A stretch of DNA of 64,000 bases from Cyanidioschyzon merolae. Taxonomy: Eukaryota. This document shows, piece after piece, positions 1 to 64,000 of this stretch; positions within the stretch are counted from its first letter, which is position 1, and the number at the start of each line of letters is the position of its first letter. Below the pieces are notes generated by a model. The model was given only the letters and a program-made list of their open reading frames with translations. It made no database searches and was not told the origin of the DNA. The stretch is from assembly GCA_000091205.1 (NCBI GenBank), contig AP006496.2; one strand, written 5' to 3'. The position numbers and the translations under genes were made by a program.

Positions 1-1476
1 GAGACAGGGTTTCTCGCGCACATTGAACTTGAAGCTGGCATCTCAGCACCGGTTGGTGCGGTTGCCGGATACCTTGCTCGCGACAAGGCATCAGTGCCTC
101 TCGTGCAGGCCTGGGCAAAGAGCGCTGCTCGTGAGCTGGACCAGGCTCCGGGCGAGTCATCGGCCGCAGTGCGCTCTACAGCGCCCGGGTCCGAATCAGC
201 GCCTGTGACGACACCAGAACATGTTGCTATATCGACGCCGACCCCGACGCCGACGAGCACAGAAATTCAGGAAGATGATCTGGCACCTGGCGGGGAATCC
301 ATGACAGCTCCAACGGGGAGAGTCATTGCGTCGCCGTATGCCAAGCGGCTCGCGAAAGAGAACAAAATTGACCTGCGTACCCTGCGCGGAAGGGGTCCTG
401 GCGGCCGCATATTGGCTGCTGATGTCCAAGCGGCCATGCTAGCCCGCTCTGCAGCACAGACGCCCTCGGTAGCCTCCGAGAAGCCACTGCAGGCTTCTGC
501 AGTGAGTGGCCGCATGATAGCGACTCCTGGGGCGAAGAAGCTTGCCAAGTCACGGGGCGTAGATCTTGCCAAAGTTCGGGGCACTGGTCCATACGGCCGC
601 ATCACTGAGGCCGACGTGAAGCGCGCCCTAGGTGAAGCGTCCAGCGACTCGCAAACAAGTGCACCAACGGCGTCCGCGGAAGCAGCGGTAACATCGGAGA
701 GGCGCTCCACCGGGAGCGATGCGGGTGCAGAGACTGAGCGGAAAGCGCGGCGCGGAGCATCATCCGCTGATGCTGCACCAGCCACAGAGAAGGCGGCCTT
801 GTCGGGACCTGTGCCAATGAGCACCATGCAGAAAGCCGTGGTGAACAACATGAATGCGTCACTGCAGGTGCCGGTGTTCCGTGTTTCGTACAGCATCACA
901 ACAGATGCGGTGGACGCACTCCTGTCCAAACTCAAATCCAAAGGCGTTACCATGACGACGCTACTGGCTAAGGCGCTCGGGCTTACCTTGAGGAAGCATC
1001 CACTACTGAACGCACGGTTTGAAGAGCCGTACACCATCGTGTATCAACCGGGAGCGAATATCGCAGTGGCGGTTGCGCTGCCCGACGGCGGCCTGATTAC
1101 ACCCGTTTTGCGTGATTGCGCGGATACGGATATCTATGAACTGAGTCGCCGATGGCGGAGCCTTGTTCGCTTGGCGCTGGAGAAAAAGCTCAAACCAGAG
1201 GATTATCAGTCTGGAACGTTTTCGTTGAGCAATCTTGGCATGTTCGGCGTCAGTTCCTTCGATGCAATCTTGCCGAAAGGCACCGGCGCCATCCTTGCTG
1301 TAGCAGCGAGCCAGCCGCAGGTCCGACTCCAATCGAACGGGCTTATAGGTGTCTCGAAAGTCATGCAGGTCACGATTACCTGCGACCATCGCCATATCTA
1401 TGGTGCGCAAGCTGCGGAGTTCCTGCGTGATCTAGCAGACTTGCTCGAGAAGCGCGTCGAAGAGCTGCTCTTGTAG
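1..1476 (+). CDS. Dihydrolipoamide acyltransferase (2-oxo-acid dehydrogenase E2, most likely pyruvate dehydrogenase E2), 5'-partial. The reading frame stays open to the window start, which appears to carry the end of the lipoyl domain.
   Basis: There are two tandem peripheral-subunit-binding domains (RVIASPYAKRLAKENKIDLRTLRGRGPGGRILAADV and RMIATPGAKKLAKSRGVDLAKVRGTGPYGRITEADV). Ala/Pro/Ser/Thr-rich linkers follow. The C-terminal catalytic domain carries the DHRxxxG motif (CDHRHIYGAQAAEF). Confidence 0.85.
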   Translation, partial: ETGFLAHIELEAGISAPVGAVAGYLARDKASVPLVQAWAKSAARELDQAPGESSAAVRSTAPGSESAPVTTPEHVAISTPTPTPTSTEIQEDDLAPGGESMTAPTGRVIASPYAKRLAKENKIDLRTLRGRGPGGRILAADVQAAMLARSAAQTPSVASEKPLQASAVSGRMIATPGAKKLAKSRGVDLAKVRGTGPYGRITEADVKRALGEASSDSQTSAPTASAEAAVTSERRSTGSDAGAETERKARRGASSADAAPATEKAALSGPVPMSTMQKAVVNNMNASLQVPVFRVSYSITTDAVDALLSKLKSKGVTMTTLLAKALGLTLRKHPLLNARFEEPYTIVYQPGANIAVAVALPDGGLITPVLRDCADTDIYELSRRWRSLVRLALEKKLKPEDYQSGTFSLSNLGMFGVSSFDAILPKGTGAILAVAASQPQVRLQSNGLIGVSKVMQVTITCDHRHIYGAQAAEFLRDLADLLEKRVEELLL

Positions 1477-2489
1477 ACGCGTATGAGCTAGGTATGCTGA
1501 CGAGCATCATCGATTTGCGAAAAGCGCGTTCGATGGGTCACGGTGCACGCCAAAGCTATGCATTTGACACACCTGCGGTCGATGCAGACTCGAACGAGCA
1601 GCGAGCTCAGAGCACACGCCCTGCATGCTTACAGGCTGCAGCCTGAATGATGGACACTTGCTCTGCACCTGATTGCAGCATACGAGCGTCAATCAATACG
1701 CCACCATGACGCGTCCCGGAGACCTGTTCGACAATAAAACACACGGTCAACGAGGGCGATTGCTATAGACATGAACGTCGCTACGCCATGTGCGTGTGCG
1801 CTGCGGATAGCACCTGCTACGGGTCCTTCTCTTTCTCATGCTACAGCATCGATGGGTCCTACCAGCGTACCCCGGATGTACGAGCGCCTCCAGTGACCGG
1901 AAAAGAGCCCTCAGCTCTGCAATAGAAGCTTCTGAATGGAACCGCCTGCAACACGGTATTCGACTTGAGCCGCCTGTGTATAAGAGACCGGGTGTAGGCC
2001 CGGCGGCCCGGGCGGTAGCGAGCACCGCACCGCCTCTTCGCTCGTTATCCGATGCTGTTGCGTCGGGGAAGGATGCACGGGCGGGCGGACCAGTGTGAAC
2101 GGGACGGTGGCACTCGGCGGTCGTGTGCGGCACCGGGGACGCGCTCCGCCAGCCTCGAGATGCTGCGCGCTCACTGCCGGCAACGGCAACGTATAGGAGC
2201 TGGCGTATACCAGACACGACGCTCACGCGCGGACGCAGAGGAACATGGTGTAGTGGTGCCGGCTCGAGCGTCGGTGACCGTGCTCGACGCGGTTGTCGCC
2301 CAGACACTGGCGGTAGCGCATGGATGCAAAAATTCCTGACTCGCTGTTTACAACCCGGCAACTATTCTTCACCCACCCGCATCAATATGCGAAACGACTT
2401 TTGCTTGTCCATCATCAAACGATCATCTGTTATTAGAAAATTTGCTTTCCGCCTGGTCCCTCCACCGAAGTAAAGCATTTCCCAGAGCT

Positions 2490-3158
2490 TCAGTTCGGTT
2501 TGATCGCGTTAAAGTGCGCGAGCTGCTCGATGATACCCTGCTTTGTGAGCAACTGTTGATGGAAGAAGCCGCCGAAAGCGATCATGGCAAGCCTTCCGTT
2601 GCGCAGTTCACCGGCTTGCATACGCTTCCACTGAGCACTACCGACGGTGCCACCGAGTTTCAACGGGTCAAAGCCGAAGTAGCCCGGCTCACGGTTCCCG
2701 TTCACAGACTCGATAAGCGCCGGGAGTCCGACGATGAACTCCCACGCACAAACGAAGAGCAGAATTTGCTGCAGTGCCCCATTCTGAACGAACTGGTTGT
2801 GCAAGTCCGGTGAGAGCTGAAGCTTCGACTTTGCGTTGTAAAAATCGAACGTCCCAAACTCCTGCGCGATAACCCCGAGAACTGCGAGCATGGCAACCCG
2901 GCAGTGTTTGATTTCTGCCTCGCGCAGCCACTCGAGCGAAAACACTTCCGTGAAACCCAGCGGGTCGAAACAGCCTTCTCCACCGGGAAGCGACCCATCG
3001 AGCTTCGAGGGGCGTTTCAGAAACGGCATAGAGGGCATCGTCGCTCCCGACGGTGCCTGCATTCGCAGACCACGCGCCGGTACCCGAGTCACGCATGCAA
3101 CGCGGGTAACAGTACCTGTTTTCAGACCAATAGAAGAGAGCGCAGAAATGAAGGCCAT
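2490..3158 (-). CDS. Light-harvesting complex protein of the chlorophyll a/c-binding (FCP/VCP-like) LHC superfamily.
   Basis: Helix-1 and helix-3 LHC motifs are present (FDPLGF...EIKHCRVAMLAVLG and ELRNGRLAMIAFGG). The start is at an internal ATG (MAFISALSS...), which gives about 223 aa with a presequence. The longer upstream ORF (to 3800) is a translation of the microsatellite and is not coding. Confidence 0.8.
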   Translation of the reverse strand: MAFISALSSIGLKTGTVTRVACVTRVPARGLRMQAPSGATMPSMPFLKRPSKLDGSLPGGEGCFDPLGFTEVFSLEWLREAEIKHCRVAMLAVLGVIAQEFGTFDFYNAKSKLQLSPDLHNQFVQNGALQQILLFVCAWEFIVGLPALIESVNGNREPGYFGFDPLKLGGTVGSAQWKRMQAGELRNGRLAMIAFGGFFHQQLLTKQGIIEQLAHFNAIKPN

Positions 3159-3380
3159 GGTTTCGGAAGACGAGCGAACGGTACAGGCGAAGCGGGTACG
3201 GCGTAAAGACTCCAGGTCGCACGTCGCTGAGCACACCTCCAGACCTGCGACGTAAGAAATGCCCTGCTCCGCCAGCGACGCGAGCTGCGGCGAGCGCTCG
3301 CCAGACGTTCGAAACCCGCCCAGATCCGCTGCTGGCTGCTGTCGATGAGGGGGCGGCGGCAGCGAGCTCCGCAGCCGCAC

Positions 3381-3406
3381 GCACGCACGCACGCGTAGCC
3401 TCTGCG

Positions 3407-3444
<38 letters not shown>

Positions 3445-3451
3445 TCCGCGA
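3381..3451. repeat. Palindromic tetranucleotide microsatellite: (CGCA)4, a 12-nt spacer, then (CGTG)about 11. It is capable of forming a hairpin or cruciform.
   Basis: Read directly: cgcacgcacgcacgcacgcg tagcctctgcgg cgtgcgtgcgtgcgtgcgtgcgtgcgtgcg. The two arms are reverse complements. The element lies in the intergenic region between two divergent LHC genes. Confidence 0.9.
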
Positions 3452-3811
3452 GGGCCCCGAATACGCGCTCATCACAGGCGACCTGGAGATGACGCGCGAG
3501 CGCAGCCGCTGTGCGTGCGTGCGCTGAGCTCGGCATCATCGCCGATGCTGCCTGCTGCCTGGGAGCAGGCGCTGGAGCTGGCCTCCGAGGCGCTAGCGCC
3601 GCGAGGCGCACACAGGCACAGGTACGCACGCACACCCTGGGAGGACGCGGTGCGCCCTGGTGTGCATCGCGTCGCAGCGCTGATCGCGCAGCAGCGAGCG
3701 CACCGAGGGCTTCTTCCCCGAATCCGAGTTCCTCGCGGAACTGAGCGCCTGAGCGTTTGTGTATTGTTCGACCGCCTGGACGTCGTTCTTTTGAGCACAA
3801 TTAACATAACT

Positions 3812-4472
3812 ATGTTCGTGTGGACAAGCGCCTGGGTTGCGAAAGGACTCCCGAGAGCGGGCACCCGTCAAACGAGAGCTTGCCTGCGGCGGCAGCTGTG
3901 TATGACCAACGTTGCGAGAAGCAGTGGCAACTCGCGTTCTGTGCCCTTTGCACCAGTCCCGGAAGCAGTTCGCGAGTCGGGGCTCGCCGGCAGTGAAGCG
4001 GAGTTCGATCCCCTGATGGTAACCTCCTACCTACCAATCTCGTGGATGCGCGAGTCCGAGGTCAAGCACGGGCGCATTGCAATGCTCGCCTTCGTGGGCA
4101 CACTCGCCCAGCAGGCATACCAGTTTCCATGGTACAAGGGCGCGCCGACGACCCTAGTCGGTGCACATGATCATTTTGTGACAACGGCGTTGGCACAAAT
4201 CCTCCTCTTCACGAGTGCATTTGAAATCGCTGCCGGAGTGCCGGCAGCTATCCAGACCGTCCGCGGCTCTGGACGTCTGCCGGGCTATTAGGGTTCGAAC
4301 CGCCTGGGCCTTCTGGGGCAAAGATGAGGCCTCGCGTAAGAGGATGGAGCTCGCAGAGGTTAAGAACGGGCGCTTGGCGATGATTGCGATGCTGGCGCTC
4401 TGGCATCAGGAGGTGCTCTCCGGTGGGATGGGCGTCATCGAACAGCTCGTGAAACAGAAATTCACTCCGTGA
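3812..4472 (+). CDS. Second LHC (chlorophyll a/c-binding) paralog, transcribed divergently from the first. The reading frame is interrupted (in-frame TAG at 4289-4291 plus a frame change) between helix 2 and helix 3.
   Basis: In frame 1 (3812..4291): EFDPLMVTSY...EVKHGRIAMLAFVGTLAQQ...GRLPGY*. In another frame (to 4472): WGKDEASRKRMELAEVKNGRLAMIAMLALWHQE...EQLVKQKFTP*. The expected GY-LGFDP-LGLWGKDEA junction requires at least two indels relative to the first paralog. Confidence 0.6.
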
Positions 4473-6257
4473 CCCCAAAGTCGTTGAGTTTGTGCTTCTG
4501 TCGAGAAAAAGGTACTGTTGGGTATGATTAGACGAACACAGAGCGTATAAACCGATTTTGGTGACGATCCTAACCATGTCAGAGCGCGAGAATCGAGCGT
4601 GTCGAGGAGCATCGGGGGGCGTTACGGGCGCAGGTGACGTTCTGTAATGCGCCCGCTCTGCATCACCCGCTCGCTAGGCGTTGAGCGTTCGCTCTGCTTG
4701 CTCCTCGCGCCTGGTCTGGCAGGGCGAGACGCGAGCCTCGCACGCACAATGCACGCTAATGTGGGCTGGTAAGCCTACCGGCACAGACACGTGTTCGCGA
4801 CGCTCCGCTACATGTTTCATGAATACGGTACGCTAGCGTGGTGCGTAGAACTCGATATAACGCCTCGCATTACGCGACGCGGCTGCCATGCAAGACTCAC
4901 GTTCGCCGATGCTGCACCACGACCGCGCATGGCTTTCTCGAAATGCAGTTGCTGCAGCGAGTGCATCTCGCGGCTACGCCAAGCGTTACCATCGTATTCC
5001 GAAACATGCATTCGAGCTGGTCGCGAGGCATCTCGTCGCTGACGCCATCACCGGCTGAGCTGCTGCAGTGAAAACCGCGGAGGTCGTTCTGTCCAAACCC
5101 AGCCAGAAATGCTTCAGAGGAAAAAGCAGAATTCATCGCGAACACGCCTGCACAGACGCTTCGTTGAGCAGGTGCAGCGCCACAGGGTTCGCAGGCGACA
5201 AACGCCGCTGCTCCGGAATGCGGCAATGAGACATGGGCGCGCCCTGACAAGCCAGCGCTCACCATTGGGCGCCTTTTGCCGCGGCTAGCCACGCTTATGC
5301 TGTCATTACGTACATGGAGTGATCGCTGCGTCTACCAAAAGCTGCATCGCTGCAAGTTGCCATTTTCATGACGGCAGCGCGCCGAATGCCTGCCTATGCT
5401 GTGAGTGCGTCAGTTTGATCGCGGTTGCATGGTAGGGACTTTGATTAAGACGCATACGCTCTTGTGACGTGTTTCGTTCGCGGATTATACTGTGATTCCC
5501 AAGTTGCCGGGTGTGTACAGGGTAGGATAGCGCTCTCCTGCAAATTTTACCAGACGCCCGTTTCGTTCACAGATCGTAGCGTGATTCCGACTTTACTCGG
5601 CAGGCAAAGCGGACCAGCGTTCCGTCAGGAACCCAGATCGTCAAAACGCTCGCTCGCAGTTAGTGGCGATCAGCGCATCACCCTGAACTAGGACGCAGCA
5701 AGCTCTTTGCCAAGCACCACGGAGCCTACTGCGACCACTAGTCCAACAACTTGAAACGGAACCCAGTCGAGTGCACAAGTGCCTCTCTCTCGCACACGTC
5801 AAGATCCATGAGCTGGGCACTTTAACCCTCCAGTTCCATATCCGAAACAGGTTCTTTCAGCATACACTCACAGACGCACAGGCAGGCGCAATTCACCAGG
5901 CATCGCCCGCCACTGCCGCAACGCATACCGTGTCAATATTCACCCTGCGTATTCTGCATGCGCAATCAGTACGGAAAACAGCACAGCGTCGCACAGCGCT
6001 GCGGTTGATGGCGTGCGCGCTGGGCGCGGCTGCGGCCCCCGTCTCGCCGAGCCGCCACCGTCGACGCCCCGGGGAGTTAAGCTGCACACCAGGTGCTGGC
6101 ACGTGTTTCACCTCGTCCACAAAACGACGTTCCGAGGCACACTCTACCACAGAATCTTTCTTAGGGAATACGAGTCCCTTTGATCGACTAGGCGTGCGCA
6201 GTGGGACTTTTTTGGCGGGGCATCTATTTCACGTGTTTGAGAAAAAAACCACAAAGA

Positions 6258-7037
6258 ATGTTCGTGGCGCAAGCGTTTTCGCAGTTGCGCGTGCAACCGA
6301 GCAGGGTCTGCTGTAGCCGTCGACGGTCGGCGCGTTCGCTGAAAATGGCAACTTGGATTATGGCTCCAGATAACCCGGACGAACCCGACGAGCCGGGTCG
6401 ACGGGATCCGTCGCCGCGTCGGATGCCTTCGATCCCGGTGCCCCAGGTTGCAACGGACCAGGGTACGCTTGACATTTACTCTCGCTTGGCGAAGGATCGC
6501 AAGCTGCTTTTAGGTACTCAAGTGAATGATGAGGTTTGCAACCAGCTCGTCGCGCAGATGTTGTTTTTGGCACAGGAGAACCCAGAGGAGGATATTACGC
6601 TCTATATTAACTCACCGGGAGGCTCGGTGTCCGCTGGACTTGCGCTGTACGACACCATGATGTACGTACCGTGCGATGTTGCGACGGTCTGTTTCGGAAC
6701 CGCGGCGTCGATGGGTGCGTTCCTGCTGTGTGCCGGGGCTAAAGGCAAACGTCGGGCGTTGCCGCATGCGCGCATCATGATTCACCAGCCGCTCGGTGGG
6801 GCGCAAGGTCAAGCCATGGATATTGAAATTCAGGCACGCGAGATTCTCTACGTGCGGGATCTAATTAATCAGATCATGGCAGCGCAGACAGGCAAGGCGG
6901 TGGAAGAAATTGAACGGGACACTGATCGTGACTTTTTCATGAATGCCGAGGAGGCGGTAGCCTATGGTTTGATTGACGAGGTCGTGAAAACGAAGAACAT
7001 GCTCCCGTATCCGAAGAAACCATCGCTGGTGTACTGA
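6258..7037 (+). CDS. CLPP: ATP-dependent Clp protease proteolytic subunit ClpP, with an N-terminal extension that is probably an organelle-targeting presequence.
   Basis: Diagnostic ClpP motifs are present: [22 protein letters not shown], the catalytic Ser in [11 protein letters not shown], and the catalytic His in [10 protein letters not shown]. The ORF extends 5' to 6201. Confidence 0.85.
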
Positions 7038-7480
7038 GGGGTTGCGCCTGCTTGCCAGTTTGGAGGATTTGTTGTTTACTTTGGCCACCAAGGCTGCAGT
7101 AGGTTTCAGATCTAAGTACCAACGTTGATCGCGTCCGAGGGTCGTCAGCGGGAAGCCGTATCCGCACGGCATCGTAAAGTGAAAGGCGTTCTTGCTCAAG
7201 TATTGTCTAGTCGTTGTCCGGCGCGAATGCAGCGGGCTCGTGTCTGCCGTGTCGCTGCGACGCACGCACCGGCCGCTTCCGCCCGTCGATCCACAACGGG
7301 GGTTGCGTTTCGGAGAAGGTGCTCCAGCGAGCGAGCCCGGCCAGGGTACTGGTGTTGCACGCATCCGGGCGGGGTCGCTGCACCTTACCGGCGATCGAGG
7401 TTGTTGTTGGGTAGAGTCTGTTTGGGCTTGTGCCGTTTACGATTTTGGGAGTTCGGCGGCCTGTGGCTTTTCGTGCCTGG

Positions 7481-7488
7481 CAAAAAAC
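7481..7488 (-). terminator. RNA polymerase III terminator, a T6 run immediately 3' of the tRNA-like gene.
   Basis: The minus strand reads GTTTTTTG directly after the discriminator base of the tRNA-like gene. Confidence 0.5.
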
Positions 7489-7615
7489 CACGGTGGATGG
7501 GGGTCGAACCCACACGGAAGGCGCGCGTACCGCACCATCTTCTGCTCGCTGCCGTCCAGCGACGGGTCGCTAGCCGGTCCGTAGGCAGACGCCTTATCCA
7601 CTTGGCCACCACCGT
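7489..7615 (-). tRNA. tRNA-Arg(ACG)-like gene of 127 nt, with a putative intron of about 31 nt in the anticodon loop and an extra insertion of about 20 nt in the variable region. It may be an atypical or pseudo tRNA.
   Basis: On the minus strand there is a perfect 7-bp acceptor stem (ACGGTGG with CCACCGT). The D-arm TGGCCAAGTGGATAAGGC matches the A-box. The anticodon stem is TCTGC/GCAGA, with the loop CTACGGA identical to eukaryotic tRNA-Arg-ACG. The T-arm GTGGGTTCGACCCCCAT matches the B-box, followed by the T-run. Confidence 0.45.
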
Positions 7616-8314
7616 GTGCGCACGCGCCCTAGACGAAAGACATCTGCGATGATCTATGCAGACGCGATTCCGTCGGGAGCACAGAGAGACCATGCAGGAA
7701 ATTGCATATAAAGCGATTGCTACTGTTGGCGCGCACGGCGTGTGACCCCAGCGGTCGCCGCCCTTCCGTGTCTGTGATTTGGGGCTGGCGCTGGGGCACC
7801 GGAGGCGCGCGCGGCCACCACGCGATTGCGGCGCCCGGATCTGGATAGGGTAGCGGTGGCGGAGCGCGCTCTGGAGCCTGCAGTAGGGAGTCAGGTCGGG
7901 TCGGGCGCACCTGTAGCACCGTAAGTGAGCCTGTTGGATGAGCGATGCTTGCTGCAGTCGCTATGTTTGCCGTCATTCAGGACTGCAGGAGTAGCTTTCG
8001 GGGTAGATATGTAGAAACTGGCTCGGTCGCTTTTCAAGTAAGGAAAATTGTGTGCCTTACGGACAGAGGATGCGCGGGATCGCGTCACACGAGTATGCGC
8101 TGTCCTATCGAATGACGCTACTCCGTTATCGTTCAGGAATTGCCCGGAAAAACCTACCCTGGTGTATATATATGAAGGTGCTCTAGCCTAGCTTGAGTTT
8201 TGAATCTTATGATGCCATCGCCTCGATCCTGGCGAGAATCCATTTCCACTTGTCCTGGCTCCTGATTTTTTTCATCAAAAGTCTTCCGCGTTTCAGCAAT
8301 GCCCACGCTGATCA

Positions 8315-8542
8315 CTAAACGATTCCGTCGAAAGTTCCTTCGACGCAAACCACCGGATTCTTCCGAAGCATGAGGCATTTCCGGATGTTCATTGCGGCGT
8401 TCAAGTCTTGATACAGAGGGTGCACGCGCGCTTTCTTTCCGCAGGAATCACACCACTGCAGGCCGCTCGCCTTCGATTGCCTCTCCATCTGACGCTCGTT
8501 CAGCTTACCGTGCACCATATCGTGCATCCGGGTCTGCGTCAT
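8315..8542 (-). mobile_element. C-terminal relic of a TnpB/Fanzor-like (OMEGA) nuclease, carrying the zinc-finger CxxCG and RuvC-III motif. The upstream part is frameshifted and degenerate.
   Basis: The ORF ends ...LQWCDSCGKKARVHPLYQDLNAAMNIRKCL. This matches the TnpB/Fanzor C-terminal signature CxxCG-(x5-10)-(R/Q)DxNAAxNI. It is a different family from the 1.4-kb repeat. Confidence 0.4.
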
Positions 8543-11151
8543 CCTCTCATTCCCAATCCGTTATAGCGTTCGTCCGTGCTCGTGATGCTTGTGTCTCGTA
8601 GGCAGCGCATCGACAGGAATCGTGCAGCGTCGATCCCGGCACCATTGTTGTATACGTTCCCGTCGAAGGAGCGCAAGTGCAGCCATTCCGCGTTACGGCA
8701 CATCGAGCGGCATGGACCACCCCCAAACAGCGCGATTCATCGGTGATTTCGTAATTCGCCCCATTGAGGGATTTGGTGAATGCATGCATCTTGCCTGCAT
8801 ACCACCGAGACCAGTTGCGACTCCAGCAAGCTTTCGTACAGTGCTGTCAGAGGTCATCAGCGTGAGCCGTTTGGACGCCCATGTATTCTCGGAGAGACGC
8901 GTGCACAGTGTGCCATGCTGCTCGGTACGATGCTCTGAGCGTTGAGATGGGCCCTGGCGCGCCGCCATTCCACTTGTTGATACGCAGAATGGGGTTTATC
9001 TTGCCCGATTCTTGATGATCACAAAGTCCCGGAAAATTTGGTCAGCGCCATCAGGTTTTTGTTCAGGTATTTGGCTACGTCCTGATGATGTAGAGGTACG
9101 GCGACGGCCGCGACGCACTGCAGACCGGATGCGACGCCCATCACGAAGCCTTCACTCCATCTACCTTGACCATTTCGAAATGCATCTCTTTGCCTGACAG
9201 GGCCTCGGATCTACCAAGTGCATCTACACTGATATCCCGTCAGACATCGAAACCCTTGTGAACTCCTTTCCATTTCTGTCCTGCAAACGAGAAATCTTGG
9301 ACGGGTTTCGCCAATGCCCTCCGTGAAGTTGTTCAAATGCTGCACAGACGCTCGCAAAGACTGGGCGTGACCCTCCGATGGGACCATACAGTACTGAACG
9401 GTCTCTATTGATATGATTAGCCTGCATCTCATAGATGCAAACCATGTCGAATAGACGCCTCAGGAAGCGAGGGCGCTCGGATTCCGGGAGCGCATCTGTT
9501 TTGCTGACGAGGCATCTATTCAGAGGCGAGCAGTAGTGCAAGATGCACGCAAGGCGGATATCACGTCCTTGCCATCTTTTGGATACAACGCTTGTCGGTC
9601 CGCGGCCGAGGGCAATGCGGCGAGCCTGGACGCTCTGAAGAAATTGTCGTTCTCACTGGTACCTCTCTTCGAAATGCGCTACCATTTCGATCTCGTTCGC
9701 CACCGCCAGCTCGCTATTTGCCTTGATCGACACCCGACGGGGCGCTTCCATCAGTACCCAGTTTCCGGGGTCAGTAAGGCGAAAGTACAACGCCAGCAAT
9801 GTGCGCCTTGTAATCCGGTCATCATTAACCCAAACACATTTTTGAGTTGTGGGCTTGGTTTGATACTTTTTGGCATATGCGCCGTACGAGTTCCGATCGC
9901 AAAGGAGGCGGAGCGACGTGTCACATTTGCTGGGAAGAATGTGCACAAATCCTGGATCTTACTATCAGTCCGTATTGCGCCTTCTGTCCAGATCATCCGT
10001 TACATCGTCGCAAGAGTCTTTGATTGACAAATTCCAGAGGAAGGAGGGCAGCTCGCTGTCCTTCGTCCAGACCCCATACAAACAGTTTCGCAACGAGATG
10101 TTTGTCAAGGAGAGTGAAGCGAAGCGAGCCTTCCTCAAATTGGAAGCTCCGCAATCCCTGGTGACGTGCTGCATCCTTTTTTGTGCCGCGGAGGCGAACG
10201 ATTGGTCTGTTGGTCCATGGGCGGCAAATGGTGTCTGGCGACAGAGAGCACGCCTTCGAATGGATCGAACCAGGGAGAACAGTCTGGCACGAACACCAGT
10301 TCGACCCGAATCCGAGTTGCGTATTCCTTGATCTCATCTCTACGAACAGCGGTTTGCCTCTCCCGGAGCACCTACATGCAGGCCTACCATTTTTTCCCGA
10401 GACATGTCTCGTCGAGTGAAACGAAAACTGTCGCTCCTTTACCAAGCTTTCGCGTTCCAGTACGAAATCGATCGCAAGTCATCGAATGCACGATGATCTC
10501 GCAAAGACGAGTGCTTTTTTCTTGGCTCATCCGTGTCTTCATCACCGTCCGTACGAACTGTACGAAAACGTGCCATTCCGGTGCTTCTTTCGCAGTATTT
10601 CATGGAGAATGTATGAAGTGGAATGGATTGACGAGGAGGCAGTCGTTACGACGGACTTTAAGTTCCGTATCGGGTGCACGACGTTCAGGGTAAGGACAAC
10701 GAGCGGGCTGGTTCATGCACCTGCTGACAACAGCGTGACTAGCTTGTCATCGTAAGGCCGTTTACTGCAAGCTAGTGGTGACAGCATCACGTCTTTCCAC
10801 GACCATTCTTCAGTCTACTAGATCCACTTTTTTTGTCGAATGCCTGCGAGAAAAACGAACAAAAAAGTAATGTTTGCATACCTGCTCCAGAATTCACTGC
10901 TCTGAGTATTCCACGGGTTGCGGGTGCTGGTCGTGGGTGGACCTTCCCGAGCCCGCGTGTTTTGGACACATTCCTGCCCGCGTTTCGACGGCGGCAGTGC
11001 TGTGAGGCCGTGCGCTGCACCCTCATCCCATGTGAAACAACGCTGCACCCTGTACCACGAGGCACGACGGAAACACGATCCCAGTCCACAGATGACAGCT
11101 TTGCGGGATTCGTGAACGGTACGCTCAAGCCGCGGGGCTTTTTAGAGAGCC

Positions 11152-11646
11152 TTACAGCCAGGCTGGTGGATTTTCCGGTATCCGCACGAGGTCGACATCG
11201 AAGAGTTCAATGAACTGTTCGTTGAGAAGGCGCACTTTTCCTCCGACGTATCGGCGATACTCCTCCAGAACAGAGGTCAAGTTCCACTGCTGGAGCTTGC
11301 GCAAGCAACCTATCACGGTTCCCGTCCGATGTCGACCAAGGTTACACATAACGTGGAGCGGGTAGTTTTCCGTGTCCAGAATAACGTCCAGCGCAGCGAG
11401 CACAACCTCTTCAGAGATCGGCATCCAAGGTGTCTGATCGCTGTCCCAGCCAACAGGAACGAGTTCGATGTCGTGATCGTCTAGAAAATTGAGAAACTGC
11501 GGCGGGAGCTCATCCGGTGAGAGGTATAGCACCTTGCGCAAGTTCAACTTTTCCAGGAACGGGTAGTTTAGCTCGTTTGGCACCCCCGAGCGGTAGAGGT
11601 CCTCCTCGACCCAGCTAAAGTTTATCGGAGGTATAAAGCTGCCCAT
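11152..11646 (-). CDS. Plant-and-fungi atypical dual-specificity (Siw14-like, PFA-DSP) protein tyrosine phosphatase.
   Basis: Active-site CX5R loop HVMCNLGRHRTGTVIGCLRKLQQW. The overall similarity to Siw14/PFA-DSP includes the LSPDELPPQFLNFL...IELV segment. Confidence 0.8.
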   Translation of the reverse strand: MGSFIPPINFSWVEEDLYRSGVPNELNYPFLEKLNLRKVLYLSPDELPPQFLNFLDDHDIELVPVGWDSDQTPWMPISEEVVLAALDVILDTENYPLHVMCNLGRHRTGTVIGCLRKLQQWNLTSVLEEYRRYVGGKVRLLNEQFIELFDVDLVRIPENPPAWL

Positions 11647-12731
11647 AGTGAATCCATTTACTTCAGTAACACTTTTGTATAGTTCCCGAAAAACGCCAGC
11701 ACTCCTCGTCGCCTAGGATCAAGACGAAAAACACTGCTCGTATTGGGCAATCAGTGTCCTTGGACGCGAGTCGTTCGCTGGAACGCCTGAAACGGTGCAG
11801 CGTAGCCGGGGGCCCGCGGAAGCCTCGCCTGCGGATGCTCTAGCCGCCGGCTACCAGGCAAAGCGTATGAACATTCTGACTCAGTCTAGCGTTGAAATGT
11901 ATCCACAGCAAATGCGTCGCCGTGGACGCTAAGCCTTCACGCAGACGCTGGTTTCAGCGGAGCGGCACAGGATCGCCTTGGCTTCGTGCACGCAGCTTTC
12001 AGTCGTGGATAGCCTCAGTTGTATAGGATGCGGGAAACAAACATGTACCTTGCAGCGCAACCCGTAATTTTCATTCCTAGCAATGATACGAACATCAGCG
12101 TCGTCGCATCGAGTTTAGATCCCTGGTCAGGACAGAGCCGTACGAAGCAGCAGTTCTCTGGGCATGAGCTCTGCTTGTTATCGACTGAGGCAGCGAGTCC
12201 TAATGACTGCGCGCTCCTCTCTTTCAACTGCGTGCAATGAGTGTTTTGAGAGTGCCAGTTCGACTCTGAGGTTGCGCCCTCTCCATTACTGGGACTCGCA
12301 TGGTGGTCGGGCTCGAGCCTCGTCGCCGACTGGCGCAAAGCCCGCCTGACCGGCCACATTTACGTGTTGCCTATATGGAGCGTGCCATGCCTATCGAAGG
12401 CCAGGCTGGAATGCGTTCAACCCTCGGATATATCCGTGATTCCGGTGGCTACAATTCGCCGTCCAGCTCGGACGCTTCTGGAGACGGTTTGCTTGAAAAC
12501 ACGGGAAACAGTTGTCGCATGTCGAACGCCGAGTTGCAACGTTGTCCATTCTCGGAGACATCCCTAGCTCCTCTAGCAACGATTCCGGTCAAGTACAAGC
12601 GAGTCTGCGGGCTGTACGTCTTCAAATCTGAGACCAGTTTGTACTTTCATTGAATACTTTGTTCGCTCCAGCGTCGTGCGCTCTCGGCGTGCGAACTGTC
12701 GCATTCCAAGGCACGGCCCGGCAGACGCGGA

Positions 12732-13394
12732 TCACAGTCCATAAATGCACACCTGCTCCGGATCAGTGCCTGTGACGCTCATAAGAGCGGTGGTCGACGC
12801 GACCCCGTTGATGCTCACGTTGCTGACGGTTGGAATGAAAAAGGCAAACGTTTGACCCCTGCTACAGTTCCTGGGAAGGAAAGCCAGGATCGCGTTCGTC
12901 GCCGTGATATTGAAACTCACCGAATGGAACTGAAAGTTCTCAGACACAATCGGAATATCCAAGTCGCAACAAGTCCCTGGACAGAGTTTTACCGTCGGAA
13001 CGAGTGCGGTCGCGTTGATGTACGCTAGCAAGTGCGAAGCACACCCGCTCGAGGGGGCTCCCGTCTCGCGCGCCTGCTCTGCCCGCACCGATATCCCTGC
13101 GGTGCTGCCTGCTGCGTTCTCACACACGGCGAGCCCGAAGCCTCGTCCCCCACAGAGGGTTTCCACAGTGCACTCAGTGCTGCAGTCACTCACGATATGT
13201 GCGTTCTCTGTCGTCCCGCAGACGTACGTGCACAGGTCCAACGCACTGCAGCTTTGAGGCAGACAGTTTAGGAGCACCAACGTCAGCAGTGTACAGAGAA
13301 AGAGTGGGTGAAGGCGAGCTCCGGACCTTGTCCCGGAACTGACCGCATCTTTCTTCCAAGGTAAGTTGTAAAGTTTTGGACTGCAGGGGTTCAT
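12732..13394 (-). CDS. Secreted cysteine-rich hypothetical protein, paralog 1.
   Basis: A hydrophobic signal-peptide-like segment (LFLCTLLTLVLLNCLPQSCSA) is followed by a Cys-rich mature region. It is paralogous to 15748..16395 (LCPGTCCDLD versus LCLERCCDKE; FHSVSFNITA versus HTIFSLDSL; similar C-termini). Confidence 0.45.
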   Translation of the reverse strand: MNPCSPKLYNLPWKKDAVSSGTRSGARLHPLFLCTLLTLVLLNCLPQSCSALDLCTYVCGTTENAHIVSDCSTECTVETLCGGRGFGLAVCENAAGSTAGISVRAEQARETGAPSSGCASHLLAYINATALVPTVKLCPGTCCDLDIPIVSENFQFHSVSFNITATNAILAFLPRNCSRGQTFAFFIPTVSNVSINGVASTTALMSVTGTDPEQVCIYGL

Positions 13395-13596
13395 CAGAAA
13401 ACCAAGACAAGGTAATCGTCAGCCAAGAGTACGTACTCGATCGTATGAAACCGGCAATAGCATCCTCATCTGTGTGACGCATCTGTTTAGGATGCGCGTT
13501 CAGTGGAAAACGCCACGAATCATGGTGTTGCGAGATCGATACATTCAGTGGGATTCTTCAGATGCGATGTTGCTGCCAGAATATAAATATCAACCA

Positions 13597-14982
13597 AAAA
13601 AATCGAATAGGTCTGCTTTGCTAACTTGGGTATAGACGCTAACGTTTGGATGCCTTGCAAGTGTCATCGACAGAAGCGTTTGCACGCGTTTTTCGTCGAT
13701 GACTGTTTCAGTGTGTGTGTGTGTGTGTCCTCTCTGTCGCCCGTATATCCGGATTCCAATACACTGGTCTTGATGCATCTGCGTCCAGTTCTGTCGCCTT
13801 TGGACGACAAATATTGATGGTAGCGTGCAGGTCCCGGTTTCTCCGCCTCCGGCTGTTGCCGACGCATACCAGGCTCATACGAATGTTGCGATCAGCACTG
13901 CGCTTGCAGTGTTCTTTTTCTGCGTTTACAGCCTCGGTGCGCGCTTTGCAGCTGTGACAAATGACTGAGGTCAGGTGTTTTCGTATGGCCACCAGACCGT
14001 CCCCTCCGAGATCCGCGCTGTGGCACGTGGACGGTTGCATCATCGACCAGTACGTACACCTGACGTGTCCAGCAGGCGCCCGTCGACGCCTTGCTCTGGT
14101 GCTGTGCTCGGTACCGTACCCAGCGATCACAAGGCTTGTTCTGGACGATCTCGTCGACGAGTACAGTGTCCGCAGCCCACGCGTGAGCGGTCACTGCTCC
14201 GTTCAGTGGGGTATTGGCGGCAAACGATGTTGTTTACGATGAAACAAGTCCTCGAAGAAATATCCAGGCTGGAGATGGAGTCGAGAAATTCCGATCAGTC
14301 TCCGATCCCTTCGTGCTAAGCGATGACGCATGCCCCACTGGAAGCGATCGCTACGATGACGCAACTCGGTGTGTCCCAGACACTTTTCCATGCAAATAGA
14401 AGCAACCACAGCGTCCCAGCGCATATCCGCTTTGAGGTATGATGTTCTTGTCGAACGCGGTTCCGTCGATGATCTCGAAGCGGGGAGCATTTGTCTTCCA
14501 AAACGGAGTCGATTACTTGACGTGACATGTTCTGTGAACTTGAGGCATGAGCGCTCGAAGTAGTCGTCAAGCGACGACACCCATGATTCCGCTTTCCGTA
14601 TGAAAGTGGCGCGAATGGCAGCGCCCGTCAGTTGCCTCGGGATCGACTGATCCAAAACCTGAAGAATGTGTGCGATTCGAGCATGCTGCACGCAAGGCAA
14701 GGCAAATGCTGCAGTCTTACGCGTCTGAAAAGGATAATCATATCTGTTATTCCGCGAGCGCTTGTTCGTGTGCATACCGAGTCATGTTGCTACAGGTGAC
14801 GTTCCGAGTGCCAAGCGCGGTAGACCCGAACGCGCCGCTCCGAAAGCAAGTCACAGATTCCGTAAACGACCTCTGAAACGGTACGCCTTTACTGCTGCAC
14901 GTCGAATGTCGAGCATGCACATCTCCAGAAAAAAAAACCTCGGAAAAATCAAAAGGCGGGAAAATAGCCTGCAGTTCAGCGT
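13597..14982 (-). mobile_element. Copy A (minus orientation) of a roughly 1.4-kb dispersed repeat that encodes a frame-interrupted TnpB/Fanzor-like protein. It carries a (CA)n tract near its 3' end.
   Basis: It is more than 95% identical to 30319..31690 and 51645..52972, while the flanking sequence is unrelated. Coding order is a 190-aa ORF (MHTNKRSRNN...RRLIGISRLHLQPGYFFEDLF), then ...TVLVDEIVQNKPCDRW..., then ...CHSCKAR...HCKR...NRDLHATINICRPK. This is an RuvC-I/II/III-like order with a zinc finger before the last motif. Confidence 0.6.
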
Positions 14983-15747
14983 TCTCTTTTAATTTTATAC
15001 GGGCGCAGAGCATAGGTCGCCGTTCTTCTTGTATCGCTTCCATGTCCCGTGCATTCCAGTTCGATCTAGCCGATGGAAGCGGAGGCTCCATCGATCCCGC
15101 GATGCCTTAGATGCCGAGAAATCCGCGGACACCAGCTGCAGCGGTGTATGCGACGCAAGCGCTACCCATGCCCAGCTCCAAAATGGTTCTCCGATACCCT
15201 GACCGATAATGCCGAATGGTCTTCTTCTCACACCCGCATGATTGTCGCTTCGCGATGCAGCGAACGTGATCCAGGGCCAAAGCCCCGCCTTCGACATATC
15301 ATGCAGCGAGGAGCGGAAGCCGGCAGTCCAGTGGTAGCACTCGTGCCTCGCCCCCGGGGGCTATGGGTATTGCGCTTTTGGAAAAACCCGCGCACGAGAC
15401 ACGCCCCGATCCGACATCATTTTTCATCGATGGGGTCAGCGCTACAGAGCCCAACAATGCAAGCCGGGGATCATCACGCTGGTTGGATCCTTCCCAGCCG
15501 CAATCGAACGCTCCTCTGGAACTGGGCGCTGTCTCCCTCGGAGGGAATTTTTTCACTTGCGAGTCCGTCGGTAAGGCATTCCCAACTTAGCGCACACACA
15601 GGCGCCAACACCCGAGCACCAACACTGGTTATTCAATCTGCTCCGATGACAGTGCTTCGTCCTTGACCTCGCTCAAGATGCTACGGATGTTGCATCCGTG
15701 GACGTGTAGCGTAGAGCCGGCTACGGTGCCGAGATCGTGGGAGATGG

Positions 15748-16395
15748 CTAGGAAGCGGCAACCAATGCTGGGAGCGTGTAGACACAGGAAGCCGCGAGCT
15801 GCGGCTTGTACAACACAACCAACGACTGATTCATATCTTGACCATTGACCGTGCTTTGACCTGCAAACGCATAATAAAGATTGGTGGCTGCATCGCATGT
15901 CTCCGGCAGCAGCGCACCCAGCGTCCCGTCAGCCGTTAGCTCGTACGACCCCAGCAAAATATCCACCGCGGTGGCCGCCAACGTGACCTCTTTGTCGCAG
16001 CAGCGCTCGAGACAGAGCTTCCCGGGTTTAATCTTTAAACTGTCGAGGGAAAATATGGTGTGCACGCTCCCTGGGCAATGTGACGTCCCGGTGCTGAGCG
16101 CAGCGTCCAGCGATCCCTGCAAACTCAGGTATACGCTTCCGTTTCCCTCTGAGCTTAAACACAGGCCTGAAAACGACTTTCCGCTAGCGCAAAGATTCGA
16201 TGGGAGACAGTCGCTGAGGCAGGATCCAACTTCGCGGGAACGAGCAGGTGACCCTCCACAGGTGAACACACACGAGCTGCTTTCAACATAAACAACGCTG
16301 TAGAAGAGAAAACTAGAAAGGAGCGGCAAGAGGACCCAGAAACGCCCACGTCGCCTGCCTTCCACAGCCGAAGCCGCTGCAGTATTGCTCACCAT
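15748..16395 (-). CDS. Secreted cysteine-rich hypothetical protein, paralog 2.
   Basis: N-terminal signal-like sequence MVSNTAAASAVEGRRRGRFWVLLPLLSSFLFYSVVYVESSSC. Cys spacing and motifs are shared with 12732..13394. Confidence 0.45.
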   Translation of the reverse strand: MVSNTAAASAVEGRRRGRFWVLLPLLSSFLFYSVVYVESSSCVFTCGGSPARSREVGSCLSDCLPSNLCASGKSFSGLCLSSEGNGSVYLSLQGSLDAALSTGTSHCPGSVHTIFSLDSLKIKPGKLCLERCCDKEVTLAATAVDILLGSYELTADGTLGALLPETCDAATNLYYAFAGQSTVNGQDMNQSLVVLYKPQLAASCVYTLPALVAAS

Positions 16396-18366
16396 ACTTT
16401 TCTCTATAAGGTTACTGTTGAAGTGAATATGAGAAGACTATTGTCTATTGAAGAGCATTAACCGTATCCGCTCGCTCTACAAAGCATCTCGGCGATCGGC
16501 CTCGTGGCGTGTGATCTGCATTGCCTCGGAAGAGCGCTGGACAACGTTTCTACCATGTGCTGCCTCCATATGCAGATTTTGCGTACGCAGTAGCCTTCCT
16601 ACGGCCGAGGCATTCATCATAGACTCTTGTATTTCAGACGCATGGTCGTCAGCTGAAGCGACAGTTGGGTCGTTTTTGCTGTTAGGATCACAGCGGGCTT
16701 CCTGGGTGCGAAGCTCGAGCTGGGCACAGAGATGCCAGCCCGCTGGTGGTGCCCCGACGCACGCCCCGGGCCTTGAGTCCCGTATCGCGGAGTATAGGCG
16801 TGCAGCAGTGCGGTCGCGTAGGCCGTAGCGTCCCTGGACGGATAGAGCGCTCGGTGAACCGGACAATTGACGACGGGCCGCACCGCAGGGCAAGAAGCAA
16901 GTGAGCGAATCCGCAGTTAGCCCCTTCGAGCAGAAAAAGAAATGATACTGAGGACGGAGACAACCTCTGCGACGACTGGGAAGAATACAACTGTATGCGC
17001 AGATGTCTACTGCTGTCTTGTAGGAAGCTTCTACGTAGACGCGTCATCCAGGTGTAAGAGCGGCCCGAGCGCAGTATACCTTTGAATATGTTCTCTAAAG
17101 CGCAGTCAAGGGTGCGGGACTTGAATCTTTCACTGTGCTTTTTAACAGGCATGCGGAACCGATGGACGTGGGTCGACGTCAGCGAGTGCCTGATTGCGAA
17201 TGAGCCGCACGCGGAGGAGGCGGATGGTTCAGGTCATAGCTTGCGTGAGTACAACATCCTCTAATCAGGAATTCTGGTATCGATATGACGTTGTATGGCA
17301 GGATTTGGAGACCGTTCCGGAACCTGCTGCCCAGTGCCCGTTTCCAGCCGTCGCAAATATACAAACCGGACGCATTCGATAGCCATGTGGAGATTTTCGT
17401 GCTTGCCCGGATCGATGCAACACTGTGCACTTTTCTAAGCGTGTTGAGTACCTAGTCCAGAGACATCCTATGAGAATCCAGGAGCGAGTTGCGTTTTCCC
17501 TGCTGCGCTTTCTTCAACATAGACCTCCCGCCCCCCAAAATGACATCTACTTGCAATACCACAACGTTTTCGCTCTAACTTCTGCGCCTACAATGCCAGT
17601 GAATCCCAACCGTTGGTATCCCGTTCTCTCTGAGAGACCAGGTCCGTTCGATTTTTCGGAAGCGTTCTACCTCTTTCGACGAAATAGGTCGAACAGCACA
17701 CCTCCTTCTGACTGAATGCAATCGGGAATATATTGAAGTCGAAGTTTTCGCCGAAGTAGTCTAGTGCAAATGCCTCCTCGGCGCCTGCCAACGCCCATGG
17801 ATTCAGGGGAGCACCCGCTGAGACTCCTCAGTCTTGCTCCAGAAGAAGCAAGTGCATGCGGAGCTTCTGCACTAGAGCTGGAACCTGGAAATCCTCGCGT
17901 ATAAGGTAAGTTCGATGACCCCGCAACTGCCAACCTCCGTGTATCCTGGAGAACGTCCATTGACCTACAACGAGCTCGTTCCCGGACAAAGTGCAGCGCA
18001 TGCAAATGGTAGCCGCCTGCTGGCCAAAGAACTTGGTTTGCGCTGTGGACGGCCCGGCGTTTCCGGTACGAAGCGCGTACCTGGATCGTAACACGTAACC
18101 TATCTGACGACGAGGAGCGCCCTAACGACCCTTTGGAAACTGCGGGACGCGCAAGGTCGTTGCAGCGCTCCCGAGAACAGCTTTCACGCTCGGGTACACG
18201 TGTGCGAAGCGGCAGCGGGGAATAGTCAGAGACAGGCAACCCGGACGGACCACGAAACGGGCATTCAATGTACAAAAACCCTACATAGAGCATCTGCGCT
18301 GTCTCTTGCGTTCCTGAGGCGTCTCCAGACGAAGCGGCTACCTGGAACGCAGCAGCGCTGGGCTCG

Positions 18367-20385
18367 ATGCCGTTTCGGAGAGTGCTCATCGCAAACCGAG
18401 GGGAAATTGTGCGACGAGCAGCCAAAACGCTTCGGAAGCTCAATATCGAGCCTGTTGTTGTTTATACCAAAGCGGATGAAACAGGAACACACGTTCGAGA
18501 AGCAGTCCGAAAGCAGCGAATCGAGTCCTACGTCTCCATAAGCGAGGTCGTTGCTGCAGCTCGCAGGGCACGCGCAGACGCGGTCTTTCCGGGTTATGGC
18601 TTCCTCGCAGAGAGAGCCGACTGTGCAGATGCCGTTCAGCAGGCAGGCATGACGTTTATAGGACCGTCTGCACGTGCCATTGCTCGACTGAGCGATAAAA
18701 TTGAAGCGAAAAAGTTCGTGAAAGCGCTCGGCATCCCTGTCGTGCCGGGTTACGTGGATCCACTTGAGCATGTTGACCACGCAGGCTATATTGCCAGAGA
18801 GCTGGGCTTCCCGGTTGTTCTCAAGGCTGCATCCGGAGGCGGCGGTCGAGGGCTCCGCGTCATCCACCACGAACAGGAGCTGCGTACCCAGTTTGAGGTC
18901 TGTGCTGCCGAGGCGAAACAGGCGTTCGGCGACTCCCGGCTGCTCCTCGAGAAATACCTCGAGCCAGTACGTCACATTGAGGTGCAGATACTCGGTGATC
19001 GCCACGGGAATCTGGTTGTCTTTCCAGAGCGCGAATGCAGCATCCAGCGCCATAACCAGAAGCTACTGGAAGAATCGCCGAGTCCGCTCGTCGATAAGCG
19101 CCTGCGCTGGCGACTCTTCCACGATGCCTCCAGAATTGCGCGTGCTATCGAGTACGATTCGGTGGGGACAGTGGAATTCCTCGTGCATGCGCACACGAAA
19201 GAGCATTTTTTTCTGGAAATGAACGCGCGACTCCAGGTTGAACACGCTGTGAGTGAGGCGGTCACCGGTGTAGACCTCATCGAACACATGATTCGGGCGG
19301 CATCGAACCAGGTTGTCGATCTAGATGAACCCGAGAACATCACCAGACTCGAGTTGGATCACGATCCACCGTTTGAAACGTGCCGAATGCTGCGCTCGCG
19401 AGGCTGGGCCCTGGAGGCGCGTATCTGCGCAGAGGGCTGGTCTGCGGGCTCACTGGTACCCAGTACAGGTCGCCTGCACAAGTTTCGCCTTCCCGTATCG
19501 CAACCTGGGGTGCGCGTCGACAGCGGCTACGATGAGGGCGATTCGGTTTCGCCACTCTTCGACTCGCTGCTGACCAAGGTGATCGCTCACGGAGAAACGA
19601 GAACCGCGGCACGTCGAAGACTGGCTCTGGCGCTCGACGCGTTGCTCATTGATGGCGTCGAGCACACAACAGGTCTGTTGCGGGATATTGTCGCCAAGGA
19701 TGCAGATTTTGCGAACGGGATATACACTACCCGTTTTCTGAAAGATTACGCTCTGCATTTCAACGAGTCCGATGCGCGCAGAGCGCTCCAGCTCATGGCA
19801 AATCGAATGAAGGTCGATCCTGGGACCAAGAAACCGATTGCAGCGCTTACCGTCGAATATGGACTAGTGCGCTTTGACCGGGAGCATGACACGGTGGCAG
19901 GTTCGGTTGCGAGTTCTGGAGCCACAGCGCCGCTGCCTCTGCAGGACAGCGACGGACTTGACGCCCTGTCGGACACGCCCGAGTCGCCGTTGTTCGTGAT
20001 GGCACCACGCAGAGCTCCTCGGCTGCTGTTTCGCGGTATGCCTATCACTGTGCAGCGCCTTTTCGATGAAGACGAGCTGATGCTTTGGGAGCGCATCCGA
20101 AAGCCAGTATCAGCAGCGCCAGTCGAGGCGAATGCTTGGCGAGCCCTGCATGCGCCCATGCCCGGTATACTCGTTGCAGTCCTAGTTTCCGTGGGTGACG
20201 AGGTTCAGCCAAAGCAGCCGGTGGCGATACTGGAATCCATGAAAATGCGGAACATGCTCCACGCTCCATCCTTGCCTCCAGGTGCGCAAACACTTGTCGT
20301 TGGTTCGATTCGCGCCGCTGTAGGCACCGTGCTGCGCAAGGGTGACCTCATCCTCGAGTTTTCCTTACCGACTTTTACGACTTAG
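18367..20385 (+). CDS. Biotin-dependent acyl-CoA carboxylase alpha subunit (MCCA/PCCA-like): biotin carboxylase domain plus a C-terminal biotinyl (BCCP) domain.
   Basis: N-terminus MPFRRVLIANRGEIVRRAAKT. ATP-grasp and biotin-carboxylase motifs (GGGGRGLRV, EMNARLQVEHAVSE). C-terminal biotinyl domain with the biotinyl-lysine motif ILESMKMRNML. Confidence 0.9.
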   Translation: MPFRRVLIANRGEIVRRAAKTLRKLNIEPVVVYTKADETGTHVREAVRKQRIESYVSISEVVAAARRARADAVFPGYGFLAERADCADAVQQAGMTFIGPSARAIARLSDKIEAKKFVKALGIPVVPGYVDPLEHVDHAGYIARELGFPVVLKAASGGGGRGLRVIHHEQELRTQFEVCAAEAKQAFGDSRLLLEKYLEPVRHIEVQILGDRHGNLVVFPERECSIQRHNQKLLEESPSPLVDKRLRWRLFHDASRIARAIEYDSVGTVEFLVHAHTKEHFFLEMNARLQVEHAVSEAVTGVDLIEHMIRAASNQVVDLDEPENITRLELDHDPPFETCRMLRSRGWALEARICAEGWSAGSLVPSTGRLHKFRLPVSQPGVRVDSGYDEGDSVSPLFDSLLTKVIAHGETRTAARRRLALALDALLIDGVEHTTGLLRDIVAKDADFANGIYTTRFLKDYALHFNESDARRALQLMANRMKVDPGTKKPIAALTVEYGLVRFDREHDTVAGSVASSGATAPLPLQDSDGLDALSDTPESPLFVMAPRRAPRLLFRGMPITVQRLFDEDELMLWERIRKPVSAAPVEANAWRALHAPMPGILVAVLVSVGDEVQPKQPVAILESMKMRNMLHAPSLPPGAQTLVVGSIRAAVGTVLRKGDLILEFSLPTFTT

Positions 20386-20837
20386 AGGCGTGCTTCGCCC
20401 CACCAGCAGCGGCATCATTAGAAGTGACAGCGGTACGTGCGCTGCCGGCCTCTGCTGGTACCCCTTCGGGGACGTCCTGCTACCCAGCGCAACCAGAGTA
20501 GGCCGCAGGTAAAGCCAACGAACCGCTTAGGTGACAACTACCAGCGCGTACAGCAGCTGGCAGTGGTGTCCGCCGCCCTCGACTGGAGAATACTCTCTTT
20601 GACCGTGAAACGTTACCGTGAGGTCTGTCGTGCGCGGAGCCTCACTGGGAGAGTCACCACGCCGTGCAACACCTGGAACGCTCGAGGATAGCGTCAGCTT
20701 CAGAGGACTTATAGTGCCCGCACGCTCATCGGTTGATACCGAGTTCTTGAATGTTTAAACTTTCACAGGATACGCGTATGACTGTCTCGTTTGTTGAGGT
20801 GTCGCGTTGACGCACACGGACGCGGGCGCAGCTTTGC

Positions 20838-21647
20838 GTGGCAGAAGCAACGCAGTGCCGCGCTTCCATGTGGATCAATCAGCGCGAGCCAACCGGTAAA
20901 CGACTCCGAGAGCGTGTGCTGGTGCTGCTGCTTGCGACGCTCTGGCGACCGTTTACGGCCATGGCTCGCTTCTTACGCCTCCGTGGCGGGGCAAACCGTG
21001 GCCCAATAGTGCTTACGCTGGACGAGGTTGAGTTTTTGATTGATTGTCTGCCACCGCCACCGGAAGCAAGCGCGTTACGCGGACGCCTGAACGCGCTCCT
21101 GGGCGCACTTCGCAGTGGACAGCCGGTACCGGCGGAGGTCGCAGGAGAGCGTCCTTCCTCAAGGAGCCCTTCGGTGGATCACGAAGTTCGCGGCAGTCGC
21201 TATCGCTCACCAGCACTCACAGTTGATGCGGCAGTGCTTCGTGGACCGCGGGAGGCACTCGAGATCCTGCTTGTGACGCGTGCTCGAGAACCTTTCAAGG
21301 GTAAGCTCGCGTTCCCTGGTGGTTTCGTCGAGTACAACGAGGATCCTCAGGACGCTGTGGTTCGCGAGTTGGCCGAGGAATGTGGTATTCAGGCCAAGAA
21401 CCCGCAGCTCGTGGCGGTGCGAGGACACCCCTCCAGGGATCCGCGGCAGCATGTCGTAACTGTATGTTACAAACTGGATATTGAAGGACAGCATGAGCCT
21501 CGCGCAGGCGACGATGCCGCCAACGCCGGCTGGTACGCCGTCGAGACGCTCTTGAAGAGCCACGAGGGCCGTGCTCGCCTTGCGTTTGATCACGCGGATC
21601 TGTTAGCGCAACTGGCAGCGTGGCTTGACCAGCGACACCGACGCTGA
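20838..21647 (+). CDS. NUDIX hydrolase (ADP-ribose pyrophosphatase-like).
   Basis: Nudix box GGFVEYNEDPQDAVVRELAEECGI (GX5EX7REUXEEXGU). The true start may be an internal Met. Confidence 0.8.
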   Translation: MAEATQCRASMWINQREPTGKRLRERVLVLLLATLWRPFTAMARFLRLRGGANRGPIVLTLDEVEFLIDCLPPPPEASALRGRLNALLGALRSGQPVPAEVAGERPSSRSPSVDHEVRGSRYRSPALTVDAAVLRGPREALEILLVTRAREPFKGKLAFPGGFVEYNEDPQDAVVRELAEECGIQAKNPQLVAVRGHPSRDPRQHVVTVCYKLDIEGQHEPRAGDDAANAGWYAVETLLKSHEGRARLAFDHADLLAQLAAWLDQRHRR

Positions 21648-21956
21648 GCACTGGAAAACAGTTGCGGGCATCCGCAGAGCGATGCGCTTTGCAAGACCTC
21701 GGAAGGACTGTCGCGATGCAACCGGGGCGTCATTGGAGCATGCCCAATCGATGCTGCTGCTGCTGCTGCTGCTGCACATGAATATGGACCGGGAAAACAC
21801 AGGAATGGCAGGATCATCGATCGACTGCAGCCTTGTTTCCAGCGTAGGATGCGACGCAGTGCCCGGGCACTGGACGCTGCTGAACAGCATGGCGGACGGA
21901 ACTCGGCGGGCGCCGCGCACGATGGTCCGGTTTCTTTGTGCGATATCGAAAGAGCA

Positions 21957-22575
21957 TACAGGATCAGGGGCACCGCGAACATCACACCACGAATATGTCT
22001 GCTTTGGATGGTAACGTACAGAAACATAGAAGATTAAGGGCAGTTTGCTTTGAGCGATATCATGCAGAAACGTACAGGATCAGGGGCAGCGCGAACATCA
22101 CACCACGAATATGTGCGCTTTGAATGGTAACGTACAGAAACATAGAAGATTAAGGGCAGTTTGCTTTGAGCGATATCATGCAGAAACGTACAGGATCAGG
22201 GGCAGCGCGAACATCACACCACGAATATGTGCGCTTTGAATGGTAACGTACAGAAACATAGAAGATTAAGGGCAGTTTGCTTTGAGCGATATCATGCAGA
22301 AACGTACAGGATCAGGGGCAGCGCGAACATCACACCACGAATATGTGCGCTTTGAATGGTAACGTACAGAAACATAGAAGATTAAGGGCAGTTTGCTTTG
22401 AGCGATATCATGCAGAAACGTACAGGATCAGGGGCAGCGCGAACATCACACCACGAATATGTGCGCTTTGAATGGTAACGTACAGAAACATAGAAGATTA
22501 AGGGCAGTTTGCTTTGAGCGATATCATGCAGAAACGTACAGGATCAGGGGCAGCGCGAAGAACGCGCGCGAATCC
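21957..22575. repeat. Tandem satellite of a 119-bp unit, about 5.2 copies.
   Basis: The unit tacaggatcaggggcagcgcgaacatcacaccacgaatatgtgcgctttgaatggtaacgtacagaaacatagaagattaagggcagtttgctttgagcgatatcatgcagaaacg recurs at 21957, 22076, 22195, 22314 and 22433. The first and last copies are diverged. Confidence 0.9.
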
Positions 22576-23798
22576 GATTGTCGATTTGCAGGAACGAGGC
22601 GCCCGCCATCGATGTGCACTGCGACTGCCGCGAGGCGGCATCCGGAATAAGCATCATCAAGGCGCCCTGTTTCTTTACGAAGGTTTGCTGACGTCGCAGC
22701 AAGCGTCTGAGGTAGGTTCAGCACCCAAAGGGTCGCTGGTTCAGGTAAGCGTCTCCCCCTCACCGGAGTAAAGCACGTGCATAGATAGATAGAAGTGAAA
22801 ACGTTTGTGCAGGAACTTGAGTCTGTTCCCTGATTCCTCGTAACATTCGTTTCTCTGGGGATACATCATCAAATTCAATACTTCTCAATCATAAAAAATA
22901 CCGATGCTTTTCCGTGCAGGATTATCAAGGACACTTTCCCGGCGGCATCAAGAAGCCGCAACATACGATCGCCAACGCCTAAAACCCCGGAACGGTAGCG
23001 TTCTACGTGCCCGTTCGCCGCTGGACAATGGTCGATCACCGTACTGGTGCCTCGAATACGTCATTCCTGGATCCCATCGCAGCCAATGCATCTGTTTAGC
23101 GTGCATCCAAGGAGCGCGAGGCGCTCCCAGCAACGATACTGAGTACCAGCGTGGCGTGCGCACATCACACATTGTTGGACAAAACTTTTCCTTTATTCGT
23201 TGACCAGGATCGAGCGCCGTGGAGCTAACCAGACCTCCGGTGAATCGGTTGCCACTCTCCCGATCTTCCATATTCGTCTGCGAGTGGAGAACTGGACAAA
23301 GCAGAGCGCCGAAGCGCGCATCCGTGCTCCGGCGGCGCCGATGTGCCTCATCTGCTTTCCTCGACTGCAGGCAAGAAACGCTGCGTTCAAGAAGCGTCTG
23401 GACACTCAAGGCAGTTCTCGAGAACTTCGACCGTTCCAAACGCGAAAGCGGCACCCGCTGCGTCCTGCTCCCCCGCCGTTGCCAATGTCGCTGCCGCTAG
23501 CGTCCTACGGGCTGCTCCTACCTGTCCAAGCAGCGCTCCGTTTGACTGCTCACCGCTGCTCGTTATCCAAAGTCAAGCCCCAATATTCTGCGCATGCGCT
23601 CGCGCTGCGGACTGCGTCAAAGTTGCGTACCTCACTAGACCAGGTACAAACCAGTGTTCCGGTTGCAGTCGCTCCGACGAACAGGGACCTCTTGGCCTCT
23701 AGCGAACCGGCGGAGACGCTGCGCGCGAGTGACCGACACGTTTCGCGCCACTTGGTATCGCAGCTGAGCGAGCGCCGGGTTGTACTCGCTCGTTCTTC

Positions 23799-26135
23799 AT
23801 GAAAACGAGCGAACAAGTGGAAAGAGGGGTCTGTTCATACTGCGAAGAGCTCTTGTTCGCCAAGAATAAAGCGGAGAGAGAGGCGCTGGCGCATCCACTG
23901 CTGGGTTCGCGTTGGTCGCAGGTTTGGTTGTGCTTGCGATGCCGAAAAACCGTGCAGCAGCTCCGATCGCGTGGTGCTCGTTCGTCACCGGGAAAACGGG
24001 AACGCAACGGCAGACCGTTGCCTGCAACTGAAGTTCGCTGTGCTGTCTGTGCAGACAGTGGTAGGCGTCAGTTATGCTGTCAGCGCTGTGGTGCTACGTT
24101 CTGTAATCGCTGCTTCGGTTGCACGCTGGGCGACTGGCGTACTCCTCCGTGCGCTCTCGGTAGCGAAGGCCTGCGAATTGTGCAGCGTTTGAACGCGATT
24201 CTTTGGAAAAAGGGAGTGGAACCGCTCGATGAGCGTGTTTCCTTGCTACCAGCACCAGCCTGGATGTGCCCCCTCTGTTGTCGTGAGCAGGGTTTGAGGC
24301 TGGCTTTTGAAAGCTGGCTCAAGGACCTGCCGGAAGCACCACAACGCGGACGACTAGCGGAATGGACGACTTTCCGAGAGCGATACGATTATCGCAGCTG
24401 GAACCCGTGGTGGCTGTGGTGCGGCTCGCTCAAGCTGCCTCAGGTTTGGACCCAGTGCAGCGCGGGGAGCAAGCTGACTCAGCTTTTCGACGCGGCCTTT
24501 TCTGGCGACTGGAAGCGCGTCCAGACAGTGCATGAAGACTATGGAAAGCTTTTAACCGCATTGGAAGAGCTGCATATGGCGTCTGGCGGAGCTTTCCCGA
24601 GTCGGCAGCAGCGGTTCCGCCACATGCGAAGGGGCATGGCGGAGCCGCTCCGGCTAAACGCGCGTGCACAGGAACTGCTCGAACGGTACCCGACAGGGCC
24701 TACTGAGTCAGACGCTTTACAGCTTGATTGCACCGAACACGATTCAGGCTTGGTGCATGACTGGTATCGAGTCTACTCCATATTGTGTATCGCGATTCGA
24801 GAGCTGCTCGTGGCGGTTGCGTGGTCGCGGTTAGTCTGCGCATCGGTGGTGCCGGAGTTGTGGTTGCCGGTCCAGCGCCACGTTCTTGAAGCGCTTCCCT
24901 TCAGATGGGATGATCTCTGGAGTCGACACGGGACGATATGTTTCCGCTGCGGACGTCCAGGCGGCAGCGGAGAGCTGCTCCACCGCTGCGATATTCCCGG
25001 CTGCGGCAAAGTCTACCATGCCTCGTGCGTCAGTTGTCTCTCGCGGGCACCCTATTTCACGAACGGCTCTGATTTGACGGAACGACGACACTGGTATTGC
25101 CCCTGGCATTTCGACCGATCTACCGGATGGTACCTGCCCAGCGAGCCCTATCCGAGCGACTTTATCAGCTTGCTGGAAGCGCATGCGTCAGCGCTTCCGT
25201 CCGATACGCTCGAACGTATCCCGTGGCTGGGTGTCGTTCCACGGAGCGATGGCTGGCGGTTACCCGCTGACGAGTCGGCAGCCTCGGAGCACGCGGCAGT
25301 GGATCGATCGACAGATGGGCACAGTTCGGGCACCTTGACGACCACGCAAGTGCCGCCTTTTCGAGCGGTTCAGTGTCGCACGTGCCCGTTCAGTTGCTCG
25401 ATTCCCAACCAAGCAGGTTGGCCAGAAGACCATTCCGAATGGTACGTATGGGATGCAGGTATCATAAGCTGCTGCTCGTGTAGCGTTTGGCTGGAACCTC
25501 CCCAAGGTCAAGATCCGACGGAGCTAGCGTGCGTCGCAGCTACCTGGAAAGATGCAGGTGCTTCGACGCGTGTCCAGCGGGCGACACAACGACACGATAA
25601 GCGACAGCGCCTCGCAACAGCACCAAGTCCGGCATCCAGGCATTCGGTAGCGCCGAGCGCCCCATCCGCAGCAACCTTTGCAAAGATGATTCGCCAGGCC
25701 GCTCACGAGGGCGCAGCGCGCATCCAGGAAGCGAAAGCGCGTGGTGATGTCCCTCTTGTCCAGGGACGCAGCGGGGAGTACATCGACGCCCTCGAGTATG
25801 TTCGAGCGGAATACGAGAAATACGAAAAAGGAAATACAGGTGCCGTCGTTGGAATCATGGCGGCGCTGAAAAGCGCAAATGGAAAGCCGGTCACGTTCTC
25901 GGAATTGACGCTTGAACTCTTACGCAGAGGCTGGTTCGTCACCACAGGCAAAACGCCGCAAATGACAATAGCTGCGTTCTTCAGTACCAGACGCCAACGA
26001 TTGATGGAGCAGGGCCAGACATGCACATGGTTCGAGTGGCTCGGCAGTGCACGCGTACGCTGGTGTCTTGACACGCCTGCCGCGGCCGTCGACGACGAGT
26101 CAAGCGCAGCGCCTGCTGACTCCGCTAATACGTGA
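23799..26135 (+). CDS. Putative chromatin-associated protein with PHD-type zinc fingers and a C-terminal HARE-HTH domain.
   Basis: Cys/His-rich PHD-like segments (CAVCADSG...CQRCGATFCNRCFGC and CFRCGRPGGSGELLHRCDIPGCGKVYHASCV...WYCPWHF). The C-terminal segment YIDALEYVRAEY...AVVGIMAALKSANGKPVTFSELTLELLRRGWFVTTGKTPQMTIAAFFS...WFEWLGSARVRW resembles the HARE-HTH winged helix of ASXL/HB1. Confidence 0.6.
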   Translation: MKTSEQVERGVCSYCEELLFAKNKAEREALAHPLLGSRWSQVWLCLRCRKTVQQLRSRGARSSPGKRERNGRPLPATEVRCAVCADSGRRQLCCQRCGATFCNRCFGCTLGDWRTPPCALGSEGLRIVQRLNAILWKKGVEPLDERVSLLPAPAWMCPLCCREQGLRLAFESWLKDLPEAPQRGRLAEWTTFRERYDYRSWNPWWLWCGSLKLPQVWTQCSAGSKLTQLFDAAFSGDWKRVQTVHEDYGKLLTALEELHMASGGAFPSRQQRFRHMRRGMAEPLRLNARAQELLERYPTGPTESDALQLDCTEHDSGLVHDWYRVYSILCIAIRELLVAVAWSRLVCASVVPELWLPVQRHVLEALPFRWDDLWSRHGTICFRCGRPGGSGELLHRCDIPGCGKVYHASCVSCLSRAPYFTNGSDLTERRHWYCPWHFDRSTGWYLPSEPYPSDFISLLEAHASALPSDTLERIPWLGVVPRSDGWRLPADESAASEHAAVDRSTDGHSSGTLTTTQVPPFRAVQCRTCPFSCSIPNQAGWPEDHSEWYVWDAGIISCCSCSVWLEPPQGQDPTELACVAATWKDAGASTRVQRATQRHDKRQRLATAPSPASRHSVAPSAPSAATFAKMIRQAAHEGAARIQEAKARGDVPLVQGRSGEYIDALEYVRAEYEKYEKGNTGAVVGIMAALKSANGKPVTFSELTLELLRRGWFVTTGKTPQMTIAAFFSTRRQRLMEQGQTCTWFEWLGSARVRWCLDTPAAAVDDESSAAPADSANT

Positions 26136-27029
26136 CTGGCTGTACCTCTGAGATGCCGAGGACACATATCGGGCCGTGCTCGCGTATTAGAGTCATTGCG
26201 CGCACTGTTTGTGCATGGACCTTGTGAATACGTCATGTCCATCGGGAAGATGTGAAGGAACGCTCTCCAACTGTACCGAGCGACAGCGCAAACGCGGCAA
26301 AGAGATCACCGAGAAGCCATTCGGGCAGCGATGGCGAGCAGTTCGCGTCAGGCGAGCATCGACTGGTTTCCCTAGACGCCAAGCGTGAGCTCTGGCTTGG
26401 GTACTCCATCTGGCAATGAGCGGCGAACGCAATCGCAAGTTGGTTATTATGGAGCGAGGACAACATATAGATCGCAGCGGTGCATGGACTCTGCATTTAT
26501 GGAGCATCGAAACGGCCTGGGAAGCGCTCGTTTCGCTCGTACGTTTATGTAGCAGCGGCGCCGATTTCGGGCCTTGCTGACGGTTAAAGGAGCTCTCGGC
26601 ATCGAGGCTGGCTGCTGGCTCCGCAGCATCGACCTCTGCGAACATAGACGCAGCCGCTCTGCCGTCGAAATTCCTACTTGTCGCATATGGTCGATCCGTC
26701 TTCAACTACGCCCTGCGCTGGGCACAGCGACGCGGTACCTCCTCGAGAGCAAGCCAGGGCATGCGAGCTGCAGCTTCTTGCGTGTGCAAGCGCGCGCGCT
26801 CTCGCGTCGCACCTGTTCGTGACCTGCAGCACGGCAGCGGCTTTCGGCCCCCGCAAACATGCTGCAAGCAAAACATGGCGTAGCGTTCGGCGCCCTACAG
26901 ACCAAGCAGCGCCACACAGCGTGGATGCATCGGATCGGTGGGAGCATTGGCCCTGAGTCGCGCTCGAAGGCATCTGGCCAGAGGCACCAAGATCCATTTG
27001 TATTCGATAGCATGCGTGCTGTTCGAGGA

Positions 27030-27719
27030 TCACTTGAGCAGTCTGCGAGTGAGCGTTGTTTTCGCATAATTTAAGGCTTCGGCGAAACCCTGCTCGCTGA
27101 GGTTCAACACCCGTGGCAGCACTGGTGCGATCCGCTCTCGCACTTCCGTTGGGTCAACTTCCAGAATCGCACCAGAGTCGTCTAGAACCTCGTCTACAAC
27201 TAGTAGCAGCGTTTCATAGTTGCGGAGAATTTGCAGCTCACTGAGCTCTCCGATCAGCGCTCCCAGAGCGTTTGTTAGACAGCTCAGCACCTGCGAAAAG
27301 ACTATCTCGTTCTCCGCAAGTGACACGACCAATAAGAAACAAACGTCAACGCCACTGCGGTAGAGTATGACAAAGTTATCGCTCACGAGCACGTCGTTAT
27401 CACCCAGCAGACCCGCCGCAGAGCCCACTGCCGCGAAGGTACCGGGGTCCAGCCCGGCCGTCCAGTAGCTGTCTGCAGCGGCTTCGGAGCTGCCAGCGCT
27501 TCGCCAGAGCTGATGCAGCTGCTCTTCAAAGTGCTTTTTGGAGCGCTCGTCTGTAAAGCGTTCCTCGTCATAGTAGCGAGCCAGCAAACGTGAGCCCCGT
27601 GCGCTCTGCACCAACAGTACCGACGCTCGTGGCTGCTGCACCGGCATTATGGTTGCGTTACTCGGGAGACAAGCGCCGCCTTTCCGCAGCGTCTCTCCAA
27701 GGCAGTGATCAGCTGCCAC
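27030..27719 (-). CDS. Coatomer (COPI) zeta subunit (AP-complex sigma/zeta longin-like family).
   Basis: SVLLVQSARGSRLLARYYDE...FVILYRSGVDVCFLLVVSLAENEIVFSQVLSCLTNAL...LLLVVDEVLDDSGAILEVDPTEV matches zeta-COP (LFAKYYDD..., AVDEIVDGGVILESDP). The likely start is MPVQQP at 27647. A 35-aa internal insertion may be a small in-frame intron. Confidence 0.8.
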   Translation of the reverse strand: MAADHCLGETLRKGGACLPSNATIMPVQQPRASVLLVQSARGSRLLARYYDEERFTDERSKKHFEEQLHQLWRSAGSSEAAADSYWTAGLDPGTFAAVGSAAGLLGDNDVLVSDNFVILYRSGVDVCFLLVVSLAENEIVFSQVLSCLTNALGALIGELSELQILRNYETLLLVVDEVLDDSGAILEVDPTEVRERIAPVLPRVLNLSEQGFAEALNYAKTTLTRRLLK

Positions 27720-28803
27720 CTGAGATGATTTCCGGGGGATTTCCCTAAAAAGCGAACGACCAATATGCAGGCACTGCGATCACCTGTGCAGCCAAGCACA
27801 ACGGCAACGTCGTACTTTCCGGCAGTAGAGGCAAAACGGTCAAGTGTGCGCGGGTCAGATGCGGCGCGCTTCAGGAGAAGCGGGTAGGCGCGCGCAGTCG
27901 CTTACAGGACTCTTGGACACAAACATATTTTACTGTATATCATGGTATAAGGTGGACAATAAGTTTCCTGCCGATCAAACGGCATCGATGCATCAACACA
28001 GGGTGCGGTGTAGCGCTCAGACGAGCGAGTGCTGCTGGTGCCCAAGGCACGCGACACGCATTCCGCAAAGACGCTTGTACATTCGGCAAGCTGCGAAAAC
28101 GTGTCTGCTTCAGGAATATGGATTCAACGTATCCAGCGACGCATGCTCTCGTGACGAACGATGGATGCATCCAACAGGATGTTTTCGGAGGTGCGTGCTT
28201 GCTGGCGGCAAACGGGAAAGCAACGATCAGAGCGACGCTTCAGATTCCGCTGTGTTCCACGAACGCCACTATTGACTTTCGGCCGAGATGATGAGCACGA
28301 GACACCTGGCGTCCATCATGCGGTAGTCGGATCTCGTACGGGTGCCTGCAGTGATGCTGGATGATATGCCGCCGCTGCGAAACGCTTTGCAGTGCCTCTG
28401 TGGGTGTCGGGCACAGGGCGGATCACGTTGACGCATCTTCTGCAATTCACTGAACAAGAAAACGAACCTTTGGAGGCACGAATATTGGGCGTCATGTGGC
28501 GAAATCCCAGCATACGCCAACTTGTCTGCGGGGAGCGTCCTACGGATGATCTCCAGCGTCGGCGCCTGTACGAGACCGCACGCTGGGCGCCGTCGAGTGC
28601 GCGTGTCTATGAACGTGGCACTAGTACGCGGTCTCGCTGGGAAGCTGCACGTGAGCGCACATCGCGCCTCCCTAAACACACTCGGCAAGTGTAACGGAGC
28701 CTAGTTTCTGCAAAGCTGGCGTGAGCAGTCCGCGCGCGACCGGCTGAGGGGTGCCGGCGCGTTTGGAAAGCGCCACCCACAGACGCACAGGCTCGAGGGT
28801 TCG

Positions 28804-30243
28804 GTGGCGTCCTCCGCTGGTGTGCTAGCAGTGCGACAGATGCGGTGCTTACGCTTTGCAGATGGCCCCTGGAAGCCGTGCTCGTGTGCTTGCTCGTGTC
28901 GAAAGGCGACCACCAAGCGCTCCGCGCAGCGCTCATCTGTGCTGGCTACTGTCGATCCAAGCCGCTGGTTGAACCTGTCGAAGATTAAGGGCGCGCTCTC
29001 TAAGTCGATACAACACTTTCGACCACGGGTATGGAAATTGCTTCAGTTTTCAACGCTTGCGTATGCTGCCGTCGCGGGAGCGACAAGCATGCTGACTTGG
29101 CTCGCCACGCTGCAACCGAGCTTCTCACTCTATGCGCTCGTTCCGTTTACGTATCGTGTGCAGCGCCGACTGCACGCGCTAGCCCTCGACCACCCGGACC
29201 TGGAGACTAAACAATCGCAGCCGGCACCTGCCGTCTCAAAGGACGCCTTGGGTGCAGTGCACCGCGCGAAACAAAAGTTTGCGGATACGGTGCTGAAGCT
29301 GCTACTCGAAACACCGGGTATGCCGCCTGATCTGCAGGTTCAGGTCCATGTGGAGCGCGTACCTGCGAAACCGGCTTACCCAAACGAGCCCGAATTTGTA
29401 TTTGCCATCGACGACGGGCCGCTTTTCCAGACTCGCTGCGTCCAGCGCATAGCTGGACCGGTATCGTCCGAGACCGAGAACCCCTCTTCGTTTGACGTGT
29501 ACGTCTCAGCCGAAATGGAGCCTGCACTCATTCCCGCGGCATTGTCGCATGCTTTGGCGCATGGCGTGGCAAATCATGCGGCTGAGGCACTTAGTGCGCT
29601 CTTTTATGGTGCAGTCCCGTTGAGCGCCTGGCGTCCAAGATGTCTTGTGAACATGATAGCACCTGCTTCGCTGGCTGCTCGCTGGGGAGGCGGCACAGCC
29701 GTCGCTGCCCACTGGGTCGTCGACACCTTGCAGCGCTTCCGCGCGCCCCTTGTGGCGTTGTGCATGCGACCTGTGCAGCGGCGTAACGAATTCGAGGCCG
29801 ACTTGATCGCTGCAACGATACTAGCTCGTATCGGCCTTGATCCTGCGAGCATGCTGGAGCTTCTGCGACACGCCGAGGCCGGTACGACGCTGCGGCTCAC
29901 CAGCGATGACAATGGCGGCCGTCATGCGGTGCACGCTGCAACCTGGAACCGTGACGCGCTGCCCTGGGCTCGCTATCCTTCCATTCAACGTCGCCGGCGT
30001 TCTCTGGAGCCACACATGGAACGTCTCAAGCGACTTGAAGCATTGGTTCAGAAAAGCGAGGGTGCACGAAATCGTCGCATTGCTGTCCTACGAGACCAGG
30101 TGCAGCGGGAGCTGGCTCGTTTCGAGCGTTCATCACGTTCGGCTCCGCAGGCTTCGACCGAACAGGGGCGTGTCTCAGAGCGGCGCAGTGCTGTTTCGGG
30201 AGACGCAAGTCCTGCATGGGGTTCATCCGCACAGGCGCGGTAG
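28804..30243 (+). CDS. Oma1-like M48-family metallopeptidase homolog with the catalytic Glu of the HExxH motif replaced by Ala (HALAH). This is a predicted pseudo-protease.
   Basis: ALSHALAHGVANHAAEAL aligns with Oma1 HEFAHQLARHTAENL, matching the pattern H-x-x-x-H-x-x-x-x-H-x-A-E. The downstream RRNEFEADLIAATILARIGLDPASMLELL aligns with the M48 ETEADYIGL...AGYDP motif. The codon is GCT (Ala), two substitutions away from Glu. Confidence 0.7.
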   Translation: MASSAGVLAVRQMRCLRFADGPWKPCSCACSCRKATTKRSAQRSSVLATVDPSRWLNLSKIKGALSKSIQHFRPRVWKLLQFSTLAYAAVAGATSMLTWLATLQPSFSLYALVPFTYRVQRRLHALALDHPDLETKQSQPAPAVSKDALGAVHRAKQKFADTVLKLLLETPGMPPDLQVQVHVERVPAKPAYPNEPEFVFAIDDGPLFQTRCVQRIAGPVSSETENPSSFDVYVSAEMEPALIPAALSHALAHGVANHAAEALSALFYGAVPLSAWRPRCLVNMIAPASLAARWGGGTAVAAHWVVDTLQRFRAPLVALCMRPVQRRNEFEADLIAATILARIGLDPASMLELLRHAEAGTTLRLTSDDNGGRHAVHAATWNRDALPWARYPSIQRRRRSLEPHMERLKRLEALVQKSEGARNRRIAVLRDQVQRELARFERSSRSAPQASTEQGRVSERRSAVSGDASPAWGSSAQAR

Positions 30244-30318
30244 TCATTGGCGTTAGGTTTCCGGGGCTGTGGCTCCAGCGCGCGCTGCAAAACCCGCGAC
30301 GGGCTGATATATCCGGCA

Positions 30319-31690
30319 CTGAACTGGAGGCTATTTTCCCGCCTTTTGATTTTTCCGAGGTTTTTTTCTGGAGATGTGCATGCTCGACGTTCGACGTGCA
30401 GCAGTAAAGGCGTACCGTTTCAGAGGTCGTTTACGGAATCTGTGACTTGCTTTCGGAGCGGCGCGTTCGGGTCTACCGCGCTTGGCACTCGGAACGTCAC
30501 CTGTAGCAACATGACTCGGTATGCACACGAACAAGCGCTCGCGGAATAACAGACATGATTATCCTTTTCAGACGCGTAAGACTCCAGCATTTGCCTTGCC
30601 TTGCGTGCAGCATGCTCGAATCGCACACATTCTTCAGGTTTTGGATCAGTCGATCCCGAGGCAACTGACGGGCGCTGCCATTCGCGCCACTTTCATACGG
30701 AAAGCGGAATCATGGGTGTCGTCGCTTGACGACTACTTCGAGCGCTCATGCCTCAAGTTCACAGAACATGTCACGTCAAGTAATCGACTCCGTTTTGGAA
30801 GACAAATGCTCCCCGCTTCGAGATCATCGACGGAACCGCGTTCGACAAGAACATCATACCTCAAAGCGGATATGCGCTGGGACGCTGTGGTTGCTTCTAT
30901 TTGCATGGAAAAGTGTCTGGGACACACCGAGTTGCGTCATCGTAGCGATCGCTTCCAGTGGGGCATGCGTCATCGCTTAGCACGAAGGGATCGGAGACTG
31001 ATCGGAATTTCTCGACTCCATCTCCAGCCTGGATATTTCTTCGAGGACTTGTTTCATCGTAAACAACATCGTTTGCCGCCAATACCCCACTGAACGGAGC
31101 AGTGACCGCTCACGCGTGGGCAGCGGACACTGTACTCGTCGACGAGATCGTCCAGAACAAGCCTTGCGATCGCTGGGTACGGTACCGAGCACAGCACCAG
31201 AGCAAGGCGTCGACGGGCGCCTGCTGGACACGTCAGGTGTACGTACTGGTCGATGATGCAACCGTCCACGTGCCACAGCGCGGATCTCGGAGGCGACGGT
31301 CTGGTGGCCATACGAAAACACCTGACCTCAGTCATTTGTCACAGCTGCAAAGCGCGCACCGAGGTTGTAAACGCAGAAAAAGAACACTGCAAGCGCAGTG
31401 CTGATCGCAACATTCGTATGAGCCTGGTATGCGTCGGCAACAGCCGGAGGCGGAGAAACCGGGACCTGCACGCTACCATCAATATTTGTCGTCCAAAGAC
31501 GACAGAACTGGACGCAGATGCATCAAGACCAGTGTATTGGAATCCGGATATACGGGCAACAGAGAGGACACACACACACTGAAACAGTCATCGACGAAAA
31601 ACGCGTGCAAACGCTTCTGTCGATGACACTTGCAAGGCATCCAAACTTTAGCGTGTACGCCCAAGTTAGCAAAGCAGACCTGTTCGACTT
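30319..31690 (+). mobile_element. Copy B (plus orientation) of the roughly 1.4-kb TnpB/Fanzor-like repeat family.
   Basis: The same ORF set as copy A with identical frame interruptions: 30521..31093 (190 aa), 31102..31404 (...TVLVDEIVQNKP...) and 31253..31582 (...CHSCKAR...NRDLHATINICRPK). The boundaries are set where similarity to copies A and C stops. Confidence 0.6.
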
Positions 31691-31882
31691 CATATACGCC
31701 CACACACGGATATACCAGGCATTCGTTTGTGTGCAGGCGCTCTGCGCTGCACTGCTACCGCCATCGCTGTGTCGCATTCTCACCGAAACGCCGTCCAGTG
31801 TTTGAAATCCCACTCCCTGTGTGGAAGCGCTGTCAAGCAGCACACCGACTGCGACACCCGGTTCGCGGACGGCGTGCTGCGC

Positions 31883-33298
31883 TCAGGGCGCCGCCCTGCG
31901 TGCCGCGGCAGGCGTGTCGCTCAGCAGGAGCCCATCAACATACGCAACGGGGTCAAAGTCGCGCAGATCGTTGAGCTTCTCGCCAACACCCACAAACTTC
32001 ACCGGAATGCCGAGTTCTTCCACCACGCTGACAAGGAAGCCCGCTCGTGCGGTTCCGTCCAGTTTGGTCAGAACAAGGCCAGTAACCTGGACATCGCGAA
32101 GCCACTGCCGCGCAGCTGCCACAGCGTTGCGCCCAGATGGAGCGTCGAGTACCAGCAGGCATTCAGCCAGGGGGCCTTGGATCTGACGCTCCACGACACG
32201 GCGTAATTTCTTCATTTCCTCCATGAGGTTCTCATTCGTATGGAGACGACCGCTGGTGTCAATGATTGCAACGTCATAGCGTTCATCAACAGCCCGTTTC
32301 AGGGCATCGTAGGCTACCGATGCGGCGCTCTTCTGATTCTCGAGCGGCATCGCGATATCGACTCCGGCTCGCTGAGCCCATTCTGCCAGCTGCTGCACCG
32401 CCGCTGCTCGGAAAGTGTCCGCTGCAACGAGTAACACTTTTTTCTTGTCCTGTGTCCGCAGTCGATAGGCCAGCTTCGCAGCGGATGTCGTTTTTCCATG
32501 GCCGTTCGTGCCTACAAGCATCAGCACCTCGCACTGGGGAGAGCCGCTGTGTTGCTGCGCAGCCAATCGTTGTGATTGTATACGTTTCTGCGCGTCAGTC
32601 TGGGCGCGCGTCAGTAGCGCGAGCAGTGACGCGGCGAGCGAGGCCCTGACCTCTGCACCGCTCCGCAGCCTTTGCTCTGCAATGTCCTTTCGCAAGTTCT
32701 CCATCAAGCGATCGACGACGGAGACGCCGAGGTCAGCTCCCAGAAGTGCATTTTCGATATCCTGCATAGCCTGGTCAACCTGGTCCAAACGCCCCATGTT
32801 GCGTTCGACTATGGTCTCGATTTCGCGGCTGAGTCGCTCACGCGTCTTGGTGAGCCCCTCCCGAAACGCGCTCACTTGCGCAGCGTCTCGGACTGCCTTG
32901 TCTCGAACGTAGTCCATAAACTTGCCTTGTTTCACTGCATCGACCAGAGCCTGTTGTTCCTGTCGTGCTTGCTCGCCAAAATTGCGAAGAAAGTCGAAGA
33001 CTCCGGCACGGACACCAAGGGGGCCCTGGAAACCCGGGCTTGTGCTGCGCCTGCAGACCTTCAAGTAACGCGCGACTCGCCAGTCGCTTCGAAACGACAG
33101 TCCGTGCAAGTTTCGAGGTACATGGAAGGAAAACGCTTGCATCGGACGCTCAGTGCCACTTGGGCGGTGCGGGCCCTTCACCACCATTGCGAACGGTGCA
33201 GTGCGAGTGCGAGCACGATGTTCGTCGACCTGCACACACGCGGTAACATCCGTGTGCAATACCGGCTCACGAACGGTTGGTCGTCGCAGCACTGGCAT
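31883..33298 (-). CDS. FTSY: Signal-recognition-particle receptor FtsY-type GTPase (probably plastid cpFtsY).
   Basis: SRP-GTPase N and G domains: G1 LVGTNGHGKTTSAAKLA, G3 DTSGRLH, G4 LTKLDGTARAG, and the closing motif VKFVGVGEKLNDL. Confidence 0.9.
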   Translation of the reverse strand: MPVLRRPTVREPVLHTDVTACVQVDEHRARTRTAPFAMVVKGPHRPSGTERPMQAFSFHVPRNLHGLSFRSDWRVARYLKVCRRSTSPGFQGPLGVRAGVFDFLRNFGEQARQEQQALVDAVKQGKFMDYVRDKAVRDAAQVSAFREGLTKTRERLSREIETIVERNMGRLDQVDQAMQDIENALLGADLGVSVVDRLMENLRKDIAEQRLRSGAEVRASLAASLLALLTRAQTDAQKRIQSQRLAAQQHSGSPQCEVLMLVGTNGHGKTTSAAKLAYRLRTQDKKKVLLVAADTFRAAAVQQLAEWAQRAGVDIAMPLENQKSAASVAYDALKRAVDERYDVAIIDTSGRLHTNENLMEEMKKLRRVVERQIQGPLAECLLVLDAPSGRNAVAAARQWLRDVQVTGLVLTKLDGTARAGFLVSVVEELGIPVKFVGVGEKLNDLRDFDPVAYVDGLLLSDTPAAARRAAP

Positions 33299-33489
33299 GT
33301 TGCCTTGTCGATAAACCAGCCCTGATACCCCCGTGAACGAGAACGCAACCCCGGTCTCGGTACGTTAGCTTTGCCGCTTCCACGAAAGCCGACGCGCTTT
33401 GAGTGCACCAATGTCGTACACGCGGATCGACGCTGGACTCCAGACAATGAGCCGCCTATGCCGCAGAGCTGCTGGTTTTAAGATTCATG

Positions 33490-33790
33490 ATGATGATGAG
33501 GATACTTATCTTTACCCATCAGGATGATACGCGGAGGCAAGTGAAGCACCATGGTGCTGCTGCTGCTGCTGCTTGTAAGGTTCAAGATGATCATGATGAT
33601 GCTAGCCGATAGGCACCAGCATGATACGCGGAGGCAAGTGAAGCACCACGGTGCTGCTGCTGCTGCTTGTAAGGTTCAAGCTGATCATGATGATGCTAGC
33701 CGATAGGCACCAGCATGATACGCGGAGGCAAGTGAGGCACCACGGTGCTGCTGCTGCTGCTGCTGCTGCTGCCGCCGCCGCATCCGCTGT
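33490..33790. repeat. Tandem repeat of a roughly 94-bp unit, about 3 copies, with an embedded (GCT)n/(GCC)n tract that expands in the last copy.
   Basis: The unit catgatacgcggaggcaagtgaagcacca(c/t)ggtgctgctgctgctgcttgtaaggttcaag(a/c)tgatcatgatgatgctagccgataggcaccag recurs at about 33523, 33618 and 33712. Confidence 0.8.
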
Positions 33791-34576
33791 GGAGGCCCCA
33801 GGGCGCAGCTCGTGATTTATCTGATGACAAAACGTTTCGATTGACCATGGATCCCAGAATTCGGAATGAATAATAGCTTTCGGGAAAGCGCCCATGATGA
33901 GGCGCCTAACTTCAAGTTCCATTACCCAGACTTCCTCTCGGATATACTGGTCGTTTCGTATGTTCTATCGTACGCCGAGCCTGCCGTGAACACCCGCCGT
34001 TGCGCTTATATACCGCTGAAGCAGGTGCTGCAGGGAGACAGAACGGCTTTGGCATACCACTGAGGGCGTCGGCTCGAAGGATGATTCATCCGACATGGGG
34101 TCGGAGTACATCATAATTCTGAGAGCCTGTAAGCTGCGTAGACAGACGCACTGCCCGCGGTAGCGCGAATCGATATAGTAGGAGTCCACTGCGAGCAGGG
34201 CGACGCCCAGATGCAGCAAAGCTGCATCTAGTCCCAGGATGAACTGCGTTGCGGACGAGCTGCGCAGGTCTCGCCACAGTACCTGCCAATGGAAGCCTGA
34301 AGCACGAGCCCGGCAGACTCGCCCGGCTCGCGGGACCTTCCGCCAAGAAGGTAAACTTTCGAAGATACTGAAACTTTTCCCCATTTCAACGCTTACGATC
34401 AAGGTCGAGCGCAAATGTTATCGAGTTGCCATTTAGTGAATAGTTTCTGTTCTTTCCGCAGCTCGTGATACGCTGCGAATCTGCGGCGCGCAAAGGCAAT
34501 GCGTCCACGACTCGCGGCACTCGGATGCGTCGCTTCTGAGCGTCACCAGTGATAGACACGTGCAGGAGTTGCATTC

Positions 34577-35173
34577 ATGTTCATTCAGACTGGACTCGTA
34601 CATTATCAGCGTGCTGGTTGCTATCAACGAAGGCGTTGGTTGCATATGGACAGCAGCGCAAAGCCGGTGCGCGAATGGAGTCGGCGGCAAGTTCTACACC
34701 AGCTTGCCCAGTGTGCTTTACTAGCGGTGACTGCCTGGCAGCGCCTTCCCGAAGCTCGAGCAGACTACACACCGCAGTCCGCAAAACGTGCGTTTGAGCG
34801 GTATGCACCGCGCATTCTCTCGGGTCGAGAGCTGTTGAGCGCGCTGGAAAGCGCACTCAAAGCGGGGAACAGGGACGCGAACGGCCGCTGGGACCTGAGC
34901 AACAAGCGGTCGGACGCGGCTCGTCTTCTGCGAGCTATGCGCATATACGCTGGAACATTTTCGAATAACTACGAGTCACCTAAAACACGGGAGCTACGAG
35001 CGCTGGTTGATGAGCTCGAACAGAGCTACGAGAAAGCGCGCAGTACACAAGACGCCGCGCGACGCGAGCAGTACCTCCAGGCTGCACGACGGAGTTACGA
35101 GCGTTACCTCGATGAGACGAACCTGTCAACAGTTGCACTGCAGACTCCAGAGCCGCAACAGGCCTCGGAGTGA
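34577..35173 (+). CDS. Hypothetical protein with a twin-arginine (Tat)-like signal, possibly a thylakoid-lumen helical protein.
   Basis: SRRQVLHQLAQCALLAVTAWQRLPEARA-DYTP has an RRxVL motif, a hydrophobic core and an AxA cleavage site. The mature part is predicted helical and charged. Its identity is not recognized. Confidence 0.3.
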   Translation: MFIQTGLVHYQRAGCYQRRRWLHMDSSAKPVREWSRRQVLHQLAQCALLAVTAWQRLPEARADYTPQSAKRAFERYAPRILSGRELLSALESALKAGNRDANGRWDLSNKRSDAARLLRAMRIYAGTFSNNYESPKTRELRALVDELEQSYEKARSTQDAARREQYLQAARRSYERYLDETNLSTVALQTPEPQQASE

Positions 35174-35624
35174 GCGCGTTTCACTCGGACACTGGGTGCT
35201 CGATGAGAACGGCAGGCGCTTGTGTGGCAAATGTACCACCGCACAGTGGCACCCTATGCACAGCTCACGTCTTTTGGTTACAGGCACCGCAGCTGGGTAC
35301 CGTGAACGGCAACCCGCAGTGTGTGCACCTTAAGGAGAGTCGCTGCGTTATCATGCATCTAAGGCATGGACGCTTGGCTGCCTGCGAATACGCTTGCTGT
35401 CGTTGTCCGTTGCCTTTTCCGCTGGACGCTTTCGAGTAGATCGCTTTGCGGCACGTTGGCAGTCATGGCGGGTACACGCTGCCGCGCGCCCAGCGTAGCA
35501 CAGATGCATGGATCGACTTCATCGTGGACTGCAACTTAGGAAGAGGCAACCGCTCGCGCAGGGTGGATCGCTGAAACGCTCTCCTCCAGAGCTCGCATGA
35601 ATCACTCGAGACGTTTTTCGGAAT

Positions 35625-37050
35625 AAAATGGAACTGGTCAGATTTACAAACTCGGGCATAAACGCTCAATTTTGGCGCTTTTTCCACTGTTTACAAAACG
35701 AGCGTTGGCGGGCCTGTTGATGCGACTGCTTTGCTTGCCTCTCTCTCTTCTCTCAGACTTTGAATACGCGAGTCTGTCCTGTCTCCCGGGCTCTCACTTG
35801 CCAGCAGTCGAAGGATGTTGATGGCAGCGTTCAGGTCCCGATAAAGCCGCAGGCGGATGTTGCCGATGCGTTTTACGCACATAGAAGGAAGTTGAGATCT
35901 ACGTCTCGCTTCCCGGTTCCATGTTCTTTGCAGAAAGTGTTGTTGCCCCCGTGGCGGCGGCGACACTGGGACGCCGCCAGGTGTTCCCGTACGTCCAGCA
36001 TGCCTGCTCCGCCGAGCCGTGCTCTGTTGCGCTTGAACGCTTGCGTCAACGCTCAGTCCATATTCTTGACAGATAGAGGGGGCTGTCTTCGATGCCCTCC
36101 TCAGTTTTCCGGTCCCAGTGCCATAACCCAGTAACAAGGGATTCTTCAAGGCGATTCCCTTCGGCAAGTGCACCGTGCGCTGCACACGCAAGCGCACGCT
36201 TACCAATCCGATAGACGATTTGTTCAAAGCGATGCTGGTCATGGTGAAACAAGTACCGCAAACAAAATCCGGACTGGAGATAGAATCGAGCAATGCCGAT
36301 TCGGTTGCGGTCCTGACGTTCCAAGCGCTGACGCATTCTGTCCTGGAAGCGATCGCTACGATGGCTCAAGTCCGAGTCAAAGACCTTTTTCCATGCAAGC
36401 AGATGAGGCGAGCACCTCTGAGGGCAAATCCCTTAACAGGTGTCATGTTACTGGCGAGCGCCGTCTCCTCGATGGAAACAAATGGAGTAGGATTTGATTA
36501 CCAAAATCTATGGAATGCAGCATCCCGTTCGGTGCTCCGTGACGTTTCGGCATGAGCTTGTGAACACGTTGCCGAGAAGCCACGTCGAGTTTCTTTCGAT
36601 GTCAATCCAGCGGCGTGAATTGCTGCCTCCACGATACGCCGTACCCCAGAACGATTGAAAACGTATAGCATGCATAGTTTCGGCATGCTTTTCGTGTGAA
36701 AATGCGACGCATATCACTTTTTACTTACGAACTGGATACCGATATCGTATAGTTTCGGAATCCGTGTTCGAAGGCGCCACAAATGATCCTGGTTCCTATA
36801 TCAAAACGAATTCCAGCGGCGAATCGTCGAATGAGCGCCACTCCGATACCACGGACTCAGAATCCGAATTTCTCGCATGATTCCGTAACAAGTGGCCGTT
36901 ACATTTCAAATGCTGAGCGTGCATATCTGGAAACACTTCACAAAATCAAAGTGCTGAAACAGAGTCCACGGGTCAGTGTTCCATGTTCATCCGGCAAAGA
37001 CATGGATGCCTTGCATGGAACCGAGCGCACAGCGCCAGGTCACAGCACAC
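35625..37050 (-). mobile_element. Diverged fourth copy of the TnpB/Fanzor-like family (minus orientation). It retains a canonical RuvC-III motif RDLNAAINIL.
   Basis: ORF 35691..36293 ends ...CVKRIGNIRLRLYRDLNAAINILRLL. ORF 36046..36369 (HRSDRFQDRMRQRLERQDRNRIGIARFYLQSGF) is homologous to the 190-aa ORF of copies A-C (HRSDRFQWGMRHRLARRDRRLIGISRLHLQPGY). The 3' end (35625-35660) is homologous to the family 3' end (tatgcccgagtttgtaaatctgaccagttccatttt versus tatacccaagttagcaaagcagacctattcgatttt). The 5' boundary is approximate. Confidence 0.5.
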
Positions 37051-37106
37051 CGCAGCCGCTCAAAAAAGCCATTCCCCACTTAGAAAAAAAGCGCTTCCGC
37101 TTGAGT

Positions 37107-40100
37107 TTACGGATCGATTTCAGGATGCACAGAATCGGGTTCTGCCTCCAGAGCGCTGCCGCTGGTTGCCGTCATTGAAAGTGCGCGGCCCTTCCGACTT
37201 GACTGACGATGGCGTCGCTGGGGTGCATGCTCACGAAGGAGCGCACGGAATCGAGCGCTAGCACGTGGCCCCAGAGAGTACACAAGTCGACTGAACTGAC
37301 CGTCTGGACGTGTGGAGAGCAGCTCCTCGGGATCGCCGTACTCCGCCACGCGCCCATGATGCATGACGAGGCAGGTGTCGAACGCGGCAAGCGTAAAGAG
37401 GCGATGCGCAATCGCCAGCAAGGTTGCATCCTCAAACTGCTGCCGAATAACGTCCTGAATGACCTTGTCGGTTTGAAAGTCCACACTAGAGGTGGCTTCG
37501 TCGCTGATGAGAATCCGCGGATGCCGCAACAGCGCCCGAGCCAGACAGATTAACTGCCTCTGGCCAGCGGATAGGTTCTCTCCGTACTCGGCGACCTGGG
37601 CCTCGAGGCCACCGGGCATAGCGTGCACTGCGTCGTCCAAATGGGCGTAGCGCAGCGCACTCCAGAGCTCCGCGTCTGTGTACAGCCCAAACGGATCCAA
37701 ATTGAGTCGAATGCTCCCCGAGAAAAGCACCGGATCCTGCGGTATAATCGTGAGCCGGGAACGCAACGAGCGCACTCGCAGTTTGCTGATATCGAGTCCA
37801 TCGATGAGGATGCGACCCATCGGCTTGCCTGTCGTTTCATTCACTGGTATCTCGACGAGTCGAAAGAGCGCGACAATGATGGAGGACTTGCCGGAACCCG
37901 TGCGTCCCAGGATACCGACACGTTCGCCACCGGCGACGCGGAACGTCACATCCTGCAGCACTAACGGCAACTGAGGACGATACCGCAGCGAAACGTCCTC
38001 GAAAACGATTTCGCCCACCTGGGGCCAACTGGGAGGCGGCTCCTCGCCGTCCAGGTTCTCGTGCGGAATCGAGTCCGTGTAGTAAAAGTTGCGCTCCACC
38101 GAGTTCATCAGCTGCTCGACTTCGGTGATCGATCGCACCGCTAAACTCAGCGCCGACGTCACCTGGAGCGCGTAGGTAAGCGCCAAGCCAGTCAACCCGA
38201 CGTAGGTGGTGTTCTTGGAGGTCACTCCAAAGATCCCCGTGATAAAGACCAGAAGAGCGCCGAGCACCTCGAGACGCAGCGCAAGCCAACGGTTGCCGGT
38301 TACCTGGTGGTAGTAAGCTCGCTGGTTGATATCGATGCGGAAGCGGTTGACCGCTTGCATGTAAGCCTGTCGACGGTAGGCGCGGATGGTGGTCAGTCCA
38401 TTCAGGGTTTCGCTAAAGTGACTGTAGATGGGACCCTTGCTGATGCTGTCCAGCCGCCGAAACTGAATATTCGCGGGATTATAGATCTGCTGCAGCACGA
38501 AATACAGCACAGTAATGGGCACCATGGCCGCCACGAAGATCGGAAATATAACAGCGATGAAAACATAGGCGGCAATGATCGAGGCGATCTGCTGCAGGAA
38601 TGAGATGTACTGCTGCGGTAACTGAAAGTCAATCTGCATGATATCGCGACTGAAGCGAACCAGAATACGTCCGACAGGTGTCACATCGTAAAAGGCCATT
38701 GGTGCTCGCAGCACCGAGTCCAGCAGCTCTGCATGCAGGTAACGCGCCGCTACCAGCGTCAACAGCAGAAACCAGTACGTGCGGAAGAAAGAGATAATCG
38801 CGTGACCCGCGGCAAGCGCGAAGTAGATGCCGAGGAAGAAGCCCAATGTGTACTGCTGCTCGTGCTCGCTCCAGAAGCTGAGCCACCAGTTGTTGACCAC
38901 TGCCTCGCCGGCCGACACAAAGAATAACGACAAGATCGCGATGAAGAGATACGGATTCCCACAGCGCTTCGCATAGCCCCAGTAGACGGAGAGTGCTACG
39001 TGACCTTTGTTGATTTCCTCGGTAACGACCAGCTGACCCCTGTCAGTGGATTTCTGGGTTTCACGTCCAGTGACGCTCGGGTCGCCGCTGCCGACGCCAC
39101 TGCTTGAGAAGAAACTCGTTCTCTCTTTCGTTGATTCCGAGCGTTCTCGATGCCCGTCTGCGTCGTCTGCGTCCAGCCGGTGGAGGTCGTCTTCGGCGGG
39201 TTCGGTGTTCGGATCCCCGACCTGCGTCTTGGATTGCGTGGAACGCGTCGCTGTCATTGCCGCAAGCATCTCCACAAAGCGCGGTGAGCTCGTTGTCAAG
39301 TGCTGCAACGTCCCCTGACCTGCGATGCGGCCATTTTCCATCAAAACAATCCAGTCACAACGCGAGGCATACTGCAGATGATTGGTGACCAGCACTCGCG
39401 TCTTACGTCGTAGGACGCCGTGCTCGTTGGAGAGAATCTTCTGAAAGACGTGATCTCCGACATGCGCATCCAGGGCGGATAGCGGGTCATCCAAAATGTT
39501 CACATCTGCATTTGCGTACACGAGGCGAGCCAGACTGACGCGTTGCTTCTGTCCACCGCTGAGGTTGATTCCTTTTTCACCAATCTCAGTCAAGTCGCCA
39601 GCTGGTAAAATCTCCAAGTCGGCATTCAGCGCACTCACGTATATGGCTCGCCTGTATCGCTTTGGTTCATATGGAAGCCCGAAGAGAATATTGTCGCGCA
39701 CTGTCCCGTTATAGATCCAAGCTGCTTGTGCAGAATAAGCCACAGAGCCGTGAACCCGAACCGTGCCCGATCGTCGTTGCAGTTCGCCGAGTATGGCGGA
39801 CACCAGCGATGACTTACCAGAGCCGACGCGCCCCACAACAGCCACTAGCGCGCGTGGCGGTATCCGCAGGTTCACATCTTCCAGAGCGGGTACAAACTCG
39901 ACGGGTTTCAATCGCACCTCCGGCTGGGGAGGTTGTCTGCGCAGCTCGCGTCGATGCCAGAGGCGCTGGAAAAGCGCTAGGCGGCGCTTGGGCAGCTGCT
40001 GTCCTTCTGTGGCAGAAGCAGAGGCAGAAGCCGGAGCTGGCTGCTCCTTGCTGAGCGTCCAGTCGAAGCACCCGTGCTCGATCTCGATGACGTACATGGG

Positions 40101-42542
40101 CTCCTTCCGAAACGACGACGACGCTCTACCCAGTCCTGAGCTGAGATCCTTGCTAGGCTTATCGAGCAGCATTCCGGTGCCCTGGCCGTTCTCTGCTGTA
40201 TCTGTAGAGTCCATCAGGATTGTACTCGTTTCAGCTTGCTCGTGAAAAGCCGCTGATTCGCCTGGGAGCTCAATGGACGGACCCCAGTGCAAGGCGCCAG
40301 GCAGCGATGATGCTTCCTCGGCAGGAATCGCTCCAGAGGGTTCGCGAGCTCGCGTCATAACACTACCGCTGGCATCAGCACCATCAATTGCATCTGTTGG
40401 ATGCTCAGACGATGGTGCGGAGTGCTTGGCGGCTCGCTCGACCGGTTTCCGCCAAAAGAAACGCCAACGGGAGCGGGTTGACTCGGGTTGGTGCGGTGCA
40501 GGCGGCACCTGCGCATCTTCAGCAGACGGTGTTCGCTTCTGTTTGTCTGTTAGCTTCTGAGCGGGATCGCCCATGAGGTCGGAGCTTGAACTCGAGCTCT
40601 TTGCATCCGTGCTAAGACGCTCCGTCGCTGGAGAAGGCTCGATTTCCTCCAGCGCGAAAAACCGCTGCAAACGCTGAACGCCGATGCGGGCATCCACGAG
40701 CGCAGTAAATACGAACGGATACTGAATCAGCGGAAAACGCAAATTATTCAGCACGCTCAGTCCAGCAAAAATAAACGCTGGGTTCAGTTGGTTGTGAAAT
40801 ACGCCACCATAAAACCCAAACGTCACCGCAGAGACGAGCACTGGCGTCACAAATAGCACCACGTAGAAGAGGGTGCGAACAAAAACAGTCCTGCGGTAAG
40901 CGGCAAGTTCCTGCTCCCGAATCTCCGTAACTTTGACGGCAAATGGCTCTTCCCAAGCATAGAATTTCAGCGTCTTGATGCCTTGAAACATTTCATTCAA
41001 GAGTTTCACTCGACGGTCAGTGATTCCGAAGGTTAGCCTGCGAAATCCCGACAGTCTCTTCACCAGGTATCCTTGAAGCGGCACCGTCAGCACCGCCGCG
41101 AGGAAGCCAATGAGGCCGCTATAGCCCAAGTATACAATGAGCAGGGCAAGTGCTCCACCGATCTGCAAGAGCGCAGCCCAGAGGACGTGGGCATACTGCA
41201 TAAAGTCACTCAGACGCTGAGCATCGAGCTGCATATGGTTCACGACTTCACCTGTGGTGGTCTGCGCGCGCGCACTTGCGCTCAACCGCAGCGACTTGTC
41301 GTAGACCGCGGACTGAACCTCTCCACGAATTCGCACCGCCAACCGAAACGTCAGGTAAAAGTATTGGTTCTCCACGAACGCTTTCAGGAACGGGGCCAGA
41401 AAGATTGCAAGCACCCAGAGATACCCCTGGTATGTGGGCGCTCCGGGCGTTTCCAGCCAGATCAAGAGCTTGTTCAGGAAGACTGGAGAAACCTGACCTA
41501 GACCGACATCAAAGAATTTCAGGATACCGGACACAATGATAATGCGCGTGTGCACCCGCAGGATGACCCAGAACATGGGCCAACGCGAACGTCGCTGGAT
41601 GCGGAGCTGCTCCTCATCAACATGGTCCAGAGAGTCGTCTTTGCGGGGCGCAACTCCGTCGAGTGCACCAGTTTTCGCTGTTCGAGCTTGACGCTCGCGT
41701 TCCAACTCTCTGGTAATGCGTTCCTCCTGACGTTCCAGGAAATCCACCCAGGCCACTGCAAAGCGCTCGGACAGCGGCTGGGCGCGATCATCCGGTGCCA
41801 GTTCATACAGGTCGGAGTCGTCCAGGGTTCGACGCCAACCACGCCATATGAGGGAGCCGAACCACCAAAATGTCCACCGCGAGAGCCAGGATGCCTCTAA
41901 TTCGGGGAGCGGCTTGCGCGATGCCGAGTCTCCTGTTGCCGTCAATGCTGCCGCTTCAGCAATCCTTCGCATTTGGTCCTGAGCGTACCGGTGATAGTCC
42001 GTAACGCCAGCCTGGCGTCCCTGGTATTGAAAGTATGCAGAGCCGGCTGTGGCAATGGCTGATGTGGACTGGCTCTCTAAAGCGTCTGCTGCATGCTTCG
42101 GGTGTTTCTCCTGCGACGCCGGATCAATCCCAATACCATCTGCTTGCGCTGCTTCCTGAACCGCAGTGCGAGGCACACCGTCCACATTTGGATCTTCTTC
42201 AGCTGCGAGCGGTGTAGAGAGCACTTCATGACGCACCAGCGACATCCGCTCCCGTCCAAGAGTCAGATCATTCTGTTCGGCTGTTTCCGCGACAGCAATA
42301 TCCAGCTGCTCGGCGAATTCATCGTCCGGTACTGATGGCTGTGCTTCGTGTACACTTTCTGCAGGCTGCCCTGAATAGGGCCACTCCGGCTGAGCGCTAC
42401 GGGAAGCGGATGCGTCAGCCCCATGTCGTGCTGCTGTTTCTTGAACACCTTCGCGATCAGCGGCGCCTTCCCCGTTTTGACCTGGTTGTGTGTCCATAGC
42501 CAAGTCGTGTTTCGCGTTTGCACGTCCAGTCGGCGGCGACAC
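37107..42542 (-). CDS. ABCC/MRP-type full-length ABC transporter (two transmembrane domains and two nucleotide-binding domains), 1811 aa.
   Basis: Two NBDs with Walker A (GRVGSGKSSL and GRTGSGKSSI), ABC signatures (LSGGQKQRVSLAR and LSAGQRQLICLAR) and Walker B (ILDDPLSALD, ILISDEATSSVD). The multi-helix TMDs are typical of ABCC. Confidence 0.9.
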   Translation of the reverse strand: MSPPTGRANAKHDLAMDTQPGQNGEGAADREGVQETAARHGADASASRSAQPEWPYSGQPAESVHEAQPSVPDDEFAEQLDIAVAETAEQNDLTLGRERMSLVRHEVLSTPLAAEEDPNVDGVPRTAVQEAAQADGIGIDPASQEKHPKHAADALESQSTSAIATAGSAYFQYQGRQAGVTDYHRYAQDQMRRIAEAAALTATGDSASRKPLPELEASWLSRWTFWWFGSLIWRGWRRTLDDSDLYELAPDDRAQPLSERFAVAWVDFLERQEERITRELERERQARTAKTGALDGVAPRKDDSLDHVDEEQLRIQRRSRWPMFWVILRVHTRIIIVSGILKFFDVGLGQVSPVFLNKLLIWLETPGAPTYQGYLWVLAIFLAPFLKAFVENQYFYLTFRLAVRIRGEVQSAVYDKSLRLSASARAQTTTGEVVNHMQLDAQRLSDFMQYAHVLWAALLQIGGALALLIVYLGYSGLIGFLAAVLTVPLQGYLVKRLSGFRRLTFGITDRRVKLLNEMFQGIKTLKFYAWEEPFAVKVTEIREQELAAYRRTVFVRTLFYVVLFVTPVLVSAVTFGFYGGVFHNQLNPAFIFAGLSVLNNLRFPLIQYPFVFTALVDARIGVQRLQRFFALEEIEPSPATERLSTDAKSSSSSSDLMGDPAQKLTDKQKRTPSAEDAQVPPAPHQPESTRSRWRFFWRKPVERAAKHSAPSSEHPTDAIDGADASGSVMTRAREPSGAIPAEEASSLPGALHWGPSIELPGESAAFHEQAETSTILMDSTDTAENGQGTGMLLDKPSKDLSSGLGRASSSFRKEPMYVIEIEHGCFDWTLSKEQPAPASASASATEGQQLPKRRLALFQRLWHRRELRRQPPQPEVRLKPVEFVPALEDVNLRIPPRALVAVVGRVGSGKSSLVSAILGELQRRSGTVRVHGSVAYSAQAAWIYNGTVRDNILFGLPYEPKRYRRAIYVSALNADLEILPAGDLTEIGEKGINLSGGQKQRVSLARLVYANADVNILDDPLSALDAHVGDHVFQKILSNEHGVLRRKTRVLVTNHLQYASRCDWIVLMENGRIAGQGTLQHLTTSSPRFVEMLAAMTATRSTQSKTQVGDPNTEPAEDDLHRLDADDADGHRERSESTKERTSFFSSSGVGSGDPSVTGRETQKSTDRGQLVVTEEINKGHVALSVYWGYAKRCGNPYLFIAILSLFFVSAGEAVVNNWWLSFWSEHEQQYTLGFFLGIYFALAAGHAIISFFRTYWFLLLTLVAARYLHAELLDSVLRAPMAFYDVTPVGRILVRFSRDIMQIDFQLPQQYISFLQQIASIIAAYVFIAVIFPIFVAAMVPITVLYFVLQQIYNPANIQFRRLDSISKGPIYSHFSETLNGLTTIRAYRRQAYMQAVNRFRIDINQRAYYHQVTGNRWLALRLEVLGALLVFITGIFGVTSKNTTYVGLTGLALTYALQVTSALSLAVRSITEVEQLMNSVERNFYYTDSIPHENLDGEEPPPSWPQVGEIVFEDVSLRYRPQLPLVLQDVTFRVAGGERVGILGRTGSGKSSIIVALFRLVEIPVNETTGKPMGRILIDGLDISKLRVRSLRSRLTIIPQDPVLFSGSIRLNLDPFGLYTDAELWSALRYAHLDDAVHAMPGGLEAQVAEYGENLSAGQRQLICLARALLRHPRILISDEATSSVDFQTDKVIQDVIRQQFEDATLLAIAHRLFTLAAFDTCLVMHHGRVAEYGDPEELLSTRPDGQFSRLVYSLGPRASARFRALLREHAPQRRHRQSSRKGRALSMTATSGSALEAEPDSVHPEIDP

Positions 42543-43094
42543 GTCGCCGGACTGAGGCGTCTCGTGAGGCCTCTCGGTACACAGCCAGCGTCAGCGAGAA
42601 CCGGGGCTCGTTGACAATGGTGCTCACGTCGGTGCTAGTCCACCAGTAACGTACTGTGTATATGTCAAAAATGCGTAGTAGGCCTAAATGACTTGAAACC
42701 TTGGGCGATGCGCTTTTCGGTGAATGAGGCGCCGCTTCACGCTCGACGTGGTGCAGCGCTGGAAGCGGCGACCCTGAAGCACGTTCTATTCAAAGTGAAT
42801 CCACCGGTTTTTACCAAGCAGCAACTCTGTAGACTGTATCACGCTCCAATGTATCACACACACACAAGTCACAAGAACCTGACGAAAGTTGAACTTTCTA
42901 ATGGTTCACTGCGTCTCGGCCCGCGTTTCTATGCAGCTGCCTGTAGAGCAGTGGCATTCGGTGGCGTTCCTCGATGAATGACCGGTGCGGCGTGAATCAG
43001 CGCCTGCGCCGGGCGACGACGTGCCGCCAGCCCAGCGCTCCGTTCAGCCAGGGCAGGTGTTGAAGGTATCGCGCGATCACAAGCGTACTTTCAA

Positions 43095-43495
43095 GCGCTT
43101 TCTGTATGCTACTTCCCTGGATGGAAATACCCAAAGCGATGCTTAAGATGCCTGGTTCATGGAGAGGATCTCCAAGTCCCTGAGAAGGCATGTGATAGCT
43201 TTCTGCATGCTACTTCCCTGGATGGAAATACCCAAAGCGATGCTTAAGATGCCTGGTTCATGGAGAGGATCTCCAAGTCCCTAAGAAGGCATGTGATAGC
43301 TTTCTGTATGCTACTTCCCTGGATGGAAATACCCAAAGCGATACTTAAGATGCCTGGTTCATGGAGAGGATCTCCAAGTCCCTAAGAAGGCATGTGATAG
43401 CTCTCTGCATGCTACTTCCCTGGATGGAAATACCCGAAGCGATGCTTAAGATGCCTGGTTCATGGAGAGGATCTCCAAGTTCCTGGAAAAAAACC
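43095..43495. repeat. Tandem repeat of a 102-bp unit, about 4 copies.
   Basis: The unit gctacttccctggatggaaatacccaaagcgatgcttaagatgcctggttcatggagaggatctccaagtccctRagaaggcatgtgatagctttctgYat recurs at about 43106, 43208, 43310 and 43411. Confidence 0.9.
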
Positions 43496-45034
43496 AGCAG
43501 TCGCACCGCCTCGCTAGAGCGGCAGTGCCGGTGTCACTGCCATGAAAGGTGCCCCAGCGCCTATTCAAATTAGTGCCTCTGTTTCACGTCGGAGGATCTA
43601 GGAACCTGTAAAGCATTCCTGAGACGCACGCAGATGCTGTCAGTGGCCAACAAAGGTGCTCCAGTGCTTCCATAGACGCCTCCAAGTTCCGCTGGCCCAA
43701 GTTCTATTTACCGATGAGGAATAGACGCTCGATCGATCTGGCGATACGACGTGCATCCAGAGCTGTCCCGAGGACTCGCCGCGTTGCTGCATGCGCCGCC
43801 AAACTGGACCTCGTACAGAGACTCGGCGGCTTTTGAGACAGCATGTTCTTGCAGGAGCGTGCCTGAAGAACAAGCTCGATCGACTGGTACGTGTCGTCGC
43901 ATGCTTCTTAGCGGGATATGAGCATCTCAGATTTTTCCATGCTTTACGAAGAAGAAACTCGACAGACTAGTTTACTTGCTGTGTCTCCTCGTATGCGTCC
44001 GAGCATGAAAGCTATAACTCAGGTTTTCCATGTGACACATGAAATACCGAAAAAGAGTTCTCTTTTTTGGCACTCGCTGACGAGTTTGAATCATTGTGTA
44101 CGCAGCAAGGGCGTATTCTGTACGCAATCCGCAGGGAATATTGAGGTGACGAAACGGCTCGCTAGTACCAGTTGACGCCATCTCGCTACGCTGGCGAAAA
44201 GGAAACATGCCGCCTTTGGGATATCACACCTGCCTTGTGCATTCTCCGATGATGACAATGATCATGGCGTATTCTCGCTATCGAATTCAGATCGGGTCAA
44301 TTGTTCGGACGAAGCGAAACGAATTGAGAGGGCTAAATATGCACGAGAGTCAGCCGCAGCGTCAACAGTTGCATTATACTCGGTACCAGCGCATGCGTCG
44401 CCAGAACAAAAACTGTCCGCGAAAAGACGCACGAGCCACCAGTTCTGTTTCCTCAAGCTATTGAGCATGCCGAGCCTAGCGTTATACGGGTGCATCGCTC
44501 AGCGAGAATCGCTTTTTTACGGTCGTTCCAGGCTGTGCTGAATGCCACATGCTTTGAAGTTCAACGTATGCGAGCGAGATGCATCAGGATACAACAAGCA
44601 GGTAGATGAAACCTGGAGACGCCATTTTCCCCACCGAATGCGAACTAACCCAAGGCCACGCTACTCCAGCCGTGGAGAAGGCGGCACCAACACCGGGGTC
44701 GTCATCCGTGTGGATAAATGTTTTTTGAGCTGATGCATGCATTTCGCATGCGCCGTCGCCACTCATCGACTCTACGCGCTTCCATAGCGTACAAAACTTT
44801 TCAAATCGACTAGATTCGTGCAAGATCCGTGATGCTCTCTGCTAAACTGCACAGTAGCTTGATGCTGTCAGCGTCCATAGCTCCTCCGATGCACAGCGTC
44901 AACAGACAGATGCAACAGGAGCCCAAAGGAGCAGGGCATCCACGGATGCAGCGTCGCCTGGGGTTCGCGTGTGTTGCGGGACGCTCTAAAGCACGAATCC
45001 TTATTGTACTATCATATACATAAATGTACTGTTT

Positions 45035-45946
45035 ATGAATGGCGCCTCGGTGATGGCCACTTCGCGTGCGCGCTGGCGCAGATCGCCCGACGCCCTCACG
45101 CTCTGCAAACGAGCGCTTACGCCCTCGCCTCACGATCAAGACAGTGGATGCCCGATGTTCATTCTCAGCGCGCAACGCCTTTCAGGTACGCAGGTTTTCA
45201 GACGTCTCGCGGAGGGCTGCACCGGTTACTCGGTCTCGAGCGGGTGTCGGCAGCGCCGGCGCTGTTGTCCTGGAGCCCCGCAGCGGCCTCGCCGGGTGCG
45301 GGTCAACGCGCTTCAGTTGCAAAGCGGCCTCGCGGACCCGCTGGACCCCAAGTCTGAAGCGGAAGTACGTGAACACTTACGCTCTAACTCACCTGCAGAG
45401 CGAGCGCTGGGTATCAACTATGCACGCTACCTGGACGAGAGCACTCGCTACGATATCCTTCTGGAGATGATGGAGGATACCGATCCCCAAGTTCGCTATG
45501 CTGCTGTTACGCAGCTTGCAACGGTCGGCTCGCACGATCGCCAAAGGACCCTGAAAGCCGTTCGCAAGATACTATGGAACACAGAAGAGGATGCATCTGT
45601 GCGCGCTGGAGCAGCTGACGTGCTGGGCGGTCTCCGGTTCCACGAGGCCTTCCCAGACCTGGAAAAGCTCTTCCACGAGTCGAAGGACTGGGTGGTGCGG
45701 TTCAGCATCATCGCTGCTCTAGGGGAAATGGGTGTTCGAGAAGCGTTCCCTATACTGGTCGAGGCATTGCATGCGAACAAAGAGCCGCTGGTCCAGCTTG
45801 CAGCGATTGGTGCGCTCGGTGAACTCGGCGATGAACGAGCGCGGGTCTACCTCGAACCGCTCGTGAACAGTTCCGATGCCTCGATTGTGGAGCGAGCGCG
45901 TTTCGCCTTGGATGCCCTGGACGCAAGAGGCAGCGAGCGCACTTAG
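45035..45946 (+). CDS. HEAT-repeat protein of the PBS-lyase HEAT-like type.
   Basis: At least five tandem repeats of about 31 aa with the [DE]xxVRxxA[AI]xALGxxG pattern: VRYAAVTQLATVG, VRAGAADVLGGL, VRFSIIAALGEMG, VQLAAIGALGELG, IVERARFALDAL. The His-Glu pairs of deoxyhypusine hydroxylase are absent. Confidence 0.6.
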   Translation: MNGASVMATSRARWRRSPDALTLCKRALTPSPHDQDSGCPMFILSAQRLSGTQVFRRLAEGCTGYSVSSGCRQRRRCCPGAPQRPRRVRVNALQLQSGLADPLDPKSEAEVREHLRSNSPAERALGINYARYLDESTRYDILLEMMEDTDPQVRYAAVTQLATVGSHDRQRTLKAVRKILWNTEEDASVRAGAADVLGGLRFHEAFPDLEKLFHESKDWVVRFSIIAALGEMGVREAFPILVEALHANKEPLVQLAAIGALGELGDERARVYLEPLVNSSDASIVERARFALDALDARGSERT

Positions 45947-47380
45947 GACGCAACACCACGTCTTCAGTACGAGGCGCTGGGTGTTGGCGGGGAAATGTGA
46001 ACGGTCTCTAAGCAGCCGGGCGTCATGAACTGCGTCAGCGCTGCTTGGATTCTAGACAAGAGACCTTCTACTTAAAGAGTTGGGCATTACTGACTTGGAA
46101 TGGATTGTGAAACCGGCACGAAACGCTCCCTGAACATGCAAAGCACGCTTGGTGCTCTGCGCAGTGCACCTGGCAAAGGCAGACGCAACGGAGCTAGGTG
46201 GAACGTCGCCTGTGAACCCCACAGAAGCATCACATCCAAGAGCGCGAAGTTGCATAGGTAGAGCGCTGCACATCGTGCTTGTTGGCAGCAGAGGCGACGG
46301 GCAGACGAGCGACGCAGATTCCTGCTCCACAAAAAAAAGCAAGCATTGACAGGTTCAACTGCGCTCTGACGATAACCTGGAGAGTGCGTATGTCGCGAGC
46401 TCCTATTCTATCGAGGCTTCATCCAAAATACTGAAAGTCATTCGTGAGATTTTGGGGCGGCGTTTGCACCGCTTCGCTCGAGCCAGAGCTCGAAGGCTTT
46501 CGCGCTCACGAGACCTACCCGTGCTGCGGCGGCACGACACGCGACCACCGTAGTGTCAAGCAGCTTGTGTCCCCACGAGTAGCCTCGAGAGCGTCCGCAC
46601 GATGTATAACCGATGCTTGTGGTGCTAGTTCTCGTGCTCCTGGTAACTGCCTTCAGAAAACGCCTCGAACTGCGTGGAGTTGCATGTGCTGGACCAACGT
46701 AGAAGCGATCCTTCGGATTCGAAAGCCAGAAAACACACAACCTTGAGCTGAGACCCAGATGATACCCGCTTCGACCAGTGCCCTATCTTTCATGAAACTG
46801 AATGAATCGTTGTTTACAGAATCACCGCCCCCGTCAACCATCATGAATATAAAGATGATGATCATAATCAGTGCTTTCGAGTAGGCATGTCGGCGAGGCG
46901 CAGCATAGAATTCTGTTTACATGAACCAGGGATATCCCCGATGTAGCATCACCATGGTTAACGGCATCTGGGAGAGCGTCCGCCATGATCATGCACGAGA
47001 CCTCCGAGCCCCAGCGGTAACCAATGGTACTCCCCTTTGGCAATTATGGTTCGTTTGTACAGTCCTCCGAATGCTGAATGCCTGCCGCCGCAGCACCGAA
47101 CGTCGCAGCGCTCCCAGTCGACGTAAACGCAAGATCCAGGGGACTGCAGCGTGCCGCAGCGCGTTCAAGTCCACAGCACCAGCTCCAGTGAAGCGCTGGC
47201 TGCTCACGAGGTGCATCCGGTTCGTGCCCACGACGACCAACGCCGCTCAACTTGACGCTCGCCAAGCACCGCACCGCGAGCGTCCGTGCCTGGTGCACGG
47301 CATCGATACACAGGTCTGCAAGAAACCTCGTACCGTTCGATGCTCGTGACCCAGAGCGCATCTGTTGCTTGAAAGCGATA

Positions 47381-50300
47381 TCACGCCTGATCCGTGTCCG
47401 AACTGCTGAACGTCTGAACCAGCTGTCGAAGTAGCGGCAACACCGCTGCAGTCTGTTTGCTGTCGATGCCGTCGAACGCGCTTCCTCGTCGCTCGCGTTC
47501 GCGGCGAAGCTGTGAGAACTGCGAGAGTATGCGTAGATATTGCATGCAGGTGGACGCTGCACAACCGCGGGAAGTTGCCTCCTCCAGAATCAGCTCAAGG
47601 ACGCGCTCAACTTGGGGGAGACGCGTTAGCAACACGATCTGGAGCTCAACATTCTCGCGACAGACTGCAGCGGGCGCACAACGGAACAACTCGGGAAGCG
47701 CCTGCAAGAGTGCCGCATCGAGCGACGGGACCGTGCCGCTTCCGGCCCAGTGCTCAGCGAAGCGCCGAAGAACACTCAACGCCGCTCGGGTTAGTGCTGC
47801 GCTTTCGGGTTCGGGGAGCATCGCTGGCGGCCCCGTCGGCTGCCACTGACGAGCAACCAGCTCGATCGACTGGAAATGGATGCCAACCGCCCCAGCGACA
47901 ACAACGTGCAGCAGACACGGCCACAGCCCTTGGTGTGTATCATCCACAATGATCGACGCGAGGCCGTTGTTCAGTAGTTGGCCCAAGTACGTGTAGAAGA
48001 GATTGCGCAATGTGTAGCGCTCGCGTGCCTCTTCCGAAAGCACCGGAGTACCGCTGGGAGCACCTCGAGAAGTGCTCACGTTAGGTAATCGTCCATCAGT
48101 CGACTCTGCGGGCGCATCCGCTGGAAGCAGCGGAAACCAGGAGAGCAGTGCTCGCACGAGCGGCTCGAAAAGGCGTCGCTGACTGGAAACACAAGCCGTC
48201 TGAAAGCGATCACATAGTTGATTCTCTAACAGCACCAGTGCCTGCAGATCCTGTTCAAGCGGCAGCGCTTCTCTGCCGAGCTCCAGACGCGTCTCGATGA
48301 ATGTGGCGATGCGGTCGCCTGTTTGCGGCTCCGACAGCAGCTCCGCAAGTCGGTGCAGCAGCGGACGTGCGTCTGCGTCCAGCCCATAGGCTGGACTTGG
48401 AGCTGCTTCGAGGACCCAGTCCAGACAGGTCAACCAGATCTGGCTCAGACGCACGTCCTGCTGGCACTGGGCCGGAGAAAAGCCCTTGCTCAGGTGGAGT
48501 ACTGCACGCAAACCGGATGCGCTGCGAAAGAGGCCGCTGCTATGCATGGGAACGAGGCAACTTTCCAGGTAATGGAGGCGGGTATCGGCGGAGAGTGCTT
48601 CACTGGAAATCAGCAGCGAGATGCACTCCACCAGTGGTAACTGTACCAGGTTCAGATCGGGGTCCTGGCCGTCCAGATGCACCAGGTCTTGGAAATGGTG
48701 CAGCAGGTACTCTACCCGGAAACGTCCGTTCTGAATGAGCATCGACGACAGCGCTGCTGAAGGCACACGCTCTGGCAATAAGCTTTTCCAGCCAGTCGCC
48801 ACGCGGGTCGCGCTATCCGCTGGGATGCCGCTGTCTGCGGGCGAGGGTTCGCGGCGTGTTCCTGTTGCAGCGACCGGAGCAGCGGCAACGACCCCGGCTT
48901 GCTCGCGGATGTGTTCAGGGTCGCGCGGGAGCACATCGCGGAGCGCCTGCACCAGTCGCACACAGGTATTCGCAGCATGCTCGCGCAGACGAGTGCTCTC
49001 CGACTGGAGCGAAGAGACGAGCATCGGCAACACGTACGCATACAGCGGGGGCGACTTTGGTAGCAGCACCGCACCGAAACGTGCAACCACATCAAAGTAG
49101 ACCAAATCCATCACCGGATCACTGAGCACCTGGCGAGCATTCTCCAGCACAAGTTCGCGGGCGTTTTCCGGGAAGCTGCTCGCGAGCTCGAGCAGCAGAC
49201 GTGCTTGCAGCCGTCGGGCCGGCAGTTGTTGCAGTGTTTCTAGCACCAATGTCGGGGAACGTTTCACCACATGACCCAGTACGCTCATGATCTCGGTGGA
49301 GCAATCGTCACTGCTGGTACTCAGCTGACTCACCGCGTCGCTTACCTGATCCCTCGCAAGAGTCGGTGCCTCGTGGACTGAGGCCAACGGCACGTCGGTG
49401 CGTACGCCGTTCGGTTCACTGGTGGCGGCGTCTGAAGTATCGCGCTCGTTGGTTTCCAGGGCCAGAAGGTGTTGCAGGATCGCCGTTAACAGCCTTCTGC
49501 TGAGAGCGTCCCAGTCGACAGTTTGCAGTCTTCGCGTCAAACTCGACATTGCCGAGAGTACAGGTGCACTGAACAGCAGCGCTTGTGCGTTCGTTGTTGG
49601 CGATGTTGTCGCGCCCAGAAGCGCATCCAGCAGCGTTCGCAACGCGTTTGCCGCCCAGTTGCTGACCGTCGCTTCACTCGTTTCGTAAAGTTCAAGCAGC
49701 TCCATGAGCAATGAGCCCAGTAAGGATGACCACGAAGGCAAAGCATCCGAATCAGCGTTTGACGCATTCATAACGAGCTCAACGAGATGCAACGATTTGC
49801 AGACATGTACTTTCTCTCCCGGATGGGCAACTTTGCGCAAAAGCATTCGCTCTAGAGCTGTCACTGCTGCCGAAACCACCGTCACTGGCCAGTGTTGCCC
49901 CGCTGCGTTTGATACCAGTTGGAGCAGCGGTTGCTGAAACCGCTCCACAATTGCCGAGAGATCCATCCAGAATGCATAGTCCGCGAGCAGCTCTAGAACC
50001 CCAACTACCAGCTCCGTTGTCGATAGCATCGTGCCCGGTTTTTTCGGTTCACCTGAGGAGCGCATCACCGCTGAAACAGCCTCGGGAAGTTCGATACCTT
50101 CCGCATCCGTCTGCAGCGCAGCTCGGAGCAGATATGCCCACCAGTCTAGCAGCAGCAGAGCGGAGCCGTCAGCACGCATGGCCTCCTTCAACCGAGACGC
50201 TTCAACATGCCGCTGGGCTTCGCGGGCGAGCACCTGTTCATGAAGTGCCCGTAAGAAACGCAACATGGCATCCGCATCTAATGCTTGCAATAAATCAACG

Positions 50301-50677
50301 ACAGCATTCGGCCAGTTCAGCGGATATCGCTCTACAACAAGCTCTGCGATCAGCTGTGCAGCTTTGTTCTTCACATAGCCAGGCGCGTGCCCGCTGGTCT
50401 GCGGTGAGCGTGAAAGCGCAAGCACTTGCTGCAAACTCAGTCGTTGTCTCGTGGAAAGCAGCACCTGTAGACACCAAAACACCAGTTCTGGCCTAAGAAT
50501 CCTTTCATCGGACACCGCCAGTGACCAGCAGAGCGTAAAGCCACCGTCCTCAGTAGCGGCGGTGACTCGCTCGAGAACAGCCCGCGCCTCCTCGGCGTGG
50601 CTCGGTGCGATCCCCAACGGTGGGTTCAGCGCGTAGAATGCCGCCAGTTCGAGGTCGCCTGTTGATGGATCGATCAT
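47381..50677 (-). CDS. Large HEAT/ARM-repeat protein of the karyopherin (importin-beta/exportin) type. The specific family is uncertain (exportin-5 or exportin-T-like is a guess).
   Basis: A 1098-aa continuous ORF. Leu-rich amphipathic helical repeats run throughout. The N-terminal region is consistent with an importin-N-like domain. Only low-resolution recognition was possible. Confidence 0.45.
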   Translation of the reverse strand: MIDPSTGDLELAAFYALNPPLGIAPSHAEEARAVLERVTAATEDGGFTLCWSLAVSDERILRPELVFWCLQVLLSTRQRLSLQQVLALSRSPQTSGHAPGYVKNKAAQLIAELVVERYPLNWPNAVVDLLQALDADAMLRFLRALHEQVLAREAQRHVEASRLKEAMRADGSALLLLDWWAYLLRAALQTDAEGIELPEAVSAVMRSSGEPKKPGTMLSTTELVVGVLELLADYAFWMDLSAIVERFQQPLLQLVSNAAGQHWPVTVVSAAVTALERMLLRKVAHPGEKVHVCKSLHLVELVMNASNADSDALPSWSSLLGSLLMELLELYETSEATVSNWAANALRTLLDALLGATTSPTTNAQALLFSAPVLSAMSSLTRRLQTVDWDALSRRLLTAILQHLLALETNERDTSDAATSEPNGVRTDVPLASVHEAPTLARDQVSDAVSQLSTSSDDCSTEIMSVLGHVVKRSPTLVLETLQQLPARRLQARLLLELASSFPENARELVLENARQVLSDPVMDLVYFDVVARFGAVLLPKSPPLYAYVLPMLVSSLQSESTRLREHAANTCVRLVQALRDVLPRDPEHIREQAGVVAAAPVAATGTRREPSPADSGIPADSATRVATGWKSLLPERVPSAALSSMLIQNGRFRVEYLLHHFQDLVHLDGQDPDLNLVQLPLVECISLLISSEALSADTRLHYLESCLVPMHSSGLFRSASGLRAVLHLSKGFSPAQCQQDVRLSQIWLTCLDWVLEAAPSPAYGLDADARPLLHRLAELLSEPQTGDRIATFIETRLELGREALPLEQDLQALVLLENQLCDRFQTACVSSQRRLFEPLVRALLSWFPLLPADAPAESTDGRLPNVSTSRGAPSGTPVLSEEARERYTLRNLFYTYLGQLLNNGLASIIVDDTHQGLWPCLLHVVVAGAVGIHFQSIELVARQWQPTGPPAMLPEPESAALTRAALSVLRRFAEHWAGSGTVPSLDAALLQALPELFRCAPAAVCRENVELQIVLLTRLPQVERVLELILEEATSRGCAASTCMQYLRILSQFSQLRRERERRGSAFDGIDSKQTAAVLPLLRQLVQTFSSSDTDQA

Positions 50678-50924
50678 TCCTCTGGACCGTGAGGTAGAGA
50701 GGACGCGCCTGGCTTAGGATCCACGCTGGGTCCGAAAGCACTGGCCCTTTTAGGGCCTCTCGCCCACGGATGCTGCGGAGCGGGCGCCTCTGGTACAGCA
50801 GACGCGAGCACTGCACTTGAGTGCGTCTTCTGCTTATACTTGGAAGCGCTTGGAACAAATAAAATTCGTCTATGGTGATAGGGCGCTCTGCAGCGCTCCC
50901 GGAAAGGCTAACCGAGTGTACTCC

Positions 50925-51285
50925 AAGATTGTAGCTCAAGAGCTGGCCGTTGCGGTGTTTGGTTGCTCCGCAAACTCCCCAAGCAAGGTTCACTGATGAC
51001 ACTACAACGACGCTAGGGCAACCCTGCGTTGCGTCTAGAGTCGCTGGTGATTGGTTGTCCAGTTTAGAGCTCAAGAGCTGGCCGTCTGTGCTGATTGGTT
51101 GTTCAGCAACCTCCCCAAGCAAGGCTCACTGGTGACACCACCACGACACTAGGGTAACGTTGCGCTGCGTCTGCAGTCGCTGGTGGCTGGTTGTTCAGCA
51201 ACCACCCCAAGCAAGGTTCACTGGTGACACCACCACGACGCTAGAGTTATGCTGCGCTGCGTCTGTGGTCGCTAGCCAGCGCTCT
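50925..51285. repeat. Tandem or interspersed repeat of a roughly 96-bp unit, about 3 copies, in the upstream region of the karyopherin-like gene.
   Basis: The unit ttggttgYtcMgcaaMctccccaagcaaggYtcactgRtgacacYacMacgacRctagRgYaaYSYtgcgYtgcgtctRYagtcgctRg is repeated. The flanking motif (tagagctcaagagctggccgt) is partially duplicated. Confidence 0.8.
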
Positions 51286-51300
51286 TCGACAGTCAAACGT

Positions 51301-51308
51301 TTCGGTAA

Positions 51309-51342
<34 letters not shown>
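51301..51342. repeat. (GTCGGC)7 hexanucleotide microsatellite.
   Basis: cgtcggcgtcgtcggcgtcgtcggcgtcgtcggcg, read directly from the sequence. Confidence 0.9.
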
Positions 51343-51343
<1 letters not shown>

Positions 51344-51644
51344 CAGCGGCATGCCCAGCAACGTCGCAGGCAGTGCCGCTGAGAAGGGAGTGCGGCAGCC
51401 GCAGGAAGCGCCTGGCAAGGCTGTTTTCCAGCTCGCTTTACAAAGCGGCTTGCTAGAGACCTCGCAGAAGTCAAGTCTTTTGGCATGCTTTCGTATGGGA
51501 GCTTTTGAGAGAGCCCCCGAGACCTATGAGGGATTCCAGAATATACCAACGAAGGGTGCTTCATCTTCACTCGTGTCGGATGAACACGAGACACTGAATT
51601 GATCGCCCTATACCTGGATGTTGAGCTATTTCGGGTGCTTTTTT

Positions 51645-52972
51645 AAATGAGCATGCTCGACGTTCGACGTGCAGCAGTAAAGGCGTACCGTTTCAGAGGT
51701 CGTTTACGGAATCTGTGACTCGCTTTCGGAGCGGCGCGTTCGGGTCTACCGCGCTTGGCACGCGGAGCGTCACCTGTAGCAACATGACTCGGTATGCACA
51801 CGAACAAGCGCTCGCGGAATAACAGATATGATTATCCTTTTCAGACGCGTAAGACTCCAGCATTTGCCTTGCCTTGCGTGCAGCATGCTCGAATCGCACA
51901 CATTCTTCAGGTTTTGGATCAGTCGATCCCGAGGCAACTGACGGGCGCTGCCATTCGCGCCACTTTCATACGGAAAGCGGAATCATGGGTGTCGTCGCTT
52001 GACGACTACTTCGAGCGCTCATGCCTCAAGTTCACAGAACATGTCACGTCAAGTAATCGACTCCGATTTGGAAGACAAATGCTCCCCGCTTCGAGATTAT
52101 CGACGGAACCGCGTTCGACAAGAACATCATACCTCAAAGCGGATATGCTCTGGAACGCTGTGGTTGCTTCTATTTGCATGGAAAAGTGTCTGGGACACAC
52201 CGAGTTGCGTCATCGTAGCGATCGCTTCCAGTGGGGCATGCGTCATCGCTTAGCACGAAGGGATCGGAGACTGATCGGAATTTCTCGACTCCATCTCCAG
52301 CCTGGATATTTCTTCGAGGACTTGTTTCATCGTAAACAACATCGTTTGCCGCCAATACCCCACTGAACGGAGCAGTGACCGCTCACGCGTGAGCAGCGGA
52401 CACTGCACTCGTCGACGAGATCGTCCAGAACAAGCCTCGCGATCGCTGGGTACGGTACCGAGCACAGCACCAGAGCAAGGCGTCGACGGGCGCCTGCTGG
52501 ACACGTCAGGTGTACGTACTGGTCGATGATGCAACCGTCCACGTGCCACAGCGCGGATCTCGGAGGGGACGGTCTGGTGGCCATACGAAAACACCTGACC
52601 TCAGTCATTTGTCACAGCTGCAAAGCGCGCACCGAGGTTGTAAACGCAGAAAAAGAACACTGCAAGCGCAGTGCTGATCGCAACATTCGTATGAGCCTGG
52701 TATGCGTCGGCAACAGCCGGAGGCGGAGCAACCGGGACCTGCACGCTACCATCAATATTTGTCGTCCAAAGGCGACAGAACTGGACGCAGATGCATCGAG
52801 ACCAGTGTACTGGAATCCGGATATACGGGCAACAGAGAGGACACACACACACACACACTGAAACAGTCATCGACGAAAAACGCGTGCAAGCGCTTCTGTC
52901 GATGACACTTGCAAGGCATCCAAACGTTAGCGTCTATACCCAAGTTAGCAAAGCAGACCTATTCGATTTTTT
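51645..52972 (+). mobile_element. Copy C (plus orientation, about 75 bp truncated at the 5' end) of the TnpB/Fanzor-like repeat family.
   Basis: ORFs 51794..52366 (190 aa, 3 substitutions versus copy A) and 52526..52861 (...CHSCKAR...NRDLHATINICRPK). The 3' end ...agcaaagcagacctattcgatttttt is shared with copy A. Similarity begins at gcatgctcgacgttcgacg. Confidence 0.6.
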
Positions 52973-54355
52973 CGCCACGGGTTCAGGAAAGCATCCATCA
53001 TTCCATTCCAGTCACGATACGATCCACGAAACGCAACCCAGAGTTTTTCCTTTGGATTGTGACTCATCCATGCGATCATTCACGAGCCGAGCATTCTGAG
53101 CGTACCCATAGCGCCAGAACGGACACCGCATCGAGACAGAGCGTTTTTTCCGTATCCCTGAGGACATCGGCTCGTGTCATGGTTCAACTGACGCAGTTTC
53201 GTATCTCATGATCATCATCAGTTTGTTCTCCGAGAATCTTTGCATGCAAGACTGCCTTCTCATCAGGACGCTGTTGATGAATATCTGCTTTAGAATGAGT
53301 CCGGGTAACCGAGTCTCAGCTTTGGAATCAAGTCTGGAACGCGTCACCGTTTAGAGACACGAACCTGTGCTCGGCGGAAAACAGAAGGAGGTGCGCGAGT
53401 CGCTGGGCCTGCATGCTCCCGCGGGTCGCGATACCTTCCGCCTCGAGAGTGGTTTGTGTATTTGGTGAGGATATTCGCGAGCGACGTTGCTCGGAAGGTG
53501 AGCCAACGGGTGCAGGCGCTGCGCTCAGTGTGAGCGCTCGCCCCTCATCAACGAAAACTACGTGTAGAAGTTGCAGTCATTCAAAACAGCGGGTTCGCAC
53601 TTTTTGACAACGTGAGCACTGCACGCGTAAGTATGTCAGAGTCTCAGCATTCGCTTCCCGACAGTAGCTGCAGTGAATTCCCAGGAAACCGGGTGGCGTT
53701 CGGATATGACACGGGGCCAGGATCGGTCAGCGGCATTCCAACGTGCGCCTTAGCGAGTCAGAGTGTGTATCGGGTGACGAAAGGCGGCGCCAGCACCTTG
53801 CACCGGTCGTTGTTCGCACATGTTCGATTGTATGCTACAAATAGCGACCAACCAACGTAGGAGACTCGACACTTTCCTCACTGGCAAGTCCATACTATCT
53901 TGCGAACTGTTCTTTGGAGGTATTGAGACCTTCTACGTTCCTAACGAGTGTTTGGAGTCTCTCCGCACCGCGCAGTCGACTCATCTACATTCGCATGCAC
54001 CTGACCCACGTATGCTTTGCATGCTTCGCGGTGAATGTGACATTCCGGTTGAACTAGATTGTCCATGCTGAGCCTTTTAGACCATACAGGTGCTCGGCAG
54101 CCGATCGCTATCGCTTCCTTCGGGACGCTTTGTATTTCACATCCGAGTGCGAGCGGACTGGGTGCAGTCTGCCCTTCTAAACATACAGGCAAGATACGCA
54201 TCACGACGTTGGCTGCAGTCTGCATGCGCGATGCGGGTACGACGTGCGCAGAGCTCACCATTCACCGCTCGAGGTCGCTGCCTAGATGGTACGAATCTCG
54301 GGTACCTTTCCCCAGACCTCGAGTGGTATCGACGAATTCCAAAGGAAGAGATGCA

Positions 54356-56147
54356 CTAGTGCTCTGCGCTTTTCATCTCAGCGATTATCCCTCGAAGTTG
54401 CGCTCGCACGTCGAGCGTAGGCGTGATGTGCATCCGCAGCAAACGGTACTTGTCCACGATCGGAACGTCCTTATCCTGCAGACGCCATGGGCGGTCGCGG
54501 GTGCTCTTCGAGTCTCCGTGTATGACCATGACCCCGCAGTTGGATGCACCGATGGTCAACTCCGAGCGGTCGGCCCAGGAACTGACCTCGCGCATACTTG
54601 CAGCGAGCGCCTCCGGGTTCGGCGCCAGCAGCAGAACTTTGTCGACAAATATGAGCCCCGCAAGGCGGCGCCCGTGAGGACCCTCCTTCTCTGGCTTGTC
54701 AGCGCTTGCGCAATCAAACTCTACACCGTACTCTCGGCACCGATCTAAGATATCGTTGATAAAAATTTTGAATAGAAGCGGTGATGAAGGATCACCCTCG
54801 CGCATACCGCGTTTCATCCGTATCTTTGGGGTTCTCGCGCCGTCGCCCAGGCGCACACAAAACCATGAGTCTAGGTAGAGTGCGCGGAAGAAAGCGAGGT
54901 TCCGATCGCGGATACCAGCTAGATACATTTTCAGAAATAACGCCTCGTGCGGAATCGTGACGAAAGTCGCTCCGAAATCGATAAAGCATGCGTAAGTTGG
55001 TTGTTGTTCCCGAATGAAGCGGCGTTGCATTGCGTCGACTACCATCAGTACGTGGCTCATGCACTCCTGACGGCTCCGAAAATCGGCCTGCTCCGGAACG
55101 AAGAATGTGCTTTCAGCGAGAGCTCGATGAATGCGATTCGCAACAATGCTGCACATTCGCTTTATCATCGACGGGATCAAGTAAACAAGTCGATAGTTAT
55201 TCATATCCGTTAGCGGATATCCGTTGGGGATGGGCACGACCTCGGCCGTGTTCCAAATTTCTGGAATGGCCGCTTCAGCATCCATGCGTTGCAAGACCTC
55301 CAGCGAGCGCTTGGCCAGTTCTCTAGCGGGCTCATCTGACATTGCTGGTGAGCCAGATGCATCAGATTCTGAGAGCTTCTGTTTGAGCAACTCAGGGGGC
55401 ACGTCGTCGGTGCCCGGCGCCCGGCTGTCACTCATGCAGCGCTGGGCCTCGCATTTCCCCTGCCCAGTGATCTGGTTATTCGTTGTTGGTAGAGGGTCCT
55501 TTTGAGAGACTCCAACGGCGTATTCGTGCAAGTATTTTGGATCTTGACGATGTGCAGTGACCTCCGCGACGAGCTCGCTGCGGCGGTTTGTCCGCGCTTC
55601 CTGCACCTGGGATAATGCCGTTCTTATTTTTTTTCTTTGTAGTAGATCGGTTCTACGTCGCGCTGCGGCACCGGGCGTCTTGCACTATCCGGGCCTTGCT
55701 CCAGATCGCATGCTCCTTGTTGTTTTCGTGTAAGGGCTCGACCTTATGGGCATTTTTACTGTTCGCTGACGATCGTTTGTCTGCTCGGACGAGTTGCTTC
55801 GTTTCCCTGCGCAACTCGTCGTATGCTTTCTCCAGTGCCTTGAGAGATGCGGCTGTTGCAGTGGTGCCGGCTTCGGCTCGTGTGCAGATACTCACGAGGA
55901 CCTTCCGAAGCTCGTTCCGCCGATCAATCTGTGCCTTCGTGTGTCGCGTCAATCGGAACGCTTTGCTGCTTTTGCGTTCTGGTCCGACAGGTCCCGGTTT
56001 TCTGCAGATCTCATGGGTCTTGCCAACGACTTCACCTGCACATTGGTCTGCGTATTCGCGTGCATGGCTGCTCGAGCGTGTAGCCTTGGGACCTCGGCAG
56101 TGGACTGTTTGAGGGTTCTCCTGAGCTCCCGCCTCGGAGCTCGCCAA
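54356..56147 (-). mobile_element. 5'-truncated non-LTR (LINE-like) retrotransposon fragment: a reverse-transcriptase domain ORF plus an upstream ORF fragment. The catalytic motif is degenerate.
   Basis: RT motifs in 54356..55606: YRLVYLIPSMIKR, FIDFGATFVTIPHEAL, KRGMREGDPSSPLLFKIFINDIL, and LIFVDKVLLLA where YADD/FADD is expected. No endonuclease domain is present. The 164-aa ORF (55653..56147) is on the same strand upstream. Confidence 0.65.
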
Positions 56148-57053
56148 TAGGGGTTTCCCAGGGGAACTGCCGGATTCTTCAATTGTGAACTCATATCCAA
56201 AGTCTTTGGAGCCTCTCGCTCAGAGCGCTACGGTGCTCCGATCAGTGGACTGTTTTGGGAGTCCTTTCATGAATAAATAGCATACACGGCTCTGTTCTGA
56301 TGCGGCGGCTTGAGTGCTGAAGCGCACACCATTGCACCGATGCTTCGGAGGGTCATCTCGCCATGCGACATCGACCTGTGGGAATTTTAAATGATCCGTT
56401 TTATCCTTTTTATCTAACGAATCGTTTCAAGTAAAGAAACGATCGAATTTCGATTGCGCGTCTACCAGAGACGCTTTTGCATCCTGTGCACCAAGTCGTG
56501 GCAAGCTATTGTATTCCTGCTTAACGGCGGATACGGTATCTGCTTGCCGGTAGCGTAGTTTGCAAGGCTCGCCATGCCACGTCCGTGTTGTCACGAGCTC
56601 GCTGATGATTATCCGCGAGGCGAAGAGATCTGCCTCCTTTGCGATGCGACTTGGGAACTTTGGTATGACGCGGATACGGCACCTACCACAGGTGCGGCGA
56701 CAAAGCCGATCGATTCCAGAGCGACGCCTGCTTCGGCGCCCAGGAAACAAGCCGTGGTAAAGAACCCACAGCATTGCAGCAAACATCCTGGTGCAGCCAC
56801 AGAGGTATTCATATCTGATCCGGAAGCGGTCTTGGAGTCGGCATTGGACGCTATGGGCCAAGATGCGTTTGAGTCTGTGTTCGGAGTGCTCATTTTGTAC
56901 GATATGGAGACCTTCTTGAAGGCGGGCTCACCCTCCAAGTACACCGAGGAGATGGAGAAAAAACTTACGCGTATTGTCGGAGAATTCATGAGGATTGCAG
57001 ATCCCGACTCATCCCAGTAGGACATAAATACTTTATCATTCGATGAGGGTGGA

Positions 57054-57806
57054 TTGCTTGTCTCGCAAGCGTTCAGGCAAGAAAAATATCTGGCGCGTAT
57101 CCGTGAGTCTTCAGTTTCCGAAGATCCGGATGAGATCCGATTTTACGCGTCTCGGTCAAGCATTGAGCTGTTTTTGGAAGACGGATATGAGATATCGCAC
57201 CTGACGCTGATTTCTACCAATCGGCGAACTTTCGGACAGGAATGGCAAGCAGCTGCTGAACTCCTGCGATTCCATGAAACACTCAAGAACATGAGCGAGG
57301 CCATGTTAGAAGCGATCATTAGGACAATGCGGTTTTGCGGGGAATCCGGGCCGGATGCACCACTCGATGTCATCATGCCAGCTTCAGACAATGCTTGCCG
57401 CGGTTTCCTGCATGATTCGGCCGTAGCCTGCCGATCGTCCGTCAAGATCGATCCGGTATCAGGTACGAGGACGATCGTCCGTACATCGAAGACAGAATTA
57501 TGCAGCTTGTCGAAGTTGCTAATGCTCTCTGCGATGCACCTGGACAGGATTCTGCGCAAACGAAGTATTCTCTATCGAGCGTTCTGTGAAGTCATCACAG
57601 GCCCGGATCCTGTGAAAGCCGGATGCGCAAAAGCAGTAGCCCGTACGCTTGAAGTTGCAATGAGACAGCTGGATCTCGTCAATCACGTCAAAAAGAATGC
57701 AGAGCAGGGAGGTCCCCAGCAGCAGCGGACCGCTCCGGCCGGTGAAGCCACTAGACGCCGAGCGTCACTGCGACCCGGTGATGCTGTGGCTCGGCTCGCA
57801 AACTGA
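57054..57806 (+). CDS. Hypothetical protein of 250 aa with no recognized domain. The upstream ORF 56574..57020 may be a 5' exon or the same gene.
   Basis: A long ORF with non-repetitive composition on the strand opposite to no other annotated gene. No family was recognized by eye. Confidence 0.25.
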   Translation: MLVSQAFRQEKYLARIRESSVSEDPDEIRFYASRSSIELFLEDGYEISHLTLISTNRRTFGQEWQAAAELLRFHETLKNMSEAMLEAIIRTMRFCGESGPDAPLDVIMPASDNACRGFLHDSAVACRSSVKIDPVSGTRTIVRTSKTELCSLSKLLMLSAMHLDRILRKRSILYRAFCEVITGPDPVKAGCAKAVARTLEVAMRQLDLVNHVKKNAEQGGPQQQRTAPAGEATRRRASLRPGDAVARLAN

Positions 57807-58369
57807 AAAGGTGCGCGGCGAACAAACCACTTGGGACCAAGCGCATATGGAACTGCTTTCGCCAAAGATGCGTCCACGGCGATGCGGCTCTGGTACCGTT
57901 TTGTGCAACGACGTCAGCGGAAATACCGCTGGGATATCTGCTGGCACCCACTGAGCATTCGAAAGATTCTCGTAAGATTCATCCATTCCGCTCCGTAAAA
58001 TCGGGTGAGCTCATGTTTCAATCTCTATAGGCAGCAGAACATCCGATCGCGCGCATTCTCCGAGCGACACCATACCATCTGGCAACACAGATAGCGCCTG
58101 AGGGTTTCCCTCGTGGGTTCTCTAGTACCAGGCCCAGCACAGGGTCGGTATATGATCAGCGGCTGGCATCGAGCTGCACCATACCCAAAGCGCTGTGCAG
58201 CAGAGGGACCCATTCGTGTACGGGATAATACCCATTGCCAAATTCGTGAACAAGCTCGGGTTGCAGCGAGCCAGCAACTTGCTGCTGACGAGTTCCTCGC
58301 GTGCGGTTCCAGCCTGCTCGGGATACGCCTAGAGCATTGACAGGAGCGTGATCTCCATTAAAGAACGCT

Positions 58370-59878
58370 TCATTCCGCGGAGTGGTCGCGTTTCCCGCGA
58401 CGCTTGCTTCGAGCTCGATGCTCAGCGGGTGCGGAGTTGTTCTGCTGACGCACAGCTCGCAATTCGTCTTCTTTCCGTTTCAGCAGACGTTGAAGCTCAA
58501 TCAGGACGAGTATTTCCTGGCGAAGCACGTCGAATGCTTCGCAAATCTCCCTGGTGGGCGTCGGACGGATACCCACCCCCAATTCGTCGAGCATTTGGTC
58601 GACCTGGCGCTGCACACGCTGCGATTGACTCACTGGAGCCAACATCATACTGCTCCGTACAAAGACGGCGAGATGCGAAGCCCGCCTCGGCCTACGTGAG
58701 GCCACGGCTGCACTCGCTGCAGAGACGACATTGCTCGCCGTCCTGGCGATGTTGGGCGGTGCTTCTTGCGAGCCCGCGGACGAAGCAGCCGTCGACGCCC
58801 ACGAAGCCGACTGCCCTCCTGGGATTTCGGTCCGCTGTACGGTCTCGAGCGATGCCGCTGCTTCGGCATATGGTATCGTTGGTGGTGCGGGTAGCGCTCG
58901 ACGGAAGAGTCGCTCCAAGCGGCGGCGCTCCCGCTGTTTCAGCCTTCGGGCCCGTAGTATCTCCTGCGCCTGTTGCACAACCGCTTCCTCGCGCAAGAGC
59001 TCAGAACGAGGTCGACGGCATTGCTCTTCGTATTGAGCTTTGCGTCGGTCTTCGTACTCTATATCATACGGATTTGCCAACATTGCTCGACAGTGTTTCT
59101 GCAGTGCATCTTGGGACGAATGCGGGAACCCGGGGTCGCTGACAGCACGGGCCTGGGCCAGCGAACGCACAACGGTGTAGTATCGATCTTTGAGCTCATT
59201 CACAGACCGTTTCCGCTTCGGGGAGGGACTAAAAACCGACCAACGGTCAGCCATGACGACGAAGTGCAAGTTAAACCGTTCCGCAAGCTGGAACAAAGTG
59301 TCAGTTTCTTCCTTCGTCCATGGTTCTCTAGAACCCTGCACAGGCATTGTCGCCAGATAGCGGCTGTACTCCTCGTCGGTATACCGAAGCGTTTCCAGTT
59401 TTTTGCCGAAACGTGCGAATGGGTAAACGGCAGATGCCGCCTCGCCTTCCTCAGGGGTCAAAGAAGCCTCTGCGTCTTTCCGTTGCGTCAGAGAATGACG
59501 TTCCCAGTGCCAGAGCTGAAAGGCAGCACCAGCAGGATGCGCTGGATTCGAAAAAGGTCGTTTTGCATAGTGCACTTGAGCGCTTGCCGCCGGCAGTCGC
59601 GACTGTAGCGCAACCCGAGGCGCCAACGGCGGCGCTGCAGAGCCCGTAAGCGCGTACACTTCCCGACGGAGCCCTCTGAGCTTTGCAGGTCGATCTTGCC
59701 GGGTGTTGTCGGGAGGCTCTGCGGCGCCTGAGTATGGCACGAGTCGCTGGGCTCGTGAGTTCGGCGCCGAGCTCTCTGGGGTTGGTTCCCCAGTCACCAG
59801 CTCTGCGAGGGAAGCTACAGTGCTCGCGCCCACAGTCCCTGGAAGCGCTTGGCTCTCAACCGGAGACCTCGCAGACAT
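58370..59878 (-). CDS. DMAP1: DMAP1/Swc4-type SANT-domain protein (a NuA4/SWR1 chromatin-remodelling complex subunit).
   Basis: Colinear matches to DMAP1: REVYALTGS..PPLAP, YPFARFGKKLETLRYTDEEYSRYL, the SANT helix WTKEETDTLFQLAERFNLHFVVMADRW, KRSVNELKDRYYTVVRSL, and a coiled-coil Arg/Glu-rich tail. Confidence 0.9.
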   Translation of the reverse strand: MSARSPVESQALPGTVGASTVASLAELVTGEPTPESSAPNSRAQRLVPYSGAAEPPDNTRQDRPAKLRGLRREVYALTGSAAPPLAPRVALQSRLPAASAQVHYAKRPFSNPAHPAGAAFQLWHWERHSLTQRKDAEASLTPEEGEAASAVYPFARFGKKLETLRYTDEEYSRYLATMPVQGSREPWTKEETDTLFQLAERFNLHFVVMADRWSVFSPSPKRKRSVNELKDRYYTVVRSLAQARAVSDPGFPHSSQDALQKHCRAMLANPYDIEYEDRRKAQYEEQCRRPRSELLREEAVVQQAQEILRARRLKQRERRRLERLFRRALPAPPTIPYAEAAASLETVQRTEIPGGQSASWASTAASSAGSQEAPPNIARTASNVVSAASAAVASRRPRRASHLAVFVRSSMMLAPVSQSQRVQRQVDQMLDELGVGIRPTPTREICEAFDVLRQEILVLIELQRLLKRKEDELRAVRQQNNSAPAEHRARSKRRGKRDHSAE

Positions 59879-62018
59879 AGATTGCGGAGTTCCGGCTCGT
59901 ATCGCTCTTATTGGAATGATACGACGATACCAACTCGCAATCGTGTCCTGTTGCTACACGTGCATCGTCTCCAGCCCGCCAGAACTCCGAGTGATGCTGC
60001 GCACGCTATCGTACTCTAAGACGACTACACTGACGTTTTCTTTTTAGCGCAGACGGGATGAATGATTTCTAACGAATGCTCTGGGATACGCGAGAGCTGT
60101 CGGGAAACGGCGTGCAAACCTCAACGCTTCCACTGGAGCTGTCGCGTCACGTGATCTCAAAGCAGCAGCCACAACAACAACAGGAAGAACGGGATTTCGT
60201 ACGCTTTATCGATCGGTGTGTGCAGTGTGCGCATTCCCAGGCGAGTACTCGCGCCGAAGAAAAAACGCTGAAGCGCCACATGCATCCCAGTTCACCGACG
60301 CCTTTCTAGAGGCGGATGGAGCTTGAACGCCTGGTGCAGAAGAATGGATGCTCCCCAGGAGACCGATAAGCATCCCGGAATCGAGGATTCCCGGTTCGTG
60401 TTTAGAAGATGCTACGCTTCTATAAAAGACCCGCGACTGGATCCCTGCAAGCACTGCCATGGAGGCTCGCGAGCTTTTCCATTCGCGTCCATACAACAGC
60501 GCGCTCCGGGGTTGGCTGCTGCGTCCGAGCCTCTCCATGCTTTTGCTCTGAGCTTCGTTTGAGAGTCCGCGACTAGCGCGGGCTCAGGTAGACGAATGCG
60601 TCACGCTCCTGCAAACATGCCACCCCAGCACGCTGCTGATTCTTTAGTACACTTTTACTGGGAGCTGTGGAGAGCCGCCTCATGAATCTGCTGAAAGCCA
60701 TCAACATGGTATGGAAAAAAGCTAGCAATCCATGAGATTCAGCGACGAGCGCTGTTCAGTACAGCACAAGAATTATCGTCTTTTTTCGTGTATAGTCTCG
60801 AAAACTCGTCGGGATTCAATCATGTGACTGTAAGAAGCGTGTGCTCTACGATAGATGTTTCCCGGTACAACGTTTTTTAGGCTCCGAGGCTCGCAGTGAT
60901 TGCGTGGAGCGACCTTCTGTCACGCTCCATATATGCGGATTCCGTACGCTCGCGTCTCAATCGCTGCGCGTGCTCTCGACGAGTGGAAGCGTTTGGTGCT
61001 ACAATGGATGCCCCAGTTTCGGAAACGCAGCGCAGGTACGCCCAAGTGCCGTATGATGCTCAGGCTCTGATCGACTGCAAGCTGGAGCGTACACCCTTAG
61101 CGCGCATATGGCGGCTTCTCCACGGCCTCACACAGATTCAAGGTTGCTGCGATTCGCCGTTGGAAACGTTGCACCCACTGCCTGCGATCGCAGGTATCAG
61201 TTCCTATTGCTGGACTCGGGTCCAGCGCGGACTCGAGTCCCGGCCCCGCGCCATCTTGCCCATGCCTCGCCGCTGCGTATGAAAACAACGACATGGAGCT
61301 GTCGTCTTGCGTTTGGGCAACCTCTAGGCATGCGGGCGACACGCTGGGGCGAGCGCTCGTCATAAGCCGAGCATCGGCGGCATGACCGAATCGATAGGCC
61401 CCAATTCTGCAGGCATATACAATTCCTAGCAGGGTGAAATGCAGACGCTCCCACCAAAGCAGAAACGTAGCCCTCTTGGCTACTGGCCTTATGCTCGGCT
61501 CAAGAGATATCCGTCGGGGGGCATCGATCCGGCAACAGGAAATCACACGCCAGCGCCGATCTGCAGCTGCTGCCTAGCTGGATGCGCCCATCAGGGAGCT
61601 GAGCGCTGCACATGGAAAGCCCGCAGCGCGCACATCTCCTGCAATGCCCCTCATGATGCCACAGTCCTACTCGAGAAGCGAAGAGAGCGCATCATAGGGG
61701 GTCGCCGCCTCCCCCGTGCGACGTATCCGCATAGGTGTCCAACGTGCAGCAGGCAGCTTTGAGGTGCTTTTTCAATCATGTCTGCATTGTCCATTTTAGA
61801 ACAAGATACCGCCATGCTCGCTGCAGCGGCAGGTGCGGCTTCGAGCCGATCAATCGCCTGCCTGGTGCGAAACTCTGCTGCAGACTTTCAGCGTTTCGTC
61901 TGTGCACTGACCTTGACGACGAGAGAAAGCGATCTATTGCCGGTTGCTACTTGGTTGTGGGTGGTGAGGTACAAGGTGCAGCTGCGCTGACGCGAATCTC
62001 CACGGTAGTTTACGCATC

Positions 62019-63020
62019 ATGTTCGTGGGTGCGCTCCCGCGCTGGCGTCTGTGCAGGCGCCAGGGCACCGCCGAGTGCGCGGGACGCTCCACGCGTACCC
62101 GAGGAGGCGCTGTTTTGTTTGCTTGCGGAGACGATGCAAGTGTGTCCAGCAGACTGGCTCTAGTCTCGAACGGTCTGCCGGGCCGTATGGCGCTGGAAGT
62201 CGCCCAGGCAGCTCTGCGACGGGGTCTTGAGCTGGTCCCGTTCTCGCTCACTGGTGAGCGCACTGCAACCGCCGCCGTGGAGTGCACCGCTCGTGACGAC
62301 ACTACCGGAACGGAGCGCAGTGTCCAGGTGCAGCTGGTTCGTCCAGCCGAGCGCGCACAACTGGCTACCAAGTTGAAGAAGGAATATCCGAACGTAATCT
62401 GTGTTGACTTTACCCAGCCGCAGGCGGTAATTCCGAACGCAGCCTGGTACGTCGAGAACGGGTTCGACTTCGTCATGGGCACCACTGGCGGTGATACTTC
62501 AGCGTTGTACCAGATGGTAGCGCGCAGCGCTCGCTACGCCGTCATCGCACCGAACATGGCGAAGCAGATTGTTGCCTTTCAAGCCTTGGTGGAGCTGCTG
62601 GGGCGCGAGTTTCCCAACGCATTCCGAGGCTATCGACTCGAGGTCATCGAGTCGCATCAGGCATCCAAGCTGGACACAAGTGGCACTGCTAAAGCAGTAG
62701 TAGCCTCCATGCTGCAAAGCTGGGGAATTACAGGCTTTGGCGGTGAACAGGATATTCAGAAGATTCGCGATCCAGCGTTGCAGGTCTCGCGCATGGGTGT
62801 TCCGGAGTCGTGCCTGCAAGGCCATGCTTTTCACACGTATCGCTTGACAAGTCCAGACGGCAGTGTGCGGTTCGTATTTCAGCACAACGTATGTGGACGT
62901 CGAGTCTACGCTGAAGGCACGATTGACGCAGTGTGTTTTCTCGATCGGCAGCGCCGGGCTGGTGCCGATCAGAAGATCTACGACATGATCGACGTACTAC
63001 GTAGCGGTGGTATGTTATAG
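62019..63020 (+). CDS. DAPB: Plant-type dihydrodipicolinate reductase (DapB, lysine biosynthesis). The N-terminus probably extends upstream or lies in another exon.
   Basis: Colinear with plant DapB: FVMGTTGGD...LYQMV, YAVIAPNMAKQIVAFQALVELL, EVIESHQASKLDTSGTAKAVV, IRDPALQVSRMGVPE, GHAFHTYRLTSPDGSVRFVFQHNVCGRRVYAEGTIDAV. Confidence 0.9.
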   Translation: MFVGALPRWRLCRRQGTAECAGRSTRTRGGAVLFACGDDASVSSRLALVSNGLPGRMALEVAQAALRRGLELVPFSLTGERTATAAVECTARDDTTGTERSVQVQLVRPAERAQLATKLKKEYPNVICVDFTQPQAVIPNAAWYVENGFDFVMGTTGGDTSALYQMVARSARYAVIAPNMAKQIVAFQALVELLGREFPNAFRGYRLEVIESHQASKLDTSGTAKAVVASMLQSWGITGFGGEQDIQKIRDPALQVSRMGVPESCLQGHAFHTYRLTSPDGSVRFVFQHNVCGRRVYAEGTIDAVCFLDRQRRAGADQKIYDMIDVLRSGGML

Positions 63021-64000
63021 GGCGTATGCTTTTGCGGTCGCGTGGTAGAGGTTTAAGTATATCGTGTCAAGATTTGCACCGGGAAAGACGCCGTGCCGCT
63101 TATCGGTTGTGTTCACACATGGTGCCCCGGCGGGATGCGGGTCCGTTTCTTGAAAACCCTGGACAAGATCGGATGTTTTCCATGTGATCTGTATAATGTA
63201 GGCTGCCTTGTTTTTCATGCTGCTGCGAGAGTCCAGCACTTGACGGGCAATTAGGTCGAGAAACGGTGATATAGTAGCCGCTGTTCGCTTGTGTTTTCTG
63301 TCGAGTCGCAGATTGTGCCACTGCGCTATGGACGCGCAAGCTCCAGCGCATTGCCGCCTCGGGCTACAGATCGACGCGGCTAGCGCTGTCACCGATGACG
63401 GTCACTTTCTGCAAACTACGACTTGTGACCGACTCTTGAGGAAAAGCACGGCAACCGTATCACCACGATGAAGCGTCAACTGCACAGGGCATGCGTCCAT
63501 GGGCATGCCCAGACCTGCCGAGCGATATTTTAGCCAGGCGATGTGCACAGACCCACCCAAAAGTTTGTATCGGAAAAAGCAGGCGCAAACTTTGCAGCCA
63601 AAGCGTTCTATCCATCATTAGGCTTGTGCCGTCGCGCACATTTGCGAGCAACAACATCACCGCTTCGGATGCATGGATCAGATGTAGGTAAAGAAAGCAG
63701 CAGTACTGGGCAGCTGTTGCCGTGCAGTAGGCGTATGCCGACGGCGCGAGCTTCCTCGCACTGCATTACTGTCTCGCGTTCTTGTGGAAGCCCCCGGGAG
63801 TTTGCCCCGCAGATCCAGTGAAGACTTTTGTTTTACATTGCTCGAGACAAGCGGATGCACGCAACAGTCGTGCAATGCTCCTCTACCCATGGTACAGGGA
63901 TACATTCGTTCAGTTCAGGCCGCATCACCATCAACAACGGATTGTGCAACGTTGCGCTTCAGGCGACCCCCGGAGCAAGTCGCCAGGCATCATGTCCAGC

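Follow-up and report, generated by a model that had tools for sequence, protein, structure and literature searches.

The four copies of a dispersed repeat described here, which lie in a window of 64,000 nucleotides (the whole stretch of DNA that was analysed) from chromosome 14 of Cyanidioschyzon merolae 10D, are probably fossils of an extinct Fanzor1-type family with elements of ~1.39 kb. Three of them (c1, c2 and c3) would owe their near-identity to ectopic gene conversion, not to recent transposition. The family itself is old and extinct: it was amplified in one old burst and has decayed neutrally ever since. More generally, dispersed repeats that are nearly identical can look like a 'young active' transposon and yet be gene-converted fossils, which matters for dating transposable element activity in small, recombination-proficient genomes (e.g. 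C. merolae).

The copies and their extinct family

All four copies prove to be full length: each aligns from end to end with an HMM that was built from other old copies alone (Table 1). The four copies listed in an earlier note on this DNA are thus real, and the element turned out slightly longer than it had stated. Since the HMM covers c3 over its full length, this copy is not 5'-truncated as had been proposed; only its high-identity tract begins late, at 51647. The element ends are placed only to within a few nucleotides because the copies lie ~25% off the consensus. The conserved ~14 nt before CTGAAC might, in principle, represent a long target motif and so lie outside the element.

Three of the copies are near-identical, as first noticed. 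The repeat pairs among c1-c3, inverted and direct, span 1219-1326 nt at 98-99% identity; blastn gives 98.3% for c2 vs c1 and 97.7% for c2 vs c3. Mutual identity of the three is 99%, compared with ~60% against every other copy. The fourth, c4, is diverged (70% over the best 251 nt, ~60% overall) and collinear with them end to end. The flanking sequences are mutually unrelated, as first observed, with neither TIRs nor TSDs visible.

Beyond the window, a metagenome scan seeded with two peptide motifs found, among the matches listed, at least 21 loci, including at least six further full-length old copies with the same ends in Cyanidioschyzon-like genomes. In public data (1.84 billion representatives) the family survives as short ORF fragments of 61-280 aa, in 69 clusters, with not one intact protein among them, and no intact ORF occurs in the at least 10 copies or the 76 database fragments. 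Pairwise identity among family copies is 55-62%, in a star-like pattern. Codon-position bias is absent among the copies (0.256, 0.231 and 0.258), the synonymous fraction of 0.26 is the same as in control frames, and no purifying selection was detected among them. A blastn search of a phage collection gave no match.

Several apparent signals in these data were set aside. The invariance of 'SHRSDRFQW' in all loci is an ascertainment artefact, as this peptide was a search pattern. A 21.1-kb metagenome contig (exportin-repeat-FtsY), which might be taken for a rearrangement or circle, arose when the assembly looped through c2 and c3, two direct repeats collapsed into one (c2-to-c3 spacing, 21,273 bp), and locus L011 is a chimera similar to this contig.

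Table 1. Repeat copies in the window and features within them
Feature	Position	Strand	Remarks
Copy c1	13594..14993	-	Full-length decayed element; old-copy-only HMM alignment 13597-14992
c1 identity tract with c2 and c3	~13597-14979	-	
Copy c2	30305..31698	+	Full-length decayed element; old-copy-only HMM alignment 30314-31692
c2 98-99% tract	~30319-31645	+	
190-aa ORF in c2	30521..31093	+	Also 14203-14775(-) and 51794-52366(+)
c2 'GYG' (IAGYGTE)	31175..31183	+	Fanzor-type Gly at canonical RuvC-II position
c2 remnant RuvC-II(alt)/TNB zinc ribbon/RuvC-III	31301..31492	+	LVAIRKHLTSVICHSC ... VCVGN ... NRDLHATINI
c2 alternative catalytic Glu replaced by Lys	31316-31318	+	
(AC)n microsatellite in c2	31568..31579	+	Also 13711-13728 and 52841-52858
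Copy c4	35617..36991	-	Unconverted old copy; old-copy-only HMM alignment 35617-36990
c4 RuvC-II(alt)/zinc ribbon/RuvC-III region	35808..36052	-	Two frames: MLDVREHLAASQC (Glu kept); MCVKR ... YRDLNAAINILR
Copy c3	51579..52975	+	Full length; old-copy-only HMM alignment 51580-52971

Origin of the near-identical copies

The high identity stops short of the ends of the element. The 5' 68 nt of c3 (51579-51646) are ~53% identical to c1, the level of unrelated old copies, and the remainder is 98% identical. In c2, the first ~14 nt and the last ~45 nt differ from c1 and c3. The first ~14 nt of c1 are likewise diverged, and all these diverged ends are still homologous to the family. Identity tracts that stop inside the element and leave diverged termini in place point to gene conversion among three old insertions, not to recent transposition. 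The 3' 45 nt of c2 are 85% and not 60% identical to c1, which calls for at least two conversion events or for a different history.

Each ~1.39-kb element carried, as the consensus reconstruction shows, one intron-less gene of ~406 aa with a C-terminal Fanzor1-type RuvC/zinc-ribbon nuclease module. After the single old burst every copy decayed neutrally, with none left intact. For c1, c2 and c3, the following history would fit the anatomy. They would be independent old insertions within 38 kb, and ectopic gene conversion, by homologous recombination, would have pasted the already dead interior of one over the others, probably more than once. The product would be the ~1.33-kb tracts, 98-99% identical, that end short of the element termini. 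This overwriting would predate the split of the sampled strains (~1% diverged). It seems improbable that the clustered conversion is a record of past nuclease-triggered homing repair rather than of ordinary ectopic recombination.

The earlier note had instead read c1-c3 as recently mobilised, from a non-autonomous or intron-containing Fanzor. On this view a young element would have transposed to three sites while an active Fanzor or transposase, encoded somewhere else in the genome, acted in trans. Copies of ~1.33 kb at 98-99% identity, in both orientations and with unrelated flanks, are what such an element would leave, and the genome does hold Fanzor1 elements with some intact ORFs (PMC3627910; P0076, 752 aa). 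We nevertheless consider this explanation unlikely. Transposition would copy the termini, whereas every copy has its own diverged but homologous ones. The copied sequence is one dead sequence, ~25% diverged from the family consensus and as old and decayed as other members (~60% identity, 9 frameshifts). Among the matches listed, young-type sequence was recovered at the c1-c3 loci and at no other, and no empty sites were seen in related strains. An active transposon should have intact coding capacity, or recent insertions with identical termini at polymorphic sites; the family shows no intact ORF, identity tracts that exclude the termini and no empty sites. The frame breaks, of which two had been counted, tell the same story: c1-c3 have ~9 frame-shifting indels in common, each of 1-2 nt relative to the consensus (the first is a 2-nt indel relative to c4). 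Their size rules out introns, and the consensus is one continuous ORF, so the proposed intron-containing gene falls away.

Could domestication have kept c1-c3 alike, for instance because a non-coding RNA or the 190-aa ORF came to be of use, such that concerted evolution reflects function? The ORF is intact in c1-c3 and in related strains, the copies are clustered within 38 kb, and another (3.2-kb) repeat family is transcribed according to Nozaki et al. (PMC1955436). Yet the 190-aa ORF, once taken for an N-terminal domain, combines ancestral and shifted frames and is a fortuitous mix of the two; it has no Pfam or other family match, and its differences among c1-c3 comprise 5 non-synonymous and 1 synonymous substitutions. 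Moreover, c4 lies between c2 and c3 and was not homogenised. As for a non-coding RNA, Rfam has no match for the repeats, and folding detected no structured RNA at either element end: z-scores lie between -1.6 and +1.3 for the ends of the consensus and of the copies, not better than shuffled sequence. Covariation is uninformative here because the copies decayed neutrally. We regard domestication as quite improbable, and gene conversion among old insertions as the better account. The same data bear on the 3'-end (CA)n segment, previously put forward as a candidate omega-RNA region. In OMEGA systems, a structured omega-RNA is encoded at the 3' end, and its guide lies past the right end of the element. 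This run occurs only in the c1-c3 lineage, within the former C-terminal coding tail, and is missing in all old copies; with 3' ends that give no folding signal, the proposal is not sustained. The window contains no working nuclease gene and apparently no working gene for a guide RNA.

The ancestral protein and its kinship with Fanzor1

When six independent copies are combined into a majority consensus, one intron-less ORF of ~406 aa emerges. It has two internal stops, one of them a TGA that stands for an Arg codon (CGA); a refined 76-sequence consensus has Arg at both positions. The C-terminal half of the consensus matches Pfam Cas12f1-like_TNB (PF07282) at 29.8 bits (E = 6.8e-7), with a gathering cut-off of 26.3 bits. 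PF07282 is the sole Pfam family matched, by 6 of 80 members; the member P0122 scores 26.4 bits. The consensus also matches NF040570 guided_TnpB (E = 0.0036, model positions 329-388 of 389) and phrog_506 (E = 3e-4), in the C-terminal position expected for TnpB. With hhalign, it aligns to a Fanzor1 profile with a probability of 97.8% (E = 1.3e-12, 137 columns, 27% identity), and to the two Fanzor2 sequences tested at E = 0.016.

Individual window copies score less clearly. They are marginal in Pfam (E = 0.044-0.14, with c2 at E = 0.044 for PF07282) and reach E = 3e-4 to 6e-3 with a Fanzor1-HMM run over the window, where the four copies are the best matches, after a known CMe-1 relic, among 1599 six-frame segments. 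Marginal Pfam, NCBIfam and PHROGs scores of the window ORFs are uninformative, because P0076, a bona fide Fanzor1 of the same genome, itself scores only E = 0.23 in Pfam. The signal for the TnpB/Fanzor ancestry first proposed from the letters is significant in the consensus, which lies above the Pfam cut-off, and marginal in single copies. The profile comparisons support descent of the family from a TnpB/Fanzor-type gene, and the C-terminal half of the consensus is clearly Fanzor1/TnpB-like.

That this likeness is a chance motif match in an unrelated repeat seems very improbable indeed. The marginal single copies would allow it, as would the stitched c2 protein, which has no match in a word-indexed database of 5.8 billion proteins, and a PDB profile search with the consensus, which returned nothing. 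However, the consensus exceeds a curated threshold for the TNB domain, NCBIfam and PHROGs, as independent libraries, match there too and in the expected parts of their models, the profile-profile alignment includes the Fanzor-specific 'AYG' segment, and even the genuine Fanzor1 of this genome fares poorly in Pfam. The only PDB sequence match, SMUG1 uracil-DNA glycosylase (E = 0.9), is due to chance; the stretch concerned aligns significantly with Fanzor1.

In Fanzors, Gly or Pro takes the place of the canonical RuvC-II Glu, and an alternative Glu follows ~45 residues downstream, by [TS][TS]-x-x-C (PMC10530073). The consensus has this rearranged RuvC-II: IAGYGTG is followed, after 45 aa, by DIWEHLTTVKCHRC. 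The 'GYG' of c2 aligns with 'VVAYGAG' of CMe-1. The alternative Glu is kept in c4 (VREHLAASQC) and is Lys in c1-c3 (IRKHLTSVIC), so c1-c3 would be catalytically dead even without frameshifts. A CxxC...CxxC zinc ribbon is present in the consensus, its cysteines partly lost in c1-c4, and the RuvC-III motif reads NRDLHATINI in c1-c3, YRDLNAAINIL in c4 and NRDLNAAINIL in the consensus. The ancestral C-terminal module had a Gly at the RuvC-II site, the alternative Glu by TT-x-x-CxxC, a second CxxC and NRDLNAAINI. Earlier assignments of the CHSC zinc finger and of NRDLHATINI/RDLNAAINIL as RuvC-III were correct. Those of RRLIGISRL as RuvC-I and TVLVDEIVQNK as RuvC-II were misplaced, as both lie in a segment whose counterpart in the Fanzor1 alignment is the helix and linker that precede the 'AYG' strand.

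The N-terminal half of the consensus, where WED/REC domains for guide and target binding would be expected, has no match in Pfam, NCBIfam, PHROGs, PDB sequences or the Fanzor1 profile, and its first 200 columns alone give E = 0.78 against Fanzor1 in hhalign. The RuvC-I Asp (GxDxG / DPG) is expected 125-275 residues upstream of the TS-zinc finger (PMC3627910), and candidates in the consensus are QVFDLS (~aa 90) and SVFDSD / IVLDPD (~aa 182). As the N-terminal 200 aa have no detectable homology and RuvC-I could not be assigned, it is doubtful whether the ancestor was a full RNA-guided nuclease, in the form of a TnpB-sized (~406 aa), intron-less Fanzor1 member whose RuvC-I lay near aa 182. If it was, consensus 'resurrection' would give a eukaryotic OMEGA nuclease of unusual compactness, well below the mean Fanzor size and one of the smallest proteins of the Fanzor1 type, and a link between TnpB-like and Fanzor1 architectures; this is the only path by which the family would gain wider interest. 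An ancestor like other Fanzor/TnpB proteins would have been an omega-RNA-guided DNA endonuclease that aided retention or spread of the element.

Comparison with known systems

Fanzor1 elements of C. merolae (CMe-1 / CMe-1A) were described in 2013 by Bao & Jurka (PMC3627910), which makes the finding less new than originally implied. They are probably the '253-copy 3.2-kb WSV486-like repeat' of Nozaki et al. 2007 (PMC1955436). Like them, the present family consists of old, decayed, dispersed copies in the same host, without TIRs or a recognisable TSD, and shares the aligned AYG/GYG, the alternative Glu by the zinc ribbon, RD-NAA-NI and the 'RP' tail. Unlike CMe-1A, it shows no DNA similarity to the 3169-bp consensus (blastn and nhmmer), its element is 1.39 and not 3.2 kb long, and its reconstructed protein has ~406 aa compared with 734 aa. 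CMe-1A matches in the window (8331-9813, 33823-34545, 52981-53450 and 60200-60401) all fall outside c1-c4. The N-terminal half has no detectable similarity to CMe-1, and no intact member was found, whereas CMe-1-type ORFs reach 752 aa.

The repeat is a second Fanzor1-related family, short and apparently undescribed, in a genome long called almost transposon-free; neither a 2024 dispersed-repeat paper (PMC11050394) nor the Nozaki 2007 supplements give a usable annotation of it. It may account for the eight 'class II elements related to bacterial transposases' that Nozaki et al. reported in 2007 (E = 0.071 to 6e-7; PMC1955436), since decayed copies would give such weak BLASTX matches to TnpB 'transposases'. 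Those eight may be its best-preserved members, judging from the description of weak matches.

Prokaryotic TnpB of IS200/IS605/IS607 (NF040570) has ~390-410 aa. In the present family, too, one ~400-aa gene fills a ~1.4-kb element with short non-coding ends, and the TNB/RuvC-III match falls at the C-terminal end of the TnpB model. Unlike those insertion sequences, the 1.39-kb unit has no TnpA (HUH or serine recombinase) or second ORF and no definable subterminal hairpins or TAM; its ends fold no better than shuffled sequence, and the left flanks of 8 loci share no strict short motif beyond apparent diverged element sequence. Fanzors average 620 aa and have a rearranged RuvC-II (PMC10530073); the Fanzor1 nuclease SpuFz1 has 638 aa with D383/E541/D606 (PMC10432273). 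Compared with such nucleases, the family protein is much shorter and has no identifiable RuvC-I or WED/REC, its copies are all pseudogenes (with Lys at the alternative Glu in c1-c3), and there is no omega-RNA evidence. It shares with them the Gly at the RuvC-II position, the Glu ~45 residues downstream adjoining the zinc ribbon, the C4 zinc ribbon itself and the RuvC-III Asp in RDxNAAxNI, and its sequence resembles Fanzor1 (E = 1e-12) more closely than it does either of the Fanzor2 pair that was compared (E = 0.016).

The repeat family and its surroundings

Five long ORFs in the window match annotated proteins of the red alga C. merolae 10D exactly, among them CMN246C, CMN254C, chloroplast FtsY and propionyl-CoA carboxylase alpha, which places the window on chromosome 14. 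The dispersed 1.4-kb repeat is largely as the earlier note described it. Inverted and direct pairs of the near-identical copies (c1-c3) and a collinear diverged copy (c4) establish a real family: 13597-14922 and 51647-52972 form 98% complementary arms (1326 nt), 13717-14935 and 30361-31579 form 99% complementary arms (1219 nt), and in blastn c2 is 98.3% identical to c1 over 1380 nt and 97.7% to c3 over 1323 nt. The copy c4 (~35.6-37.0 kb, minus strand) follows c2 collinearly along its whole length at ~60% identity overall, with 70% in the best-matching 251 nt. Flanking sequences show no kinship from copy to copy, in line with the unrelated contexts reported before. The reported lack of obvious TIRs or TSDs also holds at eight independent loci, where no TIRs, TSD or strict flanking motif were found. 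These loci place the ends approximately at ...TGAACATGGAACA-CTGAAC... (left) and ...GTTCCATTTTATTCTGG (right), resolved to a few nucleotides only owing to divergence. Close to both ends there is a brief internal inverted match (ATGGAAC / GTTCCAT).

Features of the window discussed in the text
Feature	Position	Strand	Details
Repeat copy c1	13594-14993	-	near-identical
Repeat copy c2	30305-31698	+	near-identical
Repeat copy c3	51579-52975	+	near-identical
Repeat copy c4	35617-36991	-	diverged
CMe-1-type Fanzor1 gene relic, stop-ridden	about 8310-9910	-	tblastn with CMe-1 protein, E = 3e-25
TE-N2-like 5' module	33823-34545	+	CMe-1A DNA match, 83% identity
CMe-1A 5' module / TE-N2_CMe copy	52981-53450	+	CMe-1A DNA match
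CMe-1A 5' module / TE-N2_CMe copy	60200-60401	-	CMe-1A DNA match
Very weak matches to 'PVDEFRTSYTHHELGC' region of CMe-1	54142-54225; 63389-63529	+; +	tblastn, E = 0.2-4
tRNA gene	7489-7615	-	127 nt; Rfam 41.7 bits; missed by ARAGORN
Tandem array, intergenic	21957-22559		116 bp x 5.2; 99%
Tandem array, intergenic	43097-43484		101 bp x 3.8
Tandem array, intergenic	33520-33764		94 bp x 2.6
Tandem array, intergenic	50933-51273		136/92 bp x 2

Within its anticodon-loop region the tRNA gene has an insertion of 37 nt, and its variable arm is ~24 nt long; it probably represents a class II tRNA with an intron, of the unusual kind known from C. merolae. The number of units in the 94-bp tandem array differs from strain to strain.

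Two peptides conserved in both c2 and c4 served as seeds for a scan of metagenome contigs, which gave at least 21 loci. Among those listed, four are the c2/c3 loci from ~99% identical strains and three are c4, while others place old (diverged) copies at at least five further sites, with 27-42% amino acid identity in the ORF used. These old copies are full-length units with the same ends, since nhmmer aligns them to positions ~13 to ~1412 of the c2/c4 model; their ORFs do not exceed about 240 aa. When the c2 C-terminal ORF was run with HMMER against all of 1.84 billion representative proteins, 69 matches reached E <= 1e-3. As all are short (61-280 aa) and 29-50% identical, we take them to be pieces of ORFs predicted on other decayed copies. 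Profile searching with the N-terminal half added seven fragments, and no intact family protein emerged from either search. One metagenome contig, L008 (ENA ERZ27249350 k141_233987, 21,113 bp), joins exportin-T, the repeat and FtsY; in the other, L011, the c2 left flank is joined to the c1 right flank. Neither is a rearrangement or a circle: the near-identical repeats (c2 and c3 lie 21,273 bp apart) collapsed, and the assembly looped or formed chimeras through them.

The reconstructed gene and its kinship to Fanzor1

Individual copies provide marginal evidence for a TnpB/Fanzor origin. The c2 ORF at 31253-31582 matches PF07282 (Cas12f1-like TNB, formerly OrfB zinc ribbon) at E = 0.044, the window copies match phrog_506 'transposase' at E = 0.13, and a stitched c2 protein found nothing in a word-indexed protein search. 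The Pfam, NCBIfam and PHROG libraries are insensitive to Fanzor1: even the intact CMe-1-type protein P0076 (752 aa) reaches just E = 0.23 with PF07282 and nothing in NCBIfam or PHROGs. We also ran a Fanzor1 C-terminal HMM (11 sequences: CMe-1, five metagenomic relatives, and Chlamydomonas and Chlorella Fanzor1 from PMC3627910) on all 1599 stop-to-stop six-frame segments of the window. It ranked the CMe-1 relic first and then exactly the four copies (c4, E = 3e-4; c3, c2 and c1, E = 1.5e-3 to 6e-3).

When six independent copies (c1, c4 and four metagenomic loci) are combined by simple majority, the consensus has a single long frame with just two internal stops. At one of them the codon is CGA (Arg) but reads as TGA; a refined 76-sequence consensus has Arg at both. 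A conserved ATG lies about 67 nt in from the left end and a stop codon about 75 nt before the right end, so that the ancestral gene coded for about 406 aa and was intron-less. The earlier note had offered, as one of two options, an intron-containing gene with two shared frame breaks. Instead, the breaks are small indels (the first in c2 is an indel of 2 nt compared with c4, where the frame stays open), and c1-c3 share ~9 frame-shifting indels relative to the consensus: eight of 1-2 nt and a (CA)n expansion.

The consensus C-terminus (...KKPVIAGYGTGRGNGGGHRGEPSVPVKGMYRAMKQAFTRHRAALGGGGVVDIWEHLTTVKCHRCEGRTEAVYKEDENGKRSVDRNFRLCMKCVDNSRKQRNRDLNAAINILRLLTTELEGQERPAY...) lifts the profile evidence, marginal for single copies, above the gathering score of PF07282 (29.8 bits against 26.3; E = 6.8e-7), the sole Pfam family matched. 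PF07282 is matched by 6/80 family members, and the natural fragment P0122 passes too (26.4 bits). Further matches are to NF040570 'RNA-guided endonuclease TnpB' (E = 0.0036, model positions 329-388 of 389), a Cas12f2 profile (E = 0.013) and phrog_506 (E = 3e-4). In hhalign, the family and Fanzor1 profiles align over 137 columns (probability 97.8%, E = 1.3e-12), pairing GYG with the 'VVAYGAG' strand, DIWEHLTT with 'PVDEFRTS' and NRDLNAAINI with 'NRDFNAAINI'. Against two Fanzor2 sequences the zinc-finger/RuvC-III part alone aligns (E = 0.016). The layout matches the rearranged catalytic site reported for Fanzors, in which Gly occupies the canonical RuvC-II site and a conserved Glu follows after about 45 residues, by the zinc ribbon (PMC10530073). 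This alternative Glu is replaced by Lys in c1-c3 and kept, in another frame, in c4.

For the C-terminal module the proposed ancestry is right, and so are the zinc-finger and RuvC-III assignments. RRLIGISRL and TVLVDEIVQNK, offered as RuvC-I and RuvC-II, were mis-assigned: both fall in the stretch before the GYG strand. The N-terminal ~200 residues have no match in the Fanzor1 profile, Pfam, NCBIfam, PHROGs or PDB sequences. Candidate RuvC-I Asp strands are QVFDLS near aa 90, the pick of the full-length hhalign alignment (that segment alone is not significant), and SVFDSD / IVLDPD near aa 182, which has TnpB-like spacing. The ancestor may have been a complete, unusually small RNA-guided nuclease or an N-terminally reduced derivative. 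Consensus aa 186-267 (c2 about 30960-31185) also give an orderly-looking alignment with Geobacter SMUG1 uracil-DNA glycosylase (PDB 5h99; E = 0.9, 82 residues), judged to be chance since the same region aligns with Fanzor1.

The (CA)n segment is not supported as an omega-RNA region. The run (12-18 nt, differing in length between copies) is limited to c1-c3 and stands in place of an (AG)-rich stretch that once coded a basic C-terminal tail. Folding showed no gain over shuffled sequence (z = -1.1, -1.6 and +0.8 for the last 150 nt of the consensus, c2 and c4; +1.3 for the first 130 nt of the consensus), and an Rfam search of the repeat ends returned nothing. Covariation is no guide to a possible ancestral omega-RNA, because the copies have decayed neutrally. 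Independent copies are 55-62% identical pairwise in a star-like pattern, their differences from the consensus are even across codon positions (0.256, 0.231, 0.258), and the synonymous share of single-nucleotide differences is 0.26 in the coding frame against 0.29 and 0.22 in control frames. This divergence is consistent with a single old burst of amplification and subsequent neutral decay.

Why three copies are nearly identical

The copies c1-c3 are 99% identical among themselves and about 60% to every other copy, and thus represent a single sequence, already dead, present three times. The earlier note saw recent mobilisation here. Had a dead element been moved in trans, however, the termini would have travelled with it. 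An HMM built from the other old copies only (1363 positions) aligns c1 at 14992-13597, c2 at 30314-31692 and c3 at 51580-52971, from model 2/3/11 to 1356/1357, so all three are full length, including c3, previously thought to be 5'-truncated. Yet c3 shares just about 53% identity with c1 across its initial 68 nt (10/19, 9/19 and 12/20 in successive short stretches), the level of unrelated old copies, before identity leaps to 98-100% at 51647. Likewise, c1 and c2 disagree over the opening ~14 nt (9/19), a stretch in which c3 and c4 agree at 14/17, and the last ~45 nt of c2 depart from c1/c3 and keep states of other old copies.

Because these identity tracts end inside the elements, whereas transposition would copy the termini, the most economical explanation is that three ancient insertions within 38 kb underwent ectopic gene conversion with one another. 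Mobilisation is not supported on other grounds too: the copied sequence had already decayed, young-type sequence is seen solely at the c1-c3 loci among the matches listed, and contigs from ~99% identical strains contain no empty site and hold the copies at the same places. Under gene conversion, c1-c3 would be ancient insertions whose interiors were later homogenised, leaving the termini diverged. More than one round was probably involved, given that c2 matches c1 at 85% rather than 60% in its 3' end, and conversion would have preceded the split of the sampled strains. Homologous recombination is efficient in C. merolae, as gene-targeting work has established.

Relation to described elements

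For CMe-1A, the Fanzor1 family of C. merolae, the published description gives a consensus of 3169 bp, about 150 copies that each match it at ~80% identity, a protein of 734 aa, no TIRs and a TSD left undetermined; the 5' 635 bp of CMe-1A also occur in TE-N2_CMe (Bao and Jurka 2013, PMC3627910). A 3.2-kb repeat of 253 copies with weak similarity to WSSV WSV486, probably the CMe-1A family, was reported together with eight 'class II elements' whose similarity to bacterial transposases is weak (Nozaki et al. 2007, PMC1955436). We compared the published CMe-1A consensus DNA and CMe-1 protein with the whole window. The CMe-1-type relic, matched by CMe-1 protein at 8324-9910 (-) and by CMe-1A in nhmmer at 8331-9813 (-; CMe-1A positions 1459-2996), belongs to the Bao and Jurka family and is separate from the 1.4-kb repeat. 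The two very weak CMe-1 matches may be heavily eroded Fanzor1 debris or chance. The module at 52981 begins just 6 bp past the right end of c3, an adjacency that the other copies lack. Neither CMe-1A DNA nor CMe-1 protein matches c1-c4 (non-significant E = 3-4 at the RDxNAAINI motif only), and the 1.4-kb repeat is therefore not CMe-1A.

A functional reading of the window repeats is not supported. The repeat is a fossil family, kin to the Fanzor1 elements described earlier from C. merolae, and is overlaid by a probable local gene-conversion episode. It apparently lacks a description in the literature searched, and may be the 2007 'class II elements' or a Repbase entry. The sole upside of the case is size: if complete, the reconstructed protein would be a very compact Fanzor, at about 406 aa compared to a Fanzor mean of 620 aa.

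Follow-up and report, generated by a model that had tools for sequence, protein, structure and literature searches.

CMN248C of Cyanidioschyzon merolae: a probable M48 pseudo-peptidase that lacks the catalytic glutamate and the plug histidine

Does a gene in which the HExxH motif of the M48 metallopeptidases reads HAxxH still encode a functional protein, and would that protein still cut? The question was raised by an open reading frame on the + strand of the window, the 64,000-nucleotide stretch of C. merolae contig AP006496.2 that was analysed here. The frame spans 28804-30243 and gives 479 aa when started, mechanically, at GTG 28804. The preliminary description took this interval as the gene; the frame was confirmed, but the annotated start, ATG 28840, lies 36 nt further downstream and had been missed. 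The translation begun at that ATG is identical to C. merolae 10D CMN248C (BAM81333.1 / XP_005537369.1), whose database label is 'hypothetical protein'. Residues are numbered as in the annotation (H237, A238, Y379 etc.), and since the start is at ATG 28840 instead of GTG 28804, numbers based on the open reading frame are higher by 12. No paper in the literature searched mentioned CMN248C, and no inventory of C. merolae Oma1/M48 proteins was found. The features used below are as follows.

28840..30243, + strand: CMN248C coding sequence, 467 aa plus stop (open reading frame list, exact match to the database protein)
28840..29028, + strand: basic N-terminal extension, aa 1-63 (composition, low conservation)
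29029..29112, + strand: single moderately hydrophobic helix, aa 64-91, LLQFSTLAYAAVAGATSMLTWLATL (hydropathy, model)
29140..29163, + strand: V-P-F-T-Y-R-V-Q strand, aa 101-108 (alignment to the bacterial profile by hhalign)
29548..29586, + strand: degenerate active-site helix H237-A-L-A-H241-G-V-A-N-H246-A-A-E249 (DNA, alignments)
29587..29769, + strand: hydrophobic 'lid' between the zinc-ligand helices, aa 250-310 (counterpart of the BepA alpha6-lid)
29785..29802, + strand: N-E317-F-E319-A-D321 motif (alignments, PDB profile search)
29971..29994, + strand: degenerate autoinhibitory-plug motif R-Y379-P380-S-I-Q-R-R385, canonically T-H-P-x-x-x-R (four alignments)
29983..30141, + strand: conserved C-terminal helical hairpin, aa 382-434, ...HMERLKRLEALVQKSEG... 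(model, orthologue identity)

On sequence comparison, the homology of CMN248C to M48 is well above chance. Pfam PF01435 scored 28.7 bits against a gathering score of 20.3 (E 1.4e-6), and an HMM built from six canonical bacterial M48 proteins only scored 39.7 bits, with HEvaHvvarHgverls aligned onto HALAHGVANHAAEALS. By hhalign, the CMN248C family matched bacterial BepA/LoiP-type M48 proteins at 98.7 % (E 1.8e-16, 231 columns) and fungal Oma1 at 98.0 % (E 1.8e-13, 172 columns), the latter score being lower because the fungal Oma1 set spans the C-terminal half only. Pfam, the independent HMM and hhalign agree on M48 homology; CMN248C is a homologue of the Oma1/BepA type and keeps the M48 (gluzincin-type) fold; Foldseek matches to M48 entries in the PDB were weak (E 0.02-0.1). 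The alignment to mitochondrial Oma1 put forward in the preliminary description held as M48 homology but not as a specific affinity, bacterial BepA/LoiP-type proteins being equally similar; the profile-profile comparison did not tell Oma1 and bacterial M48 apart as the subfamily of CMN248C. Orthology to Oma1 cannot be demonstrated for the same reason.

Word-indexed homology searches returned nothing beyond members of the CMN248C family, and NCBIfam gave no match to CMN248C and marginal BepA/HtpX matches to two orthologues. An exhaustive profile search of 1.84 billion representatives recovered the family as three 50 %-identity clusters, together with two marginal M48 matches; in this search no close paralogue of CMN248C was found, and no family member from Galdieria or another red alga was detected. 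The top non-family match is an exon of fungal mitochondrial Oma1. This match (P0020/P0022) was considered as a cyanidialean canonical Oma1 and rejected as fungal; the genes are intron-split, their neighbours are pectate lyase and HRXXH, and their relatives are named OMA1.

The DNA TCG CAT GCT TTG GCG CAT GGC GTG GCA AAT CAT GCG GCT GAG encodes S-H-A-L-A-H-G-V-A-N-H-A-A-E, with HALAH at 29548-29562. Four independent alignments place this helix on the HExxHxxxxHxxE of canonical M48 and concur that HALAH is the homologue of the HExxH helix, as had been suggested; the column of Ala238 is Glu in all canonical M48 sequences aligned. The general-base Glu is thus replaced by Ala238, and CMN248C lacks the HExxH of active M48 peptidases. 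Its codon, GCT (29551-29553), is indeed two changes from GAA or GAG. The zinc ligands, two His and a downstream Glu, were also correctly described as retained: H237, H241 and E317 occupy columns that are invariant across the family and the canonical M48 proteins. Invariant in the same set, besides E317, are E319, A320 and D321; this motif aligns to NEQEAD of BepA in the PDB profile search and extends from 29785 onward as N-E-F-E-A-D...L-D-P. In BepA, E201 (here E317) is the third zinc ligand and D205 (here D321) is the plug-stabilising Asp.

A second active-site loss, of the plug His to Tyr, had been missed in the preliminary description. BepA H246 is an autoinhibitory fourth zinc ligand that is conserved in human OMA1 and ZMPSTE24 (BepA paper). 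The equivalent residue in CMN248C is Tyr379 (codon TAT, 29974-29976), so that the His of 'THP' is missing, and the plug scaffold is kept in D321, P380 (BepA P247) and R385 (BepA R252). The THP of sequence P0024 maps onto the THP of BepA and of 3C37. One further position, D219, is Asp in all four Glu-less proteins, Ala in the orthologue that keeps Glu, and Ser, His or Thr in canonical M48.

HALAH and an intact open reading frame are found in five environmental C. merolae-like contigs, whilst syntenic orthologues read HSLAH in Cyanidiococcus and an uncultured relative, and HQLAH in Cyanidium caldarium. Shared by the five environmental variants and by orthologues from two more genera, the loss of Glu is old and fixed, neither a sequencing error nor a strain allele, which bears out the earlier expectation. 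A fourth syntenic orthologue, from an alga of 70 % GC, reads HELAH, with GAG at the Glu position versus GCT, TCG and CAG in the Glu-less proteins. The plug position is Tyr in three of the Glu-less proteins and Ala in the other, and is His only in the HELAH orthologue. The pair of residues at the Glu and plug-His positions is thus Ala/Tyr in CMN248C, Ser/Tyr in Cyanidiococcus, Gln/Ala in Cyanidium and Glu/His in the fourth orthologue; the plug His is lost in exactly those lineages that lack the catalytic Glu.

The order clathrin-adaptor small chain (-), M48 (+), SRP54/FtsY-like (-), ABC transporter (-) is shared by C. merolae, Cyanidiococcus, the uncultured relative and Cyanidium, and the M48/FtsY-like pair is preserved at the HELAH orthologue. 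Because a positional orthologue in conserved gene order is still HELAH, Glu was ancestral and was lost in place. The word 'paralog' used for the gene in the preliminary description is hence not upheld: its order is shared with four other genomes, one of the orthologues is HELAH, and the profile search yielded no close paralogue. One or two independent losses of Glu are possible, the three deep lineages being about equidistant in an unrooted comparison. Identity between the deep lineages is 34-35 % for the M48 gene versus ~60 % for the neighbouring FtsY-like gene. Conservation is not higher in the HELAH orthologue than in those without Glu, so losing catalysis left no visible change of rate.

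CMN248C is under purifying selection, which weighs most heavily on the hydrophobic lid and the helices of the former active site. Whole-gene omega was 0.12-0.21, with dS saturated; in the active-site and lid region pN was 0.07-0.14 against pS of 0.6-0.7, and in the linkers pN was 0.4-0.6. The environmental amino-acid variants affect five positions, none of them within the conserved active-site/lid core: L68F falls in the anchor helix, the other four in stretches of pLDDT <50. Three genera and the five environmental variants carry an intact gene. The purifying selection argues for a folded, functional pseudo-protease, and the earlier proposal of a protease-dead but folded protein gains support from it.

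Outside the active site, conservation is uneven. The lid, ~20 aa longer than in canonical M48 by the alignments, is the most conserved part of the protein (82-89 % identity, pN 0.06-0.11 against pS 0.60-0.69 in three Cyanidioschyzon-group orthologues); the function of the BepA alpha6-lid is described in the BepA paper. The strand at aa 101-108 is the counterpart of V-P-x-T-G-R-x-Q, which follows the lipobox or TM segment in BepA/LoiP/Oma1-type M48, and neither the family nor canonical M48 shows any variation at its P102, T104 and R106. An AlphaFold model of CMN248C, built on nine sequences, had a mean pLDDT of 68.7. The hairpin helices, 382-405 and 409-434, form a block with pLDDT 91-97 over aa 381-430 and ~71 for aa 431-434; identity there is 61-68 % among close orthologues, with an invariant MERLKRLE segment. 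The N-terminal extension has 12 K/R versus 2 D/E in its first 60 aa, is rich in hydroxylated residues and carries Phe at position 6. It is presumed to be an organelle-targeting and stop-transfer region; its identity among orthologues is 27 %, with pN close to pS, and pLDDT is <50 for aa 1-41, the conserved exception being a D-P-S-R-W motif (aa 39-43, nt 28954-28968). The helix at aa 64-91, modelled within a long helix of aa 46-91, is presumed to be the membrane anchor; its Kyte-Doolittle maximum over 19 residues is 1.4, and in the orthologues, too, hydropathy peaks in this segment.

Two active-site residues have been lost and yet the gene is selected, so the protein most likely binds without cutting. 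Our preferred reading, to which we assign a probability of about 0.6, is that CMN248C is a catalytically dead but functional M48 pseudo-peptidase of the Oma1/BepA/LoiP type that arose in place within the cyanidiophycean red algae. The inactivity is inferred by analogy with Glu mutants of Oma1, BepA and ZMPSTE24: yeast Oma1 with HQxxH loses proteolytic activity (PMC6894571), and BepA E137Q is protease-dead, with chaperone-like activity persisting in protease-dead BepA mutants (BepA paper). An active M48 ancestor would have lost the general-base Glu and the plug His at the ancestral locus. After import into an organelle, the protein would sit in a membrane through a single transmembrane helix, most likely in the mitochondrial inner membrane, with a plastid membrane as the alternative, and would adopt the Oma1 topology with the N-terminus inside and the M48 domain on the far side. 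Zinc would still be bound, presumably by H237, H241 and E317. The dead cleft and the lid may hold extended or unassembled membrane-protein segments, with no cleavage, in which case the role would be that of a holdase, assembly factor or scaffold; the C-terminal hairpin may serve as a module for oligomerisation or interaction with a partner. The known proteins make a location in mitochondria and a chaperone-like role plausible, though by analogy only.

In favour of an active site that was rewired rather than lost, with a non-canonical base (e.g. D219) or a zinc-bound hydroxide aided by Tyr379 sustaining proteolysis, one can cite the fully conserved zinc ligands and plug scaffold, the constraint on the former active-site region, which is stronger than anywhere else in CMN248C, and D219, an Asp shared by the four Glu-less proteins but not by the intact ones. 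We think such rewiring improbable: the replacements vary by lineage (Ala, Ser or Gln for Glu, and Tyr or Ala for the plug His) and so look like relaxed constraint and not new chemistry, and Oma1, BepA and ZMPSTE24 lose their activity when this Glu is mutated to Gln or Ala. Decay of the gene, or an artefact of annotation (a relic frame, or a strain-specific or erroneous allele), is far less probable again and is already largely refuted. The bare 'hypothetical protein' label, the empty literature search and the faster evolution relative to the FtsY-like neighbour would fit it, but the frame is intact in C. merolae 10D, the five environmental variants and four orthologues, omega is low overall and much lower in the core, synteny is conserved, and Glu, two changes away from the Ala codon, is missing from neighbouring orthologues as well. 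On the omega values, the intact environmental frames and the constraint on the core, we rejected both a pseudogene and a sequencing error.

Two other alternatives accept a dead enzyme and differ in its setting. CMN248C could be a dead subunit that regulates an active protease, co-assembling with a canonical Oma1 or another membrane protease or titrating substrates from it; many pseudo-peptidases regulate active relatives (review PMC11266112), and the conserved C-terminal hairpin could mediate oligomerisation. We regard this as unlikely, since the 1.84 billion representatives yielded only the family and the two marginal M48 matches; with no close paralogue, any partner protease would be a very distant relative, and genetic redundancy in C. 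merolae is very low according to a passage in PMC5348525. Somewhat less doubtful, though still clearly the weaker choice, is that the same pseudo-peptidase resides in the plastid, in the envelope or thylakoid membrane, and derives from a cyanobacterial or other bacterial M48 protein and not from mitochondrial Oma1. The family profile matches the bacterial BepA/LoiP-type (98.7 %) no less well than fungal Oma1 (98.0 %), and a basic N-terminus rich in hydroxylated residues, with Phe, as at position 6 here, also occurs in red-algal plastid transit peptides. Yet the lower fungal score is explained by coverage of the C-terminal half only, and the top non-family match of 1.84 billion is mitochondrial. 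In addition, Oma1 has an N-terminal extension, one TM helix and then the M48 domain, an order that the presumed architecture of CMN248C would match.

Although pseudo-proteases abound, hardly any are known from M48; none is among the inactive metallopeptidases listed in a 2024 review (PMC11266112), and the sole precedent found is sugar-beet RF1-Oma1 (bvORF20 and related restorer-of-fertility genes; PMC6894571). This Oma1-type M48 protein, like the CMN248C family, lacks the Glu: it reads HQVGH, the E-to-Q change being identical to that of the Cyanidium orthologue. It acts by binding the mitochondrial membrane protein preSATP6 and not by proteolysis (PMC6894571). RF1-Oma1 was duplicated and neofunctionalised beside an intact bvOma1 (PMC6894571), whereas the red-algal gene lost Glu at the ancestral locus, had no close paralogue in the profile search and so does not look like a duplicate beside an intact parental copy; it also differs in lacking the plug His. 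With mitochondrial Oma1 itself (yeast Oma1/human OMA1, MEROPS M48) CMN248C shares the signature order HExxHxxxxHxxE ... RxxExEADxIG ... (T)HP, nuclear encoding, and an M48 domain preceded by an N-terminal extension and a single hydrophobic helix. It differs in lacking the catalytic Glu and the THP His, in its longer lid, in long insertions before the active-site helix and in the C-terminal coiled hairpin.

E. coli BepA (YfgC) is soluble and periplasmic, with a TPR domain and an intact HExxH, and its H246 reversibly blocks the zinc; BepA has a Geobacter homologue, 3C37, with the THP motif. CMN248C lacks both the Glu and that His, and its on/off switch is therefore left without catalysis to control. 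The engineered substrate trap ZMPSTE24 E336A has HAxxH as in CMN248C and, as the title of PDB entry 2YPT has it, was crystallised with an uncleaved substrate peptide bound; Ala at the Glu position is thus compatible with the fold, the metal site and substrate binding. The FtsHi proteins (M41) of the chloroplast import motor are likewise organellar membrane homologues of zinc metalloproteases that have lost HExxH function and serve a non-proteolytic role (PMC11266112), but they belong to the AAA+ M41 family, have lost the zinc ligands too and stem from gene duplication.

CMN248C genuinely, if modestly, extends the set of known pseudo-proteases, and the analysis gives a 'hypothetical protein' an annotation at the level of function. 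A single syntenic locus offers a natural series from Glu/His through Gln/Ala to Ala or Ser with Tyr, and the catalytic base was lost together with the autoinhibitory His switch, whose working in BepA was recently clarified; this coupling speaks for control of catalysis as the purpose of the switch. C. merolae has a minimal proteome and can be engineered by homologous recombination, so that knockouts, tagged strains and an A238E/Y379H 'resurrection' would be straightforward. CMN248C could help to tell apart what Oma1/BepA-type proteins do as proteases and what they do in a chaperone-like capacity. More tentatively, and with rather less than even odds, CMN248C may be the sole Oma1-type gene of Cyanidioschyzon, Cyanidiococcus and Cyanidium, in which Oma1 proteolysis would have been given up and the zinc-binding scaffold, the lid and the frame of the plug kept for an essential task without catalysis, for example as a membrane-protein holdase or assembly factor. 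If so, these algae would be a natural experiment showing that the family can be selected for its chaperone-like activity alone, an activity that in BepA is independent of proteolysis and that has been hinted at in Oma1.

The window has a G+C content of 53-62 % and carries long ORFs without introns, with short spacers between them. The ORF claimed in the preliminary description to encode an Oma1-like pseudo-protease and its convergent neighbour are as follows.

28804-30243, + strand, M48-type protein (from the ORF list)
31883-33298, - strand, SRP54-type (FtsY-like) GTPase, convergent neighbour of the M48 gene

Translation from the first ATG of the ORF, at 28840, is identical to CMN248C of C. 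merolae 10D, a protein of 467 aa (BAM81333.1 / XP_005537369.1) that is annotated as 'hypothetical protein', is named 'Peptidase M48 domain-containing protein' in UniRef and is not mentioned in the literature searched. Residue numbers are those of annotated CMN248C; those used previously are 12 higher. Elsewhere in the window, an intron-less ORF of 672 aa (18367-20385, + strand) encodes an ordinary acyl-CoA carboxylase alpha subunit, with biotin carboxylase N-terminal, ATP-grasp and C-terminal domains and a C-terminal biotinyl domain.

The DNA at 29545-29586 (TCG CAT GCT TTG GCG CAT GGC GTG GCA AAT CAT GCG GCT GAG) was read directly and translates as S-H237-A238-L-A-H241-G-V-A-N-H246-A-A-E249, followed from 29785 on by N-E317-F-E319-A-D321...L-D-P. 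This confirms the reported HALAH in place of HExxH and the downstream E-x-E-A-D...D-P motif, and the Ala238 codon, GCT (29551-29553), is indeed two changes away from GAA and GAG. Pfam PF01435 matched CMN248C with 28.7 bits (gathering score 20.3), and an independent HMM, built from six canonical bacterial M48 proteins and containing no family members, scored it at 39.7 bits. The consensus HEvaHvvarHgverls of this HMM falls on HALAHGVANHAAEALS of CMN248C and the consensus sreqElEADriGlellArAGydP on QRRNEFEADLIAATILARIGLDP. In profile-profile comparisons, the CMN248C family matched fungal Oma1 at 98.0 % (E 1.8e-13) and, in the same register, bacterial BepA/LoiP-type M48 proteins at 98.7 % (E 1.8e-16). 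A joint alignment of the family with canonical M48 sequences has 13 invariant positions (H237, H241, A244, H246, E249, P311, E317, E319, A320, D321, A329, P335 and P380); the zinc-ligand positions H237, H241 and E317, described earlier as retained, are among them, and position 238 is Glu in all the canonical sequences. Because Pfam, the independent HMM, the profile-profile comparisons and the invariant columns agree, HALAH can be assigned with confidence, at the level of sequence, to the M48 active-site helix.

The family is very small and highly divergent: when all 1.84 billion cluster representatives were searched with its profile, no more than five proteins reached E ≤ 0.001, and three of these were family members.

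Members of the CMN248C family, with identity to the C. merolae protein and active-site motif
C. merolae CMN248C: reference, HALAH
Cyanidiococcus yangmingshanensis: 57 %, HSLAH
Uncultured relative, JGI metagenome: 58 %, HSLAH
Cyanidium caldarium: 34 %, HQLAH
Logan assembly, run SRR31152685 (contig L011): 35 %, HELAH

In the window the gene order is clathrin-adaptor small chain (-), M48 (+), SRP54/FtsY-like GTPase (-), small ORF and ABCC-type transporter (-), and the same order is found in Cyanidiococcus, the metagenome contig and Cyanidium. The HELAH gene, on a contig of 70 % GC that also bears a light-harvesting-complex gene, is followed by a convergent FtsY-like gene, as at the other loci. 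All members, the HELAH gene included, are judged from this to be positional orthologues; the ancestral state is therefore Glu, lost in the resident gene and not in a duplicate. The codons at the Glu site are GAG in the HELAH orthologue, CAG in Cyanidium, GCT in C. merolae and TCG in the Cyanidiococcus group, which fits a change GAG→CAG for Cyanidium and a route GAG→GCG→GCT/TCG for C. merolae and the Cyanidiococcus group. Either one or two losses may have occurred, the two being indistinguishable because the three deep lineages are roughly equidistant.

The ORF and HALAH are kept in all five environmental C. merolae-like contigs (99-100 % identical). Amino-acid differences in these contigs affect five positions, none of them in the conserved active-site/lid core: four are in segments with pLDDT <50, and the fifth, L68F, is in the anchor helix. 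Thus a strain-specific change, raised in the preliminary description, is contradicted by HALAH in these contigs and by HSLAH or HQLAH in the orthologues. As to conservation of the Ala in related species, the lack of Glu extends to three of them (HSLAH, HSLAH, HQLAH), whereas Ala itself is confined to C. merolae and the environmental contigs, and L011 has HELAH.

The gene order common to Cyanidioschyzon, Cyanidiococcus, the uncultured relative and Cyanidium spans >10 kb (20838-42542 in the window; contigs L001, L002 and L012) and comprises a NUDIX hydrolase, a PHD_NSD protein, the clathrin-adaptor small chain, M48, the SRP54/FtsY-like GTPase, the small ORF and the ABCC-type ABC transporter of ~1800 aa. 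Within this span, M48 protein identity falls to as low as 34 %. When C. merolae is compared with the Cyanidiococcus group, the FtsY-like neighbour is 85-87 % identical and the M48 gene only 62 %; against Cyanidium the values are ~60 % and 34 %. The M48 family is fast-evolving, with or without the catalytic residues. The Cyanidium model KAK4538243.1 (contig L012, JANCYW010000016.1) looks N-terminally truncated: the frame is open upstream (L012:7836-8001), and an in-frame ATG near L012:7854 would add ~49 aa, holding the D-x-S-R-W motif of the family and the hydrophobic helix. The called L011 gene (L011:1467-1770) also looks truncated, an upstream ATG near 1599 adding a basic extension. L011 itself (Logan contig 2317; 3722 bp, 69.7 % G+C) comes from a very GC-rich, gene-dense phototrophic eukaryote, and its light-harvesting-complex gene has a red-algal-style N-terminus (...AAFVPGG...). 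Its M48 orthologue is about equidistant from Cyanidium and the Cyanidioschyzon group, and the source may be a further cyanidiophycean lineage.

Canonical M48 proteins have a C-terminal (S/T)-H-P-x-x-x-R motif. In BepA an autoinhibitory plug, kept in place by D205, P247 and R252, supplies the fourth zinc ligand, His246, and the BepA authors describe the plug His as conserved in human OMA1 and ZMPSTE24; the THP of a bacterial M48 relative (P0024) aligned with that of BepA and 3C37. In all alignments extending to this motif, the plug-His column is Tyr379 of CMN248C (R-Y-P-S-I-Q-R-R). With the independent HMM, whose alignment to the C. merolae protein ends at residue 342, THP falls at the corresponding position in the orthologues from Cyanidiococcus, Cyanidium and L011. 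The proteins of C. merolae, Cyanidiococcus and the uncultured relative have Tyr in this column, and that of Cyanidium has Ala; the HELAH orthologue alone has His there and is the only known one with HELAH and HP both intact. The plug frame is kept in all members (P380, R385 and D321, equivalent to P247, R252 and D205 of BepA).

One further residue follows the loss of Glu. Asp219 (29494-29496), in the strand S-F-D-V-Y-V-S ahead of the HxxxH helix, is invariant in the four Glu-less members; the HELAH orthologue has Ala there, and canonical M48 proteins have Ser, His or Thr. Asp219 may compensate as an acidic residue or relocated base, or may be a lineage marker. The general base and its on/off histidine were lost together, in the same lineages, and of all the sequence evidence this coupled loss speaks most strongly for an absence of catalysis and against its rewiring.

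Among the three closer orthologues, omega is 0.12-0.21 (Nei-Gojobori; synonymous sites are saturated). Constraint varies along the protein: the first 60 residues, the linkers 113-135 and 346-377 and the tail are near-neutral (pN 0.4-0.6 versus pS 0.65-0.98), whereas the stretch aa 221-345, which takes in the HxxxH helix, the hydrophobic lid and the ExEAD helix, has pN 0.07-0.14 versus pS 0.6-0.7 and 78-87 % identity, with 82-89 % in the lid. The C-terminal helical hairpin (aa 382-434) is also conserved (block pLDDT 91-97 over aa 381-430). Selection therefore bears on the former substrate-binding cleft, as expected of a binding pseudo-enzyme. The pseudo-protease reading has good support and is extended.

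By structure and motif order CMN248C is, within M48, a protein of the Oma1/BepA/LoiP type rather than a Ste24 or HtpX protein. The best non-family database match of the family profile is an exon of fungal Oma1, and the profile comparison favours Oma1 no more than bacterial relatives; together with the HELAH positional orthologue and the loss in a resident gene, this does not bear out the earlier wording 'Oma1 paralog'. The exon (P0022; L013-L016) derives from a gene split by a prokaryotic gene caller on eukaryotic JGI metagenome contigs, with a pectate lyase, a ZIP transporter and HRXXH proteins as neighbours; short 'proteins' of metagenome catalogues can be exons.

Replacement of the Glu abolishes proteolysis in yeast Oma1 (HQxxH), as stated in PMC6894571, and in BepA (E137Q). 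ZMPSTE24 with HAxxH still holds a substrate peptide, according to the title of PDB 2YPT, and protease-dead BepA still promotes LptD maturation. By analogy, CMN248C, with its zinc-site residues retained, would be tethered to a membrane and bind polypeptide segments that are extended or unassembled, in the role of a holdase, an assembly factor or a scaffold. Residues 64-91 would form the tether, as a single helix of moderate hydrophobicity (Kyte-Doolittle 1.4); before it comes a basic extension poor in acidic residues, and after it a V-P-x-T-x-R-x-Q strand, which in bacterial relatives comes after the lipobox. In Oma1 the order is likewise extension, helix and M48 domain, and because of this match the mitochondrial inner membrane is favoured as the probable location of CMN248C, which may alternatively be in the plastid.

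The closest functional precedent is sugar-beet RF1-Oma1 (HQVGH), which works by binding preSATP6; it is a duplicate that has become neofunctionalised, with an intact Oma1 beside it (PMC6894571), whereas CMN248C reflects in-situ loss. A 2024 review of pseudo-metallopeptidases (PMC11266112) covers members of M1, M12, M14, M15, M16, M24 and M41, and none from M48. Judged by its sequence, CMN248C is an M48 homologue that lacks two of the features by which an active M48 peptidase is defined, and in MEROPS terms a non-peptidase homologue. It is a newly recognised, independently evolved pseudo-metallopeptidase in a tractable model alga.
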